55,983 nucleotides of DNA from Endomicrobiia bacterium (GCA_025060535.1 JANXCA010000003.1:1-55983), one strand, 5' to 3'; numbered from the stretch's first letter, positions 1 to 55,983 are shown. Numbers and translations: made by a program. The notes: generated by a model not told the origin, from the sequence alone.

Positions 1-2539
1 CCAATAATTCTTTTCTTAAATTCTTTATTTCTTCTTCTTTTTGTTTTTGATAAGTCTGATATTCCTTTAATTTAATTTCATACTCAAGCTTTAAATTATC
101 TATTTCTTTTATATAATCTTCAATAATTTTTTTATTTTTTTCTTCTAATAATTTAATCTCATAGAGCAACTTATTTCTGTTTTCTTTTAAAGGTAATAAA
201 CTACTATCAGAACTTTGCTTTAAAACATTTAATTGATTTTCATAATATACTTTTTGTTCTTCTAAAACATTTATTATTTTTTCTAATTCTTTTTGTTTAT
301 CTCCTAACTTCTCCTCATACTCTTTCTTTTTCTGAGAAATCATATCCTCTAATTTTTTTATTTCTTCATTATACTTTAAAAATTCATCTTCTGCATCTTT
401 AATAAGTTTTTCAATTTCTATTTCTTTTGTTTGTTTTAAATTTTCCAATTTAACTTTCCACTCATTTAACTCATTTTCCTTTTCTTGTTTAATTTTAATA
501 TAATAATTTTCTTGTTCATTTATTTTATTTTGCAAAGCATCTATTTCTATCTTTAACTCTTTAATCTTTTGATTGTTTTCTTCAATTATTTGCTGTTTAT
601 CCTTTTCAAATTTCTCCTTAATTGTGATTATTTTCCTATTTAACTCTTCTGCCTCATTTTGTAATCGAAGGACTCTTTCTTTAAATTGATTTTCTGATTC
701 TAATAAAATAGTCTGTAGTTGAGAGATTTTTGCTTTATAATCTTCTTTTTTATTTTCTATTTCTCTCTTCTTTTCTAAAAATTTCTTTTCATATTCTTTT
801 TTGAAATCATCATATTTTTTAATAATATCTTCTATTTCTTTGTTTTTCTTTTCAATAAATAATTTAATTTTGTTTTCTTTATTTCTTATTTCCTCCCTAA
901 GAGAAGAAATTTTATGATAAAGTGGTTTATTTTCTTGCTCGAATTGTTGTTTAATTAAATTCAACTTTTCTTGATAGTTTTTAGTTTCTGCTTCGATTTT
1001 AAGATTAAGTTCGATTATTTCTTTTTCTTTTGTTTTCAAAATAAGCTCTAATTCATTTTTGCGTTCTGTAAATTCTTTTTCTTTTATTTTATATTCTTCT
1101 TCTAATTTTCTTTTATCTAATGTAGCTTTTTCAATTATCTCTTCAAGTTGTCTTTTAAAATCAAGCATTTTTTCATAATGCTGCTTTTTTAATGTTTTAA
1201 TATACTCCTTTTTTTCTTCAACTATTTTTAAAAATTTATTTTTTGTCTCTTCGGATAAGTTTAATAAATTAGATATTTCAGATTCTAAATCTTTTTTTTC
1301 CTGCTGTAATTTCTTAAGTTGTCTATTCCATTCCTCTTGCATCTGTAATACTTTCTGCTGATAAGAAATTTGCAATTGTGTTATTTCTTGGTCTTTATCT
1401 TTAATCAGTCTATTGTAGTTTTCACATTCTTTAGCAAATCTTTGTTCCAACTCATATATTTGTTGCCTAATCTTTTGCTCTTCATCTAACAAAATTTTTC
1501 TTTTTTGCTCTATGAGAGCATTTTGTTGTGTCTCTTTTAACATTATTTCTACTTTTAATTTTTTAATTTCTTCTTCTTTTTGCAAGATTATTGCTTCATA
1601 TTCTTTTCTCATTTTTTCTATTTCTTGAGATATGTTATTTATCTCTTCTTCATATAAAGACTTCTTATTTTGTAAATTATTAATAATCTCTTCTTGCTGT
1701 TGTTGCCATTCTTGATATTTTTGTTCCAAAATATTTTTAATCATCAAATACTCTTCTTCTTTTGCTTTATAAAGTTTTTTTAAGTTTTCAATTTTTTCAT
1801 CAAACTTTCTCTGCATTTCTGAAATCTGTAACAATCTTTTTTCATTCATATCTTTAGCTAACAACAAATATTTTTCTTCTTCAATTTTAAGTTCTTTTTC
1901 CTTTAATTCTATTAATGATTTTAATTTTAATATCTCTTCATCTTTTTCATTGATCCTTTTTATAAATTTGTTTTTTTCTTCTTCAAATTGTCTTTTAAAA
2001 TTTTCTAATCTATTGTTTAATAACTCTATTTCTTGTTTATATTCCTGTTGTTTTTGCTCATTTATCATTCTATTTTGTGCTTCTTCAAACATAATTTTAT
2101 TTCTTAACTGTTCAATTTCATTAGTTTTTTCTTCTAGCTTTTTTTGCCATTTGTTAATCTCAGAACTATAATATTCATTTATATTTTCTAATTCTTTATT
2201 AATTTGTTCTTTTATTTTTTCTATCTCTTTTATAAAATCTGTTTTATTTGAATTTATTTTATATTCTAACGAAGATAAACGCATTTCTAAAGATACTACT
2301 TCCTCTTCTTTTGCTTTTAATCTTGAAAAAATATCTTCTCTTTCTTGTTGAATCTTCTGTTCTAAATAACGAAGTTCTGCTAATAAGTTTTCCTTAACCT
2401 TGCTTAAATCTTGTATTTCTTGAAAATTAGAATATATTTGAGATGAGTTAGATCCTGAGAAACTTAAGTCAGAACTTTCCTTTTGTAAACTTGTATCTGA
2501 ACTTGATAATTCGTTTTTCATCTTATCGAATATATCCAT
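1..2539 (-). CDS. Large coiled-coil protein (>846 aa, 3'-truncated by the window edge; absent from the ORF track)
   Basis: ATG at 2539 follows AGGAGG, which overlaps the TAG of the upstream gene. Manual translation gives MDIFDKMKNELSSSDTSLQKESSDLSFSGSNSSQ..., RLSSLEYKINSNKTDFIKEIEKIKEQINKELEN..., and ...YQTYQKQKEEEIKNLRKELL at the window start, all in one frame. E/K/Q/I/L-rich heptad composition; no signal peptide. Confidence 0.9.
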   Translation of the reverse strand, partial: MDIFDKMKNELSSSDTSLQKESSDLSFSGSNSSQIYSNFQEIQDLSKVKENLLAELRYLEQKIQQEREDIFSRLKAKEEEVVSLEMRLSSLEYKINSNKTDFIKEIEKIKEQINKELENINEYYSSEINKWQKKLEEKTNEIEQLRNKIMFEEAQNRMINEQKQQEYKQEIELLNNRLENFKRQFEEEKNKFIKRINEKDEEILKLKSLIELKEKELKIEEEKYLLLAKDMNEKRLLQISEMQRKFDEKIENLKKLYKAKEEEYLMIKNILEQKYQEWQQQQEEIINNLQNKKSLYEEEINNISQEIEKMRKEYEAIILQKEEEIKKLKVEIMLKETQQNALIEQKRKILLDEEQKIRQQIYELEQRFAKECENYNRLIKDKDQEITQLQISYQQKVLQMQEEWNRQLKKLQQEKKDLESEISNLLNLSEETKNKFLKIVEEKKEYIKTLKKQHYEKMLDFKRQLEEIIEKATLDKRKLEEEYKIKEKEFTERKNELELILKTKEKEIIELNLKIEAETKNYQEKLNLIKQQFEQENKPLYHKISSLREEIRNKENKIKLFIEKKNKEIEDIIKKYDDFKKEYEKKFLEKKREIENKKEDYKAKISQLQTILLESENQFKERVLRLQNEAEELNRKIITIKEKFEKDKQQIIEENNQKIKELKIEIDALQNKINEQENYYIKIKQEKENELNEWKVKLENLKQTKEIEIEKLIKDAEDEFLKYNEEIKKLEDMISQKKKEYEEKLGDKQKELEKIINVLEEQKVYYENQLNVLKQSSDSSLLPLKENRNKLLYEIKLLEEKNKKIIEDYIKEIDNLKLEYEIKLKEYQTYQKQKEEEIKNLRKELL

Positions 2540-2552
2540 TAAGAAATCCCTC

Positions 2553-4439
2553 CTATTTAGTAGTTAAAGATAAACTTTTTTCTAAATCTTCTACCCACTT
2601 AGCTAGTTCTTGATTTTGGGGTTCCAATTCAAGAACTTTTTTATAGTACTGAAGAGCATCTTGATAATTGCCAGACTCGTATAGTATATTAGCAATATAC
2701 TGATATGCTTCAGATAATTGAGGATCTAACTCTATAGCATATGATAAGTAATTAATTGCCTCCTCATAGTTACCTTGTTGATATAATTCTACACCTGCAA
2801 TGTAATACTCGTATCCAGGTGATTCTTCTATTTTTGTTGATTTTGATACAATTACTTCAGAAGCATCAACTAAAAATGTTTTTTCTTTTTCTTTAAGATA
2901 TATCTTACCCTCCTGTTCTAACTTTTTTATAAGTTCTATTAGTTTATTTCTTTCTTCTTCAATCTGTTCTTTTGTCATAGGTCTACCATATTCCATTTCT
3001 TCCTTTACTAATGCTTGAGCACCTTCTGACATATTCTTAAAAAATTTATCTATAATATTCTGAGGAGCGTTTCTTAAAACTCGTGCAATGTTTTCTGGTT
3101 TTAATTCTCTAATAATAACTTGTAAAGAGACATCAGGAATATCTGCTATATCTTCAAATATGAAAATTTGTGGTCTAACTTTTTTATAAATGTCAGGCTT
3201 TTCGTTTTTTAGATATTCAAGTATATTGTCTCTTGTAGTTGCATCTACCTTTTGTAAAAGTTCAATAAGATGATGAAGGCCTCCAACAAGAAAATCTATT
3301 CTTTCTTTTACATAATTATCCATCCTCATAACATCCTCTTGAGGTATTTCCCTAGCTTGTGCTAACGCCAAAGCTACTTTAGCCTGAAGGTGTGGTTTAA
3401 AACTTTCTATAATTTGTTTTACATATTCAGGCTTTAGATAACTTAAAACTATTGCTATATCTTCGGGTTTTTCTTTTGCTATTAGATAAATTAATCTCTT
3501 TATATTATCATCATTTATATAACTAAAAGGAATATATTTTTCTTCCCCTTGTTTTTCTTTTTCGAGAAGTTGTTGTTCTGTAGTAGCTGTAGCACCAACA
3601 CCTATACCTCCTGTTGCTGACTTTTCAGTTGAAAATTCACCTTCTGGTGTTTCTCCTTCTCGTGCAAGTTTAGAATCTATTGATATTTCCGTAGGTGCTT
3701 TTTCTCTTAACATTTTCAAATAATTCTTTAAAAAATTAGCTATTGGTCCGAATAAAAATGCAAGTAAAAGTAATGTAAGTAGTAGTGGTATGAAATATTT
3801 AGGTAATACTATACTTTCAATAAACTTATTCCATAAATCCGTTGTAAATTTTGCTTTTTTAAATACTATTTCTTGGGGTCTTCTTATTGCTAAAGCCGAA
3901 GCAATGGCTTCTCTCGCAATTTCTACTTTTTCTTCTTTTATTCTTTCATCATAAATAACAGTAACGTTTTGTCTCTCAATTACTATTTCAGTTTTAACTC
4001 CAACAATTTCTGTCCCAGATGCTTCCCCCTTAGCTTCTGCAGGAACAGTAGATTCCGCAATAGAACCTGGTTTAGGAATTCCAGGGAGAAGATATTCAGT
4101 TTCCCCTAATTTTCTTTTAGCATCAACTTTTTTTTCTGACGCTTGTTGTTTAGTTGTAGTAGTTCTTAAACCTAAAGTAATATCAATCATGACTGTAGAT
4201 CTATTAGGTCCAAAAATCTTATCAAGAATATTTTTTTGAACATATTCTGTTCGTTGTTGTTCTAATTTTGTTTCATACTCTATTAACATAGTAGGAGAAA
4301 TTTGTTGTTCTGAAGGTATTGTTATTATTGTTTGGCTAGATAAATTTAAATTAGAGGAATAAAATATTAAAACAAAAAATAGATATTTCCATTTCTTCAT
4401 TTTTATTTCTATATAAAATTTAAAGGTGTTTTTCAACAT
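2553..4439 (-). CDS. FliF RBM3-like / TM / FliG middle + C-terminal / TPR fusion protein
   Basis: GGAGG RBS and an N-terminal signal or TM segment. aa ~52-198 resembles the FliF C-terminal ring domain (ILDKIFGPNRSTVMIDITL...LPGIP...IERQNVTVIYD...AREAIASAL...IVFKKAKF). TM at ~213-235. aa ~304-516 is FliG-M/C (PFSYI, EKPEDIAIVLSYL, VGG, IFIFEDI, FFKNMS...EEMEY, LEQEGKI). C-terminal TPRs. The FliG call is strong; the FliF call is moderate. Confidence 0.8.
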   Translation of the reverse strand: MLKNTFKFYIEIKMKKWKYLFFVLIFYSSNLNLSSQTIITIPSEQQISPTMLIEYETKLEQQRTEYVQKNILDKIFGPNRSTVMIDITLGLRTTTTKQQASEKKVDAKRKLGETEYLLPGIPKPGSIAESTVPAEAKGEASGTEIVGVKTEIVIERQNVTVIYDERIKEEKVEIAREAIASALAIRRPQEIVFKKAKFTTDLWNKFIESIVLPKYFIPLLLTLLLLAFLFGPIANFLKNYLKMLREKAPTEISIDSKLAREGETPEGEFSTEKSATGGIGVGATATTEQQLLEKEKQGEEKYIPFSYINDDNIKRLIYLIAKEKPEDIAIVLSYLKPEYVKQIIESFKPHLQAKVALALAQAREIPQEDVMRMDNYVKERIDFLVGGLHHLIELLQKVDATTRDNILEYLKNEKPDIYKKVRPQIFIFEDIADIPDVSLQVIIRELKPENIARVLRNAPQNIIDKFFKNMSEGAQALVKEEMEYGRPMTKEQIEEERNKLIELIKKLEQEGKIYLKEKEKTFLVDASEVIVSKSTKIEESPGYEYYIAGVELYQQGNYEEAINYLSYAIELDPQLSEAYQYIANILYESGNYQDALQYYKKVLELEPQNQELAKWVEDLEKSLSLTTK

Positions 4440-4453
4440 AAAATCCTCCTTTT

Positions 4454-6040
4454 TTATTCTAATTCCTGTAAAAACTGTTGCACAACTTTATTAGTAGGAT
4501 CGAGTTCTAATACTTTTTTCCATATAGCTTTTGCTTTTTCTATCTCGTTCATCATAAAGAAAGCAGAACCCATTATTTCCATAGCAGTAGTATTTTTAGG
4601 TTCTAAATTAAGTATCTCCTGACATTTTCTTATTGCATCTGTATATCTTCCATTTAACACATCCTCTCTTGCTTCATATATTTTTCTATCAATAATAGTC
4701 CATCCAGCAATTTCTTCTTTATATGGTTCTGTAAGAGGCATCCCTGCCAGTTGTTCTAAACGATTTAATAACTGAAGAAGTGCTTTATTAGAAGGATTTT
4801 TATAGTAAGCATATCTTAAAGAATTAACTGTAGTAGTTAAATCACCCTCCATTAATGCTTGAACCGCTTTTCTTATACCTTGATGCTCTTCTGTATCTTC
4901 GGTTGCTCTTTGAATATATGCTGTAATCATAAGCAAATTATCAAGCATTTTTTTAACATCTTTTCTGTTAGGATCTATTTGATATGCAGATTGCAAACTT
5001 TTTGTTGCCTCTAAAAATTGTCCAGATGTATAACGAGCAACTGCTTCATTAATTAGACGCTTTATAGTTTCCTCTTTATCAAATTTTACAGACTTTCCCC
5101 ATTTCATATTGGCTGAAATTCTATGAGAAAATCCTAAGTCATGATAACCAAAAGAATAATCTACAGAATACTCTCGATATCTAAATCCTATACCTGCTGT
5201 TGTTTCTTTAAGATAACTTAAACCTTCAAAACCTAACCTTAAAGCTAAGAAATTTAATAACCAGTATTCTACTCCTATCATCCATTTAAGTTCTGAATTA
5301 ATATTTTGTTCTAAATCTAAACCAACTATCAATCTTTCCCTTAAAAATTTATAAGAACCCCCTATTTTAAATATCAGAGGAAGTTTGTCTTCAGTACCTA
5401 TACTTGCTGAAATAATATTTTTAATTCCACCAGCAAGATTAAGAAATGGTAGTTTAGAATTTAGACCAATAACTAAAAGAGTTATATCTAAACTTATCAT
5501 TGTATCAGAGTAAATATCTAACTTTCTTGTAATATATTTTAAAGATGTTCCTATATTAATGTGTTCTACTACTTCCTTAGCATATCCCAATATAACTGCT
5601 ACTTGTCTGTCGTCAAAATATCCTTTTTGATGAATATTAATAATATCACCAGAACCTAAGAGATCAAATTCTACAACTACTTTTTCAAACCTTGAAGAAA
5701 ACAACTGAGATATTCCTAAAGAAAAAACACCATATTTTATTGTAGGATACACAAAACCCAAAAAATCGTAAATTGTCTGTGTATTTGGAAAAAGCTCCGT
5801 GTGAAGAGCAGTAACCTCTTTTTTATCACATTGAACGAGACCCGCAGGGTTATAATAAACAGCAGAAGCATCATTGGAAATGGAGAAAAAACCTTTAATA
5901 GCCATTGCTTTAGCTGAAGCTCCAAAGTTTAAAAACTCAGCAGGTTGACCTCCAGTATAAATAGACAATAACTGGTATTTAAAAATTAAAATAAAAATTA
6001 AAATAAATAAAAATTTTTTAAGAATTATTATCTTATACAT
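4454..6040 (-). CDS. PorV/PorQ-like (FadL-fold) outer-membrane beta-barrel with C-terminal TPR domain
   Basis: Signal peptide; FLNFGASAKAMA...NDASAVYYNPAGL N-terminal signature; amphipathic beta-strands ending at SHRISANMKWG; then TPR motifs (AIRKCQEILNLEPKN, WKKVLELDPTN). Confidence 0.8.
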   Translation of the reverse strand: MYKIIILKKFLFILIFILIFKYQLLSIYTGGQPAEFLNFGASAKAMAIKGFFSISNDASAVYYNPAGLVQCDKKEVTALHTELFPNTQTIYDFLGFVYPTIKYGVFSLGISQLFSSRFEKVVVEFDLLGSGDIINIHQKGYFDDRQVAVILGYAKEVVEHINIGTSLKYITRKLDIYSDTMISLDITLLVIGLNSKLPFLNLAGGIKNIISASIGTEDKLPLIFKIGGSYKFLRERLIVGLDLEQNINSELKWMIGVEYWLLNFLALRLGFEGLSYLKETTAGIGFRYREYSVDYSFGYHDLGFSHRISANMKWGKSVKFDKEETIKRLINEAVARYTSGQFLEATKSLQSAYQIDPNRKDVKKMLDNLLMITAYIQRATEDTEEHQGIRKAVQALMEGDLTTTVNSLRYAYYKNPSNKALLQLLNRLEQLAGMPLTEPYKEEIAGWTIIDRKIYEAREDVLNGRYTDAIRKCQEILNLEPKNTTAMEIMGSAFFMMNEIEKAKAIWKKVLELDPTNKVVQQFLQELE

Positions 6041-6474
6041 CCTATTTTTCTTATTAGATTTTTATTTTTATAATTTAAAACACAAATATACCCACCCTTA
6101 GAAACTTTTCGTGAAGCTTCATTTGTACCATCCCACAAAACCAAGTATTCGTAGTTACCTGTTAAAAAAAATTCTTTTACAACTTGTCCAAATAAATCAT
6201 ATATTCTTAAACTACAATCTTCTATAAAAGGAAGTTTTATATAGATATAAGTATATCCAGAAAATGGATTAGGAAAATTAGTAAATACAATCAAACTTTC
6301 ATCCTTAATTATATCATTATGTAAAAAATATGTATAATTTACATAAACATTATCTAATTCTTTATTCTCAGAATATAAATATAGATTAAAAATCAATAAA
6401 CAAAAAATTAAAGTAAAAATTTTGTAAAATTTATTTTTTGATTGCAAAAAAAATATAAATAAATTTAATTTCAT
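6028..6474 (-). CDS. Small secreted protein consisting essentially of a FlgD-Ig/T9SS-like C-terminal sorting domain
   Basis: Signal peptide, then NFPNPF...LRIYDLFGQVVKE...WDGTNEASRKVSKGGYICVL...KIGCIR. Confidence 0.75.
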   Translation of the reverse strand: MKLNLFIFFLQSKNKFYKIFTLIFCLLIFNLYLYSENKELDNVYVNYTYFLHNDIIKDESLIVFTNFPNPFSGYTYIYIKLPFIEDCSLRIYDLFGQVVKEFFLTGNYEYLVLWDGTNEASRKVSKGGYICVLNYKNKNLIRKIGCIR

Positions 6475-6539
6475 AAAATTTGTTTCCTTTACTTTTTAAA
6501 AACTTGTTATTTACAATATTTTACCCATTCCTATTAATA

Positions 6540-6568
6540 TTTATATATATAAAATTTAAATCTGTCAA
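6540..6568 (-). promoter_or_regulatory. Candidate sigma70 promoter of the CTD-PorV-FliFG-coiled-coil operon
   Basis: TTGACA (6568-6563), 17 nt, TATAAA, in a ~300-bp AT-rich intergenic region. Confidence 0.45.
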
Positions 6569-6772
6569 CTTTTTTTACAAAAATTTTACATTTTATATTT
6601 TAAAAAGTATTTTTAGTCAGGAAAAATTAAATTTATAATTTTACATATTATTGATATTATACAATTTTTAAATTTTTGTTTAATCACACTTCAGGTTAGA
6701 CAGGTTTTTTCTTATTTATCATCAAAAATTGTTAAAAGAACAGATTTGGACAAATTATATAAGTTAAAATAA

Positions 6773-7885
6773 TTAAAAAGAGGTGATATCTTTCTTCTTA
6801 TAAATATCAACATATAACTTCATCCACTCTTCTAACTCAGCATCTTTTCTTTTACCTGAAAATATATCCACTGCCTTATATATCTTCTCCCTAATTTGAC
6901 GAGGAATGTTAAGTTCTATAAGATATTTTTTAAACTTTACTATTTTGTCTTTTTCAGAAAGAGATTTCTCTTCTTGAGATGATAGAGCTTCAAGAAGATA
7001 AAATAATCTTATATAATATCTTGTATCTTCGCAATTTATTTTATCTAACTCTATTTTTTTACAATTTCTTATAAAACAAGAAATAATTTCTTTAATAAAA
7101 CTATAAACTTCAATCAAATTAAATTCTTTAAACAAAAACGCAACTATATCCAAATTTTTTCCTTTTTTAAGAATATTTACAAATTCATTTGCTAATCTTG
7201 TTTTTGAAATATAACTAAATACTTTTTTTTCCAAAGCTTCTTTTAGAAGAGAAAGAGTATTTTCTTCAAAATAAAAATTTAACTTTGCAAGTAATCTTAT
7301 ACTTCTTATTATCCTTGTGGGATCATCAAAAAAACTTTTTTTATGCAAAACTCTTATTTTCTTATTAAAAATATCATTTATTCCTCCAAATGGATCTAAA
7401 ATTTCAAATCGTCTCTTAAGAGAGTCATATCTTAAAGCAATAGAATTGATAGAAAAATCTCTGCGAAATAAATCCTCGTATATATTACCAACTGCCACTT
7501 GAGGCAAAACCCCCCAATCTCTATATTCTTCTTTTCTTGGCAAAGCAAAATCTATTCTTTTGTTATTTTTGTTATAGAAAATAACACTTAAAGTAAGAAA
7601 TTGAGGATATTTGATAATTTGTACTTTTTTATTAAAAGAAAAAAAGTTAACAAGCTGCAATAACTCTTCATAATTATTTAATTCCACCACTAAATCAATA
7701 TCTTGAGGAGTAAATCTTGTCTTAAAAATTATTGAAATAATAGCATCCCTTAAGGTACCACCAACAAAATAAAAACTTTTATTTTGATTTTTTAATTTTT
7801 CTATTATATCATTAAACCAATTAATTTGCTTTAATTTTTTTATTAATTTTTCTGGAGTTATGTAATTTTTTATTGAATTTTTCAT
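6773..7885 (-). CDS. cca: Class II tRNA nucleotidyltransferase (CCA- or A-adding; PolyA_pol family)
   Basis: VGGTLRD, DIDLVV, IDFA..RKEEY, EDLFRRDFSINSIA, LDPFGG..D and VLHKKSFFDDPTRIIR motifs. Confidence 0.85.
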   Translation of the reverse strand: MKNSIKNYITPEKLIKKLKQINWFNDIIEKLKNQNKSFYFVGGTLRDAIISIIFKTRFTPQDIDLVVELNNYEELLQLVNFFSFNKKVQIIKYPQFLTLSVIFYNKNNKRIDFALPRKEEYRDWGVLPQVAVGNIYEDLFRRDFSINSIALRYDSLKRRFEILDPFGGINDIFNKKIRVLHKKSFFDDPTRIIRSIRLLAKLNFYFEENTLSLLKEALEKKVFSYISKTRLANEFVNILKKGKNLDIVAFLFKEFNLIEVYSFIKEIISCFIRNCKKIELDKINCEDTRYYIRLFYLLEALSSQEEKSLSEKDKIVKFKKYLIELNIPRQIREKIYKAVDIFSGKRKDAELEEWMKLYVDIYKKKDITSF

Positions 7886-9477
7886 TTTGTTTGTTGTTTC
7901 GTTTCCAAATATCTATTAATTGTGTCAATAATAGAAACTACATTTTTATCTTCGGGATTAAGTATACTTACTATCTTATATTCGTATAATGCTTCTTTAA
8001 GTTTTCCCAAATCAGAATATATTTCTGCTATAATTTTTCTAATTTTATAATTAAATGGATTTATCTGCAATAGTTCTTTATAGTATTCTAAAGCTTTATG
8101 ATATTGAGAGGTTTCATAATATAACTCTACTATTAATTCGTAAGCAGTAGAAAAATTTGGATTTATCATAATACATTGCTTTAAAATTTCTTCTGCATTT
8201 TTATAATCTTTCAATAACATTAAAACTTTTGAAATTCTGGTCATCACAATAGGATTATAAGGTTGCTGTTGTTGAGATTTTTTATACTGATATAATGCTG
8301 CTTTATACTGTTTTTTTCTTAACAGCATATCTCCAAGCTCTATATATTGAGAAGATTCTAAAGTCAATAATTCTTTTTCATCTTCTAAATTTAAAATTTT
8401 TATATCCATTAAAGCTCCCGGATATTTTTCTACTAACTCCTTTTTTTCTTCAATACTTTCAATCCAATTTTTTATAAGTTCTGTATATTCTTTATTAAAA
8501 ATATCTCTATACAATAATTTTTCATCTTTATAGTTAATATAATTGTGTACAAATTTGATAAATTTATTTTCACCAAAATTATTGATTATATATTCTAAAA
8601 AACTGGCTAATTCTATAAAAGCTAATTCTACTTCTTGTTGAGAATCCAAATAAACTAAAGAACCTTTTAAATTTTCAAAAGGAATCAGCCTATTATTTCT
8701 TTTTGCATCCAAAAGCTCTTTTAAATTTCCTATACTAAAACACAAAGGCTGTGTAGACCTATAAAGAGTGTCAAAATACTTAGCAGTTGCTTCGTGTAAG
8801 TATAGAGGATATTTATACTCTGTAATTCTATTAAGTAAGAAATGAACATATTCATGAGCTAATGTATCGATCCATCTATATCCATAAGGTAAATTTTCAG
8901 GAGAAAGAATCATTATTCTATTAAATTTACAAATTCCTACCACTCCTGCTTTTTTAACAACTTCTTCTGGCAGTGTAGAAGCATTACAAAACTCCTTTTT
9001 TTTATCATAAACTTCCACTCTTATTTTTTCTTTTGGATAGTAATTAAACTTTTCATTGTAAAAAACATATATCTTTTCTAAATTTTCTAAAATTATATCT
9101 TTTAAAATCTCATCTCTTCCTTTTAAAAACACAACAAAATGTTGTGATTCATATCTTTTATATTCCTCTTTAAATAGATGATATATATATGGAATATAAT
9201 GGAAAAAAAATTTTTCTTCAGGCTTATATTCAGAAGTATTATTTGTTTGTAGCGAGTTCAAAAAATTATAAGCTTTTTCATAATCTCCCAAGTAAAGATA
9301 ATAAATTGAATTTATAAAAATTTTTTTATTCTCATCTCTAATTTCTTTTATAAATTCCTCAACTTCTTGAAACTTTCCTGCTTCAAGTAAACAAATAATA
9401 TCATCTAATGTATAAGAATGTAATTGGAAACTAACTAAAAAAAATATAGATATAAATAGACAAAAAAATTTTATCAT
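7882..9477 (-). CDS. Secreted TPR protein with peptidase MA-like zinc metallopeptidase domain
   Basis: Signal peptide; TLAHEYVH...PLYLHEATA (HExxH plus downstream E); N- and C-terminal TPRs. Confidence 0.75.
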   Translation of the reverse strand: MIKFFCLFISIFFLVSFQLHSYTLDDIICLLEAGKFQEVEEFIKEIRDENKKIFINSIYYLYLGDYEKAYNFLNSLQTNNTSEYKPEEKFFFHYIPYIYHLFKEEYKRYESQHFVVFLKGRDEILKDIILENLEKIYVFYNEKFNYYPKEKIRVEVYDKKKEFCNASTLPEEVVKKAGVVGICKFNRIMILSPENLPYGYRWIDTLAHEYVHFLLNRITEYKYPLYLHEATAKYFDTLYRSTQPLCFSIGNLKELLDAKRNNRLIPFENLKGSLVYLDSQQEVELAFIELASFLEYIINNFGENKFIKFVHNYINYKDEKLLYRDIFNKEYTELIKNWIESIEEKKELVEKYPGALMDIKILNLEDEKELLTLESSQYIELGDMLLRKKQYKAALYQYKKSQQQQPYNPIVMTRISKVLMLLKDYKNAEEILKQCIMINPNFSTAYELIVELYYETSQYHKALEYYKELLQINPFNYKIRKIIAEIYSDLGKLKEALYEYKIVSILNPEDKNVVSIIDTINRYLETKQQTK

Positions 9478-12400
9478 TTTAACATTTTTTTATAATAATC
9501 TTCTATAATTTTTTTAAATTCCTCTGGATATTTTTCAGATAAGGATTTAATAATATCCTCTCTTAAATGTTTAGGTGGAATATACTCCTTTGCTGAGGGT
9601 AAAATGACTCTCCCAAACATAACACCATATCTTCCAGTAGATGAAGACTTTATCTGCATTTTTGAAGACATAGGTTGTCCCATAGACTGGAAGATTTGTT
9701 CTAACATTGTCCTTTTTTCAGAAAAGTTATTTTTTAGCTGTAATAATAAGTTTGTTGCATTACTTTGGTTTTGCAAGGCTTCAGGAAAAGACAACTTCGA
9801 AAGATTTTCTTTTGAATTTAACATCTCTGTTTTGGCTTGCATTGTTAATGCAATATCACTATTTGATATTATAAAACTTTCTTTACCAATTGATTTAAGA
9901 TTTTGTAAAAAATTATTTGTATTTTTAATTAAGTTATTTTGACTATTATATAGCTGAATAGTTTTTTCAATAATTTTTAATGGATATTCAATCTTAGGTG
10001 GTAAATTAAATATCTCATTTAATTTTTGAAGTTCATTTCTTATTTCTATAGTGTACTGAATAAGTTCATTGTAGTCCTGTTGATTAATAGTTTTTACTAA
10101 CTCTACATTCTTTTCCCAATAGGATATAGCTTCTTTCAGCAATATCGATGTTTGTATGAGTTTTTTATTTTTTATTTCTGTTATAATTTTATTTAAATTA
10201 TTCGATACTAATTCACAATTAAACTCATAAGATTTACTATTAACAAATTTTATAAATTGTGGTAAATTTGTTACTTCTTTAATTTTTATTAGAATTTTAT
10301 TTATTATCTTTAAAATTTCATCTAATAATTTTTCTTGTAATTTCAAAGTTTCTTTAATTCTATATTCATCCACGGTTTTTGTTTCATCGTAAATTTTTTG
10401 TTGAGACTCTATCAACTCATCTAATTCTTTCATAATCCTATCTAATTCTTCCTTTAAATAAGAAGTTTGTAAAGATAACACATCAGAACTTGCATCCATT
10501 AAGGTTTTTGCCAAAGAATTCAGTTGCTTCATTAGTGACTCTGCCATTTTTATAGCAGAAGAAATATTACCCTTAGATATAGCAGAATAAATTTGATTGA
10601 GTAATTCCATAGGAGAAGAAAAATCAATATCTTGGATATCTCTTCTGTTTATGAAATCTTCCGGTAGCTCATTTGGAATATTCTTCAACATATTCGCGAT
10701 TTTATTTAATTTATCTTCAATTTCTTTAAGAAGATTTAAAAGCTTAGTTTTATCTTCTTTTGAGATATCAGATAATTGGTTAAGATAATCAAAAATATCT
10801 TTTGAAATATCAGTAGTCTCTTGTATTATATTTGATAAATTTTGCATATTTTGTCTTTTAATAATCTTATCCGTAAGCATAGCAGCTCGTTCAAGTGTAT
10901 TTATTATTTGATCTTGGAAATTAGAAGATGAAGTTATATCATTTTGTTTTAAACTATCTATTAGTTTCTCATTAATATCTTTTAAGGACCCAATTTGTGA
11001 ATGTAGATTTTTAAATTCCATATAAGTGTCTATAGATGTATAAGGGTCTAAAGGCATTTTATCTAAAATTGAATTTAATATATCATTTAGATTATTAAAA
11101 TTTTTGAATAAAAATTGGTGTTGTCTTATTAAATCAGTTATAGCTTCTATTTGAGAAGTAGTAATATCACATAATTTTTCTTTTAGTTCAATTTCTCTTG
11201 AAAGTGTATTAGTAACTTCTTCTATAAAATTTTTTATTTCTCTTTGTAATAACTCATGCTGTCTTTCGTAACTAAAAATTTCTATTTTATATTCATCAGT
11301 AATGTCTGTTTTGTAATTAGATATTTCATCATTGTCATATACTACCAAATGATAACTTATTATATCACCAAAATCTAAATCTAATTTTGTTAAATCAAAG
11401 AGATATTCGTCTAATATTTCCTGATTATTCTCTGTATATTCCTTTATTACATAAGATTTCTCATAATTTTTTTTGATATTTTTATAAATAAACTTCACCT
11501 TTAAAATACCAATATCATCTTTAGCAGAGTATACGATCGGAATTTGCGCAGTTTTGTCAACAATTATTTCTTTTTCAGGTGAAAGAATTTCTATCTTAGG
11601 ATATCTGTCATAAACAACCTTAAGTTGATATTTTAGTATATTACTTAATCCTTCTGTATCAAAAATTTCAAAAAAAAGCTCGGTATCTTTAATAATTTTG
11701 AAATTACCTGAAATATTTTTGTTTTTTTCTAATGCTAATTTGATTTTATTATTGTATATATTTAAATATACCTCCTTTACTTCTTTATTCATAGTAGCAC
11801 TAAACTTTATCTCACTTCCATAAAGAAATTTCCCCTCAGCAAAGCTTTGAAGGTTATATGGATTTAATTTAGTATAACTAGGAGGAATTACAATAATTCT
11901 TATATCAGATATTTCAGGTAATACTATAGGTTGTATAACATAAACTTTTGAATTGACTCCTCTGAACTTTACTTTATAAAAAATTTTTCTTTCTACTGAA
12001 GGAATTTCATATTTATAAATTTTACCTGTTGTATAACTCCCCGCATCTATAAGGTGTGTCTTTATAAATTTTTCTGAAAATTCTGTCTTAATAAATAACT
12101 CTGGCTTATATAACTCATAGCCTTTTTCTACTATAATTTTTATAATACAACTTTCTCCGTAAGGAATTTTGATATTTTTAGGAGTAATAAATATACCCAA
12201 AATCTCTGGTCTTCTTGTAAATAAAATTTTATGGATACTTGGTTTTATTACTTGTGGCGGTAAAAAATAAAGTATAAGAATTATCAATAGCAATACTATA
12301 TTTAAAGGCAAAACCTTTATAATTTTGTTAAATCCAGTGATTTTATTAATATCTATTTTTTTTATAACTTTTGCAACTTCCTCTACGAAGGTACTAGAAA

Positions 12401-12764
12401 GTTCTTTAGAAAAATTGAATGGCTGATTAGAATATAAAATTTTTTCTATTAAATATGCATTTATTACATCATCAAAATGTTTTAATAAAGAAATTTTATA
12501 CAATTCTTCTTGAAGACATTTATATGGTTGTCGTAAAGTTTCATAGGCTCTTAATAAAAGATTAAAGAAAAAAAATACAATAGCAACACCTATTACTACC
12601 CAATAAATATGAAATACAAATATTGGCAAAGGAAATATTTTGTCAATTAAAACACTTAAAATAAAGGCACCGATTACAATATTAATTAAAGTTATTAAAT
12701 ATCTTAAAAATAGAAATAATAACTTTAAAATTTTTATCTTATTTATATATTTTTTAATAACCAT
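9474..12764 (-). CDS. DUF4175-like membrane protein (three N-terminal TMs, Ig-like region, long helical C-terminus)
   Basis: TM segments; PPSYTKL, D..PKIEILSP, AKDDIGI and GDIISYHLVVYDND motifs; C-terminal YPEEFKKIIEDYYKKM. This family is typically linked to DUF58/DUF4159 clusters. Confidence 0.65.
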   Translation of the reverse strand: MVIKKYINKIKILKLLFLFLRYLITLINIVIGAFILSVLIDKIFPLPIFVFHIYWVVIGVAIVFFFFNLLLRAYETLRQPYKCLQEELYKISLLKHFDDVINAYLIEKILYSNQPFNFSKELSSTFVEEVAKVIKKIDINKITGFNKIIKVLPLNIVLLLIILILYFLPPQVIKPSIHKILFTRRPEILGIFITPKNIKIPYGESCIIKIIVEKGYELYKPELFIKTEFSEKFIKTHLIDAGSYTTGKIYKYEIPSVERKIFYKVKFRGVNSKVYVIQPIVLPEISDIRIIVIPPSYTKLNPYNLQSFAEGKFLYGSEIKFSATMNKEVKEVYLNIYNNKIKLALEKNKNISGNFKIIKDTELFFEIFDTEGLSNILKYQLKVVYDRYPKIEILSPEKEIIVDKTAQIPIVYSAKDDIGILKVKFIYKNIKKNYEKSYVIKEYTENNQEILDEYLFDLTKLDLDFGDIISYHLVVYDNDEISNYKTDITDEYKIEIFSYERQHELLQREIKNFIEEVTNTLSREIELKEKLCDITTSQIEAITDLIRQHQFLFKNFNNLNDILNSILDKMPLDPYTSIDTYMEFKNLHSQIGSLKDINEKLIDSLKQNDITSSSNFQDQIINTLERAAMLTDKIIKRQNMQNLSNIIQETTDISKDIFDYLNQLSDISKEDKTKLLNLLKEIEDKLNKIANMLKNIPNELPEDFINRRDIQDIDFSSPMELLNQIYSAISKGNISSAIKMAESLMKQLNSLAKTLMDASSDVLSLQTSYLKEELDRIMKELDELIESQQKIYDETKTVDEYRIKETLKLQEKLLDEILKIINKILIKIKEVTNLPQFIKFVNSKSYEFNCELVSNNLNKIITEIKNKKLIQTSILLKEAISYWEKNVELVKTINQQDYNELIQYTIEIRNELQKLNEIFNLPPKIEYPLKIIEKTIQLYNSQNNLIKNTNNFLQNLKSIGKESFIISNSDIALTMQAKTEMLNSKENLSKLSFPEALQNQSNATNLLLQLKNNFSEKRTMLEQIFQSMGQPMSSKMQIKSSSTGRYGVMFGRVILPSAKEYIPPKHLREDIIKSLSEKYPEEFKKIIEDYYKKMLK

Positions 12765-12772
12765 GACGATAT

Positions 12773-13891
12773 TTAAATTACTTTATTCAAAATTTTATTA
12801 ATCAAATTAGCTATAATTACAGAAGGATTATTTTTAATATATTTTTTGATATTTTCTTTATATTCATCAAGATTTATCCTGTTTTCAATTATATCATCAA
12901 GGATTTGATAAACTTTTTCTATATCTTCTTCATAAAAACCCATCTTATATTTTTTAACAATATAGACATTTCCCTTCTCTTGTGCTGGAACAAATAACGG
13001 AATAAAAACCGGGACACCACTTGAAAGTGATTCAGAAACAATAGCTCCTCCTCCTTTACATATGATTACATCACTTACTCTGAGAAAATCATGCATCCTA
13101 TCAGTCCAGCCAATTATTTTGGTATTTACATTAAAAGTAAGTTTTGTAAGATAATCATATAAATTCTTATATTTTCCAGTAATAATTATCATCTGAAAAT
13201 TATTATTTTTATTTCTTAAATAATTTATAATTTCTAAGAATCTTTCAACAGCTCCTAAACCTATTGTTATCAAAATTGTCTTTTTATTTATTTCTAATCC
13301 CAAATCTGATAAGACCTTTTCTTTTTGTATTTTTTCAAAAATCTTAGGATTTACTGGGAACCCTGTAACATAGATATTTCGTACTCCATAATTTATTAAA
13401 ACATGTTTAGTGTCTTCATCTATCACAAAATAATAATCTACATCTTTATCTATCCAAGCCGTGTGTATCATATAGGAATCAGTAATAATGCATATATATG
13501 GTATTTTTTTAACTTTCTTTTTATATCTTTTAACTAAAAAATTCCAATATGGATGTGTAGAAATTATTATATCCGGCTCGTATTCATTTAGTATCTTTTC
13601 AAAAATTTTATAGTTGGTAGACAATAAAAGAATCTTAAGAAAAAATTTACAGAAATTATTATTAGTTAAAGTAAAAAATATATCAAAGATAATAGGTTTT
13701 TCCATAGAAAAATTGTAAAGTTTTTGAAAAAAAGTAGGTTTATTCTGTGATTTAGCCATAAACAAAAAATCTATGATTTTTGTAGAAAACTGAGGATAAA
13801 CAAAATTAACTGCAGCTTCTACTGACTTAGCTGCTGTTATATGGCCAGTACCATAACTAGCTGTAAGGATTAATATCTTTTTATTATTCAT
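12773..13891 (-). CDS. GT28 MGDG synthase/UgtP-like diacylglycerol glycosyltransferase
   Basis: ILILTASYGTGHITAA, IIISTHP, IITDSYMIHTAWI, TGFPV and KGGG..VSE...PAQEKGN motifs. Confidence 0.8.
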   Translation of the reverse strand: MNNKKILILTASYGTGHITAAKSVEAAVNFVYPQFSTKIIDFLFMAKSQNKPTFFQKLYNFSMEKPIIFDIFFTLTNNNFCKFFLKILLLSTNYKIFEKILNEYEPDIIISTHPYWNFLVKRYKKKVKKIPYICIITDSYMIHTAWIDKDVDYYFVIDEDTKHVLINYGVRNIYVTGFPVNPKIFEKIQKEKVLSDLGLEINKKTILITIGLGAVERFLEIINYLRNKNNNFQMIIITGKYKNLYDYLTKLTFNVNTKIIGWTDRMHDFLRVSDVIICKGGGAIVSESLSSGVPVFIPLFVPAQEKGNVYIVKKYKMGFYEEDIEKVYQILDDIIENRINLDEYKENIKKYIKNNPSVIIANLINKILNKVI

Positions 13892-13915
13892 CTTTAACCT
13901 CCTAAAATTTATAAT

Positions 13916-16052
13916 TTATTGAGAAATTAAATTCAAAAAAAATTTTGCTTCCTTATGATATGGATTTAGTTTTAAAGTTTGTTCTAGATAATACTTTACT
14001 TTATACCAATCTTTTTTATACCAATATATAACTGCAAGATTATAATAAGCATCCGCAAAGTAAGGATTATATTCCAATGATTTATTATATACATTAATTG
14101 CCTCATCTCTCATACCCTTTTTTTCTAAAACCACTCCTAAGTGTAAATAACAATTAGCAAGATTCATCCTTATCTCATTAACAACATCATCAAAAGCTTT
14201 ATATTTCTTTGCTAATTCTATATATTCTTCAAATTTTTTTGCTGAAGTCTTATACCATATAAGAGCATCATCTAACAAACTTAACAGATAATAAAAATAA
14301 CCAAGTTCAAAATAGCCATAAGGATAAATTGGGTTCATCAATATAGAGTATTTATAAAAATATTCATTTTTTAATCCCATTATTTTATGTTTAGTTAACC
14401 AATGTCCACTGTTTAATAAAGCTTTACTATAATCCTCAATGAGATCTGAACAAAAGAAATCAAAATTTAAATCATATATGTATCTACCTCTTAATATATA
14501 TATATTTTCAAATAAAAAATCAGTAAAAACTTTTTCATTATCTTTTCTTTCTAAAACTTTTAATAATAAACCATGTGGCTTTAAAATAAAATTTTTAATC
14601 TGTGGTAATTCCACATCATAAGAAATAAAAATTTTGTAACCAAAATTAAAATTTTGTTTAATAAATTCTTCCCATTCTTGGTTATTATTTAAAGGGCCAA
14701 TAAAAGGTTTTTCTTTATATCTACGGCTATACATTTCCTTATACCAAATTGAACCTGAAAGTCCTGTCGGTATAATATGTACATCTTTTCTATTCTTTTC
14801 CACAATACTTTTGTACCATAAAGAAAATAATTGAACATCTTCTTTTACTACTATTATGCTCTTGGACGGAACAGTTCTTAATACATTTATAGAATAATCA
14901 TACGCATAAAAGTTATTTCTTTTGTTCAATTTTTTATAGTTTTCTAAAATATTAAAACTAAGAATATATAAAATCACAACAATAAGATATTTAAAAACAT
15001 AACTATATCTATTATAAACAAAAAAAATTCCTAACATAAACCATACCCATATTACAACATTAGGAAGTAAAAAATGAGCCTCAAGAATTGCAAAAGCATG
15101 AGGATTAGGTGGCATGTTTGCTTTATATATAAAAAACATAGAACTAAATAACCAGCTCAAAAATAACGACAAACCAAAATAGGAACTTATATCCAATCCA
15201 AAAATAACTAATAAAATTCCTATAAATCCTAAGTTCTTTAAAATATGAGAAAAATAAAATTTTACACCATCAGAAAAGTTTTCAGAAGTTTTATATTTAG
15301 AAGAAATTAAATCTAATGTAGAACCATGTGTCTTCCTTGTTAGAGAAGCCCAAAATCTATTTAATTGCTCTGGATTATTCCAATCGATGAATGGTTGAGA
15401 AGAAGATCTTATAGGAAGGTATAAATAAACACTAATTCCTATTAAAAATAAAATTAACAATAAATGTAAAGATTTTATACTTTTTTTAAATTTTATATAA
15501 TATTAGTGAAAATATTATACAAGGAAAAAACAATACTATGTCTAATCTATTTGTAATTCCTAACGCAAATATAAAAAACAATAAGTAAATATATTTCTTA
15601 TTTAGATTATGATACATAAAAGTTAACAATACTATAACTGAAGCAAAAAATGTATTAAATGTATACATTTCTGAAACCAAAGATAAATACCACTGAAGAT
15701 AGCCAAAACTAAAACAAAGTATCGCAAAATATCCTAAAATTAAAAAAAATACTTTGTTTTGTTTTATATACTTATCTATTATAAGTTTAAACAAATAAAA
15801 TAAAATAACTGCTGTAAGTGCTGAAAAAATACAAGAAACTATGTTAATTTTATATCCAAAATTTCCAAAAGGTATTATTCTTCCTAATATATAAATAATA
15901 AGAGTATACAAAGGATAACCTGGCGGATGCGCAACTCCCAAAATATAGCCAACAGTAGCAAATTCTCCTGAATCACGATAAGCAGCTATTGTAGGAAAAG
16001 CACAATAAAGATAAAACAAAAATGTATTTAAAAACAAAACTAAATATATCAT
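13916..16052 (-). pseudogene. DUF2723/TMEM260-like GT-C glycosyltransferase + TPR, split by one extra base near 15490 (pseudogene or assembly indel)
   Basis: ORF 15486-16052 carries RDSGEF...GVAHPPGYPLY; ORF 13916-15460 carries YLYLPIRS...WNNP and TPRs. Removing one A from TAT AAAA TTT AAAAAAA GT joins them into ~711 aa, similar to the 672- and 684-aa paralogues. Confidence 0.8.
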
Positions 16053-18067
16053 AATTTTAATCTCAAATATTGAATATACCTTTTGATTTCTTCGTTATCA
16101 GGTTGTAACTTTAATAGTTTTTCAAAATAATCTAATGCTTTTTTAAAATTATTCATTTCCCAATATAAAATTCCAAGATTATAATAAGCCTGAGAATTAT
16201 TAGGATTTATAGAGATTGCCTTTAAAAAACATTCTTCAGACTCTTTAAATTTGTTTTGTTTTTTATACACAACTCCTAAATTTATAAGAATTTCTAAGTA
16301 AACCTCAGATGGCAGTTGATAGTTGTATATGATTTTTAAATATTCTTGTTCTGCTTTATGAAAATCATTTATTAAGAAATAGTAATAAGGAATAAAAGTT
16401 AAATATTTATAATCATTATTTAAAAAAAATAGTTCATTATATAATAATTCAACTACATATGATAGTTTTTTATTATGTATTGCTCTTTTAAAATAAAAAT
16501 TAGATAATAAATTTAAATAAACATTGTATAAAACTAATTCTCTGAAATTTAAGTCTTTTACTCCTCTTATTATAAAAATTTCATTTGGAATGTGGATTTT
16601 ATAATTTTCAAATGTAGTATAAACTAAACCAAATTCATATTTAGAAGTAGAAGTTTGCTGTGGCAAAACAGTATTGTAAATCACTTTATTAGGATGTTTG
16701 TCTATAATTTCAGTTTCCACCTTAGAGCGTATTTTTAGTCGTTCTTGTCCCCATATCATATAATAAGAATTACCATATATACTTCTACTTACTGAAGCAT
16801 TACAATCTACAAATAAAATATCATTACGCTTTTTTAAACATCTTTGATAATATGCAATACCAAATTCTGTTTCATCAGCTCTATCTGATAAAAGAAAAGT
16901 ATCATAAGGTACATTTCTTAAAATGTTTACAATATAATCATAAAGAAAATAATTGTTTCTTAAAGATATAGATTTTAAATTTTTAAAATATGAAAATAAA
17001 TTCAAAAGTATCAAAAAATAGATAATACTTTTTTTATTTTTCAAAATATTTATACTAAAAATCACAAAGAATACTAAAGAAATTACTGATGAAGTAATGA
17101 GACGTTCTAATATATATATATTTCCAGAAGAAATATTTTTTAATCCTGTTAAGGTAATAAACAAAGGACCCGTAAATAAGAAAGAGAAAAAAACTATGGT
17201 TATATTAGTAAATTTTATTTTTCTATTTACTATTAAAACTAAAATTGAAAAAAGTAAAAACATTAAATTCTTTACTCCTAAAATATAAAAGAATAATTTA
17301 AAACCATAATATAAACTATTAAAACCAAAATATAATTTACCTCCCTGAGCTAAACTAAAAGTTCCATATCTCCCCCTAAAAAATAAATATAAAAATCTAT
17401 CTAAAGTTTGAGGATCCTCCCAATCATAAAGTGGCTCTACAGAAGATCTTATAGGAATATAAAGATAGATCAAAAAACCTATTATAAAGAATATTAAAAA
17501 ATATAATACATCATTGAGATTTAATTTATAAATTTTAATATTAATCAACCAATATAAAACTAAAGATGGGATTAGAAAAATAATTATATGTTGACAACCC
17601 AAACTTAGTCCCAATAAGAAACCTAAGATATAGAAACGTTTTTTAAATAAAATATCTTCACTAAATAAAAAATAAAAAATAAGAACGACTAATAAATTAT
17701 AAAGAGAAAACACTTCTCCTATTATTGACTGCTTTAACAAAATCGGCTGTGAAAAATAAAAAGTAAAAGCGAAAAGCCCAAAAAGAAAATTCGCTTTTTT
17801 ATAAGCAAAAATAAAAATCAATATACCAGACACTATAAAAATAATCATAGAAATAAAACCGGCTCTATACCCATAATCTCCTAAGGGTAAAATGTTAATA
17901 AAAAATTTGTATAAGATGCAAAATAATGGATAACCAGGGCTGTGAGCAATTCCCAAATTAGAAGCCGCTCCAACTAATTCTGCAACATCTCCTACTGTTA
18001 TAGTAGGAGGTAAAGTATAAATTAAAGAAAATAGATATAAAGTAATTAAAAAGAAAAAAAATATCAT
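16049..18067 (-). CDS. DUF2723/TMEM260-like multi-TM GT-C glycosyltransferase with C-terminal TPRs
   Basis: GDVAEL...GIAHSPGYPLF, EVFSL, GLSLGCQH, YLYIPIRS...WEDP motifs; many TMs; TPRs. Confidence 0.85.
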   Translation of the reverse strand: MIFFFFLITLYLFSLIYTLPPTITVGDVAELVGAASNLGIAHSPGYPLFCILYKFFINILPLGDYGYRAGFISMIIFIVSGILIFIFAYKKANFLFGLFAFTFYFSQPILLKQSIIGEVFSLYNLLVVLIFYFLFSEDILFKKRFYILGFLLGLSLGCQHIIIFLIPSLVLYWLINIKIYKLNLNDVLYFLIFFIIGFLIYLYIPIRSSVEPLYDWEDPQTLDRFLYLFFRGRYGTFSLAQGGKLYFGFNSLYYGFKLFFYILGVKNLMFLLFSILVLIVNRKIKFTNITIVFFSFLFTGPLFITLTGLKNISSGNIYILERLITSSVISLVFFVIFSINILKNKKSIIYFLILLNLFSYFKNLKSISLRNNYFLYDYIVNILRNVPYDTFLLSDRADETEFGIAYYQRCLKKRNDILFVDCNASVSRSIYGNSYYMIWGQERLKIRSKVETEIIDKHPNKVIYNTVLPQQTSTSKYEFGLVYTTFENYKIHIPNEIFIIRGVKDLNFRELVLYNVYLNLLSNFYFKRAIHNKKLSYVVELLYNELFFLNNDYKYLTFIPYYYFLINDFHKAEQEYLKIIYNYQLPSEVYLEILINLGVVYKKQNKFKESEECFLKAISINPNNSQAYYNLGILYWEMNNFKKALDYFEKLLKLQPDNEEIKRYIQYLRLKL

Positions 18068-20118
18068 TTTACATCATTCTTTTTTTTCTCTTCAATGGCA
18101 CGATTAATATAATATTTTATTTGATAATTGTCAGGTTGTAAAGCCAAGGCCTTATTAAAATACTCTATAACTTTATCCCACTTAGATTGTTTCCAATAAA
18201 GTACTCCTAAATTATAATACGCTGTAGAATTATAAGGAGCAATTTCTATAACTCTGTTATAGTATTCTTCAGCAAGGGAAATTTCATTTAGGTTTTCAAA
18301 TATCACACCTAAATTTAACAAAGCACTTGTGTCTTTAGGATTGATTTTTAAAATCAATTCATATATATCTTTTGATAATTGAATATCTCCTTGATTAAAT
18401 GCTTTATATGCTTCATTATGTAATTCTATTAATATATTGTTTTTTAGCCAATCAACCTCTTTCCATAGAAAATAGCATAATTTTAAAATACTTATTTTTT
18501 TTCTTATATCTGTTTCATTTACTGCTTCCATAAATAAATATATAGGTACTAAAGCTTTACTTCTATAATCATAGTATTTATGATACAAACTCCTATATGA
18601 ATAGATCTGTTTAAATATATCTTTATTATACAAATTAGAAACAAACTGTGATTCCACAACATATAATACACCTGCATATTTTAACTCTATATTAGGTAAA
18701 ATATTTCTATTAAAAGTAGAATAAAATACTGGAAATTTATTAATTAAACTTTTTTCCACAATAATTCTTCTCTCTTCTTTTTCTTCTTTTGTTAAACTTC
18801 TAAAATCCTTTCCATATATATTCCTAAAAACCAATCCACCTCTATCATGTAATCTTACATCTAACCTTCTTCTTTCTACTGCTTGCATATATCCTAATGT
18901 GTAGAAAGTATCATCTCCTCCGTCCATAAATAAAAAACTATTTTTTGGTAATGTTCGTAAAATATTTATACCATAGTCATAATTAAGATAATACTCTCTA
19001 TAATTACAAATATGAAAATTATTAAATATTTTATTCAACAACAAAATCAAAACTATTATCAAAGGGATTTTTAAAAATTTTTCATCAAAATATATAATGC
19101 TTAAAACTATAGAAAAAATTCCTACAAAATTAGGCAAAATATAAAACCTTTCTAATATGCCCTCATATATATCTGAATAAGGCAGATTAGAAAGAATTAA
19201 AAAACCTAATCCAGAAATTAAATACATTAAAATTAAATAAAAAAATAATTTTTTATTCGAAAAATATATTTTAACAAAACTAAAAAATATTAAAAATAAC
19301 AAAAATATACCTAAATCTCTTATAGTTCTTTTAAAAAATCTACTTATTTGAACTGATATGTTTCTAATATTATATTCGTTTTTTTTCTCAACAGTAAGTT
19401 GAAAAGTTCCATAATCTTTTCTTATTATTACATTATATAAATTTACTAAACTTTTTGGATTTCCCCAATTAAAGTATGGGTCTTTAGCTGCTCTCAATGG
19501 AAGCATTAAATATATACTAAACCCTAACATAAAAAACAAAAAAAAGATAAATATCATTTTTATTTTAATACGATTGACAAAAAATAAATATATAATTGAT
19601 GGAAGTAAAAAAACTATTGTGTGGTGATTTCCTAAAGATAAACCAAATAAAAACGAAATCATATACCAATTCTTAAAAGAAGATTTTTTAATCTCTTTAT
19701 ATGAAAAGCATAACAACAATAAAGCAAAAAATATATTTAACACAAATACTTCAGTTTGAACTGTATTCCTAAAATACGGTTCAGAAAACAAAAAAATTAA
19801 AAAAATAAACATAGAGACAAATATTTTTAACTTGTCTATAACGAAATTAGAAATAAATAAAACAAATATTATTAAAATAAAAACAGAAAATAAAACATTC
19901 ATTATGTTTATTCTATATGCATAATTGCCAAAAGGAATAATAAAAGAAAAGATTTTACCTATTACAGAATATAAAGGATAGCCTGGACTATGTGCAATTC
20001 CTAATATATATGAAGTGGTAATAAACTCACCACTATCCCCACTATTTACATAAGGGGACGTATTATGTAAGAAAATTATAAAAACTGCTATTATTAAGAT
20101 TCCTAGTAAAATCTTCAC
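18064..20118 (-). CDS. DUF2723/TMEM260-like multi-TM GT-C glycosyltransferase with C-terminal TPRs
   Basis: SGDSGEF...GIAHSPGYPLY, EVFVLN, GLSLGNHH, YLMLPLRA...NWGNP, GDDTFY motifs; TPRs. Confidence 0.85.
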   Translation of the reverse strand: MKILLGILIIAVFIIFLHNTSPYVNSGDSGEFITTSYILGIAHSPGYPLYSVIGKIFSFIIPFGNYAYRINIMNVLFSVFILIIFVLFISNFVIDKLKIFVSMFIFLIFLFSEPYFRNTVQTEVFVLNIFFALLLLCFSYKEIKKSSFKNWYMISFLFGLSLGNHHTIVFLLPSIIYLFFVNRIKIKMIFIFFLFFMLGFSIYLMLPLRAAKDPYFNWGNPKSLVNLYNVIIRKDYGTFQLTVEKKNEYNIRNISVQISRFFKRTIRDLGIFLLFLIFFSFVKIYFSNKKLFFYLILMYLISGLGFLILSNLPYSDIYEGILERFYILPNFVGIFSIVLSIIYFDEKFLKIPLIIVLILLLNKIFNNFHICNYREYYLNYDYGINILRTLPKNSFLFMDGGDDTFYTLGYMQAVERRRLDVRLHDRGGLVFRNIYGKDFRSLTKEEKEERRIIVEKSLINKFPVFYSTFNRNILPNIELKYAGVLYVVESQFVSNLYNKDIFKQIYSYRSLYHKYYDYRSKALVPIYLFMEAVNETDIRKKISILKLCYFLWKEVDWLKNNILIELHNEAYKAFNQGDIQLSKDIYELILKINPKDTSALLNLGVIFENLNEISLAEEYYNRVIEIAPYNSTAYYNLGVLYWKQSKWDKVIEYFNKALALQPDNYQIKYYINRAIEEKKKNDVK

Positions 20119-22214
20119 TATTTGAATCTAGCTATATAAATTTCTAAAAGAAAAACTAAGATAAAAATTAATCCCAAAAAAGGATTTCTGTATATCCAAA
20201 AAGTCTCAGTATAATTTTGAGAAAATTCTTTTTTAAAATTTTCAATAACTTCTGAAATATCTAAATTATCTAAACTTATAACTTGAGTACTATAAAAATC
20301 AGCTAACTTTTTCATATACTCTGCATTAGGTTTCAAGTAAGCCATTTCTTTATAGTTAGCCTCTGTAACATTTATAAATTTTTCCTCTTTAAAAATATAT
20401 TTTTCTGTTTTTAATATTGCACCAATAGCATATCTTCCAGGTAGTGTAGGTAAGAAACTTGTATAGTATCTATCCTTTTGAATTTTTCTAAGTTTAAGAG
20501 GTTTTTTAGAAAAATCTGGCAGTGTTAAGTAAGATTCAAATGAAACTATATTATCAATATTAGAAAGTAAAATACTAATATTTACCTCTTCTGATATTTT
20601 ATAATTTTCATCACATATTATATTTATATTTTTTATATCTTCCACACCTGCACAATAATATATTACTTTTTTCCAAAATTTATCATAAAAACTTTTAAAA
20701 TCATACTTTTCAGAAAAAACATTACCTAAACGCCATCGCCAAGTAGAATTTGTAGCAGAAACAAAAACCCTTCCTTTATTCCTTTTAGCATAGCACATAA
20801 TAGGATTGTTTTTGTAGCTTAATAATACTATGGCATCTTCTTTATTATATAATAATTGATAATTAGATAAATATGGCAAATTTTTCCAATAAAGTTCATT
20901 CTCTGTTTTGTCATCCATTATCATAGTTAATTTATCATTAAAATTTATATTATCTGGTTTTATTTCCTCATACAAAAATTTCTCTTTTTCAGTTAAGTAT
21001 ACTGGGAGAATATCTTCTATAGGTGTAAACTTATATCCACCTAAAAAAAACGAATTTTCCCCGCCAATCATGATAAAACCACCACCAGAAAGTACAAATT
21101 TTCTTATATTTTCTAAGTATTCAAGAGGAATACCAAATCTACGGTAGGTAAAATTTTCAAAAATTAACAAATCAAAATTAAAAAGCTCTTTTATAAAAAT
21201 ATCATAAACTGGAAAAGGAATTAAAGCTGATTCAGTATCTGGTACAATCGCTATACTTTCTGGATTTCTTAAAATAACAAAAGAAACTAAATCTATATAA
21301 GGATCATTTTTCAGCAAACTCCTTAAATTAAAATATTCTGCTGAAGGTTGACCACATAAATATAACACCCTTATTTTGTTTTTTTTAACCTCTATATCTA
21401 AATTCACAAAATTGTTTTCATAACTAACTTCATTTTTGGAAGGTTCTATAATTAGTTTTAATTTATTAGCTCCTACTTTGTTTAACGCAAATTTCAAAGT
21501 TATTTCGTTTATTCCTTCATTTAAATTAAAATTATTTTGATAAATAACTTTACTTGTTTCTATATCAATCAGTTTTATCTTAGTAATATCATTGTATCCG
21601 TAGTTATACACATACGCTTTTACTTCATGATCTATACTTTTAAAACCAATTTTACTATATCTTACTTCAAATATTGACTTGTCTCTAAATTCTTTATCAT
21701 AAACATACACAGGAATTACTTTAACTTTATCTTTTTTTATAAAAGGCAATTCTTCTGTAAAATTTATACCGTCTGAAAATAAGAAAACTATAGATGGATA
21801 CTCAAGTTGGTATACAAGTTCATCAATAGAAGAGTTAATTTTTGTCATTTTATTTGTAGAAACAATTTCATCTATTTTTTTAATCTCATATTTGCCTTCA
21901 TTAAATCCATATATTTTAGTGTTATATTTTTTTATCTTAGTGTAATTTTTTTCTAAGAAATTTTTAACCCTTTGAATCCTATTGTTTACCTGCATACTAC
22001 CTGAAGTATCCACCATTAAAAATAATCGTAAATTATCAATTCTTTTAGGCAATTTATATCCGAAGTTTAATGTCATAAGTATTACTAAAAAAAACAGAAA
22101 AATTCTGATTATTTTTAAATCTTTTCTTTTTATTTTTATAAAACTAAAGATTATTATCACTACGAAGATAAGAACCAATAAAATATTTATTAATGAAAGC
22201 CTAACAACTATCAT
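20118..22214 (-). CDS. Membrane-anchored vWA + GATase1-like domain protein
   Basis: MVDTSGSM (MIDAS DxSxS), LFSDG, DLVSFVILR...LIPFP, FVLSGGGFIMIGGENSF..GGY, GRVF...STWRW; N- and C-terminal TMs. Confidence 0.8.
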   Translation of the reverse strand: MIVVRLSLINILLVLIFVVIIIFSFIKIKRKDLKIIRIFLFFLVILMTLNFGYKLPKRIDNLRLFLMVDTSGSMQVNNRIQRVKNFLEKNYTKIKKYNTKIYGFNEGKYEIKKIDEIVSTNKMTKINSSIDELVYQLEYPSIVFLFSDGINFTEELPFIKKDKVKVIPVYVYDKEFRDKSIFEVRYSKIGFKSIDHEVKAYVYNYGYNDITKIKLIDIETSKVIYQNNFNLNEGINEITLKFALNKVGANKLKLIIEPSKNEVSYENNFVNLDIEVKKNKIRVLYLCGQPSAEYFNLRSLLKNDPYIDLVSFVILRNPESIAIVPDTESALIPFPVYDIFIKELFNFDLLIFENFTYRRFGIPLEYLENIRKFVLSGGGFIMIGGENSFFLGGYKFTPIEDILPVYLTEKEKFLYEEIKPDNINFNDKLTMIMDDKTENELYWKNLPYLSNYQLLYNKEDAIVLLSYKNNPIMCYAKRNKGRVFVSATNSTWRWRLGNVFSEKYDFKSFYDKFWKKVIYYCAGVEDIKNINIICDENYKISEEVNISILLSNIDNIVSFESYLTLPDFSKKPLKLRKIQKDRYYTSFLPTLPGRYAIGAILKTEKYIFKEEKFINVTEANYKEMAYLKPNAEYMKKLADFYSTQVISLDNLDISEVIENFKKEFSQNYTETFWIYRNPFLGLIFILVFLLEIYIARFK

Positions 22215-22948
22215 CTGTTTAATCTTTCCTGAATATAAGGTTGATGAACTTTATCCATTTTATATGTTCCACACAAGGAGTACATTATTATATTAAGAAA
22301 TAATTTCTGTGAATTAAATCTTTGTTGCTCTCCACCTGGAATACAACTATAAATATAATTACCTAATCTATCTCTAGCCCAACAAGCAATAATATTATTT
22401 CTTGAATAAATTATTACTGGTCTATTTTCATATTCAATATATTCTAAATAATTATACATAGCTATCCTACCTGTAACTTTTCTAATTAAATAAAATGATT
22501 TCATCAGCACATAATCTCTATCTGTCTTTTTAAGTTTATATTCTGGAAACATTTGTTTTAAAATTTTTCTTATAGATTCATCAAACTTACTATTATATAA
22601 TTCAGAAGTATCTTCTATAAAAATAGTTCCTCCACTTGTTACATAATCTCGTAAAACTTTTATATTCTTAAAAGGAATTATTACTTCATTATTTCCAAGT
22701 AATATTACAAACGGGACTTTTGAAATTTCATATTTTAACTTATCGGAAGAAATATCAATTATAATTCTCTCCTTTTCTACCTTCACACTAGTGGTTATTT
22801 CAAGAATATCTAAAATATCTTTATACACATCAGGATATGGGTCCCAATTGCCAGGATATTTAAGTTGCGCAAATATAAATTTATCAGAAGCAAAAATATA
22901 AGAAATATATAAAGAAAACACAAAAATAAAATAAATCCTTTTGATCAT
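22211..22948 (-). CDS. DUF4159 domain protein
   Basis: Signal peptide; QLKYPGNWDPYP, LRDYVTSGGTIFIED, SFYLI, NIIMYSLCGTYKMD.VH motifs. Confidence 0.8.
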   Translation of the reverse strand: MIKRIYFIFVFSLYISYIFASDKFIFAQLKYPGNWDPYPDVYKDILDILEITTSVKVEKERIIIDISSDKLKYEISKVPFVILLGNNEVIIPFKNIKVLRDYVTSGGTIFIEDTSELYNSKFDESIRKILKQMFPEYKLKKTDRDYVLMKSFYLIRKVTGRIAMYNYLEYIEYENRPVIIYSRNNIIACWARDRLGNYIYSCIPGGEQQRFNSQKLFLNIIMYSLCGTYKMDKVHQPYIQERLNR

Positions 22949-22959
22949 AAAATAACTAT

Positions 22960-24963
22960 TTATAAATTTCTACCTCCCAATCTTGACAAAATAGTTTCAA
23001 GAATTAAAAATACTATTACTAATGTTAAAACTTCTTTTGAAAATTCTTTACCAAAACACCACTGAAGAATGAATTCCTTTGAGTTTTTTTTAAGAATATC
23101 TATAAAATTTATATTATTAAACTTTTTTGTAGAAAGAAGTTCTTTTCTAAGTTCAGATTTATTAACAAGTTCTATAGAACTTTCTTTAGGTGGAGTATTT
23201 ATCGCTATATAAATTTCATTATTTTTTTGTAAATTAAACTTATAAATTCCAGGTAGATAAAATTTTATTCCACCAAATATTTTTTCATAATAATTATTCG
23301 AATAAACTCTATTTTGAACAATAGGGATTATACTATTTATATTATCTTCACCTAATAATATAGGCTCAGAAATAAAATAATATGGCTTTTGTTTTATTTT
23401 AAAATCTTCTTTTTTTAAAATGAAATTTATAAAACTTATAAATAATGGTTTATATACATAGTTCGAATCATCTTTATAAATAGAAAAACTAAATAAATAG
23501 GTATTTTTATTATTTAAAACTGCTGGATAACCATCTGAAAACTTAAGTATCGTCTTCCAATTCTCCTTATCAACAACATTTAATAGATGCCTTTTAAATA
23601 TCTTTATATTCTTGTATTCAAACTTTTCAAAAAATTTTTTAAATTCTTCATCCTCATCCGTCAAACTCAAATTAAATCCGGAAATATTTCTCTGTGTCTC
23701 AATAAATTCAATTCCATTAAAAAACTTTTCATAAGATTGAATATCAATGTGTTCATCTATAAAAAATATCTTAGTAATATTACCATTATCTAAATACCTC
23801 TCTATACTTTCTATATCCTTAACATCTACACTCATTACACAATCATATCCGTCTAAATCATCAATGAAAAACTCTTTTTCTTCCAAAGGGATCACTTTTA
23901 CATAAAATTCAGATGAAGATAAATTTTCTATATAAAATTTTTTACTATCTATTCCTTTTACATATATAGGTTCATTTAAAAAACATAAAATTTTTCTCTG
24001 AGATCTATTTACTTGGAAAGAAAAATAAAAATTATTATCACCATTAATTGCATCATTAGGTAAATTAAAATATCCAATTAAATTTTTATCTCCTAAGATA
24101 TAATTAAACCTACTATTTTGAGAAAAAGATATATTTCTACTATCAATTTGTTCATTATTAATAAAAAGTTTCACATTTATTTTATCCACTAAAGAAGTAG
24201 AAGAAATTATTTTAGGCATAAGTTCTAATATATCCTCTTCTCTATTTAAAGAAAATTTTATGCTTTCTATATAAAAATTTGCATCAACATAATTAGGATA
24301 ACAAAACAAAATATCAAACTTATTGGAATTTTCTTTTTCTTTAAAATTAGAAAATTCTAAAATGTGGTTTGCCAAATCTGTAAATACTATTATTTTATCA
24401 ATTGGGAAATTGAAATTTGATTCTAAGTATTCTATTAACAATGCTAAATTGGTTGATTTAAAAGTATCTGATATGTTTAAAATTTTATCATTAATTGCTT
24501 TTTCATTTAAAATTGTTTGATATCCATCATATATAAGATTTATTGATTCATCAAAAGTAATAATTTTAAATTTCACATTATATTCACGTAACTCTTTTAT
24601 TAAATCCAATAAATATAATTTACATAAGTTCAATTTGTTAGTATTCGAAATTTTCTGCTGCATAGAAAAAGAAGTATCTAATGCTAATATTAAATTCATA
24701 CTATGTTTTTTAGAGGGATTAAAATATATTATAGGGACAGCAAAAAATAAAATGACAAACGTTATTATTAAACATCTCAAAATCATTACAACTATATCAA
24801 TTATTCTTCTTTTAAAAGAATAATTTGTGAGAATTCTATGGATTAGATTTAAATATGTAAATTTTATAGTTTTGCTTTTTTTCTCAAATAAAAGATGCAA
24901 TAATATAGGAAAAAGAGCTAAAGGTAAGAGTAATAATAAAAATTTATTGTAAAAATAAATCAT
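22960..24963 (-). CDS. BatA N-terminal domain + vWA protein
   Basis: LLPLALFPILLHLL...IKFT...LRCLII...FAVP double-TM BatA signature; LALDTSFSM MIDAS; VFTD; C-terminal TM (LILETILSR). Confidence 0.8.
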   Translation of the reverse strand: MIYFYNKFLLLLLPLALFPILLHLLFEKKSKTIKFTYLNLIHRILTNYSFKRRIIDIVVMILRCLIITFVILFFAVPIIYFNPSKKHSMNLILALDTSFSMQQKISNTNKLNLCKLYLLDLIKELREYNVKFKIITFDESINLIYDGYQTILNEKAINDKILNISDTFKSTNLALLIEYLESNFNFPIDKIIVFTDLANHILEFSNFKEKENSNKFDILFCYPNYVDANFYIESIKFSLNREEDILELMPKIISSTSLVDKINVKLFINNEQIDSRNISFSQNSRFNYILGDKNLIGYFNLPNDAINGDNNFYFSFQVNRSQRKILCFLNEPIYVKGIDSKKFYIENLSSSEFYVKVIPLEEKEFFIDDLDGYDCVMSVDVKDIESIERYLDNGNITKIFFIDEHIDIQSYEKFFNGIEFIETQRNISGFNLSLTDEDEEFKKFFEKFEYKNIKIFKRHLLNVVDKENWKTILKFSDGYPAVLNNKNTYLFSFSIYKDDSNYVYKPLFISFINFILKKEDFKIKQKPYYFISEPILLGEDNINSIIPIVQNRVYSNNYYEKIFGGIKFYLPGIYKFNLQKNNEIYIAINTPPKESSIELVNKSELRKELLSTKKFNNINFIDILKKNSKEFILQWCFGKEFSKEVLTLVIVFLILETILSRLGGRNL

Positions 24964-24969
24964 AAAAAA

Positions 24970-25848
24970 TTATTCTAATATAATTTTTAAATTTTCTAGA
25001 ATTGGTAAAGAAGTATATATGGTTTTATATTTTATATTTTTGTCATTTAATTCTTTATTATAGTAATCTATCAGATTTAAAAATTCTTTTACATAAAGAT
25101 CTTTAATCTCAACAAGATTTGTCTTTACTTCTGGTAATTTTTCTTCTATGTCTTTAAATCTTATATTATCAAAGTCAAACTCAAGAGTTTTTTCTTTAGG
25201 ATATATAATATGCAACACAAATAAATAAATGCCATATGAAGAAACCTCTTTTAGTAATTTAACAGTTATTTTTTCATCATCTGATATTAAATCCGACATC
25301 AAAATAATAAGAGTCCTTTTTTTAAATTGAGACAAAATCTTATCTATAACATTGGTAAAATTAGAATAATCTCCCTTTATTTCTTTCTCTAAAAAATCTA
25401 ATATATTATAATAAAAACTCTCAACAGATGAACTATTTAATATATCGATAATTTTATTATCAAATTTTACAACTCCTACTTTGTCTTTTTGATTTAAAAA
25501 TATATAACTGAGATAGGAACATATATAATTTGCATACTCATACTTTGTAATACCATCTTCAGGATACCACATAGAAGCAGAACAGTCAATAAAAAAATAA
25601 ACTTCTAAATTTGTTTCTTGGTGAAATTGTTTAATAAAAAATTTATCTCTCCTACCATATATTTTCCAATCAATAAGCTTTATATCATCTCCGTAAGAAT
25701 ACTCTCTATGTTGAACAAAATCAAGGGATTTTCCTATAAACCAACTTTTATGTTTTCCTGAATACTTACCATCCACTTTGTTATTAATTTCAAAAATAAA
25801 AAATTTAATATGTTGTAATATTTCTTCTTGTAAATATTTATATTTCAT
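24970..25848 (-). CDS. DUF58 domain protein
   Basis: GKHKS..IGKSLDFVQHREYSYGDDIKLIDWKIYGR...IKQF.QET; IDCSASM; LMSD. Confidence 0.9.
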   Translation of the reverse strand: MKYKYLQEEILQHIKFFIFEINNKVDGKYSGKHKSWFIGKSLDFVQHREYSYGDDIKLIDWKIYGRRDKFFIKQFHQETNLEVYFFIDCSASMWYPEDGITKYEYANYICSYLSYIFLNQKDKVGVVKFDNKIIDILNSSSVESFYYNILDFLEKEIKGDYSNFTNVIDKILSQFKKRTLIILMSDLISDDEKITVKLLKEVSSYGIYLFVLHIIYPKEKTLEFDFDNIRFKDIEEKLPEVKTNLVEIKDLYVKEFLNLIDYYNKELNDKNIKYKTIYTSLPILENLKIILE

Positions 25849-25894
25849 TTCTAATATAAGTTAAGAAAAGAAACAAAAAAATGAAAAGTTATTT

Positions 25895-26518
25895 TTAAAA
25901 ATTTTTTCTACTACCAGGTTTCACTAACTTTATACCTTGTTTACATAAAGGACATATCTTAGGGTCATAATTGTTTATTTTTAATTTCATTAAATAGAAA
26001 TATGGATATTTAAAATTTAAATCATTTTCGTTTTCTGTTCTATTTATTATACTACTTAAGGCTAAAATGTTTCCATTTCTTTCTTTAACTACATCTATTA
26101 CTTCCTGGGTAGATCTACCTGTAGTTACTACATCTTCCACAATTAAAATATTATCAGAATATGTAATATCAAATCCTCTTCTTAAAGTCATCTTACCATC
26201 ATCTGTACGTTCAGTAAAAATTGCACGAATTTTTTTATTATTATTTCTTCCTATAACTCTTGCAACTTCTTGTCCTATTATTATTCCTCCTAATGCTGGA
26301 GATATAACTAAATTTATATCTTCCCACATACTAAAATTATTTCTTATTTCTTCAAACAATAATTCAGCAATTCTTTCTGCTATTTCTGGATATTGAAGAA
26401 CTAAAGCACATTGAATATACTTATCACTATGCAAACCAGACGAAAGTAAAAAGTGTCCCTCTAAAATTGCATTATGTGTCTTTAAAATTTCTATAACATA
26501 ATTTTCTTTAGTATCCAT
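25895..26518 (-). CDS. pyrE: Orotate phosphoribosyltransferase
   Basis: EGHFLLSSGLHSDKYIQC, SPALGG, LRRGF, VEDVVTTGRS (PRPP loop), CPLC...KPGSR. Confidence 0.95.
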   Translation of the reverse strand: MDTKENYVIEILKTHNAILEGHFLLSSGLHSDKYIQCALVLQYPEIAERIAELLFEEIRNNFSMWEDINLVISPALGGIIIGQEVARVIGRNNNKKIRAIFTERTDDGKMTLRRGFDITYSDNILIVEDVVTTGRSTQEVIDVVKERNGNILALSSIINRTENENDLNFKYPYFYLMKLKINNYDPKICPLCKQGIKLVKPGSRKNF

Positions 26519-26972
26519 ATTTTTTATAAAACTCTAACTCTCTTTTTAATTCTTTTTCCTTTATTTCTTCTCGTCTATCAATAAGTTTTTTATATTTACA
26601 TAATGCTATTTCAACCTTTGCAAAACCTCTTTCATTAAAATAAACTTTTGTTGGTTTTAAAACTAACCCTTTTTGAGACATTTTTCCTATTATTCTGTTT
26701 ATTTCTTCTTTATGAAGTAATAACTTCCTAGGTCTATCTATAGGAATCTTTATATGAGTTGCCTTTTCATATTCTGCAATTTTTGAATTTATTAGCCAAA
26801 TCTCATTTTTTTTAACGATACAATAAGCATCTTTTATGTCTATCTTACCACTTCTTATAGATTTAACCTCACTCCCTTTCAATACTATTCCCGCCTCATA
26901 AGTTTCTAAAATTTCAAAATTATGATAAATTTTTTTATTAGTTGTAACTATAGCCTCAGTTTTATTTTTCAT
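26508..26972 (-). CDS. smpB: SsrA-binding protein
   Basis: NKK..HNFEILETYEAGIVLKGSEVKSIR, RPRKLLLHKEEI, KVEIAL, DRREEIKEKE. Confidence 0.95.
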   Translation of the reverse strand: MKNKTEAIVTTNKKIYHNFEILETYEAGIVLKGSEVKSIRSGKIDIKDAYCIVKKNEIWLINSKIAEYEKATHIKIPIDRPRKLLLHKEEINRIIGKMSQKGLVLKPTKVYFNERGFAKVEIALCKYKKLIDRREEIKEKELKRELEFYKKYGY

Positions 26973-28333
26973 TCAATTTTATATTTTTTGATTTTATAAT
27001 AAAGCGCTTGTCTGCTTATACCTAAAATTTCGGCAGCTTTCTTTTTATTATATTTAGAAGCAATTAATGCTTCTTTTATTTGCTTGATTTCAAATTCTTT
27101 TTTATTTTTTATAATTGGTTCTATTTAACTGAGATTCTTTAATTTCAGTAGGTTTGTTAAATCCACTAAAAGATACTAACTGAATTGATTGCGCTAAATG
27201 TTCTGGATAAATTACATCATCAGCTAATAAAACTGCCCTTCTTATCACATTTCTTAGTTCACGAATATTACCAGGCCAGCTGTAGCGTTTAAACAACTCT
27301 CTCACAGAAAAAGAAATTGTTTTTACATTCTTATTAAATTCTTTATTTGCTTGTTGAATAAAATACTCAGTGAGTATAAAAATATCCTCACCCCTTTCTC
27401 TTAATGGAGGTTATATATCATAAATTCATTTAACCGATGAAAAAGATCTTCTCTAAAACTACCACTTTTTACCTTTTCCTCTAAAGGAGTATTACTTGCT
27501 GCAATTACTCTTACATCCACCTTTAAAGGTCTTGAACTACCCAAGGGATGGATCTCCTTATCTTGAAGAACCCTCAAAAGTTTTGCTTGGGCAGAATATG
27601 GAAGATTTGAAACTTCATCTAAAAATATGGTTCCATTGTTAGCAAGTTCAAACATACCTTCTTTTCGCCTTTCAGCACCTGTAAAAGCACCTTTCTCATA
27701 ACCAAATAATTCACTTTCTATAAGAGTGTCAGGAATTGAACCACAATCTACAACTATAAACGGACCTTCTTTTCTATTACTTCTTCTATGAATTAACTTA
27801 GCAATCTCTCCCTTTCCTACTCCACTTTCTCCTTGAAGTAATACAGTAAGATTAGTAGGGGCAACTTTTTCAACTAATGATAATACTTCAACAATTTTTT
27901 TATCTCTTCCTATTAAAAACTCTTCAGAAGGTGTCTCCACTTTTCTTTTTAATAAACTTAATTCTTTTTTCATCATACGAAAATTTATTGCTTTTTGAAG
28001 AGTTAGTATTATCTTTTCTTTGTCTAATGGTTTTACTAAATAATCAAAAGCACCTGCTTTCATTGCCTCTACAGCATTTTCTATTGTTGCATATCCAGTT
28101 ATTATTATGACAGGAAGTTCTTCACAATTACTTTTTATAGATTTCAAAACATCTAAACCCTGTTTATCAGGAAGATTTAAATCAAGAAAGATAACATCTG
28201 GATTTTCTTTTTCTATTTTTTTAATTGCATCCTTAAAACTATTAGAGATTATACATCTATTTCCTGCTTTTTCTAATACTTCTGAAAGTATATTGCATAA
28301 ATTTATATCATCATCTACAATTAACACTATCAT
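26969..28333 (-). pseudogene. NtrC-family sigma54-dependent response regulator (REC-AAA+-Fis HTH) interrupted by two opposite 1-bp indels
   Basis: REC (IVDDD, FLDLNLP, AFDYLVKP), GESGVGK, ESELFGYEKGAFTGA, FLDEV. One base is missing near 27411 (IY[I]PPLRERGEDI continues in another frame, through WPGNIRELRN). One extra base lies at ~27105-27125; after it EFEIKQIKEALIASKYNKKKAAEILGISRQALYYKIKKYKIE* ends at a TGA overlapping the smpB ATG. Repaired length is 454 aa. Confidence 0.9.
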
Positions 28334-28342
28334 ATTTTTATA

Positions 28343-28371
28343 ATTTTATCATTTTTTTATTGCCTTATCAA
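28343..28371 (-). promoter_or_regulatory. Candidate sigma70 promoter for the regulator-smpB-pyrE run (near-leaderless)
   Basis: TTGATA, 17 nt, (TGA)TAAAAT extended -10. The ATG is only 9 nt downstream and there is no SD. Confidence 0.5.
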
Positions 28372-28390
28372 TAGGCAAGAGTAATTACTC
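28360..28390. promoter_or_regulatory. Two abutting dyads in the divergent intergenic region (putative operators)
   Basis: TTGCCT-N7-AGGCAA (28360-28378) immediately followed by the perfect 12-bp palindrome GAGTAATTACTC (28379-28390). Confidence 0.5.
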
Positions 28391-28426
28391 GTTGATTTTT
28401 CCTTTGGAATTTAATATAAAATAAAG

Positions 28427-29857
28427 ATGAGATTAAACTCTTTTTCTACGAAACTAATTGGCATTGTTACATTTTCTTTAATTTTATTTTCTTCTATTTT
28501 AACTTTTGTAATATATCACATAATAAAAAATAACCTTCTTGTTAACTTAAAAACTCGTTCAGAATATCTAATAGAAGAAATAAAGTCATCTGTCCATCCT
28601 ACAATTGACCTTCTAAGTATTAGAAATATAATTAATGAAATAAAAAAGAATGAAGATATTTACTATTTTGCTTTATATGATAATAATGGAAATATAATAT
28701 ATTTCTATCTGCGCAATAACTCTCCCTTTAAACCAAATGTTTTAGAAGAAACTGATTTAAAAAAAGACAAAATTTCATTGAAGTTTCTTTCTTCTGAAAA
28801 GATATATAAAAATTTTTTTGAAAAAATAAAAACCAATATTCTTTTATTTTTTTCTGACGAAAAATCTAAAAATGTAAGTGTGGCTGAAGTAAGAATTCCG
28901 ATTTTTATAAAAGAAAAAAAATTAGGAGTTATACAATTTGGACAACAAGGAAAGTATCTATATTCAACTTTGAAAAATGCATTACTTACTATAATAGGTA
29001 TATCTTTTATAATTTTTGTATTTACCTTAAAGTTTACTTATATTACTTTAAAATCTATGACCAAGCCAATAAATATACTTTCTAATATAGCTGAGGAAAT
29101 ATCTAAGGGAAATCTTCAAGTTGGGGTTCCAATATTCCATAGTTCTTACGAGGTATATAACCTTTCAATAAAAATGCAACATATGGTTTGGGGATTAAGA
29201 GAAAGAGAAACTATAAAGAATATATTTGGTAAGTATATAGACAAAAAATTAGTTGATAAACTTCTTAAAGAAAAAAGCCAACTTAAAGGTATTAAGAAAG
29301 AAATTGTGGTATTTTATATAGATATGCAGGACTTTACAAAATTCACAGAACAAAATAAACCAGAAGTTGTTGTGGAAACCCTAAATAAATTTTTTACAAT
29401 CACAATTGATGCTATAACAAAATACGGTGGCATTATTGATAAACTAATAGGTGATGCTGTATTAGCTCATTTTGGAGCTATAGAGACAAAAAAAGAAGAC
29501 CCTCAAAATGCAATAATGGCTGCTTTAGAGTTTGTTAGAAAACTTAGACAATTTAACGAAGAAAGAAAAAAACAAAATCTAAATGAAATAAAAGCTGGTG
29601 TTACAATCCACATAGGAGAGGTAATAGTTGGTAATATTGGACATAAAGAAAGAATGGAATTTACTATAGTAGGCGATGCAGTAAATACAGCTTCAAGAAT
29701 GCAACTTTACAATAGACAATTTAACATTCCGGTATTGTTTACAAAAGAACTAACAGAAAAAATACAACCTAACATTTTTAAATTCAAATTTGTGTCACAA
29801 GTAAACATTCGAGGAAAAACTCAACCTATAGAACTTTATACCATAGAAAATATATAA
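28427..29857 (+). CDS. Membrane class III adenylate cyclase (TM-sensor-TM-HAMP-cyclase)
   Basis: Two TMs, HAMP (KPINILSNIAEEISKGNL), FYIDMQDFT, IDKLIGDAVLAHFG, EFTIVGDAVNTASR. The K and T specificity residues indicate ATP as substrate. Confidence 0.92.
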   Translation: MRLNSFSTKLIGIVTFSLILFSSILTFVIYHIIKNNLLVNLKTRSEYLIEEIKSSVHPTIDLLSIRNIINEIKKNEDIYYFALYDNNGNIIYFYLRNNSPFKPNVLEETDLKKDKISLKFLSSEKIYKNFFEKIKTNILLFFSDEKSKNVSVAEVRIPIFIKEKKLGVIQFGQQGKYLYSTLKNALLTIIGISFIIFVFTLKFTYITLKSMTKPINILSNIAEEISKGNLQVGVPIFHSSYEVYNLSIKMQHMVWGLRERETIKNIFGKYIDKKLVDKLLKEKSQLKGIKKEIVVFYIDMQDFTKFTEQNKPEVVVETLNKFFTITIDAITKYGGIIDKLIGDAVLAHFGAIETKKEDPQNAIMAALEFVRKLRQFNEERKKQNLNEIKAGVTIHIGEVIVGNIGHKERMEFTIVGDAVNTASRMQLYNRQFNIPVLFTKELTEKIQPNIFKFKFVSQVNIRGKTQPIELYTIENI

Positions 29858-29860
29858 AAC

Positions 29861-31489
29861 TTATCTTTGTGCTGCACCCTTGTAAACAATGGTTATTATC
29901 ACATCATCATAGTCACGATCAGAAGTTGGCAAACTAACAGGCATATCTTCTAAGAAATATCTAATTGTGTTTTCTGAAACTTTTCTTACACGAACTTGTT
30001 GTGTATCGGTTGTATAAATAGTCTGATACAAAGGAACACCTCTATCTAAACCCCATTGATTTGCAGTAATATGCCAATAGAATAGAAATTGCTCCGGAGG
30101 CACAGCATAAGGTCCTAATCTTATTACTTCACTTCTTGCAAGTCTTGCATTTCTTATAAGAAGTCTATTCTCAGGATAAGCAAGATAAAAGTCATGAGTA
30201 AATCCTGATTCTCCATTAAATTCTACTGCTATATAAATTTCAGAAATAGGATTTTCTTGAGAGCCAAGTGGAGCATCTGGTTTATAACTTACTTGTCTGT
30301 TGGCGATAGAGGTAGTATCTATGGCAGAAGGAGTATTAGTAACCATAGGTCCTGATTGGGAAGATTGAGCAGCACCTACTATAGCTGTACCTTGTCCACC
30401 ACCGGGAGCAATAGAAATACCAGGACCACTACCAGGTCCGGTTCCTGTACCGGAAAATCCAGCTCCTCTGCCTTGCCTACCAGCACCGGGACCTGTGCCT
30501 TGATTTCCAGACCCTGTTCCAGTTCCATATGGGAAAAATCCTACTCCAGTACCTCCACCTCTTCCAGTACTGCCACTTTTTTGTTCTCCTATTCCTGTAC
30601 CTGTAGCTACACCATCCGGTCTTCCAACATCTGAATAGTCACCAGGCACTGCTAAACCAACAGTGTTTCTATCACCAGCCATCTGAGGTGCCATTTTCAT
30701 ATTAGAACCACTTATTGGAGCATTAATAGAAGTTCTTGGTTGCATTGGTACTCTAAAATCACTCCTTACTTTAGTTTCTTTTACTGCTATTTGAGTCTTG
30801 GGTACAAATATCTCTCTAACTTGAGTTCTTAAATTTTGAAGAGGAGTAAATACCTTGTTTACTTGTTTTACCTGTGCCTGTTTTATCATTAGCTGTTGCT
30901 GCAATTTAGGAGATGACATTCCTCCTCCCTTTAGCCCTTCTAAACCTTCAGAACCAGCATCTGGACGTTGTTCCTCTCTTTTCATTTGAATCTCTTGCTT
31001 TTTTATTTCTATAGGCTGGTTTGTAATAATCTTTGTGACAAATGTTGGAGTAGTAATTGATTGTTGAAGAACTATGATATTTAAAAATAAAAGCAATAAT
31101 AACAAATGTATTCCAGTAGAGATAATATAAGATCTGTTATCATGGATAAATTTTTTAAGTTTTGCTGAATTTATCATTTTAAACACCCCCTTTTTTTGTG
31201 CAATAACTGGTATAAAAGGTTTTGGATTTGATTGTTTTTGTTTGCTTTTTAGAAGTAATAAATGGAGTTTATTATCAAAATTAATAGGTAAAGGTATTTG
31301 TAAGCTTTTTAAATTTTTTAGAATTTTTATATAGATATTATATTCATTTTTACAAGATGAACACTTATCTATATGAGATAATAACTCCTTATACTCATCT
31401 TTGTATTTTTCTATATATTCTGTTTCATTTAGTAATAAACCATCTAATACTTTATGTATTAAAATTTTAACTTCACTACATTCTATCAT
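29861..31489 (-). CDS. Zinc-finger (zf-HC2/ZAS) transmembrane anti-sigma factor with Gly-rich linker and C-terminal DUF4114/LecB-like domain
   Basis: C...HIDKCSSC motif; TonB-like TM (STGIHLLLLLL); long G/T/S/P-rich linker; C-terminal LEDMP...SDRDYDDVIITI. Lies directly downstream of an ECF sigma gene. Confidence 0.75.
   Translation of the reverse strand: MIECSEVKILIHKVLDGLLLNETEYIEKYKDEYKELLSHIDKCSSCKNEYNIYIKILKNLKSLQIPLPINFDNKLHLLLLKSKQKQSNPKPFIPVIAQKKGVFKMINSAKLKKFIHDNRSYIISTGIHLLLLLLFLNIIVLQQSITTPTFVTKIITNQPIEIKKQEIQMKREEQRPDAGSEGLEGLKGGGMSSPKLQQQLMIKQAQVKQVNKVFTPLQNLRTQVREIFVPKTQIAVKETKVRSDFRVPMQPRTSINAPISGSNMKMAPQMAGDRNTVGLAVPGDYSDVGRPDGVATGTGIGEQKSGSTGRGGGTGVGFFPYGTGTGSGNQGTGPGAGRQGRGAGFSGTGTGPGSGPGISIAPGGGQGTAIVGAAQSSQSGPMVTNTPSAIDTTSIANRQVSYKPDAPLGSQENPISEIYIAVEFNGESGFTHDFYLAYPENRLLIRNARLARSEVIRLGPYAVPPEQFLFYWHITANQWGLDRGVPLYQTIYTTDTQQVRVRKVSENTIRYFLEDMPVSLPTSDRDYDDVIITIVYKGAAQR
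31175..31190 (-). promoter_or_regulatory. Internal in-frame RBS + ATG (Met105) in the anti-sigma gene
   Basis: AAGGGGGTG-tttaaa-ATGATA uses the same SD as the true start (AAGGGGGTG-aaaaaca-ATGATA, 31505-31484). Confidence 0.55.
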
Positions 31490-31509
31490 TGTTTTTCACC
31501 CCCTTCATA

Positions 31510-31540
31510 ATTATAGATACCACAAAAAGCAAAAATGTTC
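31510..31540 (-). promoter_or_regulatory. Candidate ECF-type promoter upstream of the anti-sigma gene
   Basis: tGAAC-N19-TCTATAAT between the sigma stop codon and the anti-sigma SD; a similar motif occurs at 50356-50387. Confidence 0.4.
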
Positions 31541-32093
31541 ACTCTAAAAAATCCAACAAATTCTCTTTTTCACAAAGTTGCTTGAGGGTTTTCCTGGCGT
31601 TAAAAAGTCTGGATTTTACTGTGCCTATGTTTATATCTAAAATCTCTGCTATTTCCTGATATTTTTTGCCCTGAATATCATGAAGAATTAGAACAATCTG
31701 AAGTTCCTCAGGTAATTTTGAAATAATTTTTACAAGCTTGGAGATTATCTGTTGGTGCGTTATATTTTCTTCTATTTTTTTAACCTCATCTACATCTTTA
31801 ATTTCTTTATCTTCTATAGAAACATTCTCTGCTGAAAGTTTTTGGGATAGTTTTAAAATAGTATTATAGGTAATCTTATATACCCAAGAAGAAAATGAAC
31901 CTTTAAAATCAAATGTGTCAATTTTTTGAAAAATCCTAATGATTGTTTCCTGAGCAATATCTTCTGCTGTGTTTATATCTAACACTTTTAAAAAGGCAAG
32001 ATTAAAGATATCATTTTTATATTTCTTAATCAGTTCTTCAAAAGCTTCAATATTTCCCTGTTGAGCAAGAAGAATTAACTGCTTTTCTTCCAT
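31539..32093 (-). CDS. ECF RNA polymerase sigma factor (RpoE/SigW-like)
   Basis: AQQGNIEAFEELIKKY, AEDIAQET, SFSSWVYKITYN, YQEIAEILDINIGTVKSRLFNAR. Confidence 0.95.
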   Translation of the reverse strand: MEEKQLILLAQQGNIEAFEELIKKYKNDIFNLAFLKVLDINTAEDIAQETIIRIFQKIDTFDFKGSFSSWVYKITYNTILKLSQKLSAENVSIEDKEIKDVDEVKKIEENITHQQIISKLVKIISKLPEELQIVLILHDIQGKKYQEIAEILDINIGTVKSRLFNARKTLKQLCEKENLLDFLE

Positions 32094-32207
32094 ATTTTAA
32101 AAAATACAAAAATAAAAAATAAAAAACAAGATAATTAAATAATTTTTTTACTTTATTTTTACATTAATTTGATTAATTATTATATATTAATTAACAGGTA
32201 AGACTCT

Positions 32208-33635
32208 TCATAAGGGCTCTCTACATCTTACACAAAATCTTTCTCCTTTTAAATTTTCAGCACCGCAATTAGGACAAATTATCATCTCTTGTTGGAGAGT
32301 TTCTTGTTGAAGTTTTTCTGAGAGTATGAAAGTTTTTATAGGTGATTCTATTTTGTTTTCTTTTTTGTCGATTCCTACTACAAAACAATTATACTTACCA
32401 GGAGAAATATATTTGCCTTCATCTGTTTTTAAATCCCAAACTATTTGTTGTTGTTGAGTATTGTAGTAAAATTTTTTTACTACTTTTTGTTTGTTGTCAG
32501 CAATTATTAGCTGCCAACCAATTATTGGTGTTGAAATTTCTATTTTAAATGTAATATCTTTGTCTTCTTTTCTTATCACTTCTTTTGAAATTTCAAGATT
32601 TATAACCTGTGGCTTAAGTGATTTTACAATTTCTTCTTTTAGTTGTTGGGTGTCTCCATATTTAGCTACCTTCTGTTTTTCTAAAGTAAAAGTGCCTTCT
32701 TTTTGAGAAACCTGTTTATTAAAATCTATAAGGAACGAAACAAAGTGATGGCCTGCGGTATTAACTATTTGAGTTATAGGATAACTAAAACTGTAATTTA
32801 AAACTATACCTCCAAATGAGACAGGAATTCTATAACCAAAACCTAAAGAAGCTTCAGCTGAACCATTTAAATCATAATTTCCTCCAGCTCTTATACTAAT
32901 ACCTTCGGTAGGGAAATTTTTTTCTAAACCCAAATTCATTTTTAATATATCATCATAGTTTATATCTAAACCCATTATAAATGTTTTAGTAGGAAAGATT
33001 CCAAATCCAGTGTTTATTTTTAATTTTAAGTGGTCTTTTTCATCAGGATTTAGTGCTAAATTAGGTTGATTAAGATTTTGCGCTGATACTCCTAAAGAAA
33101 TTTTTTCTTTTTTATATAAAAGTCCTATGTCAAAACTAAAGTCAGATACTTTGCTTCCATAAAGTGTAAAATATGTATTGTTAACTATTTCATCTGTAAC
33201 AGTGTAAAACTTTCCTAAATATTTCAAATTAACACCTAAATATAAAGGAGATGAAATTTTATTAGAATATGTAAGAATCGCTATATGTTCTTGATATAGA
33301 TTTGATATATTGAAGTTTGAGTAAGATAATCCTAAACTGCCAACTTTTTTAAAAGGATAACACATACTTATATATCCACTTCCTAAAGTATCAGTTTCAG
33401 TAAGTAGCATCCATAAAACCTGATAACCTAATGAAATTTGAGGAGCTGAAAGTGTATGCAGCCCAGCTGGGTTATAATATATACTATCAACACTATCTGC
33501 TACTCCACATACTACATCGCCCATAGCTTTTGTTCGCGCAGAATGACCAACAAATTCATTAAATGAATAGATACTTTCTACCAACAAAAATAGTCCTGAC
33601 AGTATAGTTAATTTCAACTTAATGAATAATTTCAT
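32208..33635 (-). CDS. PorP/SprF- or PorV-like beta-barrel fused to a FlgD-Ig domain and C-terminal zinc ribbon
   Basis: Signal peptide; SARTKAMG...DSIYYNPAGL; NLNQPNL; barrel end GHHFVSFLIDF; then WDLKTDEGKYISPGKY (FlgD-like) and CPNCGAEN...RFCVRC. Confidence 0.75.
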   Translation of the reverse strand: MKLFIKLKLTILSGLFLLVESIYSFNEFVGHSARTKAMGDVVCGVADSVDSIYYNPAGLHTLSAPQISLGYQVLWMLLTETDTLGSGYISMCYPFKKVGSLGLSYSNFNISNLYQEHIAILTYSNKISSPLYLGVNLKYLGKFYTVTDEIVNNTYFTLYGSKVSDFSFDIGLLYKKEKISLGVSAQNLNQPNLALNPDEKDHLKLKINTGFGIFPTKTFIMGLDINYDDILKMNLGLEKNFPTEGISIRAGGNYDLNGSAEASLGFGYRIPVSFGGIVLNYSFSYPITQIVNTAGHHFVSFLIDFNKQVSQKEGTFTLEKQKVAKYGDTQQLKEEIVKSLKPQVINLEISKEVIRKEDKDITFKIEISTPIIGWQLIIADNKQKVVKKFYYNTQQQQIVWDLKTDEGKYISPGKYNCFVVGIDKKENKIESPIKTFILSEKLQQETLQQEMIICPNCGAENLKGERFCVRCREPL

Positions 33636-33649
33636 AAAATTTTCTTATC

Positions 33650-36600
33650 CTACCTAGCTACTATAATTATTCCTCTTAGAATTTTATTACCAACTTTTAT
33701 TTCATAGACATAAGGACCAGCAGGTACTACTTCGTTGTTTTTATCTTTTCCATCCCAGATATAAATAAAATCTTTTTTCTCTATTGTTAATTTATCAGTT
33801 ATTAAATTACCCCTTAAGTCATATATTCTCGTATATAATACTTGCTGTTTTTGTGGATTACTTATATAAATAACAGATTTATTGTAATTATTGTCTTGAG
33901 AAGTAGGTGTGATTATTTTAGGCTTTATACTTTCTATCTTTATCTCTGTGTCTATAAGTTTTTCTCGTTTTAGTGAAAATAATCCTATGTCTACTGTGTT
34001 GATTTTGATTATATTATATGTCTTAATTAGTTCTACATCAGAAATGCGGATTGTGTCTTTGGGGTTTAACCAAAGATATATTTGAATTTCATCTAAGGGA
34101 TAATTTTTTACCAAAAAGTGTATTGAAATACCAGGATTTTCAAATTTTTTATAAAATTTCAAAGATGTCTCATATCCATAAAGATTAATTTCATAAGAAG
34201 AAATATATCCACTAATAGTTGTTTTGTTTATGTTGATTATTAAATCTTCATTAAATTCATTTGTTGTTTTGTATAATACAAAAGATAACTGATAAGGTAT
34301 TTCTACCTTTACTTCCTTATCGTCAGAAATAAATATCACTGTTCCATTTGAATCTACATACATTTTGACTAAACTTTCTACATTTAAAGAATTAACTGCT
34401 TTCACTGTATAGTAAGAAATTTTGTTTGGTTCGTAGTAAATGTCTGTAAACTCAACAGTTTCTGATGATACTTTTGCTAAAAATGTTAAATTATCTAATG
34501 AAAGTGTGCTTTTGTAAATATTATAAGCTACAATATCATCAGCCAAAGACCCGTCTTGGTTTTTTAAAACTTTTGACCAAGCAATAGTTAAAGAATTTTG
34601 TGTTTTTTGTTTTAATCTTATCCCAGCTACATAATGAGGAACTTTTGAAGGTCTTGGAATATAAATAGAAACTCTATTTGATAGTCCTGAAGTATTTCCA
34701 TAGTCATCTATTGCTCTTATTATAAAATATATTGTTGTGTTATATGGAAGTCCTGAAATAATAATGTTTTGAAGTTCTCCAGGAGCTGTAGTTGTGGATA
34801 TTACAATTCTACTATTTTGTGGTATTAAATCCCAACTATAAAGAGGATTATCAGTCCATCTTATTTCAAACTTTCCATAGAAAGTTTTTTGATTACCATT
34901 ATCTCCTGGAGAGGTCCAACTTAAATTTACACTCCCAGGGATTTCAGAAAGAGTTACTCTTAAATCTTCAATTTTAGCAGGAGGTATTTCATCATAGGTG
35001 CCTGTAGAAAATTTGATTTCTTCTGATGGGATATCTTGTTGATTATATGACCAAATTTTAAAGAAGTATACACTATCTTGTTGTAAAGTTACATTTAGTG
35101 GCAGTTGATTTATTGTAAAATTATCTTCTTTGTCTTTAATCTTAACATATGTAATATCATCAGTAGACATATATATAGCATATCTTGTGTAGACTGGATT
35201 AGCATTAGATGAAAAAATCAACATATAATTAACAGAGGAAATCCATATTAGTTGTATTTGAGAAGGTGGATTAGAAAAAGTAAAAACTTGAGATTGAATA
35301 TATGAAGGTGGACTATTTCCTACTTGATTACTTAATATAATATAGTTTACTTGCGAAGAAGTGTTTGGAGATAAATTTTTTTCTATGAACTCTCCAGTGT
35401 TAGAAACTATAGTATCTATAAAAATTTCATAAAGTAGAGATCCTTTTGAATCATATATTAAGGCTTTAGTAACATTTAAAGAAGTATATTTCCAACTCCA
35501 CAAAATAGAGGTAGTTGAAATCGCTGTACCTATAAAATTCTCAGCTTTTAATGGTATTGAAATCTTAGGAACAGCAGAAATGATTGCAGGTTCACTTTCT
35601 AACACATATGGACCTAAATCAACAGCAATTATTTTAAAAGCATATAATCTATCATTTTCTAATCCTGATATACTTAATGTTGTTGAGGTGGTTTTAGAAA
35701 TTATGGAACCATCATCCCATAAAATATCAGAGGTACTATCACAATAAACCACAAAATGAGAAAAATCTCTTACAGTAGAAAAATTATAACTCCATTGTAA
35801 AATTACTCGTGTATCTAATTCTACTACAGTCAAATTTGAAACTTTAGGAGGGGGTTCATCAAAAGCCATAGCGTAGTTGTTTGGGTTGTTGTTTAAATCT
35901 CTACTCCAGCTACTTAAAAGGCCTGCATTATCTTTTACTTTTATGGCAAAATAATAAGTAACCCCAGGAGTTAAATTAGATATAACTAATGACTGAACAC
36001 TTCCAGCAACTGCTGGAGGTGGAATTATAACAGGACTAAATTCTGAAAGGAGTTTTGCATTTTCGAAGTCCTCTTCATTTTCTATGTTTGAAATTGTGGA
36101 AACTTTAATTATATACTCTTTTGCCTGTCCAACATATCCATTATCACCTACAGCTGTCCACACAATTCTTAATTCACCCTCTTTTATTCCAAAGAAATAT
36201 CCCTCTGCTTTAAGGTCTGTTATAGGTGCAGGTGGTTGTGGTTTTGCATAGGTTGAAAATATATCTGATGGTTCTGACCAGTTTTCTTCATTTTCATCTC
36301 TTAACCATATTCTTATATAGTAGGTTGTGCCTTCTATGAGATTTGAAAGTATATTTGTTTGAAATGAACCTGCGACAATATTGGTAGAAGCTTCTATTTG
36401 GTATCTTGTTGAAACATCATTCCAACCTATAGACGATGTCCAGTCTACTTGAGTAAATGTTGCATATCTTATTCTATACATACCATTTAAAATGTTTCCA
36501 GTATTACCATTGTCTCCTGTAGCTTGCCAAGTTAGTGTGATTTGTGAGGCAGATGGTCCTGGAGTTAAAGAAACATTTTGTATTTTTGAAGGAGGTGTTG

Positions 36601-38326
36601 TATCTTGTGTTGCTTTAGGATAGGAAGATGTCTGGTTTGAAGGTTGCGACCAGTTGTTGGAGTCATCCCTTAACCATATTCTAAAATAATATAAAACTCC
36701 TTCTATTAAATTTTGTATAACGATTCTTTGTGATTCAAATGGAGTGGTATTTGTTGACCATACTAACTCATATTTGTTTTGGGGATCCGACCAGGTTCCT
36801 GAAGTCCAAAAATTAGGATCTGATGAGACATAAGTAGAATATCTTAGTCTATATTGACCACCAGTTATTGGACCACTGTTACCATCGTCTCCTGTAGCTG
36901 ACCAGGTTAAAGTTATTTCACCTGGATTTACTCCTGGTTGGGCTTGAAGATTGTTAATAGCTGAAGGTGGAGTTGTATCCGGCGGTGTATAACTATAAAG
37001 AGCAACCATTGCAAAACTCTGATGCGGATTTGTGGCACGCGATAAATATGATTCTAAATCTTGTTTACTACTAAACTGATGAGTGTAGCAATCAAAATCC
37101 CAAGCATTAAGTGTTCTGCCTGTGTTAGCTAAAACCTGAATTGTTGAAGATGCTGTCCCTTGGATACGGGTAAGTGTTCTAAGATAAACACTATTATAAC
37201 TGATACCTGAGGTTCCAGAAACAGGATAAAGGTCAGTAAAATCATTTCCAGTCCATCTTCTTGCTAAAAGTCCAGCTTGATTATAACTACCACCGCTTTG
37301 GATCCAACTTACTACAAGATAATGACTTTCATGGCCATCAGTTAGTTCCCAATCACCATCTATTTGGTAATAACCCGCACTTCCACCATTTGGATTCATT
37401 GAATACTGGGGTCCCCAGGAATTATTATCTCCATTCCATATTCTAAACCGAGTATTGCCTGAGCCTTGAACATTATAACATACAAGAATTTCATTACCAG
37501 AAGGTTTTGGTTTAGCTGAGATATGATTTGGTGAATCGCCACCACCATTAATAGGGTTAGACCAACTACTTCCATTCCAAACTCTTGCATTTACTCCTAA
37601 GGCATTATAAATTATAATTCCATCTCCAGAAATACTTTCATATGTAACTGTTACACCTTCTCTAGCATCACTATCAGAAACTCCTCCAGTTGTAACCTCG
37701 ATGTTATAATCAGTCACAAAACCGCGAATAGGACCACTTGACATCCAAACACTTGCGTATGCTCTTCTGTGGTCTTTATTTTGATAAACCATTATCACTT
37801 CTTCTCTTGTAGGACATGCTGCAAGTGTAACCCACCAAGGAAGACGTCCATCATTATGAAGATTACCTACATCTCTTACTTTTTCCCAAAATATGCCGTT
37901 CCAGATTGTATATTTTAGTGCTGTGGTCCCGTCTGAATAAACAATTATTGCGTGGCCATTTTTTGTATAAACCACATCAAACCATCTTGAATCAGAGTTA
38001 CCACCTGAACGAATAATTCTTGGGGTTTCTCCCCAACCACCAGTAGATGTCCAGGTAGAACAATAAAGAGTACCGGAGTTATCTAAAGCAAGCACCATTA
38101 CTTCAGGCCTTGTAGGACAGGCAGCAGCACGAATAAAGTTTATTGGTGTAGTAATTCCGGGAACTTGTTCTTCTGAAGAAAATCCTGATTGTGTATCGTA
38201 AATTCTATATTTTAGACCTGTATTGTCTCCATATAAAACTATGCCAGCCGGTGCTGAATAAAGAAAATCTGAAAAGAAAATTATCACTATAAAAATTAAT
38301 AAAAATGTGTTTATTTTTATTTTCAT
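33650..38326 (-). CDS. Large secreted surface protein: propeller-like N-terminus, ~8 FN3-like repeats, type-B-like CTD
   Basis: Signal peptide; repeated AACPTR.EV and W(N/T)G..W blades; D..PP..I..L...W.A.GD.G FN3 repeats; C-terminus PKIITP...IYDLRG...WDGKDKNNEVVPAGPYVYEI...GIIIVAR. Confidence 0.8.
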   Translation of the reverse strand: MKIKINTFLLIFIVIIFFSDFLYSAPAGIVLYGDNTGLKYRIYDTQSGFSSEEQVPGITTPINFIRAAACPTRPEVMVLALDNSGTLYCSTWTSTGGWGETPRIIRSGGNSDSRWFDVVYTKNGHAIIVYSDGTTALKYTIWNGIFWEKVRDVGNLHNDGRLPWWVTLAACPTREEVIMVYQNKDHRRAYASVWMSSGPIRGFVTDYNIEVTTGGVSDSDAREGVTVTYESISGDGIIIYNALGVNARVWNGSSWSNPINGGGDSPNHISAKPKPSGNEILVCYNVQGSGNTRFRIWNGDNNSWGPQYSMNPNGGSAGYYQIDGDWELTDGHESHYLVVSWIQSGGSYNQAGLLARRWTGNDFTDLYPVSGTSGISYNSVYLRTLTRIQGTASSTIQVLANTGRTLNAWDFDCYTHQFSSKQDLESYLSRATNPHQSFAMVALYSYTPPDTTPPSAINNLQAQPGVNPGEITLTWSATGDDGNSGPITGGQYRLRYSTYVSSDPNFWTSGTWSDPQNKYELVWSTNTTPFESQRIVIQNLIEGVLYYFRIWLRDDSNNWSQPSNQTSSYPKATQDTTPPSKIQNVSLTPGPSASQITLTWQATGDNGNTGNILNGMYRIRYATFTQVDWTSSIGWNDVSTRYQIEASTNIVAGSFQTNILSNLIEGTTYYIRIWLRDENEENWSEPSDIFSTYAKPQPPAPITDLKAEGYFFGIKEGELRIVWTAVGDNGYVGQAKEYIIKVSTISNIENEEDFENAKLLSEFSPVIIPPPAVAGSVQSLVISNLTPGVTYYFAIKVKDNAGLLSSWSRDLNNNPNNYAMAFDEPPPKVSNLTVVELDTRVILQWSYNFSTVRDFSHFVVYCDSTSDILWDDGSIISKTTSTTLSISGLENDRLYAFKIIAVDLGPYVLESEPAIISAVPKISIPLKAENFIGTAISTTSILWSWKYTSLNVTKALIYDSKGSLLYEIFIDTIVSNTGEFIEKNLSPNTSSQVNYIILSNQVGNSPPSYIQSQVFTFSNPPSQIQLIWISSVNYMLIFSSNANPVYTRYAIYMSTDDITYVKIKDKEDNFTINQLPLNVTLQQDSVYFFKIWSYNQQDIPSEEIKFSTGTYDEIPPAKIEDLRVTLSEIPGSVNLSWTSPGDNGNQKTFYGKFEIRWTDNPLYSWDLIPQNSRIVISTTTAPGELQNIIISGLPYNTTIYFIIRAIDDYGNTSGLSNRVSIYIPRPSKVPHYVAGIRLKQKTQNSLTIAWSKVLKNQDGSLADDIVAYNIYKSTLSLDNLTFLAKVSSETVEFTDIYYEPNKISYYTVKAVNSLNVESLVKMYVDSNGTVIFISDDKEVKVEIPYQLSFVLYKTTNEFNEDLIININKTTISGYISSYEINLYGYETSLKFYKKFENPGISIHFLVKNYPLDEIQIYLWLNPKDTIRISDVELIKTYNIIKINTVDIGLFSLKREKLIDTEIKIESIKPKIITPTSQDNNYNKSVIYISNPQKQQVLYTRIYDLRGNLITDKLTIEKKDFIYIWDGKDKNNEVVPAGPYVYEIKVGNKILRGIIIVAR

Positions 38327-38369
38327 TTTTCTTTTTTAACTTTAGTTTTATATTGTCTCTTTATCTATA

Positions 38370-38396
38370 AATATAATTATTTTTTATATATGTCAA
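38370..38396 (-). promoter_or_regulatory. Candidate promoter for the FN3 protein/barrel pair
   Basis: TTGACA (38396-38391), 15 nt, TATATT; the spacing is non-canonical. Confidence 0.35.
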
Positions 38397-38493
38397 CTGT
38401 TTAAAAAAATTTTTTATAAAGCGGTTTAAAAAATTAAATAAGAATTATTTTGATTGAAAATTTATGAAAAGTTAAGTTTTAGGTGTTAACTTA

Positions 38494-40866
38494 TTAATGT
38501 ATGACTAAAATTATTCCTTTTTTATGTGTGGTTTTATCTATATAGAAATAAACTCCTGGTTTTACTAAATTACCATCTCGATCCTTTCCTTCCCACTCTT
38601 TTGTTTTTAGATTTAATTTAAAATCTCCCTTCTGAGAAAATATCTGAATATTATCTGATGGGAAGATTATTTTGTCGTTTATACCATCCTTTTTCAAAGA
38701 CAATAGATAAATTTTGTTGTTAGTAAAACCACTATCAGGGATATTGAAGTTATCATCTAAGTTATCTGGAATATTATCTGTAATATTGTTAACTATAATA
38801 TTAAAATTGAAGTAAGAAGCTTGGTTTCTATTATCATATGCTATTACACTTAATATATATTCACCATTAGGAAAGTCAGCTATATCGATTTGAGGTTGCC
38901 ATATAAATTCAGAAGATGTAATGGAAGTGCTTGCTACTAAGATATTTGAAATGTAAATTTCTATCTTAGTAAGGCCAAAATCATCAGAAACATTAATTGT
39001 TAGATTAATTGTATCTGAAAATGAAGTAGTGGATAAAATCACATCTAAAGAAGGAGGATTATCTCCAGTTATGTTGTTTATGTTTATAGTTATTTGTGCT
39101 ATAACAGTTGTAGTAATAGAAACTCCAACGGCTCTAATAGTATGGGTCCCATTACTATAATCAAAGGTATTTAATATAAATGTGTAAGGAGGATTAATTT
39201 TTGAACCTATAAAGTTATTGTCTAAAAAAAGATCTACTTTGTAAATATCTGTTGATGTTTGAATATAAATTGTCGTGTGACCTGTAAGAGTTTGATTATT
39301 TAAAGGTGAAATTATATTTAGGTAGGTAGTAAAAGAAGACTGTTGAGTATTATTTATTGTGATATTTATTTCTTTTTGTGCTGTTTTATTAGAAGTATCA
39401 TACGCAACTACTCTGAGGACATAATTACCATTTTGGTATAAATTTGTATTCAAGTTGTAGTTAATTGTAGATGTTGAAACCTCTATTAATTTTGTTTGAT
39501 TTATATATAACTCCATCTTTGAAATACCTTTATCATCTGAAGCAGAAGCAGAAACTAAAACAACTCCTGAAACAACTGCGTTGTTAGATGGAGAAGTTAT
39601 ATTTACTGAAGGAGGGCGGTCTATCTGTTGTTGAGAGGTAGAGGAGGTAATAAGAGGTGCCAAGTAGGGTCTTAAGACATCCATCTTCCATTCATGAACG
39701 GAAACCCAGTCATCCTGAAGAATTCCTCCTGTATCACCTGAATTAGGATTAATACACCAAAATGTCCAAGAGTACTTACCTCCCATATATTTCATAAATT
39801 CAGTAAACCAAGTATAAGCTACTGTGTTGGACTGATTTTTAATTCCAAACTCACCTACTAAAAGATGACAAATTCCTTCATCATATATATATCCGAAAAA
39901 TTTGTTCCAAAGAGATGGCATATTATTAGGAAAAGATGGATCACTAAACCATGACTGATTATATACTTCTGGCCCATATTCATGAGGAGAATAAACTAAC
40001 TTCTCGGGTTTAATTAGATTAATTGGTCTATGTCTTACTCCTATAAGATTTCCTCCCCACCAATAAAAATCATTCTGATATTGTTCAACACCTTCAACTA
40101 TTATTAACCAATCAGGATTTACTCGTAAAATTGCATTACCACATCTCTCTGCGGCTGCTGCCCAGTCAGTAGTTTGAGCCCAAGCTGTATAATACTGAGG
40201 AAGCTCATATCCCCAACTTGCGGGCGGCTTCATTCCCATACCAGTGTTTCCATGAGGTTCGTTATCTAAATCAGCTCCGATCACTGTAGGATTACCTTTA
40301 TATCTTTCTGCTAAAAATACCCAATCTGCAATCCATTGCTCCTCAGAAAAATCTTGTGTGTACCAAAGTGTCTCATTCATATATCCATCTGCTTTTCTTG
40401 AGTGATTATCTAATATAATCTTTAATCCATATTTTCCTGCTTCTTCTATTATTTTGTCTAAAACCTGAAGTGGAGTAAGTCCTTCTAAATCCAAGTTAAG
40501 GCCTGTAAATCCTTCTGGTGCTTGTGGGTAAAGCTTAATTCCTTTCTTAGAAGCATAAGCATCATTCCCATAAGCATTAATTTGAATACCTGAGGGAGAT
40601 GTTTTTCTTAACATCTCATTACACCAAGGAATTCTTATACAATTAAAGCCTAAATCTCTAATCTGCATTATCATTGATTTATAGTCTCTCGTCCACAAAC
40701 CATGAGGAGCACAGTTGCCTGTCTCTAAACCAAACCAATTTACTCCTGTAAGACGAACTTCATTGCCATTTTCATCGTAAAGTTTATTACCTATTACTTT
40801 AAGAAATGAAGCTTCTGAAAAAGAAAAAACAAAAATGATTATTAAAAATTTTATCATAAACTTCAT
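38494..40866 (-). CDS. GH5 endoglucanase (GH5_1-like) + 3 Ig-like repeats + CTD
   Basis: LTGVNWFGLET...PHGLW.RDY, GFNCIRIPW, ILDNH, DNEPH (acid/base), WWGGNL, VYSPHEYGP, VGEFG (nucleophile), NPNSGDTGGIL.DDW. C-terminus DGINDKI...WEGKDRDGNLVKPGVYFY. Confidence 0.93.
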   Translation of the reverse strand: MKFMIKFLIIIFVFSFSEASFLKVIGNKLYDENGNEVRLTGVNWFGLETGNCAPHGLWTRDYKSMIMQIRDLGFNCIRIPWCNEMLRKTSPSGIQINAYGNDAYASKKGIKLYPQAPEGFTGLNLDLEGLTPLQVLDKIIEEAGKYGLKIILDNHSRKADGYMNETLWYTQDFSEEQWIADWVFLAERYKGNPTVIGADLDNEPHGNTGMGMKPPASWGYELPQYYTAWAQTTDWAAAAERCGNAILRVNPDWLIIVEGVEQYQNDFYWWGGNLIGVRHRPINLIKPEKLVYSPHEYGPEVYNQSWFSDPSFPNNMPSLWNKFFGYIYDEGICHLLVGEFGIKNQSNTVAYTWFTEFMKYMGGKYSWTFWCINPNSGDTGGILQDDWVSVHEWKMDVLRPYLAPLITSSTSQQQIDRPPSVNITSPSNNAVVSGVVLVSASASDDKGISKMELYINQTKLIEVSTSTINYNLNTNLYQNGNYVLRVVAYDTSNKTAQKEINITINNTQQSSFTTYLNIISPLNNQTLTGHTTIYIQTSTDIYKVDLFLDNNFIGSKINPPYTFILNTFDYSNGTHTIRAVGVSITTTVIAQITININNITGDNPPSLDVILSTTSFSDTINLTINVSDDFGLTKIEIYISNILVASTSITSSEFIWQPQIDIADFPNGEYILSVIAYDNRNQASYFNFNIIVNNITDNIPDNLDDNFNIPDSGFTNNKIYLLSLKKDGINDKIIFPSDNIQIFSQKGDFKLNLKTKEWEGKDRDGNLVKPGVYFYIDKTTHKKGIILVIH

Positions 40867-40869
40867 ATT

Positions 40870-41850
40870 TTAAAAGTTGTAGCCTAAAGATACAAAATGA
40901 TTTTTTTCGTTTAAACTATTAATAATTTTAATAGCATAATCAATAAATATATTTTCTTTTAATATCGCTCCTACTCCAAATGAAAGAAACTCCGTTGGAT
41001 GTTCTTGAGAAATACTTACTTTAGAAAATCCTCCTCTTAAAAAATATTTACTTAAGTATGAAAGTTCTCCTCCCATGGAAAAATATCCATTTGAGGTATT
41101 ACCTATATCAAGGCCAATTTTTATATTTGTAGTCCTGTTAAATTTATATGTATAGTTAACCCCACCTTCGAAACTTAGATTAATAGATTCTTTATATCCT
41201 GTAGACCAAACTGCTGAGGTATTTACTAAATTATTTACTTTAAAGGAAAAACTTAAATAATTTTTTAAAAAATAAGAAAAAGAAATATCCAAAGTCGTTA
41301 CATTTGCAGAAATGTTATTGATTTTACTAAACATATATTTTATAGACCCACCTACGCAAAGGTTTTTAAGAGGTCTTGCTATTGATAAACAAACTACTAA
41401 ATTAGAATTATTGGTTTTTAGTAAATTCTCCTCTTGATATATTATTTCTTCTCCAACATCTTTTATGCCATTTTGGTTTATATCATAAAATTCTAAATTT
41501 GTAGTGTCTAATAAATCTATATCATTATAAAATACACAAATCCCTAAGTTATGAATTTTAGTAGTTTTATAGAAATTTGAATTTTTTGGAGTCTTATATA
41601 AAAAACTTAATGATAAATTATTCAAAATTCCATCTAATACTGAAGAATAAAACACTGAAATTAAATTTTTATCATAAGCCATATTAGATGGATTATTAAA
41701 AATACTATTTACAATATCATCAGATGCTAATGAAGCAACCATTCCTATACTTTTTGCTGAATTTTTTGAAACACTAAGTTCTTCAAAAAAGTTAGAAGCA
41801 AATAATCTAGTTGTGAATAAAATTAAAAACAAGAAGTTCTTACTTTTCAT
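40870..41850 (-). CDS. PorV-like outer-membrane beta-barrel
   Basis: Signal peptide; SAKSIGM...NSIFNNPS; FLRGG; ends HFVSLGYNF (aromatic beta-signal). Confidence 0.7.
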   Translation of the reverse strand: MKSKNFLFLILFTTRLFASNFFEELSVSKNSAKSIGMVASLASDDIVNSIFNNPSNMAYDKNLISVFYSSVLDGILNNLSLSFLYKTPKNSNFYKTTKIHNLGICVFYNDIDLLDTTNLEFYDINQNGIKDVGEEIIYQEENLLKTNNSNLVVCLSIARPLKNLCVGGSIKYMFSKINNISANVTTLDISFSYFLKNYLSFSFKVNNLVNTSAVWSTGYKESINLSFEGGVNYTYKFNRTTNIKIGLDIGNTSNGYFSMGGELSYLSKYFLRGGFSKVSISQEHPTEFLSFGVGAILKENIFIDYAIKIINSLNEKNHFVSLGYNF

Positions 41851-41855
41851 GTTAT

Positions 41856-43754
41856 TTATTCTCCTTCATAAAACATTGCATAGTATCCATAAGCTAAAGC
41901 CATAGCTATCTGTTGCCAAGTTCTATGATATTTATATTTAGGTGGAGGATTTTTTTGATTATATGGACCTTTAGGAGGAAGTGGTTCTCCATAATCAGGC
42001 CTTGTTTCAAAAAATCTCACACCCTCTTTAAGTTCTTTTCCCCAAGGAAAAACTTTTTTTACTCCTTTTGGAAGAGGTACAACTTGCTCCCAAAATCTTG
42101 CGTAATCGGCTCTTTCTTCTTCTGTAACAATACCTTTATCATCTCTATATCTTTCCCACATAATATCTAAAATTTTTTTTGCTATTTGCTGCGCTTCTGG
42201 TTGAGGTTTGTTAAACCATCTTCTGTTAGCTTGATCCCAAAATATCAAACACTTCACAAAAGCTCCTATTAGTCCTACATCTTTTCCATATCCTGTAACT
42301 TTACATTTTAAATCTTTTGGAGAATTATCTGCAGAACCTTCCCAGTCAATCCCTACAGGAATTTCTATATCATTATCTTTCAGTTTCATTTCTTTTAAAG
42401 CCCACTCTTTAAGCCATTTTTCACATATTTTGAATGCTTTTTTGTCTCCTGAAGCATATATGTATTGAAAAACTCTTTCCATCAACCAATACTGCCAACC
42501 CGACCAGGTGTTGCTTGGCGGATCTAAAAATACAGGATGTTGACAATACTGCATACCATAAAAAGGCCCGTTAGGTCTATCCCAATCATTTACCACTCCT
42601 CCACCAATGGCTCCATTTAAAGCTTGACAAAATTCAATAAGCTCTATTTGTCTTTTTAATGATTTATCCCAATCGTCAACTCCTATCTTTGCAAGATAAT
42701 AAGCACCAAGAGGATTTTGATATCCACAATGTATCTGGCTACAACCTATTCTCCAAGCCCATTTCTCATTTAAGGCTGCCCCCCATGCTATATACCAGGA
42801 AATTAAATAATGACAACTATCATAACCTTTACCAGGAGTCCTTCCTGCTCCAATTTTTTTGAAATACTTATCAAACATACAATATCTCAACCAATCTCCC
42901 ATCTCATACATTTTCAATCTATAATCGGATATTTTTCCCCATTTTTGTTGTTTTGCAAACTCTTCAGCCCAGTAAAACGCCTGAGCAACTCTTGCTTCTG
43001 CATCTGGTGCACAAGTATATCTCCACTGAGTTGCATTTGATTGCACAAACAAATCAACGAAACCCTGAGGTTTGTTGGTATAGTTTTCAATAGAAGGATG
43101 AGGAATTGTCTCCCAAGTAGACTCATTAGGTCCTCTTTGGAAAAGATTCACAAACACAGCTCTTTTTCTTCCACCTGAATATTTACTAAATCCATACCAG
43201 TCATCTACATCTAAAAGCCAATGCATAAGATACATCTGATGGCCATATTTGGCTGTAACATCATCAAGAGGATCCATACCCACAGGTTCATCAAAAATCA
43301 CCGGTGCTGGAAACTTATAAGGGTCTAAGTATTCAGGTACGTAAGAAGCGGGTTTATCAAAGTTATACGCGTCCATATTTAATTGTTCTGTCTTTTTATC
43401 TGGAATAAAGTATTTTTCCATTACATACCAAGACTTCTCAAAAGGTTTCCAATCCTTTGTAAAATAAGCATAAAGTACATCTAACCATATTAAAAATGAA
43501 ATTGCCTCACTTGTAGAATGCCGTCCGTAATCGTGTGCTTCTATAATTAATTTTTCAATACTGTGATAAGGAATTCCCTCTTGAGAGATATACCCATTTG
43601 CTGGATCATAGATTTCATTATACAATTCAAGAAACTTCTCCTTATATGATTTTATTCTTTGTTTTTCAGCAGAGATTTTAACTATATTTTCACTTGTGAA
43701 GCTTAAAGAATAATATAGTATTAGAAATAAAATAAAAAAATTTTTTATTTTCAT
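41856..43754 (-). CDS. GH48 cellulase (catalytic module only)
   Basis: EGIPYHSIE.LIIEA.DYG..STSEA, MHWLLDVDDWYGF, FQRGPNESTWETIPHP, QWRYT.APDAEAR, MGDWLRY.MFDKYF, HYLISWY.AWG, GYQNP, YHRTWQQ; signal peptide. Confidence 0.95.
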   Translation of the reverse strand: MKIKNFFILFLILYYSLSFTSENIVKISAEKQRIKSYKEKFLELYNEIYDPANGYISQEGIPYHSIEKLIIEAHDYGRHSTSEAISFLIWLDVLYAYFTKDWKPFEKSWYVMEKYFIPDKKTEQLNMDAYNFDKPASYVPEYLDPYKFPAPVIFDEPVGMDPLDDVTAKYGHQMYLMHWLLDVDDWYGFSKYSGGRKRAVFVNLFQRGPNESTWETIPHPSIENYTNKPQGFVDLFVQSNATQWRYTCAPDAEARVAQAFYWAEEFAKQQKWGKISDYRLKMYEMGDWLRYCMFDKYFKKIGAGRTPGKGYDSCHYLISWYIAWGAALNEKWAWRIGCSQIHCGYQNPLGAYYLAKIGVDDWDKSLKRQIELIEFCQALNGAIGGGVVNDWDRPNGPFYGMQYCQHPVFLDPPSNTWSGWQYWLMERVFQYIYASGDKKAFKICEKWLKEWALKEMKLKDNDIEIPVGIDWEGSADNSPKDLKCKVTGYGKDVGLIGAFVKCLIFWDQANRRWFNKPQPEAQQIAKKILDIMWERYRDDKGIVTEEERADYARFWEQVVPLPKGVKKVFPWGKELKEGVRFFETRPDYGEPLPPKGPYNQKNPPPKYKYHRTWQQIAMALAYGYYAMFYEGE

Positions 43755-43792
43755 TTATTCTCCATTTTTACTTGTGTTATCTTGTATTATCA

Positions 43793-43819
43793 ATTATAAA
43801 ATATAAAAACACTTGTCAA
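43793..43819 (-). promoter_or_regulatory. Candidate promoter for the GH48-barrel-GH5 unit
   Basis: Perfect TTGACA and perfect TATAAT separated by 15 nt; GGAG SD downstream. Confidence 0.5.
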
Positions 43820-43870
43820 TACTTTATTTAATTTAAAAGATAAAAACTTAAAGAAAAGAAAATTTTTTAA

Positions 43871-46003
43871 TTAACTCTCAGGCAAGATTATAAGTTCTTC
43901 AACTTCAAATTCTAACATATCTTTATTAAAAATAGAGTTTTTCTCAAACTTAAGTAAGCTAATAGAATACCTCTTAGAATCAAAAACTAATGAGGTGTTT
44001 TTTTGAGAAAAATCTATCTCTAACTTTATAGGTATATCGAAGTTATTTTTATTTACAATTATTATGTTTATTTTGTCATCAAACTTGTTCGCATATAAAC
44101 TTATATTTTTGTTACTTAAATTAGTTGTGTTCAAAACATAACCTTTATTAAAATTTTCTGAAAAAATTTTGAACACATAATAATTTACATTCTCTTCATC
44201 AGATTCGTTTATCATTCCAAATCCTCCTTCATAATCATTCAGACAAAACTGCATAATATAGTCTACTCCATATTTAGCAGATATTCCATAAATATCAGCC
44301 ATAAACAATGGTCTTACTACATTTGGATAGTTTACTTTTCCCATTGAATCCACATTTATTTCTGTTATCGCTAACTCTAAAGAAGGATTGTATCTTGAAA
44401 TCCATTCATTAAATCTTGGAATTACTCTGGTAATTATGCCTCTTACCTGATTGTAATCATAATAATTTATATATTCTTCATCCCAAAAAGTTCTTGTAGA
44501 TTCTAACATTTTTTCTGTTCCTTGAGGAATAAAATCATATGGATCTTCCCAGTTGATTCTAAATCTTGGATAAATATGAAAAGATACAACATCTATTAAA
44601 CGATATCCTTTAGGATTTTCCTTTTTATTTCTTTCAAATTCAGCACATTTCTTAATTAAATAATCAACTGCTCCTTCACAACCATTGTAAGTTATATCTC
44701 CATAAGTCCCCCAATCTAACCAAGAAGTACATATGGCTGGTGCAAAAATTTTTAAAGGTTTTTTAGATACTTTACTCTGTGCCTCACGCATTGCAATGAC
44801 AAATTTTTTCAACTTCTCAAAGTATTCAGATATGCTTATTGGTTTTTGTTGGACATCTTTGTGTGTAAGATGCCATATGCAAGGCTCATTATCCATTTCA
44901 AAAAATGTTACATCGTATTTTTTTATACCATTCAGATAATAAACTAAATCTGCTGCGTCTTTTTCATCCATACAAAATTCAAAATTGTCATTTTTTTCAT
45001 TAGGTGCATATCCTAACATATTAATCTGAATCAAAGGCTCTGCTCCTATCCTTCTTGAATACTCAACAAACTCATCTATCTTAGGAAGCTCATACACATA
45101 AGTTTCTCCAATAGAAGTGTCTCTATACCTTGAGGTTCTCCAGTTATATCTACTCATTAAGTTTCCACCTGCTCTTAAAACTTTTATATTAAGAGCTTTT
45201 ACTAAGTCCTCATTTGGAAAAGAAAATAACCACATACCCCAGTTAGTTCCGTAAAGATTTGCTGAAATCTTACCATTAGTGTTTTTGTATGGTGGATTAA
45301 AAACTTCATTATAAAAAACTTTAGCTTCTAATGAATAGTTTTTAATAGATTCAGACTTATTAATTGTAATTTTATATTTATTAAAAACATAATCTTTTTT
45401 AGGGTGATATTCCTTACTAAACTGTCTAACAAAAGAAATTTTATCTATATATATAAACCCTTTCTCTCCACTTATTCCAGATTTTGAAAATTCCAAACCA
45501 ACTACTTTGTCTAATTCTACCTCAGGGTTAAAACCTTTGTTTCTTCCTTTCCACCATCCTACTATTTTAAACTTTCTAAAGGGAATTACAATTAATTCCC
45601 AAGAAGTTGAAATTTTTATCACATACTGGTTGTATTTATTAATGTTTAAGTTTTTATCTTTGGTGACTAAATTTATGAGGACATATTCCTTAAAATTTGA
45701 ACTTTTTATTTTAAATTGTAAAGCTTGATAGTCTAAAAGATTAATTGGAGACTCAAAACTTTTTCCAACAGTAGTATAACACCACTCCCATTTGTCTGTT
45801 TTCTGTAGTGAATACTCCCACTTAAGCACATTCTCATTTTCTTCTTTTATAACTTCAGCTTTACAAGTAGAAGCTCCTCCACTAATTTGATCACCTACAA
45901 AATACCAATTTTTAAGTGGTTGATTAAAGTCTTCAATTATAATATCTTGACCAAAAACTATATTAAAAAACATTAATATAAACAAAAACATTAATATAAA
46001 CAT
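43871..46003 (-). CDS. CBM11/CIA30-like module + GH44-like endoglucanase/xyloglucanase
   Basis: Signal peptide; IIEDF...W..IVIPF..F...IYIDKISF (CBM-like jelly roll); R.GGN.MSRYNW, MDNEPCIWHLTH (acid/base), DVVSFHIYP, TRTFWDEEY, LAITE (nucleophile). No CTD. Confidence 0.8.
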   Translation of the reverse strand: MFILMFLFILMFFNIVFGQDIIIEDFNQPLKNWYFVGDQISGGASTCKAEVIKEENENVLKWEYSLQKTDKWEWCYTTVGKSFESPINLLDYQALQFKIKSSNFKEYVLINLVTKDKNLNINKYNQYVIKISTSWELIVIPFRKFKIVGWWKGRNKGFNPEVELDKVVGLEFSKSGISGEKGFIYIDKISFVRQFSKEYHPKKDYVFNKYKITINKSESIKNYSLEAKVFYNEVFNPPYKNTNGKISANLYGTNWGMWLFSFPNEDLVKALNIKVLRAGGNLMSRYNWRTSRYRDTSIGETYVYELPKIDEFVEYSRRIGAEPLIQINMLGYAPNEKNDNFEFCMDEKDAADLVYYLNGIKKYDVTFFEMDNEPCIWHLTHKDVQQKPISISEYFEKLKKFVIAMREAQSKVSKKPLKIFAPAICTSWLDWGTYGDITYNGCEGAVDYLIKKCAEFERNKKENPKGYRLIDVVSFHIYPRFRINWEDPYDFIPQGTEKMLESTRTFWDEEYINYYDYNQVRGIITRVIPRFNEWISRYNPSLELAITEINVDSMGKVNYPNVVRPLFMADIYGISAKYGVDYIMQFCLNDYEGGFGMINESDEENVNYYVFKIFSENFNKGYVLNTTNLSNKNISLYANKFDDKINIIIVNKNNFDIPIKLEIDFSQKNTSLVFDSKRYSISLLKFEKNSIFNKDMLEFEVEELIILPES

Positions 46004-46023
46004 ATATAAAATTTATCTCCTTT

Positions 46024-49000
46024 TTATTTTAAAACATAAATAACTCCATAAGTAATATTATTAGAATTCATCTTTTTAATTGAATATAAATAAAATCCAC
46101 TTCTTACATAATCTCCATTTATAGTCTTTCCATCCCATTTATTTTGATGGGTAGTTTGATATACTAACTCCCCTTTAACATTATAGATTTTTAATTCTTC
46201 TATATATTCGCCAAATTCTATTACATTGTTAATGTTATCTTCGTCTAATGTCAGAACTATTTTATCTTTTATATTATCTACTATAAACTCTATTATTTCA
46301 AAAGAAACTTGACCGGAGTTATCATAACTTATAATTTTTAACTGATGTAAACCATCAGACAAAAGTTGAGTATTATAATTAAACACATAAATTCCTGAAG
46401 AGGCAAAAGTAGTATAGGTTTCTACCAATTTCTCATCAATAAGAAATTCTATTTTTACTACTTTATAGTCATCTAAGAATATAACTTCTGTAGTTAAAAC
46501 TCCAGATATTCTTATACCATTACTCAAACCTGTAAGGATTATTTGGGGTTTTTCATCTTGATTAGAAATAGTAATTATTATTGTCTTTTCTGCTAAGTTA
46601 TTAGCTATATCAGATGCTTTCGCAGTCAATATATATAGAGCATTTGGATAATTTTTAGTATTTAATGAAAAAATCAAAGATGTTGTAGGCGTTGATATAT
46701 TTAAAATTTCTTCATTGTTTGAATTTAGCATTTTCAACTCTAAAAAAGATAAAGAATTTACATCATACGCTTCTATTTGGAAACTACAAATGCTTGAAAC
46801 AACTGAATTGTTTGTTGGAGTTACAAAGTTTATTGTAGGAGGTGTATTGTCTATTATTAGATTTTTAACGATTGTTGTAGATTGTGTTAGGGAATCATAT
46901 ATTTTTATACTAATTTGAAAATTACCATCGCTAAACTTTGTAGTGTCTAATTCATATTCATAAGAAAAATTGTCGGAAGTGATGTTAAATGAGGAAATAA
47001 AATTATTATTATGATAGATCCATAAAGAATTTAATAATTTATCATCTTTTGCTTGAATTTGTATTTGGACTTTTTTTGAAAGTATACTATGAGTGGATTT
47101 AACTATAATTGCTCCCTCGGGTGGCTTATCATTTGTATTATTTATAATTACTTCTAAAGAAGTTTTAGAAAAATTATTAACTTTATCATAGATGATAAAT
47201 TCTAATAAATATCTCCCATCTGGATAATTAGTAGTATGCCAAAGTAGAGAATAAGGAGGATAAGTTGATATTTGAGTTAAAGAGTTATTTATATAAAATT
47301 CTATTTTTTCTATACTAAAGTTATCCGTAGCCGAAAGGTTAATTTTTATGGTTCCAGAAACAATCTGATTATTGTATAAATTTATATTTGTAATTGTTGG
47401 TGATTGATTGTCTACATATACAACTACTTGTTTAGATACAGAATTTCCAATTTTGTCATAAGCAGTAATTCTTATAGTTGAGGTAGAGGAAAATTGATTA
47501 GTGTTCCATAAGTACAAAAAGTAAGTAGAACTTTGTTGAAGGTCTTTTGTCAATATTAGATTTGAATTAATAAAAACTTCAAATTTTGAAAGTAAATAAT
47601 TGTCAGACGCAGAAAAAGAAATCGTAGAAATTTTTGAAACATATGAGAAATTAAGTGGAAATTCTATTGTTAAGTGTGGTGATGTATTATCAATTATAAC
47701 ATTTACAACACTAAAAGTTGACTGTCCTACAGTATCATAGACAATAACACCAATTTTATGCTGTGCGTCTTGAAGTAAAGTGGTATTAATAGAATAACTA
47801 AATGGATATGAAGTCTTAGTAGAAACACATACATCATTTATGTAATATTCTATCTTTGAGATTCCTTTGTCATCAGAATAAACTAAAGGCACCAAAATAG
47901 TTCCAGAAATTATTTGATTTTCATAAAGCAACAATCTACAGCTGGGAGGATCATCTATGTTGTCAAAGTAAACAATGTATTCAACTTGAGATGTTTGATT
48001 TTGAGTATCATAAGCTATAGATTTTATAGTATGTCTTCCATCCGAATATAAGGATGTGTTTAAAGTGTAGCTTAAAGATGTGGTATTATTAAATGTAGTA
48101 TTATTAACTAAATAAAGCAAGCTATTATCTAAGTAAAGTTCTATTTTTGATATACCTCTATCATCTGAAGCTAAAACTTGAATATTTATTGTAGCTTGTA
48201 ATGTAGTAGCATTCTGGAGATTAACAAAACTAACACTTGGAGGTGAATCTATGTTGTCAACATAAACTTTTAATTGTTGTTGAGTAGAGAGGTTGTCTGT
48301 ATCATATACTACAATCTTTAATGTATATTCTCCATCAGAATAACTCTGTGTGTTCCAAGTATATGAATAAGGTGGTGAGGTTTTTGTATAAATGTTAACA
48401 TTATTTATATAAAACTCAACCTTTGTTATTCCTACATCATCAGTAGCTGAAACTGTTATATTTACTGTTCCCTGTACTGTAGAACCATTTATAAGTGATA
48501 TTGATTGGATTGTAGGAGGTTCTTTAGTGTTGTTGACTATTACCCACACTTTTTTTGTATCGCTTGAACCAGAATTAGTATAACCTACAACTTTAAGCTC
48601 ATATCCACCATCTGAATCTTGAGTTGTATTCCAAAGCCAACTATATGGTGAGGTTGTGTCTGTAGATCTTAAAACATTGTTTACATAAAACTCCACTCTA
48701 TTTACTGTATTTGCTGTATATACATTCACAACTACATTAGTACTTCCTTCTACTATACTTCCTGAAGAAGGATTTACAATATATAAATTTATCGTATCTG
48801 ATGTAGCCCAAAGATTAGGAAAATTTCCTGTAATAACTAATAAAGTTAACACTCTTAAGGAATCGTTATAATAATTATTTGGTATAAAATTTGCAAGTTT
48901 ATTATACAAACTATTAAGCCAACTTTGCAAACTACTATCACACATAGCAGCTACTGCAAAAGGTCCTACAAAAGCAGCGTTATTCCACTGACCGATAGTG

Positions 49001-49962
49001 TTCCCATTTAACTGATAACCATCCCTTATGTTTTCAGGTTTTCCTCCCGTAGTAGAGTTAATCCAATTAGATAGTTTTTTAAGATGGTTATATGCCACTT
49101 GACTTCCAAACCATAAATAGTCCACACCATACCTCCAAGGAAATCTACACGCGTCATATTTATAATCATAAGAATACCAAGAAGCTTGTGCACCTGATGC
49201 TTGACACCAATCAGGAACTAATCCTGTTTGGTAGTTGTTATAAAAATAGTTTGTAATATCATAGCATTTGTTAACAACATTATTCCAAGCAGAATTACCT
49301 GTTGCTGAAGCAAAAACTTTATACCAAGCAGGAGCAAAATAACTAGGATTAGTTACATTTGAACCTCCCCAAACATCTCCTGGTTTCAACACAAAAGTGT
49401 TTGCTTCTACACAGTACTGCATTAAAGCAGAAATTATAGTTTGTGCCTCTTGTAGATAATTTATAGCACCACTACTACCCCATTGTCTATGTGCAAACAA
49501 CAAAGCTAAAGCAACATCTTCATCAGCATCTGTTGCTGCATTTTGACCAACAACATTACCATTTGCATCTATCCTCCAGTGCATTAAGTTCCTTCCATCA
49601 TTATAGTGTTTATAATATCTAAATAAGCCATCAAAATATCCTTTGGTGCTGTCATTTGCATCGGTCATCATTACAGTAATAAGCATTCCATATCCTATAC
49701 CTTCAGATACTGTATCATTTCCATCCTCAGGTCTTTTTACCCGCCACATGTTTGACTGGGGACAACCATCTTGAGTTAGATAATTCTTCCAATTATTATA
49801 AGCAGTCAAAACTGCATTATTCATCTCAGCTTGGGAGACATTATTTGGTTTTATCCCGTAAGGATAATTTACAGATTGTGGAAAAGGAAAGTTTGCTGAA
49901 AACAAATAAGAACTAAAAAGAACCACTATAACAAATAAAAATTGTTTTGTTGTTTTTTTCAT
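46024..49962 (-). CDS. GH8 endo-beta-glucanase (CelA-like) + 9 Ig-like repeats + CTD
   Basis: DTVSEGIGYGM, LMHW, NAATDADEDVALALLFAHRQWG, LKPGDVWGG..VTNPSYFAPAWY, TGLVPDWC, YDACRFPWR. C-terminus KIYNVKGELV...WDGKTINGDYVRSGFYLY...GVIYVLK. Confidence 0.93.
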   Translation of the reverse strand: MKKTTKQFLFVIVVLFSSYLFSANFPFPQSVNYPYGIKPNNVSQAEMNNAVLTAYNNWKNYLTQDGCPQSNMWRVKRPEDGNDTVSEGIGYGMLITVMMTDANDSTKGYFDGLFRYYKHYNDGRNLMHWRIDANGNVVGQNAATDADEDVALALLFAHRQWGSSGAINYLQEAQTIISALMQYCVEANTFVLKPGDVWGGSNVTNPSYFAPAWYKVFASATGNSAWNNVVNKCYDITNYFYNNYQTGLVPDWCQASGAQASWYSYDYKYDACRFPWRYGVDYLWFGSQVAYNHLKKLSNWINSTTGGKPENIRDGYQLNGNTIGQWNNAAFVGPFAVAAMCDSSLQSWLNSLYNKLANFIPNNYYNDSLRVLTLLVITGNFPNLWATSDTINLYIVNPSSGSIVEGSTNVVVNVYTANTVNRVEFYVNNVLRSTDTTSPYSWLWNTTQDSDGGYELKVVGYTNSGSSDTKKVWVIVNNTKEPPTIQSISLINGSTVQGTVNITVSATDDVGITKVEFYINNVNIYTKTSPPYSYTWNTQSYSDGEYTLKIVVYDTDNLSTQQQLKVYVDNIDSPPSVSFVNLQNATTLQATINIQVLASDDRGISKIELYLDNSLLYLVNNTTFNNTTSLSYTLNTSLYSDGRHTIKSIAYDTQNQTSQVEYIVYFDNIDDPPSCRLLLYENQIISGTILVPLVYSDDKGISKIEYYINDVCVSTKTSYPFSYSINTTLLQDAQHKIGVIVYDTVGQSTFSVVNVIIDNTSPHLTIEFPLNFSYVSKISTISFSASDNYLLSKFEVFINSNLILTKDLQQSSTYFLYLWNTNQFSSTSTIRITAYDKIGNSVSKQVVVYVDNQSPTITNINLYNNQIVSGTIKINLSATDNFSIEKIEFYINNSLTQISTYPPYSLLWHTTNYPDGRYLLEFIIYDKVNNFSKTSLEVIINNTNDKPPEGAIIVKSTHSILSKKVQIQIQAKDDKLLNSLWIYHNNNFISSFNITSDNFSYEYELDTTKFSDGNFQISIKIYDSLTQSTTIVKNLIIDNTPPTINFVTPTNNSVVSSICSFQIEAYDVNSLSFLELKMLNSNNEEILNISTPTTSLIFSLNTKNYPNALYILTAKASDIANNLAEKTIIITISNQDEKPQIILTGLSNGIRISGVLTTEVIFLDDYKVVKIEFLIDEKLVETYTTFASSGIYVFNYNTQLLSDGLHQLKIISYDNSGQVSFEIIEFIVDNIKDKIVLTLDEDNINNVIEFGEYIEELKIYNVKGELVYQTTHQNKWDGKTINGDYVRSGFYLYSIKKMNSNNITYGVIYVLK
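46272..48800 (-). repeat. Nine tandem ~90-aa bacterial Ig-like repeats within the GH8 gene
   Basis: Recurring (D)xPP.V....NG..VSG.I.I...A.DD.GI.K.E.Y.N...W/LNT..Y.DG.Y.L....YD..N...V.VDN units; boundaries approximate. Confidence 0.8.
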
Positions 49963-50339
49963 CTTTTTTTCTTACCCTTTTTGGGAACAACTATAATTTT
50001 TTCATTATGATGAAAATGTCTGTGTTTTATTTTTTCTTTCCAACCATAAGGTAATTTAATAATAACTGAGGGTACATATTTAACATCTATCATTATCCAA
50101 GGTTTTGAAAGATCCTTTGTCCTCCACCAGTATCCATCATAATAACAAAACCAAAAACCGTCAAAGTAAAAAACTTCAAAGTCATCAAAATTAGATACAT
50201 ACATAACAGTGGTATCTGGAATTACTACCAGTTTAGGAGTGATTATTAATTTTGGTGGCGTTTTTATTTTTATTTTAATTTTTGAACTTATAAGAGTTAA
50301 ACCTACTAATAAAAAAATAAAAAATCTATAAATTTTCAT
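49959..50339 (-). CDS. Small secreted/membrane aromatic-rich hypothetical protein
   Basis: GAGG SD; hydrophobic N-terminus; VVIPDT.V.Y...FYFDGFWFCYYDGYWWR...PW...VP..IIKLP; basic/His tail. Its stop overlaps the GH8 start (ATGA). Confidence 0.7.
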   Translation of the reverse strand: MKIYRFFIFLLVGLTLISSKIKIKIKTPPKLIITPKLVVIPDTTVMYVSNFDDFEVFYFDGFWFCYYDGYWWRTKDLSKPWIMIDVKYVPSVIIKLPYGWKEKIKHRHFHHNEKIIVVPKKGKKKR

Positions 50340-50355
50340 ACATCAACCTCTTTAT

Positions 50356-50387
50356 ATTATAGACTACTTTAACTAAACCAAAGGTTC
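50356..50387 (-). promoter_or_regulatory. Candidate ECF-type promoter for the small protein-GH8-GH44 unit
   Basis: gGAAC-N20-TCTATAAT just upstream of the SD; no sigma70 -35 at the appropriate distance. Confidence 0.4.
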
Positions 50388-50397
50388 CCAAAAAATA

Positions 50398-53300
50398 CTA
50401 CTTCACTACTACTATGTTTCCTGTTTGGAAGGTACCATCTTTGAATTTACACTTATAAATATATAAACCTGGTTTTAGCTTCCTACCAGACTCATCCTTG
50501 CCATCCCATATTAAAACTTGCTTTATTTCTCTTACGAGTTTACCTTTTATATTGTAAATCTTTATCTCCTCAATTTCCTTATCAGATTTAAAATCTATTA
50601 TTTCATTTTCTTGATCTTCATTTAGACTTAAAAAATACTTCTTTTTTAGTTTGTGTTCTACTTGAGAGTAAGAAAAGTTTATATTTACTGAGAAAGTTCC
50701 AACTTGATTTACTGTATCATATACTAAAACTACTAAATTATAGCTACCTTGTGGATAATTTGCAGGATTTATCACAAAACTATATGGTGAAAAAGTAGAA
50801 GTGTAAACTAAACTTTCATTAAGATAATACTCAACTTTTATTATTTCATCATCTGTTTCTATATTAGGAATTAACTCAACAGAAGAAGTGATTGTCATAC
50901 CTGAAAAAATACCAGAAAAAGTAACAGATGGAGGTGTGTTCCCTACTACATTATTTACTACTACCGCAATTATTTTAGTAGAAGTTTGATTTTTAGTATC
51001 AGTTGCCTCTATTTTTATCTCGTATATACCGTTAGGATCTAAAGTAGTATTCCAAGAATACCTAAGATAAGACACTAAAGTTGAGGTTGATAAATCTATA
51101 AGCACTAAATTATTCTTAGATACCTTCAGCGAAGTTATTCCAAAATCATCTTGGGCAACTATATCTAAATAAACCTCTCCACTTATTGTTTGACCATTTA
51201 TTAAATTACACCAAATTTCAGGTAAATTATCTTGTTGTGGAGCAGTGGAAGTAATAATTTCAAAGTTTGCTATTATCGTTTTTGTTGAATCAATTATTAT
51301 TACAACTGGATTTGAGCTACTTTGGACATCTCCTGACCAATTTAAGAACTTATAACCTTGAGTTGCTGTAGCATAAAGTTGGACTTGTTCTCCTTTAAGA
51401 TATAGTTGCTTATTTGGATATTTAGTAATACTTCCTGAATTTTGAGGATTTACCTGAGTATATAAAGGATAATAAGGATTATTTACTGTAACAGTAATCT
51501 GTGCTGTTGTTGATTGATTAAGTGTATCATATGCAATCACTTTTATATAGTGTGTTCCATTAGTAGTAGAGGTGGTATACCAAATAAATTCATATGGAGA
51601 TAAATTATCTGTATAAAAAAGTGAGTTATCTATATAAAACTCTACTTTTGATACTCCAAAATCATCAGAAACTGTTGCTTTTACAGCTACTGTTGAAGAA
51701 ACTACAGAGTTGTTTATAGGAGAAACAATTGTAACAGTTGGTGGATTATCTACAATCTGTGTTGACTCTGTTGTAGAAACTTCAACTTCATACCATAAAG
51801 TTTGGTAAATATGCGAAAGTGTAAATTTTGCTTTGTTGTTTTCTACAGTAATAGGTAAAACTGTTTTTCTTGCACCAGTGTTATCTAAAGCATAAACTTT
51901 AACTCTTGAAGCTAAGTACGGTAAAACAATCTCACAGTTTATTCCTTCAACAAATGAAGGAGAACTTCCCCATTGATTTCCTACTGTTATATTTTGGTTT
52001 GCGGGTGGCGGAAAAGACACAGGAGTGTTAGGATAAATCCTCCAGTTCATACCTGGATTTCCACAAGCACCTAACGCAGTAATTAAAATTTGCCCTGTAG
52101 TTGTGTTTGAATTTAATTCTGTAAATGTCTTACCATCAAGAGAGTTTAATGTAATTGTTGCCCATTTATTTTGTAAAGAATTTACATTTCTTATTGTTAT
52201 ACCATCTGAAAGATGATATTCTGAATTCTGTAAGTAACCTACTAAAAACTTAGCTTTAGGTGCATCACCTATTAAAACACCATTTGCTGTATCCCATTTT
52301 AGTTCTCCTGTGTCTGATTGATAGAAGTTATTAGAAGGAATTTGAACTTGTGAAGGTGTAAGATAATTTGATGGTTGAGTTCCCCCTTCTACTATCATAG
52401 CGGTTTTATGAAGAAGAGATATTCTTCTATTTAATCCCTTATCATCTGCGTGTATTAATCTCCATGCCCAAGTGTTTAGTGCTTGAGTTATTTCATCTTG
52501 TTTTGTAACATTGACAATAACATAACTTCCATTAGAGGCTGAAATATCTCCCCTACGATAAATCAAAGCTGCAGGAATAAAAGAAAGGAATTGAACAGGA
52601 TGCTGGTGTAAATCAAAGTATCCAGTAATTCTGCGTGTATCAAAGCTTGTGTTATGAGAATATGTATATCCAAAAATTCCATCCCAATCATGGAATGCTG
52701 CATATGCAGAAAGAATTATATAACACTCAGCAGAAAAGGTATTAGGTGCAGGATGGTTGTATTCTGTGATAGTAAAAGGTTTTCCAAAAACCCTTCTTGT
52801 AGCAATCTCTGAAATTGTTCCACCATTTAAATCTTTTACCAAAGTCGCATTAGTAACATACCAGTTATTGGGGTCCCAAGAAGTGCCAGGAAACACAGGA
52901 TGATGCCAATAAGAATGTGTATCTACAAAGTCAAGTTTTGACATTATGTTTGGGACAGAAGTTAGTCCAACAGTGGTGCCAGTAATTACACCTTTTATTC
53001 CTACGGTATTTTTTAAGTAGTTATACATTTCTAACCAAAAATTCTCTTCAAGTTGATACAAAAATTCAACCCAATCTCTTTGTGCTCTTTGAGTTCTTAT
53101 ATTTCTTTCCTGATACTTTATTATATTTATCGTTTTATTATCTAAGTTCTCTCCAGGAAGCAATCCCACATTACCACCCGGTTTAAAGGAGATGTTACTA
53201 AACCAATATGTAGCAAGCTCCTTACACATATCTGTAAAATTTACTCTTGCATTATTATCATCAGTAGATACAGTTAGTTCAAAATTAAATAGTTGATAAT

Positions 53301-54459
53301 AAGTTGTAAGATTTATTGTCCTGTCAAACCCTAAAATATACCAGGGATCGTGTGCTTGACCTATTTGGACTCTAATTGAGATGTTTCTGTCTGCTTTTGC
53401 ATAAAAAGATAAAGTATAAGGACGAGTAGAAGATACTACTAAATTTGGTTGATTAAACTGAATATGCCAAGAGGTAGGAGATGTATTTTGTATCGTTATC
53501 TTTACTGCCCTTTCATTATTAGGGCCTTCATTTACAATAGTAAAAGAAGCTCTTGCAACATCATGCTGTTCTCTGTTCCAATATGTAAAACCTTCTGAAA
53601 AATCTGCATTTCTTAACATCTCCTGACCTAACGGCTCAGAAAGAGCCCAACCAGAAGAAATTAAGTTTGAATGTGTTTGGTATTTGTTTGTAAGCCAATT
53701 GTTCCATTTCTGTCTTAAATCATTAGAAAACTCGGAAGGTAAAATATCTATAGTACCATCTAACCATCCTTGAATTAAACCATGCTCATTTATTATCTCA
53801 ACCATTGCAATAGCTGGTTCGTTGTTATAGTAAGTGCTTGTATAAGGATTCAATCTTGTAAGTAAATTATAAGCGTATTCTTTTTGCAGCTCTATCATTG
53901 GTTGATAGAACATAGCAGGAACTTGTTTTTGTTTCCAATCAAGTTGATTAATAGAATTTGGGAGACCATCACCAGGCATAAAGTTGCGTCCAACAACTAA
54001 GTTTATATTAACATATATACCGTTTTCTTTAAGTTTCGCAATAAAATAATCAAGACGATCTAAAGCCTCTTGATTAAAACTTCTTGTGTTTGTATAAGTC
54101 CCTGCATAACCAAAAATAGAATAACCCCAAGGGTTATCTAAAAAATGTAGTCTTGCAATATTTACTCCAAATTTAGCAAGCCGCTTTGCAACCTGCTCTG
54201 CTTGAGTTTTTAAAGGAAAACATGCATCAGAAGTAAAATTTACACCCAAAAACTTTATCCTTTCTTGTCCAACATAAAAATGTCCATCCTGACCAACAGA
54301 AACAAATCCATACTTACCAGCAGGTTTATGATTTAACCAGCTTACATCTACAACTGTATTTGAGGAATCATCCCAGGGAAGATAAAAATAAAACGTTTGA
54401 GAAAAAAGTGGTATAATCCAAAAAATAAAAAAACAAAAACTTTTTAAAAATTTTTTCAT
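50398..54459 (-). CDS. Clan GH-A hydrolase with inserted CBM4-like module (GH148-like) + Ig repeats + B-repeat-like domain + CTD
   Basis: KPAGKYGFV...GHF...IKFLGVN, RLAKFGVNIARLH, LDRLDYFIAKLKENGIY, EIINE (acid/base); inserted LRNADFSEG...WHIQFNQ...YTLSFYAKA CBM4-like module; DTHSYWHHP, PFTITEYNH (nucleophile); C-terminus KIYNIKGKLVREI...WDGKDESGRKLKPGLYIY...GNIVVVK. Confidence 0.75.
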   Translation of the reverse strand: MKKFLKSFCFFIFWIIPLFSQTFYFYLPWDDSSNTVVDVSWLNHKPAGKYGFVSVGQDGHFYVGQERIKFLGVNFTSDACFPLKTQAEQVAKRLAKFGVNIARLHFLDNPWGYSIFGYAGTYTNTRSFNQEALDRLDYFIAKLKENGIYVNINLVVGRNFMPGDGLPNSINQLDWKQKQVPAMFYQPMIELQKEYAYNLLTRLNPYTSTYYNNEPAIAMVEIINEHGLIQGWLDGTIDILPSEFSNDLRQKWNNWLTNKYQTHSNLISSGWALSEPLGQEMLRNADFSEGFTYWNREQHDVARASFTIVNEGPNNERAVKITIQNTSPTSWHIQFNQPNLVVSSTRPYTLSFYAKADRNISIRVQIGQAHDPWYILGFDRTINLTTYYQLFNFELTVSTDDNNARVNFTDMCKELATYWFSNISFKPGGNVGLLPGENLDNKTINIIKYQERNIRTQRAQRDWVEFLYQLEENFWLEMYNYLKNTVGIKGVITGTTVGLTSVPNIMSKLDFVDTHSYWHHPVFPGTSWDPNNWYVTNATLVKDLNGGTISEIATRRVFGKPFTITEYNHPAPNTFSAECYIILSAYAAFHDWDGIFGYTYSHNTSFDTRRITGYFDLHQHPVQFLSFIPAALIYRRGDISASNGSYVIVNVTKQDEITQALNTWAWRLIHADDKGLNRRISLLHKTAMIVEGGTQPSNYLTPSQVQIPSNNFYQSDTGELKWDTANGVLIGDAPKAKFLVGYLQNSEYHLSDGITIRNVNSLQNKWATITLNSLDGKTFTELNSNTTTGQILITALGACGNPGMNWRIYPNTPVSFPPPANQNITVGNQWGSSPSFVEGINCEIVLPYLASRVKVYALDNTGARKTVLPITVENNKAKFTLSHIYQTLWYEVEVSTTESTQIVDNPPTVTIVSPINNSVVSSTVAVKATVSDDFGVSKVEFYIDNSLFYTDNLSPYEFIWYTTSTTNGTHYIKVIAYDTLNQSTTAQITVTVNNPYYPLYTQVNPQNSGSITKYPNKQLYLKGEQVQLYATATQGYKFLNWSGDVQSSSNPVVIIIDSTKTIIANFEIITSTAPQQDNLPEIWCNLINGQTISGEVYLDIVAQDDFGITSLKVSKNNLVLIDLSTSTLVSYLRYSWNTTLDPNGIYEIKIEATDTKNQTSTKIIAVVVNNVVGNTPPSVTFSGIFSGMTITSSVELIPNIETDDEIIKVEYYLNESLVYTSTFSPYSFVINPANYPQGSYNLVVLVYDTVNQVGTFSVNINFSYSQVEHKLKKKYFLSLNEDQENEIIDFKSDKEIEEIKIYNIKGKLVREIKQVLIWDGKDESGRKLKPGLYIYKCKFKDGTFQTGNIVVVK

Positions 54460-54503
54460 ATTTTATATGCCTCGTAAATTAAGTGTTTTTTATTTTGAAT
54501 TTT

Positions 54504-54532
54504 ATATTACCAAAAACAAAAATAAAATACAA
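54504..54532 (-). promoter_or_regulatory. Candidate sigma70 promoter for the GH148-like gene
   Basis: TTGTAT, 17 nt, (TGG)TAATAT extended -10; GAGG SD downstream. Confidence 0.4.
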
Positions 54533-54605
54533 GCTTCTATCTACATTGATAAATTACATTGTCTATAATTAATCAACACCAACATTCACACATTTTTCCA
54601 ATTCT

Positions 54606-54631
54606 CCCAAACCCGCATTGGGTTGGATGGG
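54606..54631 (-). terminator. GC-rich hairpin immediately after the aldo/keto reductase stop (weak terminator or stabilising stem)
   Basis: CCCA-tcc-AACCC-aatgc-GGGTT-TGGG on the minus strand; no clear U-tract. Confidence 0.3.
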
Positions 54632-55588
54632 TTAGGAGGATAAAAAATAGCTTAGTTTTTTTATTTTTTCAAAATCTTCTTTTTCAATTTTTAAATCTAT
54701 ACATTTTATATTCTCCTTTAACTGCTCAACTGTTCTTGAGCCATCTATTACACAACTTACTGAATCAAAACATAAAACTAAAGCTAACGAAACTTGTGAG
54801 ATTGTAGCAGAGTATTTTTTAGATAAGCTCTCTACTTCAGATAATACCTCCCAACCATATTCTGTAAACCTCCACCGCCACCTTTTTTCTTCCCATTCGG
54901 GTTTAATAAAACCTCTTGTATCTTTAGGAATTAAATCCTTTTTGTACTTTCCAGTTAAAAAACCAGAAGCTAATGGACTATATGCCATATATCCTAAATT
55001 AAATTTTTTTGACAACTCATATTTTTCATAATTTACATCAAAATCAACTATATTAAATATTTCTTGTAATACAGAAATTTCACTTAATTTCTTTTGCTCA
55101 CATATTTTTATTGCTTCATAAATCTGCCAGGACATATAGTTAGACATACCAATAAACCTTGCTTTTCCAGATTTTATTATCTCATCCATAGTTTCTAAAA
55201 CTTCCTCTAACGGAGTAAAAGGATCGGGCCAGTGAAGAAAATATATATCCACATAATCTGTGGCAAGACGCTTAAGGGAGTTGTTTATGCTATCTAAAAT
55301 CTCTTGTCTTGTTTGATATTTATCATCTCTATAACCATGAACTTTAGTAGAAATAACAAGTTCATTTCGCTTTCTTGTCTCTTTCAAAAAACCTCCTAAA
55401 ATCTCTTCTGCTTCTCCCCATCTGCTTCCGTAAACCTCTGCTGTATCAAAGAAATTTATACCATTGTCTAAACAAAAATAAAATATCTTTTTTGCTTCTT
55501 CATAATTAGTTCTTCCACCCCAAAAAGCTGTCCCGTAACATATTTCAGAAACTTTTAAATTAGTTTTTCCTAATGTGCGATATTTCAT
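54632..55588 (-). CDS. Aldo/keto reductase
   Basis: MKYRTLGKTNLKVSEICYGT, GINFFDTAEVYG, VISTK, SLKRLATDYVDIYFLHWPD, YSPLASGFLTGKY. Confidence 0.95.
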   Translation of the reverse strand: MKYRTLGKTNLKVSEICYGTAFWGGRTNYEEAKKIFYFCLDNGINFFDTAEVYGSRWGEAEEILGGFLKETRKRNELVISTKVHGYRDDKYQTRQEILDSINNSLKRLATDYVDIYFLHWPDPFTPLEEVLETMDEIIKSGKARFIGMSNYMSWQIYEAIKICEQKKLSEISVLQEIFNIVDFDVNYEKYELSKKFNLGYMAYSPLASGFLTGKYKKDLIPKDTRGFIKPEWEEKRWRWRFTEYGWEVLSEVESLSKKYSATISQVSLALVLCFDSVSCVIDGSRTVEQLKENIKCIDLKIEKEDFEKIKKLSYFLSS

Positions 55589-55983
55589 TTAATTACATTA
55601 ATCGTACCAAATAATTTTTGATTATCTGTTGTTGTAATTTTGTATATATAAAAACCTAAATTTAACTTATCATTTAAACTCAACAAAAATGGAGATTCTT
55701 CAATGACTTTCAATATCTTACCTTTGATATCAAATATTTCTACTTTTAATATATTGTCACTTACTAAACTTGAAAAGTCTATACTGGGTTGAGTACTGCT
55801 TAAAATATTGTGCCGGTTCTTATAAATATTTTGATCTGTAGATTGTCCGCCATCATTTTGATTTTGTGAGGGTGGATTATAAACTATAACTTCAATCTGT
55901 AGGTAACCTGATTGACTGTTATTGTCGTAAGCTATTATTTTTATAAAATATGTAGCATTTGAGTATTCCAAAGTATTCCAATT
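55585..55983 (-). CDS. 3' end of a further secreted Ig-repeat protein with a divergent CTD (5'-truncated by the window edge)
   Basis: The frame is open to the window end (NWNTLEYSNATYFIKIIAYDNN.., same Ig repeat type as the GH genes). Ends KVEIFDIKGKILK...LNLGFYIYKI...GTINVIK. Confidence 0.8.
   Translation of the reverse strand, partial: NWNTLEYSNATYFIKIIAYDNNSQSGYLQIEVIVYNPPSQNQNDGGQSTDQNIYKNRHNILSSTQPSIDFSSLVSDNILKVEIFDIKGKILKVIEESPFLLSLNDKLNLGFYIYKITTTDNQKLFGTINVIK

Follow-up and report, generated by a model that had tools for sequence, protein, structure and literature searches.

A conserved cellulase operon with T9SS-like C-terminal domains in a thermophilic Endomicrobiia bacterium, and their predicted docking on PorV-like barrels

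How might a diderm from a phylum that has not been described as cellulolytic come to carry a cluster of cellulases, and how would it keep them at its surface? The question was raised by a stretch of 55,983 nucleotides from an Endomicrobiia bacterium (GCA_025060535.1, JANXCA010000003.1:1-55983; hereafter the window). A sequence-only reading had placed five co-oriented, secreted beta-glucanases with intact catalytic motifs in 38494-54459, and Pfam searches and motif checks agreed: all five lie on the minus strand, in the gene order GH148-like (with an inserted CBM4_9), GH8, GH44, GH48 and GH5, and all five have a hydrophobic, signal-like N-terminus. All ORFs in 33650-55983 are on the minus strand, and the intergenic gaps in this run are -4 to 172 b. 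That gene list was right for the enzymes but missed two further genes inside the interval, at 40870-41850 and 49959-50339. Also part of the cluster are genes for an fn3 protein, a small protein of 126 aa and two outer-membrane barrels of the PorV/PorQ family.

The GH148-like beta-glucanase (50398..54459, minus strand, 1353 aa) combines a split GH-A barrel with a CBM4_9 (Pfam match aa 280-408, insert aa 275-427), three Big_7 repeats, a Flg_new_2 and a CHU_C-type C-terminal domain, or CTD (aa 1266-1353, window 50401-50664), with catalytic motifs IINEH (E225) and ITEYN (E566). Its aa 30-880 are 43% identical, at 99% coverage, to P0157, a homolog of 905 aa whose motifs (INNEN E239, VTEYN E581) sit at exactly the positions of those in EngU. 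The GH148 enzyme EngU, in the cited passages of Angelov et al. 2017 (PMC5725463), likewise has a split GH-A barrel with a CBM4 inserted between both catalytic glutamates (E239/E581, CBM 293-430, as against E225/E566 and 275-427 here), whereas the protein of the window has some 450 extra C-terminal residues that hold the Big_7 repeats, Flg_new_2 and CTD. The GH8 endoglucanase (46024..49962, minus strand, 1312 aa; PF01270, 202 bits) keeps the motifs VSEG, TDADED and KYDACR, and carries seven Big_7 repeats and a CTD at aa 1226-1312 (window 46027-46287; CHU_C 28.1 bits, cutoff 27; E 2.6e-18 with the CTD model of this analysis). The GH44 glucanase (43871..46003, minus strand, 710 aa) is divergent (PF12891, 67 bits; E 3e-17 against 3fw6), with DNEP and ITEIN kept and an N-terminal CIA30/CBM11-like module (CIA30, 41 bits). 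The GH48 exoglucanase (41856..43754, minus strand, 632 aa) consists of a signal peptide and a catalytic domain only, which matches PF02011 over profile positions 1-619 of 619 (646.8 bits) and CelS (8zu1) at E 4.5e-172, with motifs TSEA (E83) and APDAE (D251). The GH5 endoglucanase (38494..40866, minus strand, 790 aa; PF00150, 154 bits), with motifs NEPH (E203) and GEFG (E339), has three Big_7 repeats and a CTD at aa 711-790 (window 38497-38736; CTD model E 8e-15). Ig stalks and CTD tags had been proposed for the enzymes in general; they are present on the GH148-like, GH8 and GH5 proteins, so that a T9SS-like CTD ends three of the five, but Pfam and the CTD model found neither Ig repeats nor a CTD in GH48 and GH44.

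The 126-aa gene (49959..50339, minus strand) overlaps the GH8 start by 4 b and encodes a protein with a hydrophobic segment at the N-terminus, a core rich in aromatic residues and a basic tail; neither Pfam nor NCBIfam matches it, the genome encodes no paralog, and it is kept at the same place in two genomes of the genus, G005 (75%) and G002 (55%). The fn3-rich secreted protein (33650..38326, minus strand, 1558 aa), with three fn3 domains, a Pur_ac_phosph_N and a CTD at aa 1463-1558 (window 33653-33940; CTD model E 2.5e-19), has no recognised catalytic domain and is conserved in G005 and G004. An ECF-type sigma factor (31539..32093, minus strand; Sigma70_r2 and r4_2), directly downstream of the 475-aa barrel gene at 32208..33635, has a counterpart at the same position in G005 (79% identity) and is, by position, a candidate regulator. 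The window edge cuts one more gene (55585..55983, minus strand). Its CTD, which had been noticed earlier, is matched by both models (Por_Secre_tail/TIGR04183 24.7 bits, cutoff 23; CTD model E 8e-14), but it lies outside the interval to which it had been assigned, beyond an aldo/keto reductase, and is the tail of a probable GH9 cellulase, since 132 aa of it align at 60% identity with the end of a GH9-bearing G005 ORF of 990 aa. A Pfam search of the cluster ORFs confirmed that dockerin, cohesin, CBM3 and SusD are absent from the cluster, and searches for dockerin, cohesin and SusD in five genomes of the genus, with controls that were detected, found none in any of them. The only CBM3 seen is on a CTD protein elsewhere in the genome (L016, 25.4 bits, cutoff 22.4).

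The source genome (G000) is a fragmented MAG of 235 contigs, 88% complete with 1.9% contamination, and the cluster genes lie in the upper part of its GC range (GC3 0.18-0.23, genome mean 0.173, sd 0.032), as might be expected if the cluster had been mis-binned or sat on a chimeric contig from another organism. This explanation is scarcely credible, as from position 20118 upwards the window is collinear with the opening 40 kb of a G005 contig 254 kb long: all 21 ORFs that were compared agree, SmpB and other housekeeping genes among them. Four genomes of the genus, each assembled separately, contain the cluster; G004 keeps the core order GH8-GH44-GH48-GH5-fn3-barrel and G002 the order GH148-like-126aa-GH8-GH44-GH48. 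Genes for the same kind of CTD and PorV-like proteins are, furthermore, spread over many G000 contigs. The earlier assignment of the host to Elusimicrobiota was borne out by the same-genus genomes, which are named 'Endomicrobiia bacterium' and 'uncultured Elusimicrobia sp.' A full-length reverse gyrase (1217 bits) is present, and three datasets from two studies that each contain half or more of the sampled words bear the label hot-springs metagenome; the DNA may itself come from one of these. On this genomic evidence the host is a thermophilic, small-genome Endomicrobiia bacterium, and the cellulase operon is genuine and conserved.

Among 401 sampled genomes of the phylum, GH48 was found in four, all in one genus (g1), where they make up half of its eight genomes. 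The same four carry 7, 9, 4 and 8 GH9 matches, as against 2 in G001 and 0 in G003, G006 and G007, and they also carry a GH94 phosphorylase, which G001 lacks. On one G000 contig (C153) the order is SBP, GT2, GH94, two ABC permeases, two GGDEF and three GH9; GH9s, putative cellodextrin transporter genes and a phosphorylase were what the sequence-only reading had proposed to look for elsewhere. The operon would then belong to a genome-wide cellulose-use system, a cellulolytic role predicted from the genes and forming part of an overall explanation to which we give moderate confidence. The enzymes could instead act mainly on soluble or amorphous beta-glucans (mixed-linkage glucan, xyloglucan, chitosan, mat or bacterial cellulose-like exopolymers), and the host would be a glucan scavenger instead of a primary degrader of crystalline plant cellulose. 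The families GH8, GH44 and GH148 also include chitosanase, xyloglucanase and mixed-linkage glucanase (PDB titles and cited passages of PMC5725463): EngU prefers mixed-linkage glucans according to those passages, the solved relatives of GH44 include xyloglucanases, with the EPS enzyme EpsB as top NCBIfam match, and those of GH8 include chitosanases and xylanases. The single CBM3 outside the cluster points the same way, as does a hot-spring Elusimicrobia single-cell genome that was enriched on cellulose particles and read by its authors, in the cited passages of PMC7031533, as a binder or cross-feeder. We regard this substrate range as rather unlikely to be the main one, given that one and the same set of four genomes combines GH48, 7 GH9 matches and GH94 with an ABC transporter beside it, that GH48 is the most conserved cluster gene across the genus (92, 87 and 79% identity), and that GH5 and GH8 find their best solved relatives in the true cellulases Acidothermus E1 (actinobacterial; 1ece, E 1e-99) and C. 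thermocellum CelA (1cem, E 9e-98).

The resemblance to clostridial catalytic sets had suggested that clostridial-type modules were grafted onto local parts. Families are indeed shared with the clostridial cellulosome, namely CelS (GH48), CelA (GH8), GH5, GH9 and GH44, with GH48 as the single conserved exoglucanase, but here dockerin, cohesin and scaffoldin are absent, the enzymes bear Big_7 and CTD or nothing, the host is a diderm and GH48 belongs to a separate deep clade. This clade, which comprises the operon GH48, the genus's second, Big_7- and CTD-bearing GH48 and metagenome proteins, excludes all named sequences of Bacillota and Actinomycetota, with support of 100 in both a FastTree tree (105 rows) and an IQ-TREE quick tree (44 rows), the trees giving composition warnings. 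A recent horizontal import of cellulosome modules, then fused to local Ig/CTD modules, would fit the closeness of the GH8 module to CelA among solved structures, the best named GH48 relatives being Acetivibrio and Caldicellulosiruptor (45-46% identity), and the dockerin or CBM3 borne by some of the nearest metagenome GH48 relatives (P0004, P0005, P0008); a trait limited to one subclade of one genus must also have been gained at some point. Against such an import stand the deep clade, a nearest relative outside the genus that is only 49% identical, and a host-like third-codon GC of GH48, so that a recent clostridial donor is not indicated. Of the grafting idea GH8 alone keeps a clostridial look; for GH5 the closest solved structure comes from an actinobacterium, and the titles of the GH148-like relatives name Armatimonadota, Acidobacteriota, Fervidibacteria, Goldbacteria (P0178, with CHU_C and CIA30) and others. 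We therefore consider recent import quite improbable, and the enzyme genes are more probably old residents of the subclade, a reading from sequence that shares the moderate confidence of the explanation as a whole.

The CTD reaches well beyond the window: in G000, 32 ORFs have it at their extreme C-terminus by the CTD model, among them two GH9, a second GH5, a second GH8 and the CBM3 protein. A PorV-like gene lies immediately downstream on the same strand for 10 of these 32 genes, as against 19 of all 1774 genes of G000. Within the phylum the PorV family is native, with matches at E <= 1e-10 in 143 of 151 genomes. The barrel of 326 aa (40870..41850, minus strand) belongs to an alignment of homologs in which 24 of 26 members, this protein included, match NF033709; its AlphaFold model is a barrel (pLDDT 87.8), and Foldseek ranks chain F of two T9SS translocon structures highest, 8gl6 (E 1e-10) and 6h3i (E 4e-9). 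Its gene follows GH48, which has no CTD, instead of a CTD gene, and is missing in G004. The barrel of 475 aa (32208..33635, minus strand), which contains a CTD-like Ig domain internally and ends in a zinc ribbon, scores 54 bits with PorV_fam (E 1.8e-14, under the cutoff of 90), 41.8 bits with PorP_SprF, and E 8e-28 with the PorV model of this analysis. When the fn3 CTD was modelled with this adjacent barrel, the predicted complex scored 0.86 against 0.01 for the best control, a score that was also attained for 58 among 80 complexes of solved structure and for 2 among 110 mismatched pairs, with at least 95% of contacts agreeing between runs and a partner pLDDT of at least 84. Since the structure of a similar complex of PorV with a CTD is already known (8gl6), the prediction shows likeness, not binding.

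In several sequence-based tests of T9SS membership the CTD system falls short. The CTD stays under the curated cutoffs of the NCBIfam type A and type B models (21.9 against 23 and 22.8 against 35), an SprA-like ORF is weak (45 bits, cutoff 200) and goes unmatched in Pfam and among PDB sequences, GldK was not found, nor were GldL and GldM, both of which were detected in a Tenacibaculum positive control, and the PorU model was matched only by its C-terminal part, the sortase catalytic region going undetected.

In Bacteroidota, type B CTD proteins are held at the surface by PorP/SprF, and type A CTDs are removed after export (cited passages of Gorasia et al. 2022, PMC9143113). The latter fate suggests another reading, in which the CTD is a transient export signal that is cleaved, the enzymes are freed to the medium or to vesicles, and the PorV-like barrels serve shuttling or uptake instead of anchoring. 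We find it possible though doubtful: no barrel gene adjoins 22 of the 32 CTD genes and the CTD is about equally weak against both type models, but the undetected sortase region, the strong enrichment of cargo-barrel pairs and a predicted interface that passes controls, perhaps by likeness to the solved complex, speak against it, and long Big_7 stalks would suit display away from the surface. A docked tag resembles the type B arrangement (PMC9143113, cited passages) in that an outer-membrane barrel gene comes after a cargo gene with a C-terminal beta-sandwich, the modelled contact of tag and barrel passes controls and non-covalent surface anchoring is proposed; it differs in that the barrels here are PorV/PorQ-family and not clearly PorP/SprF, the tags are under the curated type B cutoff, and the remaining T9SS parts are missing or barely recognisable.

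The proposal that we consider fairly probable as a whole joins a conserved cellulase operon, CTD-docked surface enzymes and genome-wide cellulose use. The endoglucanases (GH5, GH8, GH148-like and the GH9s encoded elsewhere) would consist of catalytic modules with Big_7 Ig spacers and a T9SS-like C-terminal beta-sandwich CTD, and would cross the outer membrane possibly via the distant SprA-like barrel. The CTD would then remain docked on PorV/PorQ-family barrels, often encoded beside the cargo gene, and so keep the enzymes on the cell surface much as PorP/SprF hold type B proteins, with dockerins, cohesins and SusCD playing no part in display. Several enzymes would appear to be tethered in this way to the outer membrane, through an export tag and the barrels that match it. 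It counts against the proposal that GH48, the main enzyme for crystalline cellulose, bears no tag. The untagged GH48 and GH44 might act in the periplasm on imported chains or be released by another route, and cellodextrins would be taken up by the ABC transporter and cleaved by the GH94 phosphorylase encoded beside three GH9 genes.

Cytophaga hutchinsonii, after which the CHU_C Pfam domain is named, and Fibrobacter succinogenes are diderms with non-cellulosomal, cell-associated cellulase systems in which dockerin and cohesin are not known. The present system shares with them the diderm host, the lack of dockerin and cohesin, the many GH5, GH8 and GH9 endoglucanases, the sorting domains of the CHU_C/Por_Secre_tail kind on enzymes, and possibly a periplasmic step for untagged enzymes. 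It differs in a present and highly conserved GH48, in undetected GldL, GldM and GldK, and in its host, a thermophilic member of the Elusimicrobiota with a genome of 1.4-1.9 Mb. We know of no GH48 in C. hutchinsonii, and F. succinogenes lacks GH48 according to the cited passages of PMC6071333. Another system to compare is that of 'Cellulosimonas argentiregionis' of the neighbouring phylum Candidatus Goldbacteria, an uncultured anaerobe from hot-spring cellulose particles with many CBM-bearing cellulases (Doud et al. 2020, PMC7031533, cited passages); in the same passages Elusimicrobia are largely without such machinery, which the genus described here has.

That the phylum has not been described as cellulolytic, as had been supposed from the outset, agrees with the searchable literature, in which no paper was found tying Elusimicrobiota to GH48 or cellulolysis, and with the cited passages of PMC7031533 and PMC11481507, which portray the phylum as without cellulase machinery or low in GH content. 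Non-cellulosomal, CTD-displayed cellulases are already known as a kind; it is the Elusimicrobiota that are the unexpected phylum, and what the operon adds is a full, conserved cellulase gene set in a phylum thought not to digest cellulose.

All open reading frames (ORFs) between 33650 and 55983 lie on the minus strand with intergenic gaps of -4 to 172 b, and their content was assigned from Pfam, NCBIfam and PDB sequence searches. Followed in the direction of transcription, the run starts with a fragment (55983-55585), the tail of a gene that the contig edge truncates; it shares 60% identity with the C-terminal end of the 990-aa GH9 protein encoded at the corresponding place in G005, another genome of the genus. 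The run continues with a 318-aa aldo/keto reductase (55588-54632). Next come a 1353-aa GH148-like protein (54459-50398) with CBM4_9, three Big_7 Ig repeats, Flg_new_2 and a C-terminal sorting domain (CTD, or “tag”), and a 126-aa protein (50339-49959) with no family match in Pfam or NCBIfam and no paralog in the window's own genome bin, G000. They are followed by a 1312-aa GH8 protein (49962-46024) carrying seven Big_7 repeats and a CTD, a 710-aa GH44 protein (46003-43871) in which a CIA30/CBM11-like module is joined to the GH44 domain, and a 632-aa GH48 protein (43754-41856) that consists of the catalytic domain only. A 326-aa PorV-like barrel protein without a direct family match (41850-40870) then precedes a 790-aa GH5 protein with three Big_7 repeats (40866-38494) and a 1558-aa fn3-rich protein (38326-33650), for which an Atlas search with the N-terminus was uninformative. 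A 475-aa PorV/PorP-like protein (33635-32208) and a 184-aa ECF sigma factor (32093-31539) come after it on the same strand. Each of the secreted candidates of the cluster starts with a hydrophobic signal-like segment. Scans of the sequence for promoters (115 found, 113 expected) and terminators (7 found, 7.2 expected) stayed at chance level, and the limits of the operon are therefore based on gap sizes alone.

Were the contig chimeric, the cluster could be an artefact, a possibility that the sequence-only reading had itself raised. The comparison with related genomes speaks against it: from 20118 to the high end of the window, 21 of the 21 compared ORFs recur in collinear order within the first 40 kb of a G005 contig of 254 kb, at identities of 43-92%, and this stretch takes in SmpB and further housekeeping genes. 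The order GH8-GH44-GH48-GH5-fn3-barrel is conserved in G004, and the order GH148-like-126aa-GH8-GH44-GH48 in G002 up to the end of its contig, with GH48 as the best-conserved gene of the cluster across the genus (92, 87 and 79% identity). In composition, the third-position GC of the cluster genes is 0.18-0.23 versus a genome mean of 0.173 (sd 0.032), and the total GC of GH48 falls at the 97th percentile of the genome. The bin G000 comprises 1.91 Mb in 235 contigs, is 88% complete and has a GC content of 28%; the window is the whole of its contig C169. It encodes a full-length reverse gyrase (1217 bits, C209:2489-5950), a marker of thermophiles that is also present in G001 and G002 of the same genus, which together with the low GC indicates a very AT-rich thermophile. 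The three sequencing runs, from two studies, that contain at least half of the window's sampled words all bear the label hot-springs metagenome, and the DNA may itself come from one of the three. No RNA run was listed as containing it.

Other genes of the window drew attention as well. A 542-aa ORF (29861-31489), 78% identical in G005, is flanked by the ECF sigma factor gene and by a gene for an adenylate/guanylate cyclase. It has no Pfam match and a GC content that is high for the genome (97th percentile); by its position only, it is a candidate for an anti-sigma or sensor function. A sigma-54 activator gene (27156-28333, 310-aa ORF) is apparently frameshifted near 27335-27410, in that a tblastn search with the 453-aa G005 ortholog runs on in another frame to residue 393, which would reflect an error in the assembly or else a pseudogene. 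Upstream of a BatA/VWA/DUF58 aerotolerance-type gene set (20118-25848) lie three TMEM260-like O-mannosyltransferase paralogs in tandem (15486-20118), two of which have TPR tails.

The sequence-only reading described five co-oriented, secreted beta-glucanases with intact catalytic motifs, and this observation held and could be widened. The GH48 protein matches PF02011 at 646.8 bits (cutoff 25) over profile positions 1-619 of 619 and aligns over its full length to the reference enzyme CelS (8zu1, E 4.5e-172). Its residues E83 (TSEA) and D251 (APDAE), which we take from work on Cel48F and CelS to be the catalytic acid and base, are invariant across a ten-member alignment (A2), and both align to CelS. 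A processive cellobiohydrolase activity on cellulose would be expected of a member of this family. The GH8 protein (PF01270, 202 bits) has Clostridium thermocellum CelA as its nearest solved relative (1cem, E 9e-98) and keeps the catalytic Glu/Asp motifs VSEG, TDADED and KYDACR, and the GH5 protein (PF00150, 154 bits), with Acidothermus E1 as its nearest solved relative (1ece, E 1e-99), keeps both the NEPH acid/base E203 and the GEFG nucleophile E339. The GH44 protein is divergent: its PF12891 score of 67 bits exceeds the cutoff, yet the match is confined to profile positions 93-221 of 223, i.e., the second half of the model, and the PDB relatives of the protein are weak (3fw6, E 3e-17); DNEP and ITEIN are kept.

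No Pfam model matched the catalytic halves of the 1353-aa protein, in which the CBM4_9 module (residues 275-427) sits between the two glutamates of IINEH (E225) and ITEYN (E566). The same layout is found in the characterised GH148 enzyme EngU, a 905-residue protein whose GH-A barrel, in the portion of the publication consulted, is described as split by a CBM4 at residues 293-430, with E239 (in INNEN) and E581 (in VTEYN) as its catalytic glutamates (PMC5725463). The two thus share the CBM4-split barrel and the motif pair I(N/I)NE(N/H) and (V/I)TEYN. A homolog found by protein searches, P0157, has 905 aa with INNEN and VTEYN at precisely 239 and 581, and the 1353-aa protein is 43% identical to it over 99% of residues 30-880. 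Because the EngU-type motifs, the CBM4 insertion and the identity to P0157 all match, the provisional label “GH148-like” can be retained as a sequence-based assignment.

Within the phylum the GH48 gene is rare, occurring in 4 of 401 sampled genomes, all of which belong to the genus of the window (4 of its 8 genomes); it was found in neither of two genomes from the other genera of the family. The four GH48 genomes have 7, 9, 4 and 8 GH9 matches, G001 has two and the remaining G003, G006 and G007 have zero, and a GH94 phosphorylase is encoded by the same four genomes and not by G001, which is 98% complete. GH9 genes, a phosphorylase gene and a candidate transporter, which the sequence-only reading had proposed to look for elsewhere, are present: the GH94 gene of G000 is found among genes for a solute-binding protein, two ABC permeases and two GGDEF proteins, directly upstream of three GH9 genes. 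Further secreted enzymes of this bin are a second GH5, a second GH8, two CTD-bearing GH9, a GH16/GH114 protein and a CBM3-fn3-PKD protein. The two GGDEF diguanylate cyclase genes (locus L114, C153:7575-10234) are placed between the GH94/ABC genes and the three GH9, a position by which c-di-GMP signalling may be linked to cellulase expression or attachment. In another family of the class, the 2.2-Mb genome G021 (79% complete) has 15 GH5 matches and no GH48 or GH9 match, and may represent a second, independent polysaccharide-degrading lineage of Endomicrobiia.

The proposal that clostridial modules had been grafted onto Ig stalks and CTD tags agrees with the nearest relative of GH8, the clostridial CelA, but not with that of GH5, the Acidothermus enzyme, nor with the placement of GH48. 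The best match of GH48 outside the genus is 49% identical, the best named ones, from Acetivibrio and Caldicellulosiruptor, 45-46%, and a scan of genome contigs found no named genome outside the genus with more than 43% identity. Trees were built with FastTree (105 rows) and with an IQ-TREE quick search (44 rows), with composition warnings on the low-GC rows. In both, one clade with a support of 100 took in the GH48 of the operon, two groups of metagenome proteins and another GH48 type of the genus, which is ~1090 aa long, bears Big_7 and a tag and occurs in G002 and G005; this clade stood apart from all named sequences of Bacillota, Actinomycetota, Verrucomicrobiota, Bacteroidota, Myxococcota, Acidobacteriota and Chloroflexota. 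The branching order among the four groups was settled by neither tree, and a single clade of the operon GH48 and its paralog was not rejected in an AU test (p 0.39), so that a single acquisition is neither shown nor excluded. Given this deep, separate clade and the distance to the nearest named sequences, a recent clostridial import is not indicated.

The catalytic set recalls those of cellulosomes, in which dockerins and cohesins would be expected, and a Bacteroidota polysaccharide utilization locus would carry a SusC/SusD pair beside the enzymes. Dockerin (PF00404) and cohesin (PF00963) were found in 0 of 5 genus genomes, with positive controls, and none occur within the cluster, which speaks against a cellulosome. 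SusD (PF07980) was likewise found in 0 of 5 genus genomes, with a positive Bacteroides thetaiotaomicron control, and no TonB-receptor or SusD domain was found in the window, which speaks against a Bacteroidota-type locus as well. In this respect the initial description of the cluster was accurate.

The alternative means of holding the enzymes may lie in the barrel proteins. The 326-aa protein between GH48 and GH5 has five relatives below 1e-30 among 1.84 billion representatives, and direct searches with phmmer against PDB and against NCBIfam gave no match; it was placed through its homologs and its fold only. In the homolog alignment, 24 of 26 members match the PorV/PorQ family model, and the AlphaFold model is a confident beta-barrel (pLDDT 87.8), with chain F of the T9SS translocon structures 8gl6 (1e-10) and 6h3i (4e-9) as the best Foldseek matches, followed by FadL-type barrels. 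The 475-aa protein is a second PorV/PorQ-like barrel (54 bits, E 1.8e-14, under the curated cutoff). Within it there is also a CTD-like Ig domain (aa 333-435), and its C-terminus carries a zinc ribbon of the form CxxC...CxxC; the two together are unusual in an outer-membrane protein, and both G005 and G004 have the combination unchanged. By a model of our own, twenty PorV-like ORFs were counted in G000, and 18 matches were obtained with the curated NF033709, which is above its cutoff in 5 of 5 genus genomes.

A CTD model built from the C-termini of the window found the domain at the extreme C-terminus of 32 ORFs in G000. It matches the GH148-like protein, GH8, GH5, the fn3 protein and the edge ORF, and does not match GH48 or GH44. 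Judged by the curated models, the assignment of the tag is borderline: with CHU_C (cutoff 27) GH8 scored 28.1 and the 1353-aa protein 26.1, the latter reached 22.8 with TIGR04131 (cutoff 35) and 21.9 with TIGR04183 (cutoff 23), and the edge ORF 24.7 with TIGR04183. A PorV-like gene lies directly downstream on the same strand in 10 of the 32 tag genes versus 19 of 1774 genes overall. When the tag of the fn3 protein was modelled with the adjacent 475-aa barrel, the predicted complex scored 0.86 (best control 0.01). Among solved complexes 58 of 80 attain this mark, and among mismatched pairs 2 of 110; runs shared at least 95% of contacts, and the pLDDT of the partners was at least 84. Because a PorV-CTD complex has already been solved, this score expresses likeness and not binding. 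The pairs resemble the cargo-barrel anchoring that is described, in the part of PMC9143113 consulted, for type B CTDs. Elsewhere in the bin (C110:21868-26559), an 848-aa GH9 ORF in which no CTD was detected is followed by two PorV-like barrel genes, which parallels the untagged GH48 and its barrel in the window.

It would be tempting to assign these components to a type IX secretion system. In 4 of 5 genomes the SprA model TIGR04189 gives a weak match to a 1733-aa ORF, broken into two or three collinear segments and reaching at best 45 bits where the cutoff is 200; the ORF has no match in Pfam or PDB sequences. GldM and GldL were found in 0 of 4 genus genomes, with a Tenacibaculum genome as positive control (437 and 200 bits), and GldK in 0 of 5 above cutoff, with a 41-bit fragment in G004 only. 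The catalytic region of the PorU sortase was not matched; positions ~876-1095 of NF033707, the model's own C-terminal part, recur in many CTD proteins. As neither the motor/ring nor the sortase was found and the rest of the system is barely recognisable, the assignment was not adopted. The PorV family is present in 143 of 151 sampled phylum genomes (E <= 1e-10), which argues that the tag/barrel system belongs to Elusimicrobiota itself and did not arrive together with the cellulases, and that the question it poses is wider than the cellulases. Together, the data point to a widespread, phylum-wide tag-and-barrel system without the known T9SS motor, the absence of GldL/GldM having been tested in four genus genomes. 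PorV/PorQ matches often number at least 13 per Elusimicrobiota genome. At 2553-6474 of the window, TPR repeats and the FliG middle and C-terminal domains are combined in a 628-aa protein. Its neighbours are a TPR-fused PorV-family barrel (4454-6040, 97.9 bits) and a protein of 148 aa (6028-6474) that consists of hardly more than a CTD. Such a rotor-switch-like domain beside barrel/tag genes is odd in a lineage in which no GldLM motor was detected.

At the level of gene content, both the host and the earlier idea of a distinct cellulolytic strategy in Elusimicrobiota are supported. In the most likely mechanism, the tagged endoglucanases would be displayed on the cell surface via PorV-type barrels, the untagged GH48 and GH44 may act in the periplasm or after release by another route, and the products would be taken up by the ABC transporter and then cleaved by GH94 phosphorolysis; everything in it beyond gene content and motif conservation we infer. 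A more far-reaching and tentative proposal, which we consider possible and rather doubtful, is that a thermophilic subclade of Endomicrobiia (1.4-1.9 Mb) consists of primary cellulose degraders, in which endoglucanases would be shown on the outer membrane by a reduced, motor-less type IX relative (T9SS-like tag, distant SprA-like pore, and a large family of PorV/PorQ barrels as cargo-specific docking sites that would substitute for a cellulosome scaffold), and GH48 and GH44 would finish the process in the periplasm or on the GH48-adjacent barrel.

In the sections consulted, Elusimicrobiota are portrayed as fermenters of sugars that have few glycoside hydrolases (PMC11481507, PMC7031533), of very low GH content (PMC11481507) and mostly without cellulase machinery (PMC7031533), and a camel-rumen bin is given four GHs (PMC6071333). 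A term search of the comparative paper on Endomicrobia returned no mention of cellulases (PMC11257099), and full-text searches found no paper that links Elusimicrobiota or Endomicrobia to GH48, cellulolysis or T9SS; the supplementary CAZyme tables of PMC7031533 and PMC11481507 may list GH families of Elusimicrobia genomes beyond those named in the main texts. One of these sources also reports, in the part consulted, a hot-spring Elusimicrobia single-cell genome that was ~500-fold enriched on cellulose particles (PMC7031533). If the primary-degrader reading is true, the cellulose-bound hot-spring Elusimicrobia from particle sorting could be degraders and not bystanders. A lineage of the phylum with GH48, about seven GH9, GH5, GH8, GH44, GH148 and a GH94/ABC uptake module in less than 2 Mb would be of wider importance. 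To our knowledge, such genomes would be among the smallest with such a set, compared with cultured cellulolytic bacteria. One more phylum would join the short list of likely crystalline-cellulose degraders, and the lineage would be a source of thermophile-derived cellulases of unusual architecture. How PorV barrels and T9SS-like tags operate without the known motor could also be studied in this genus as a natural test case.
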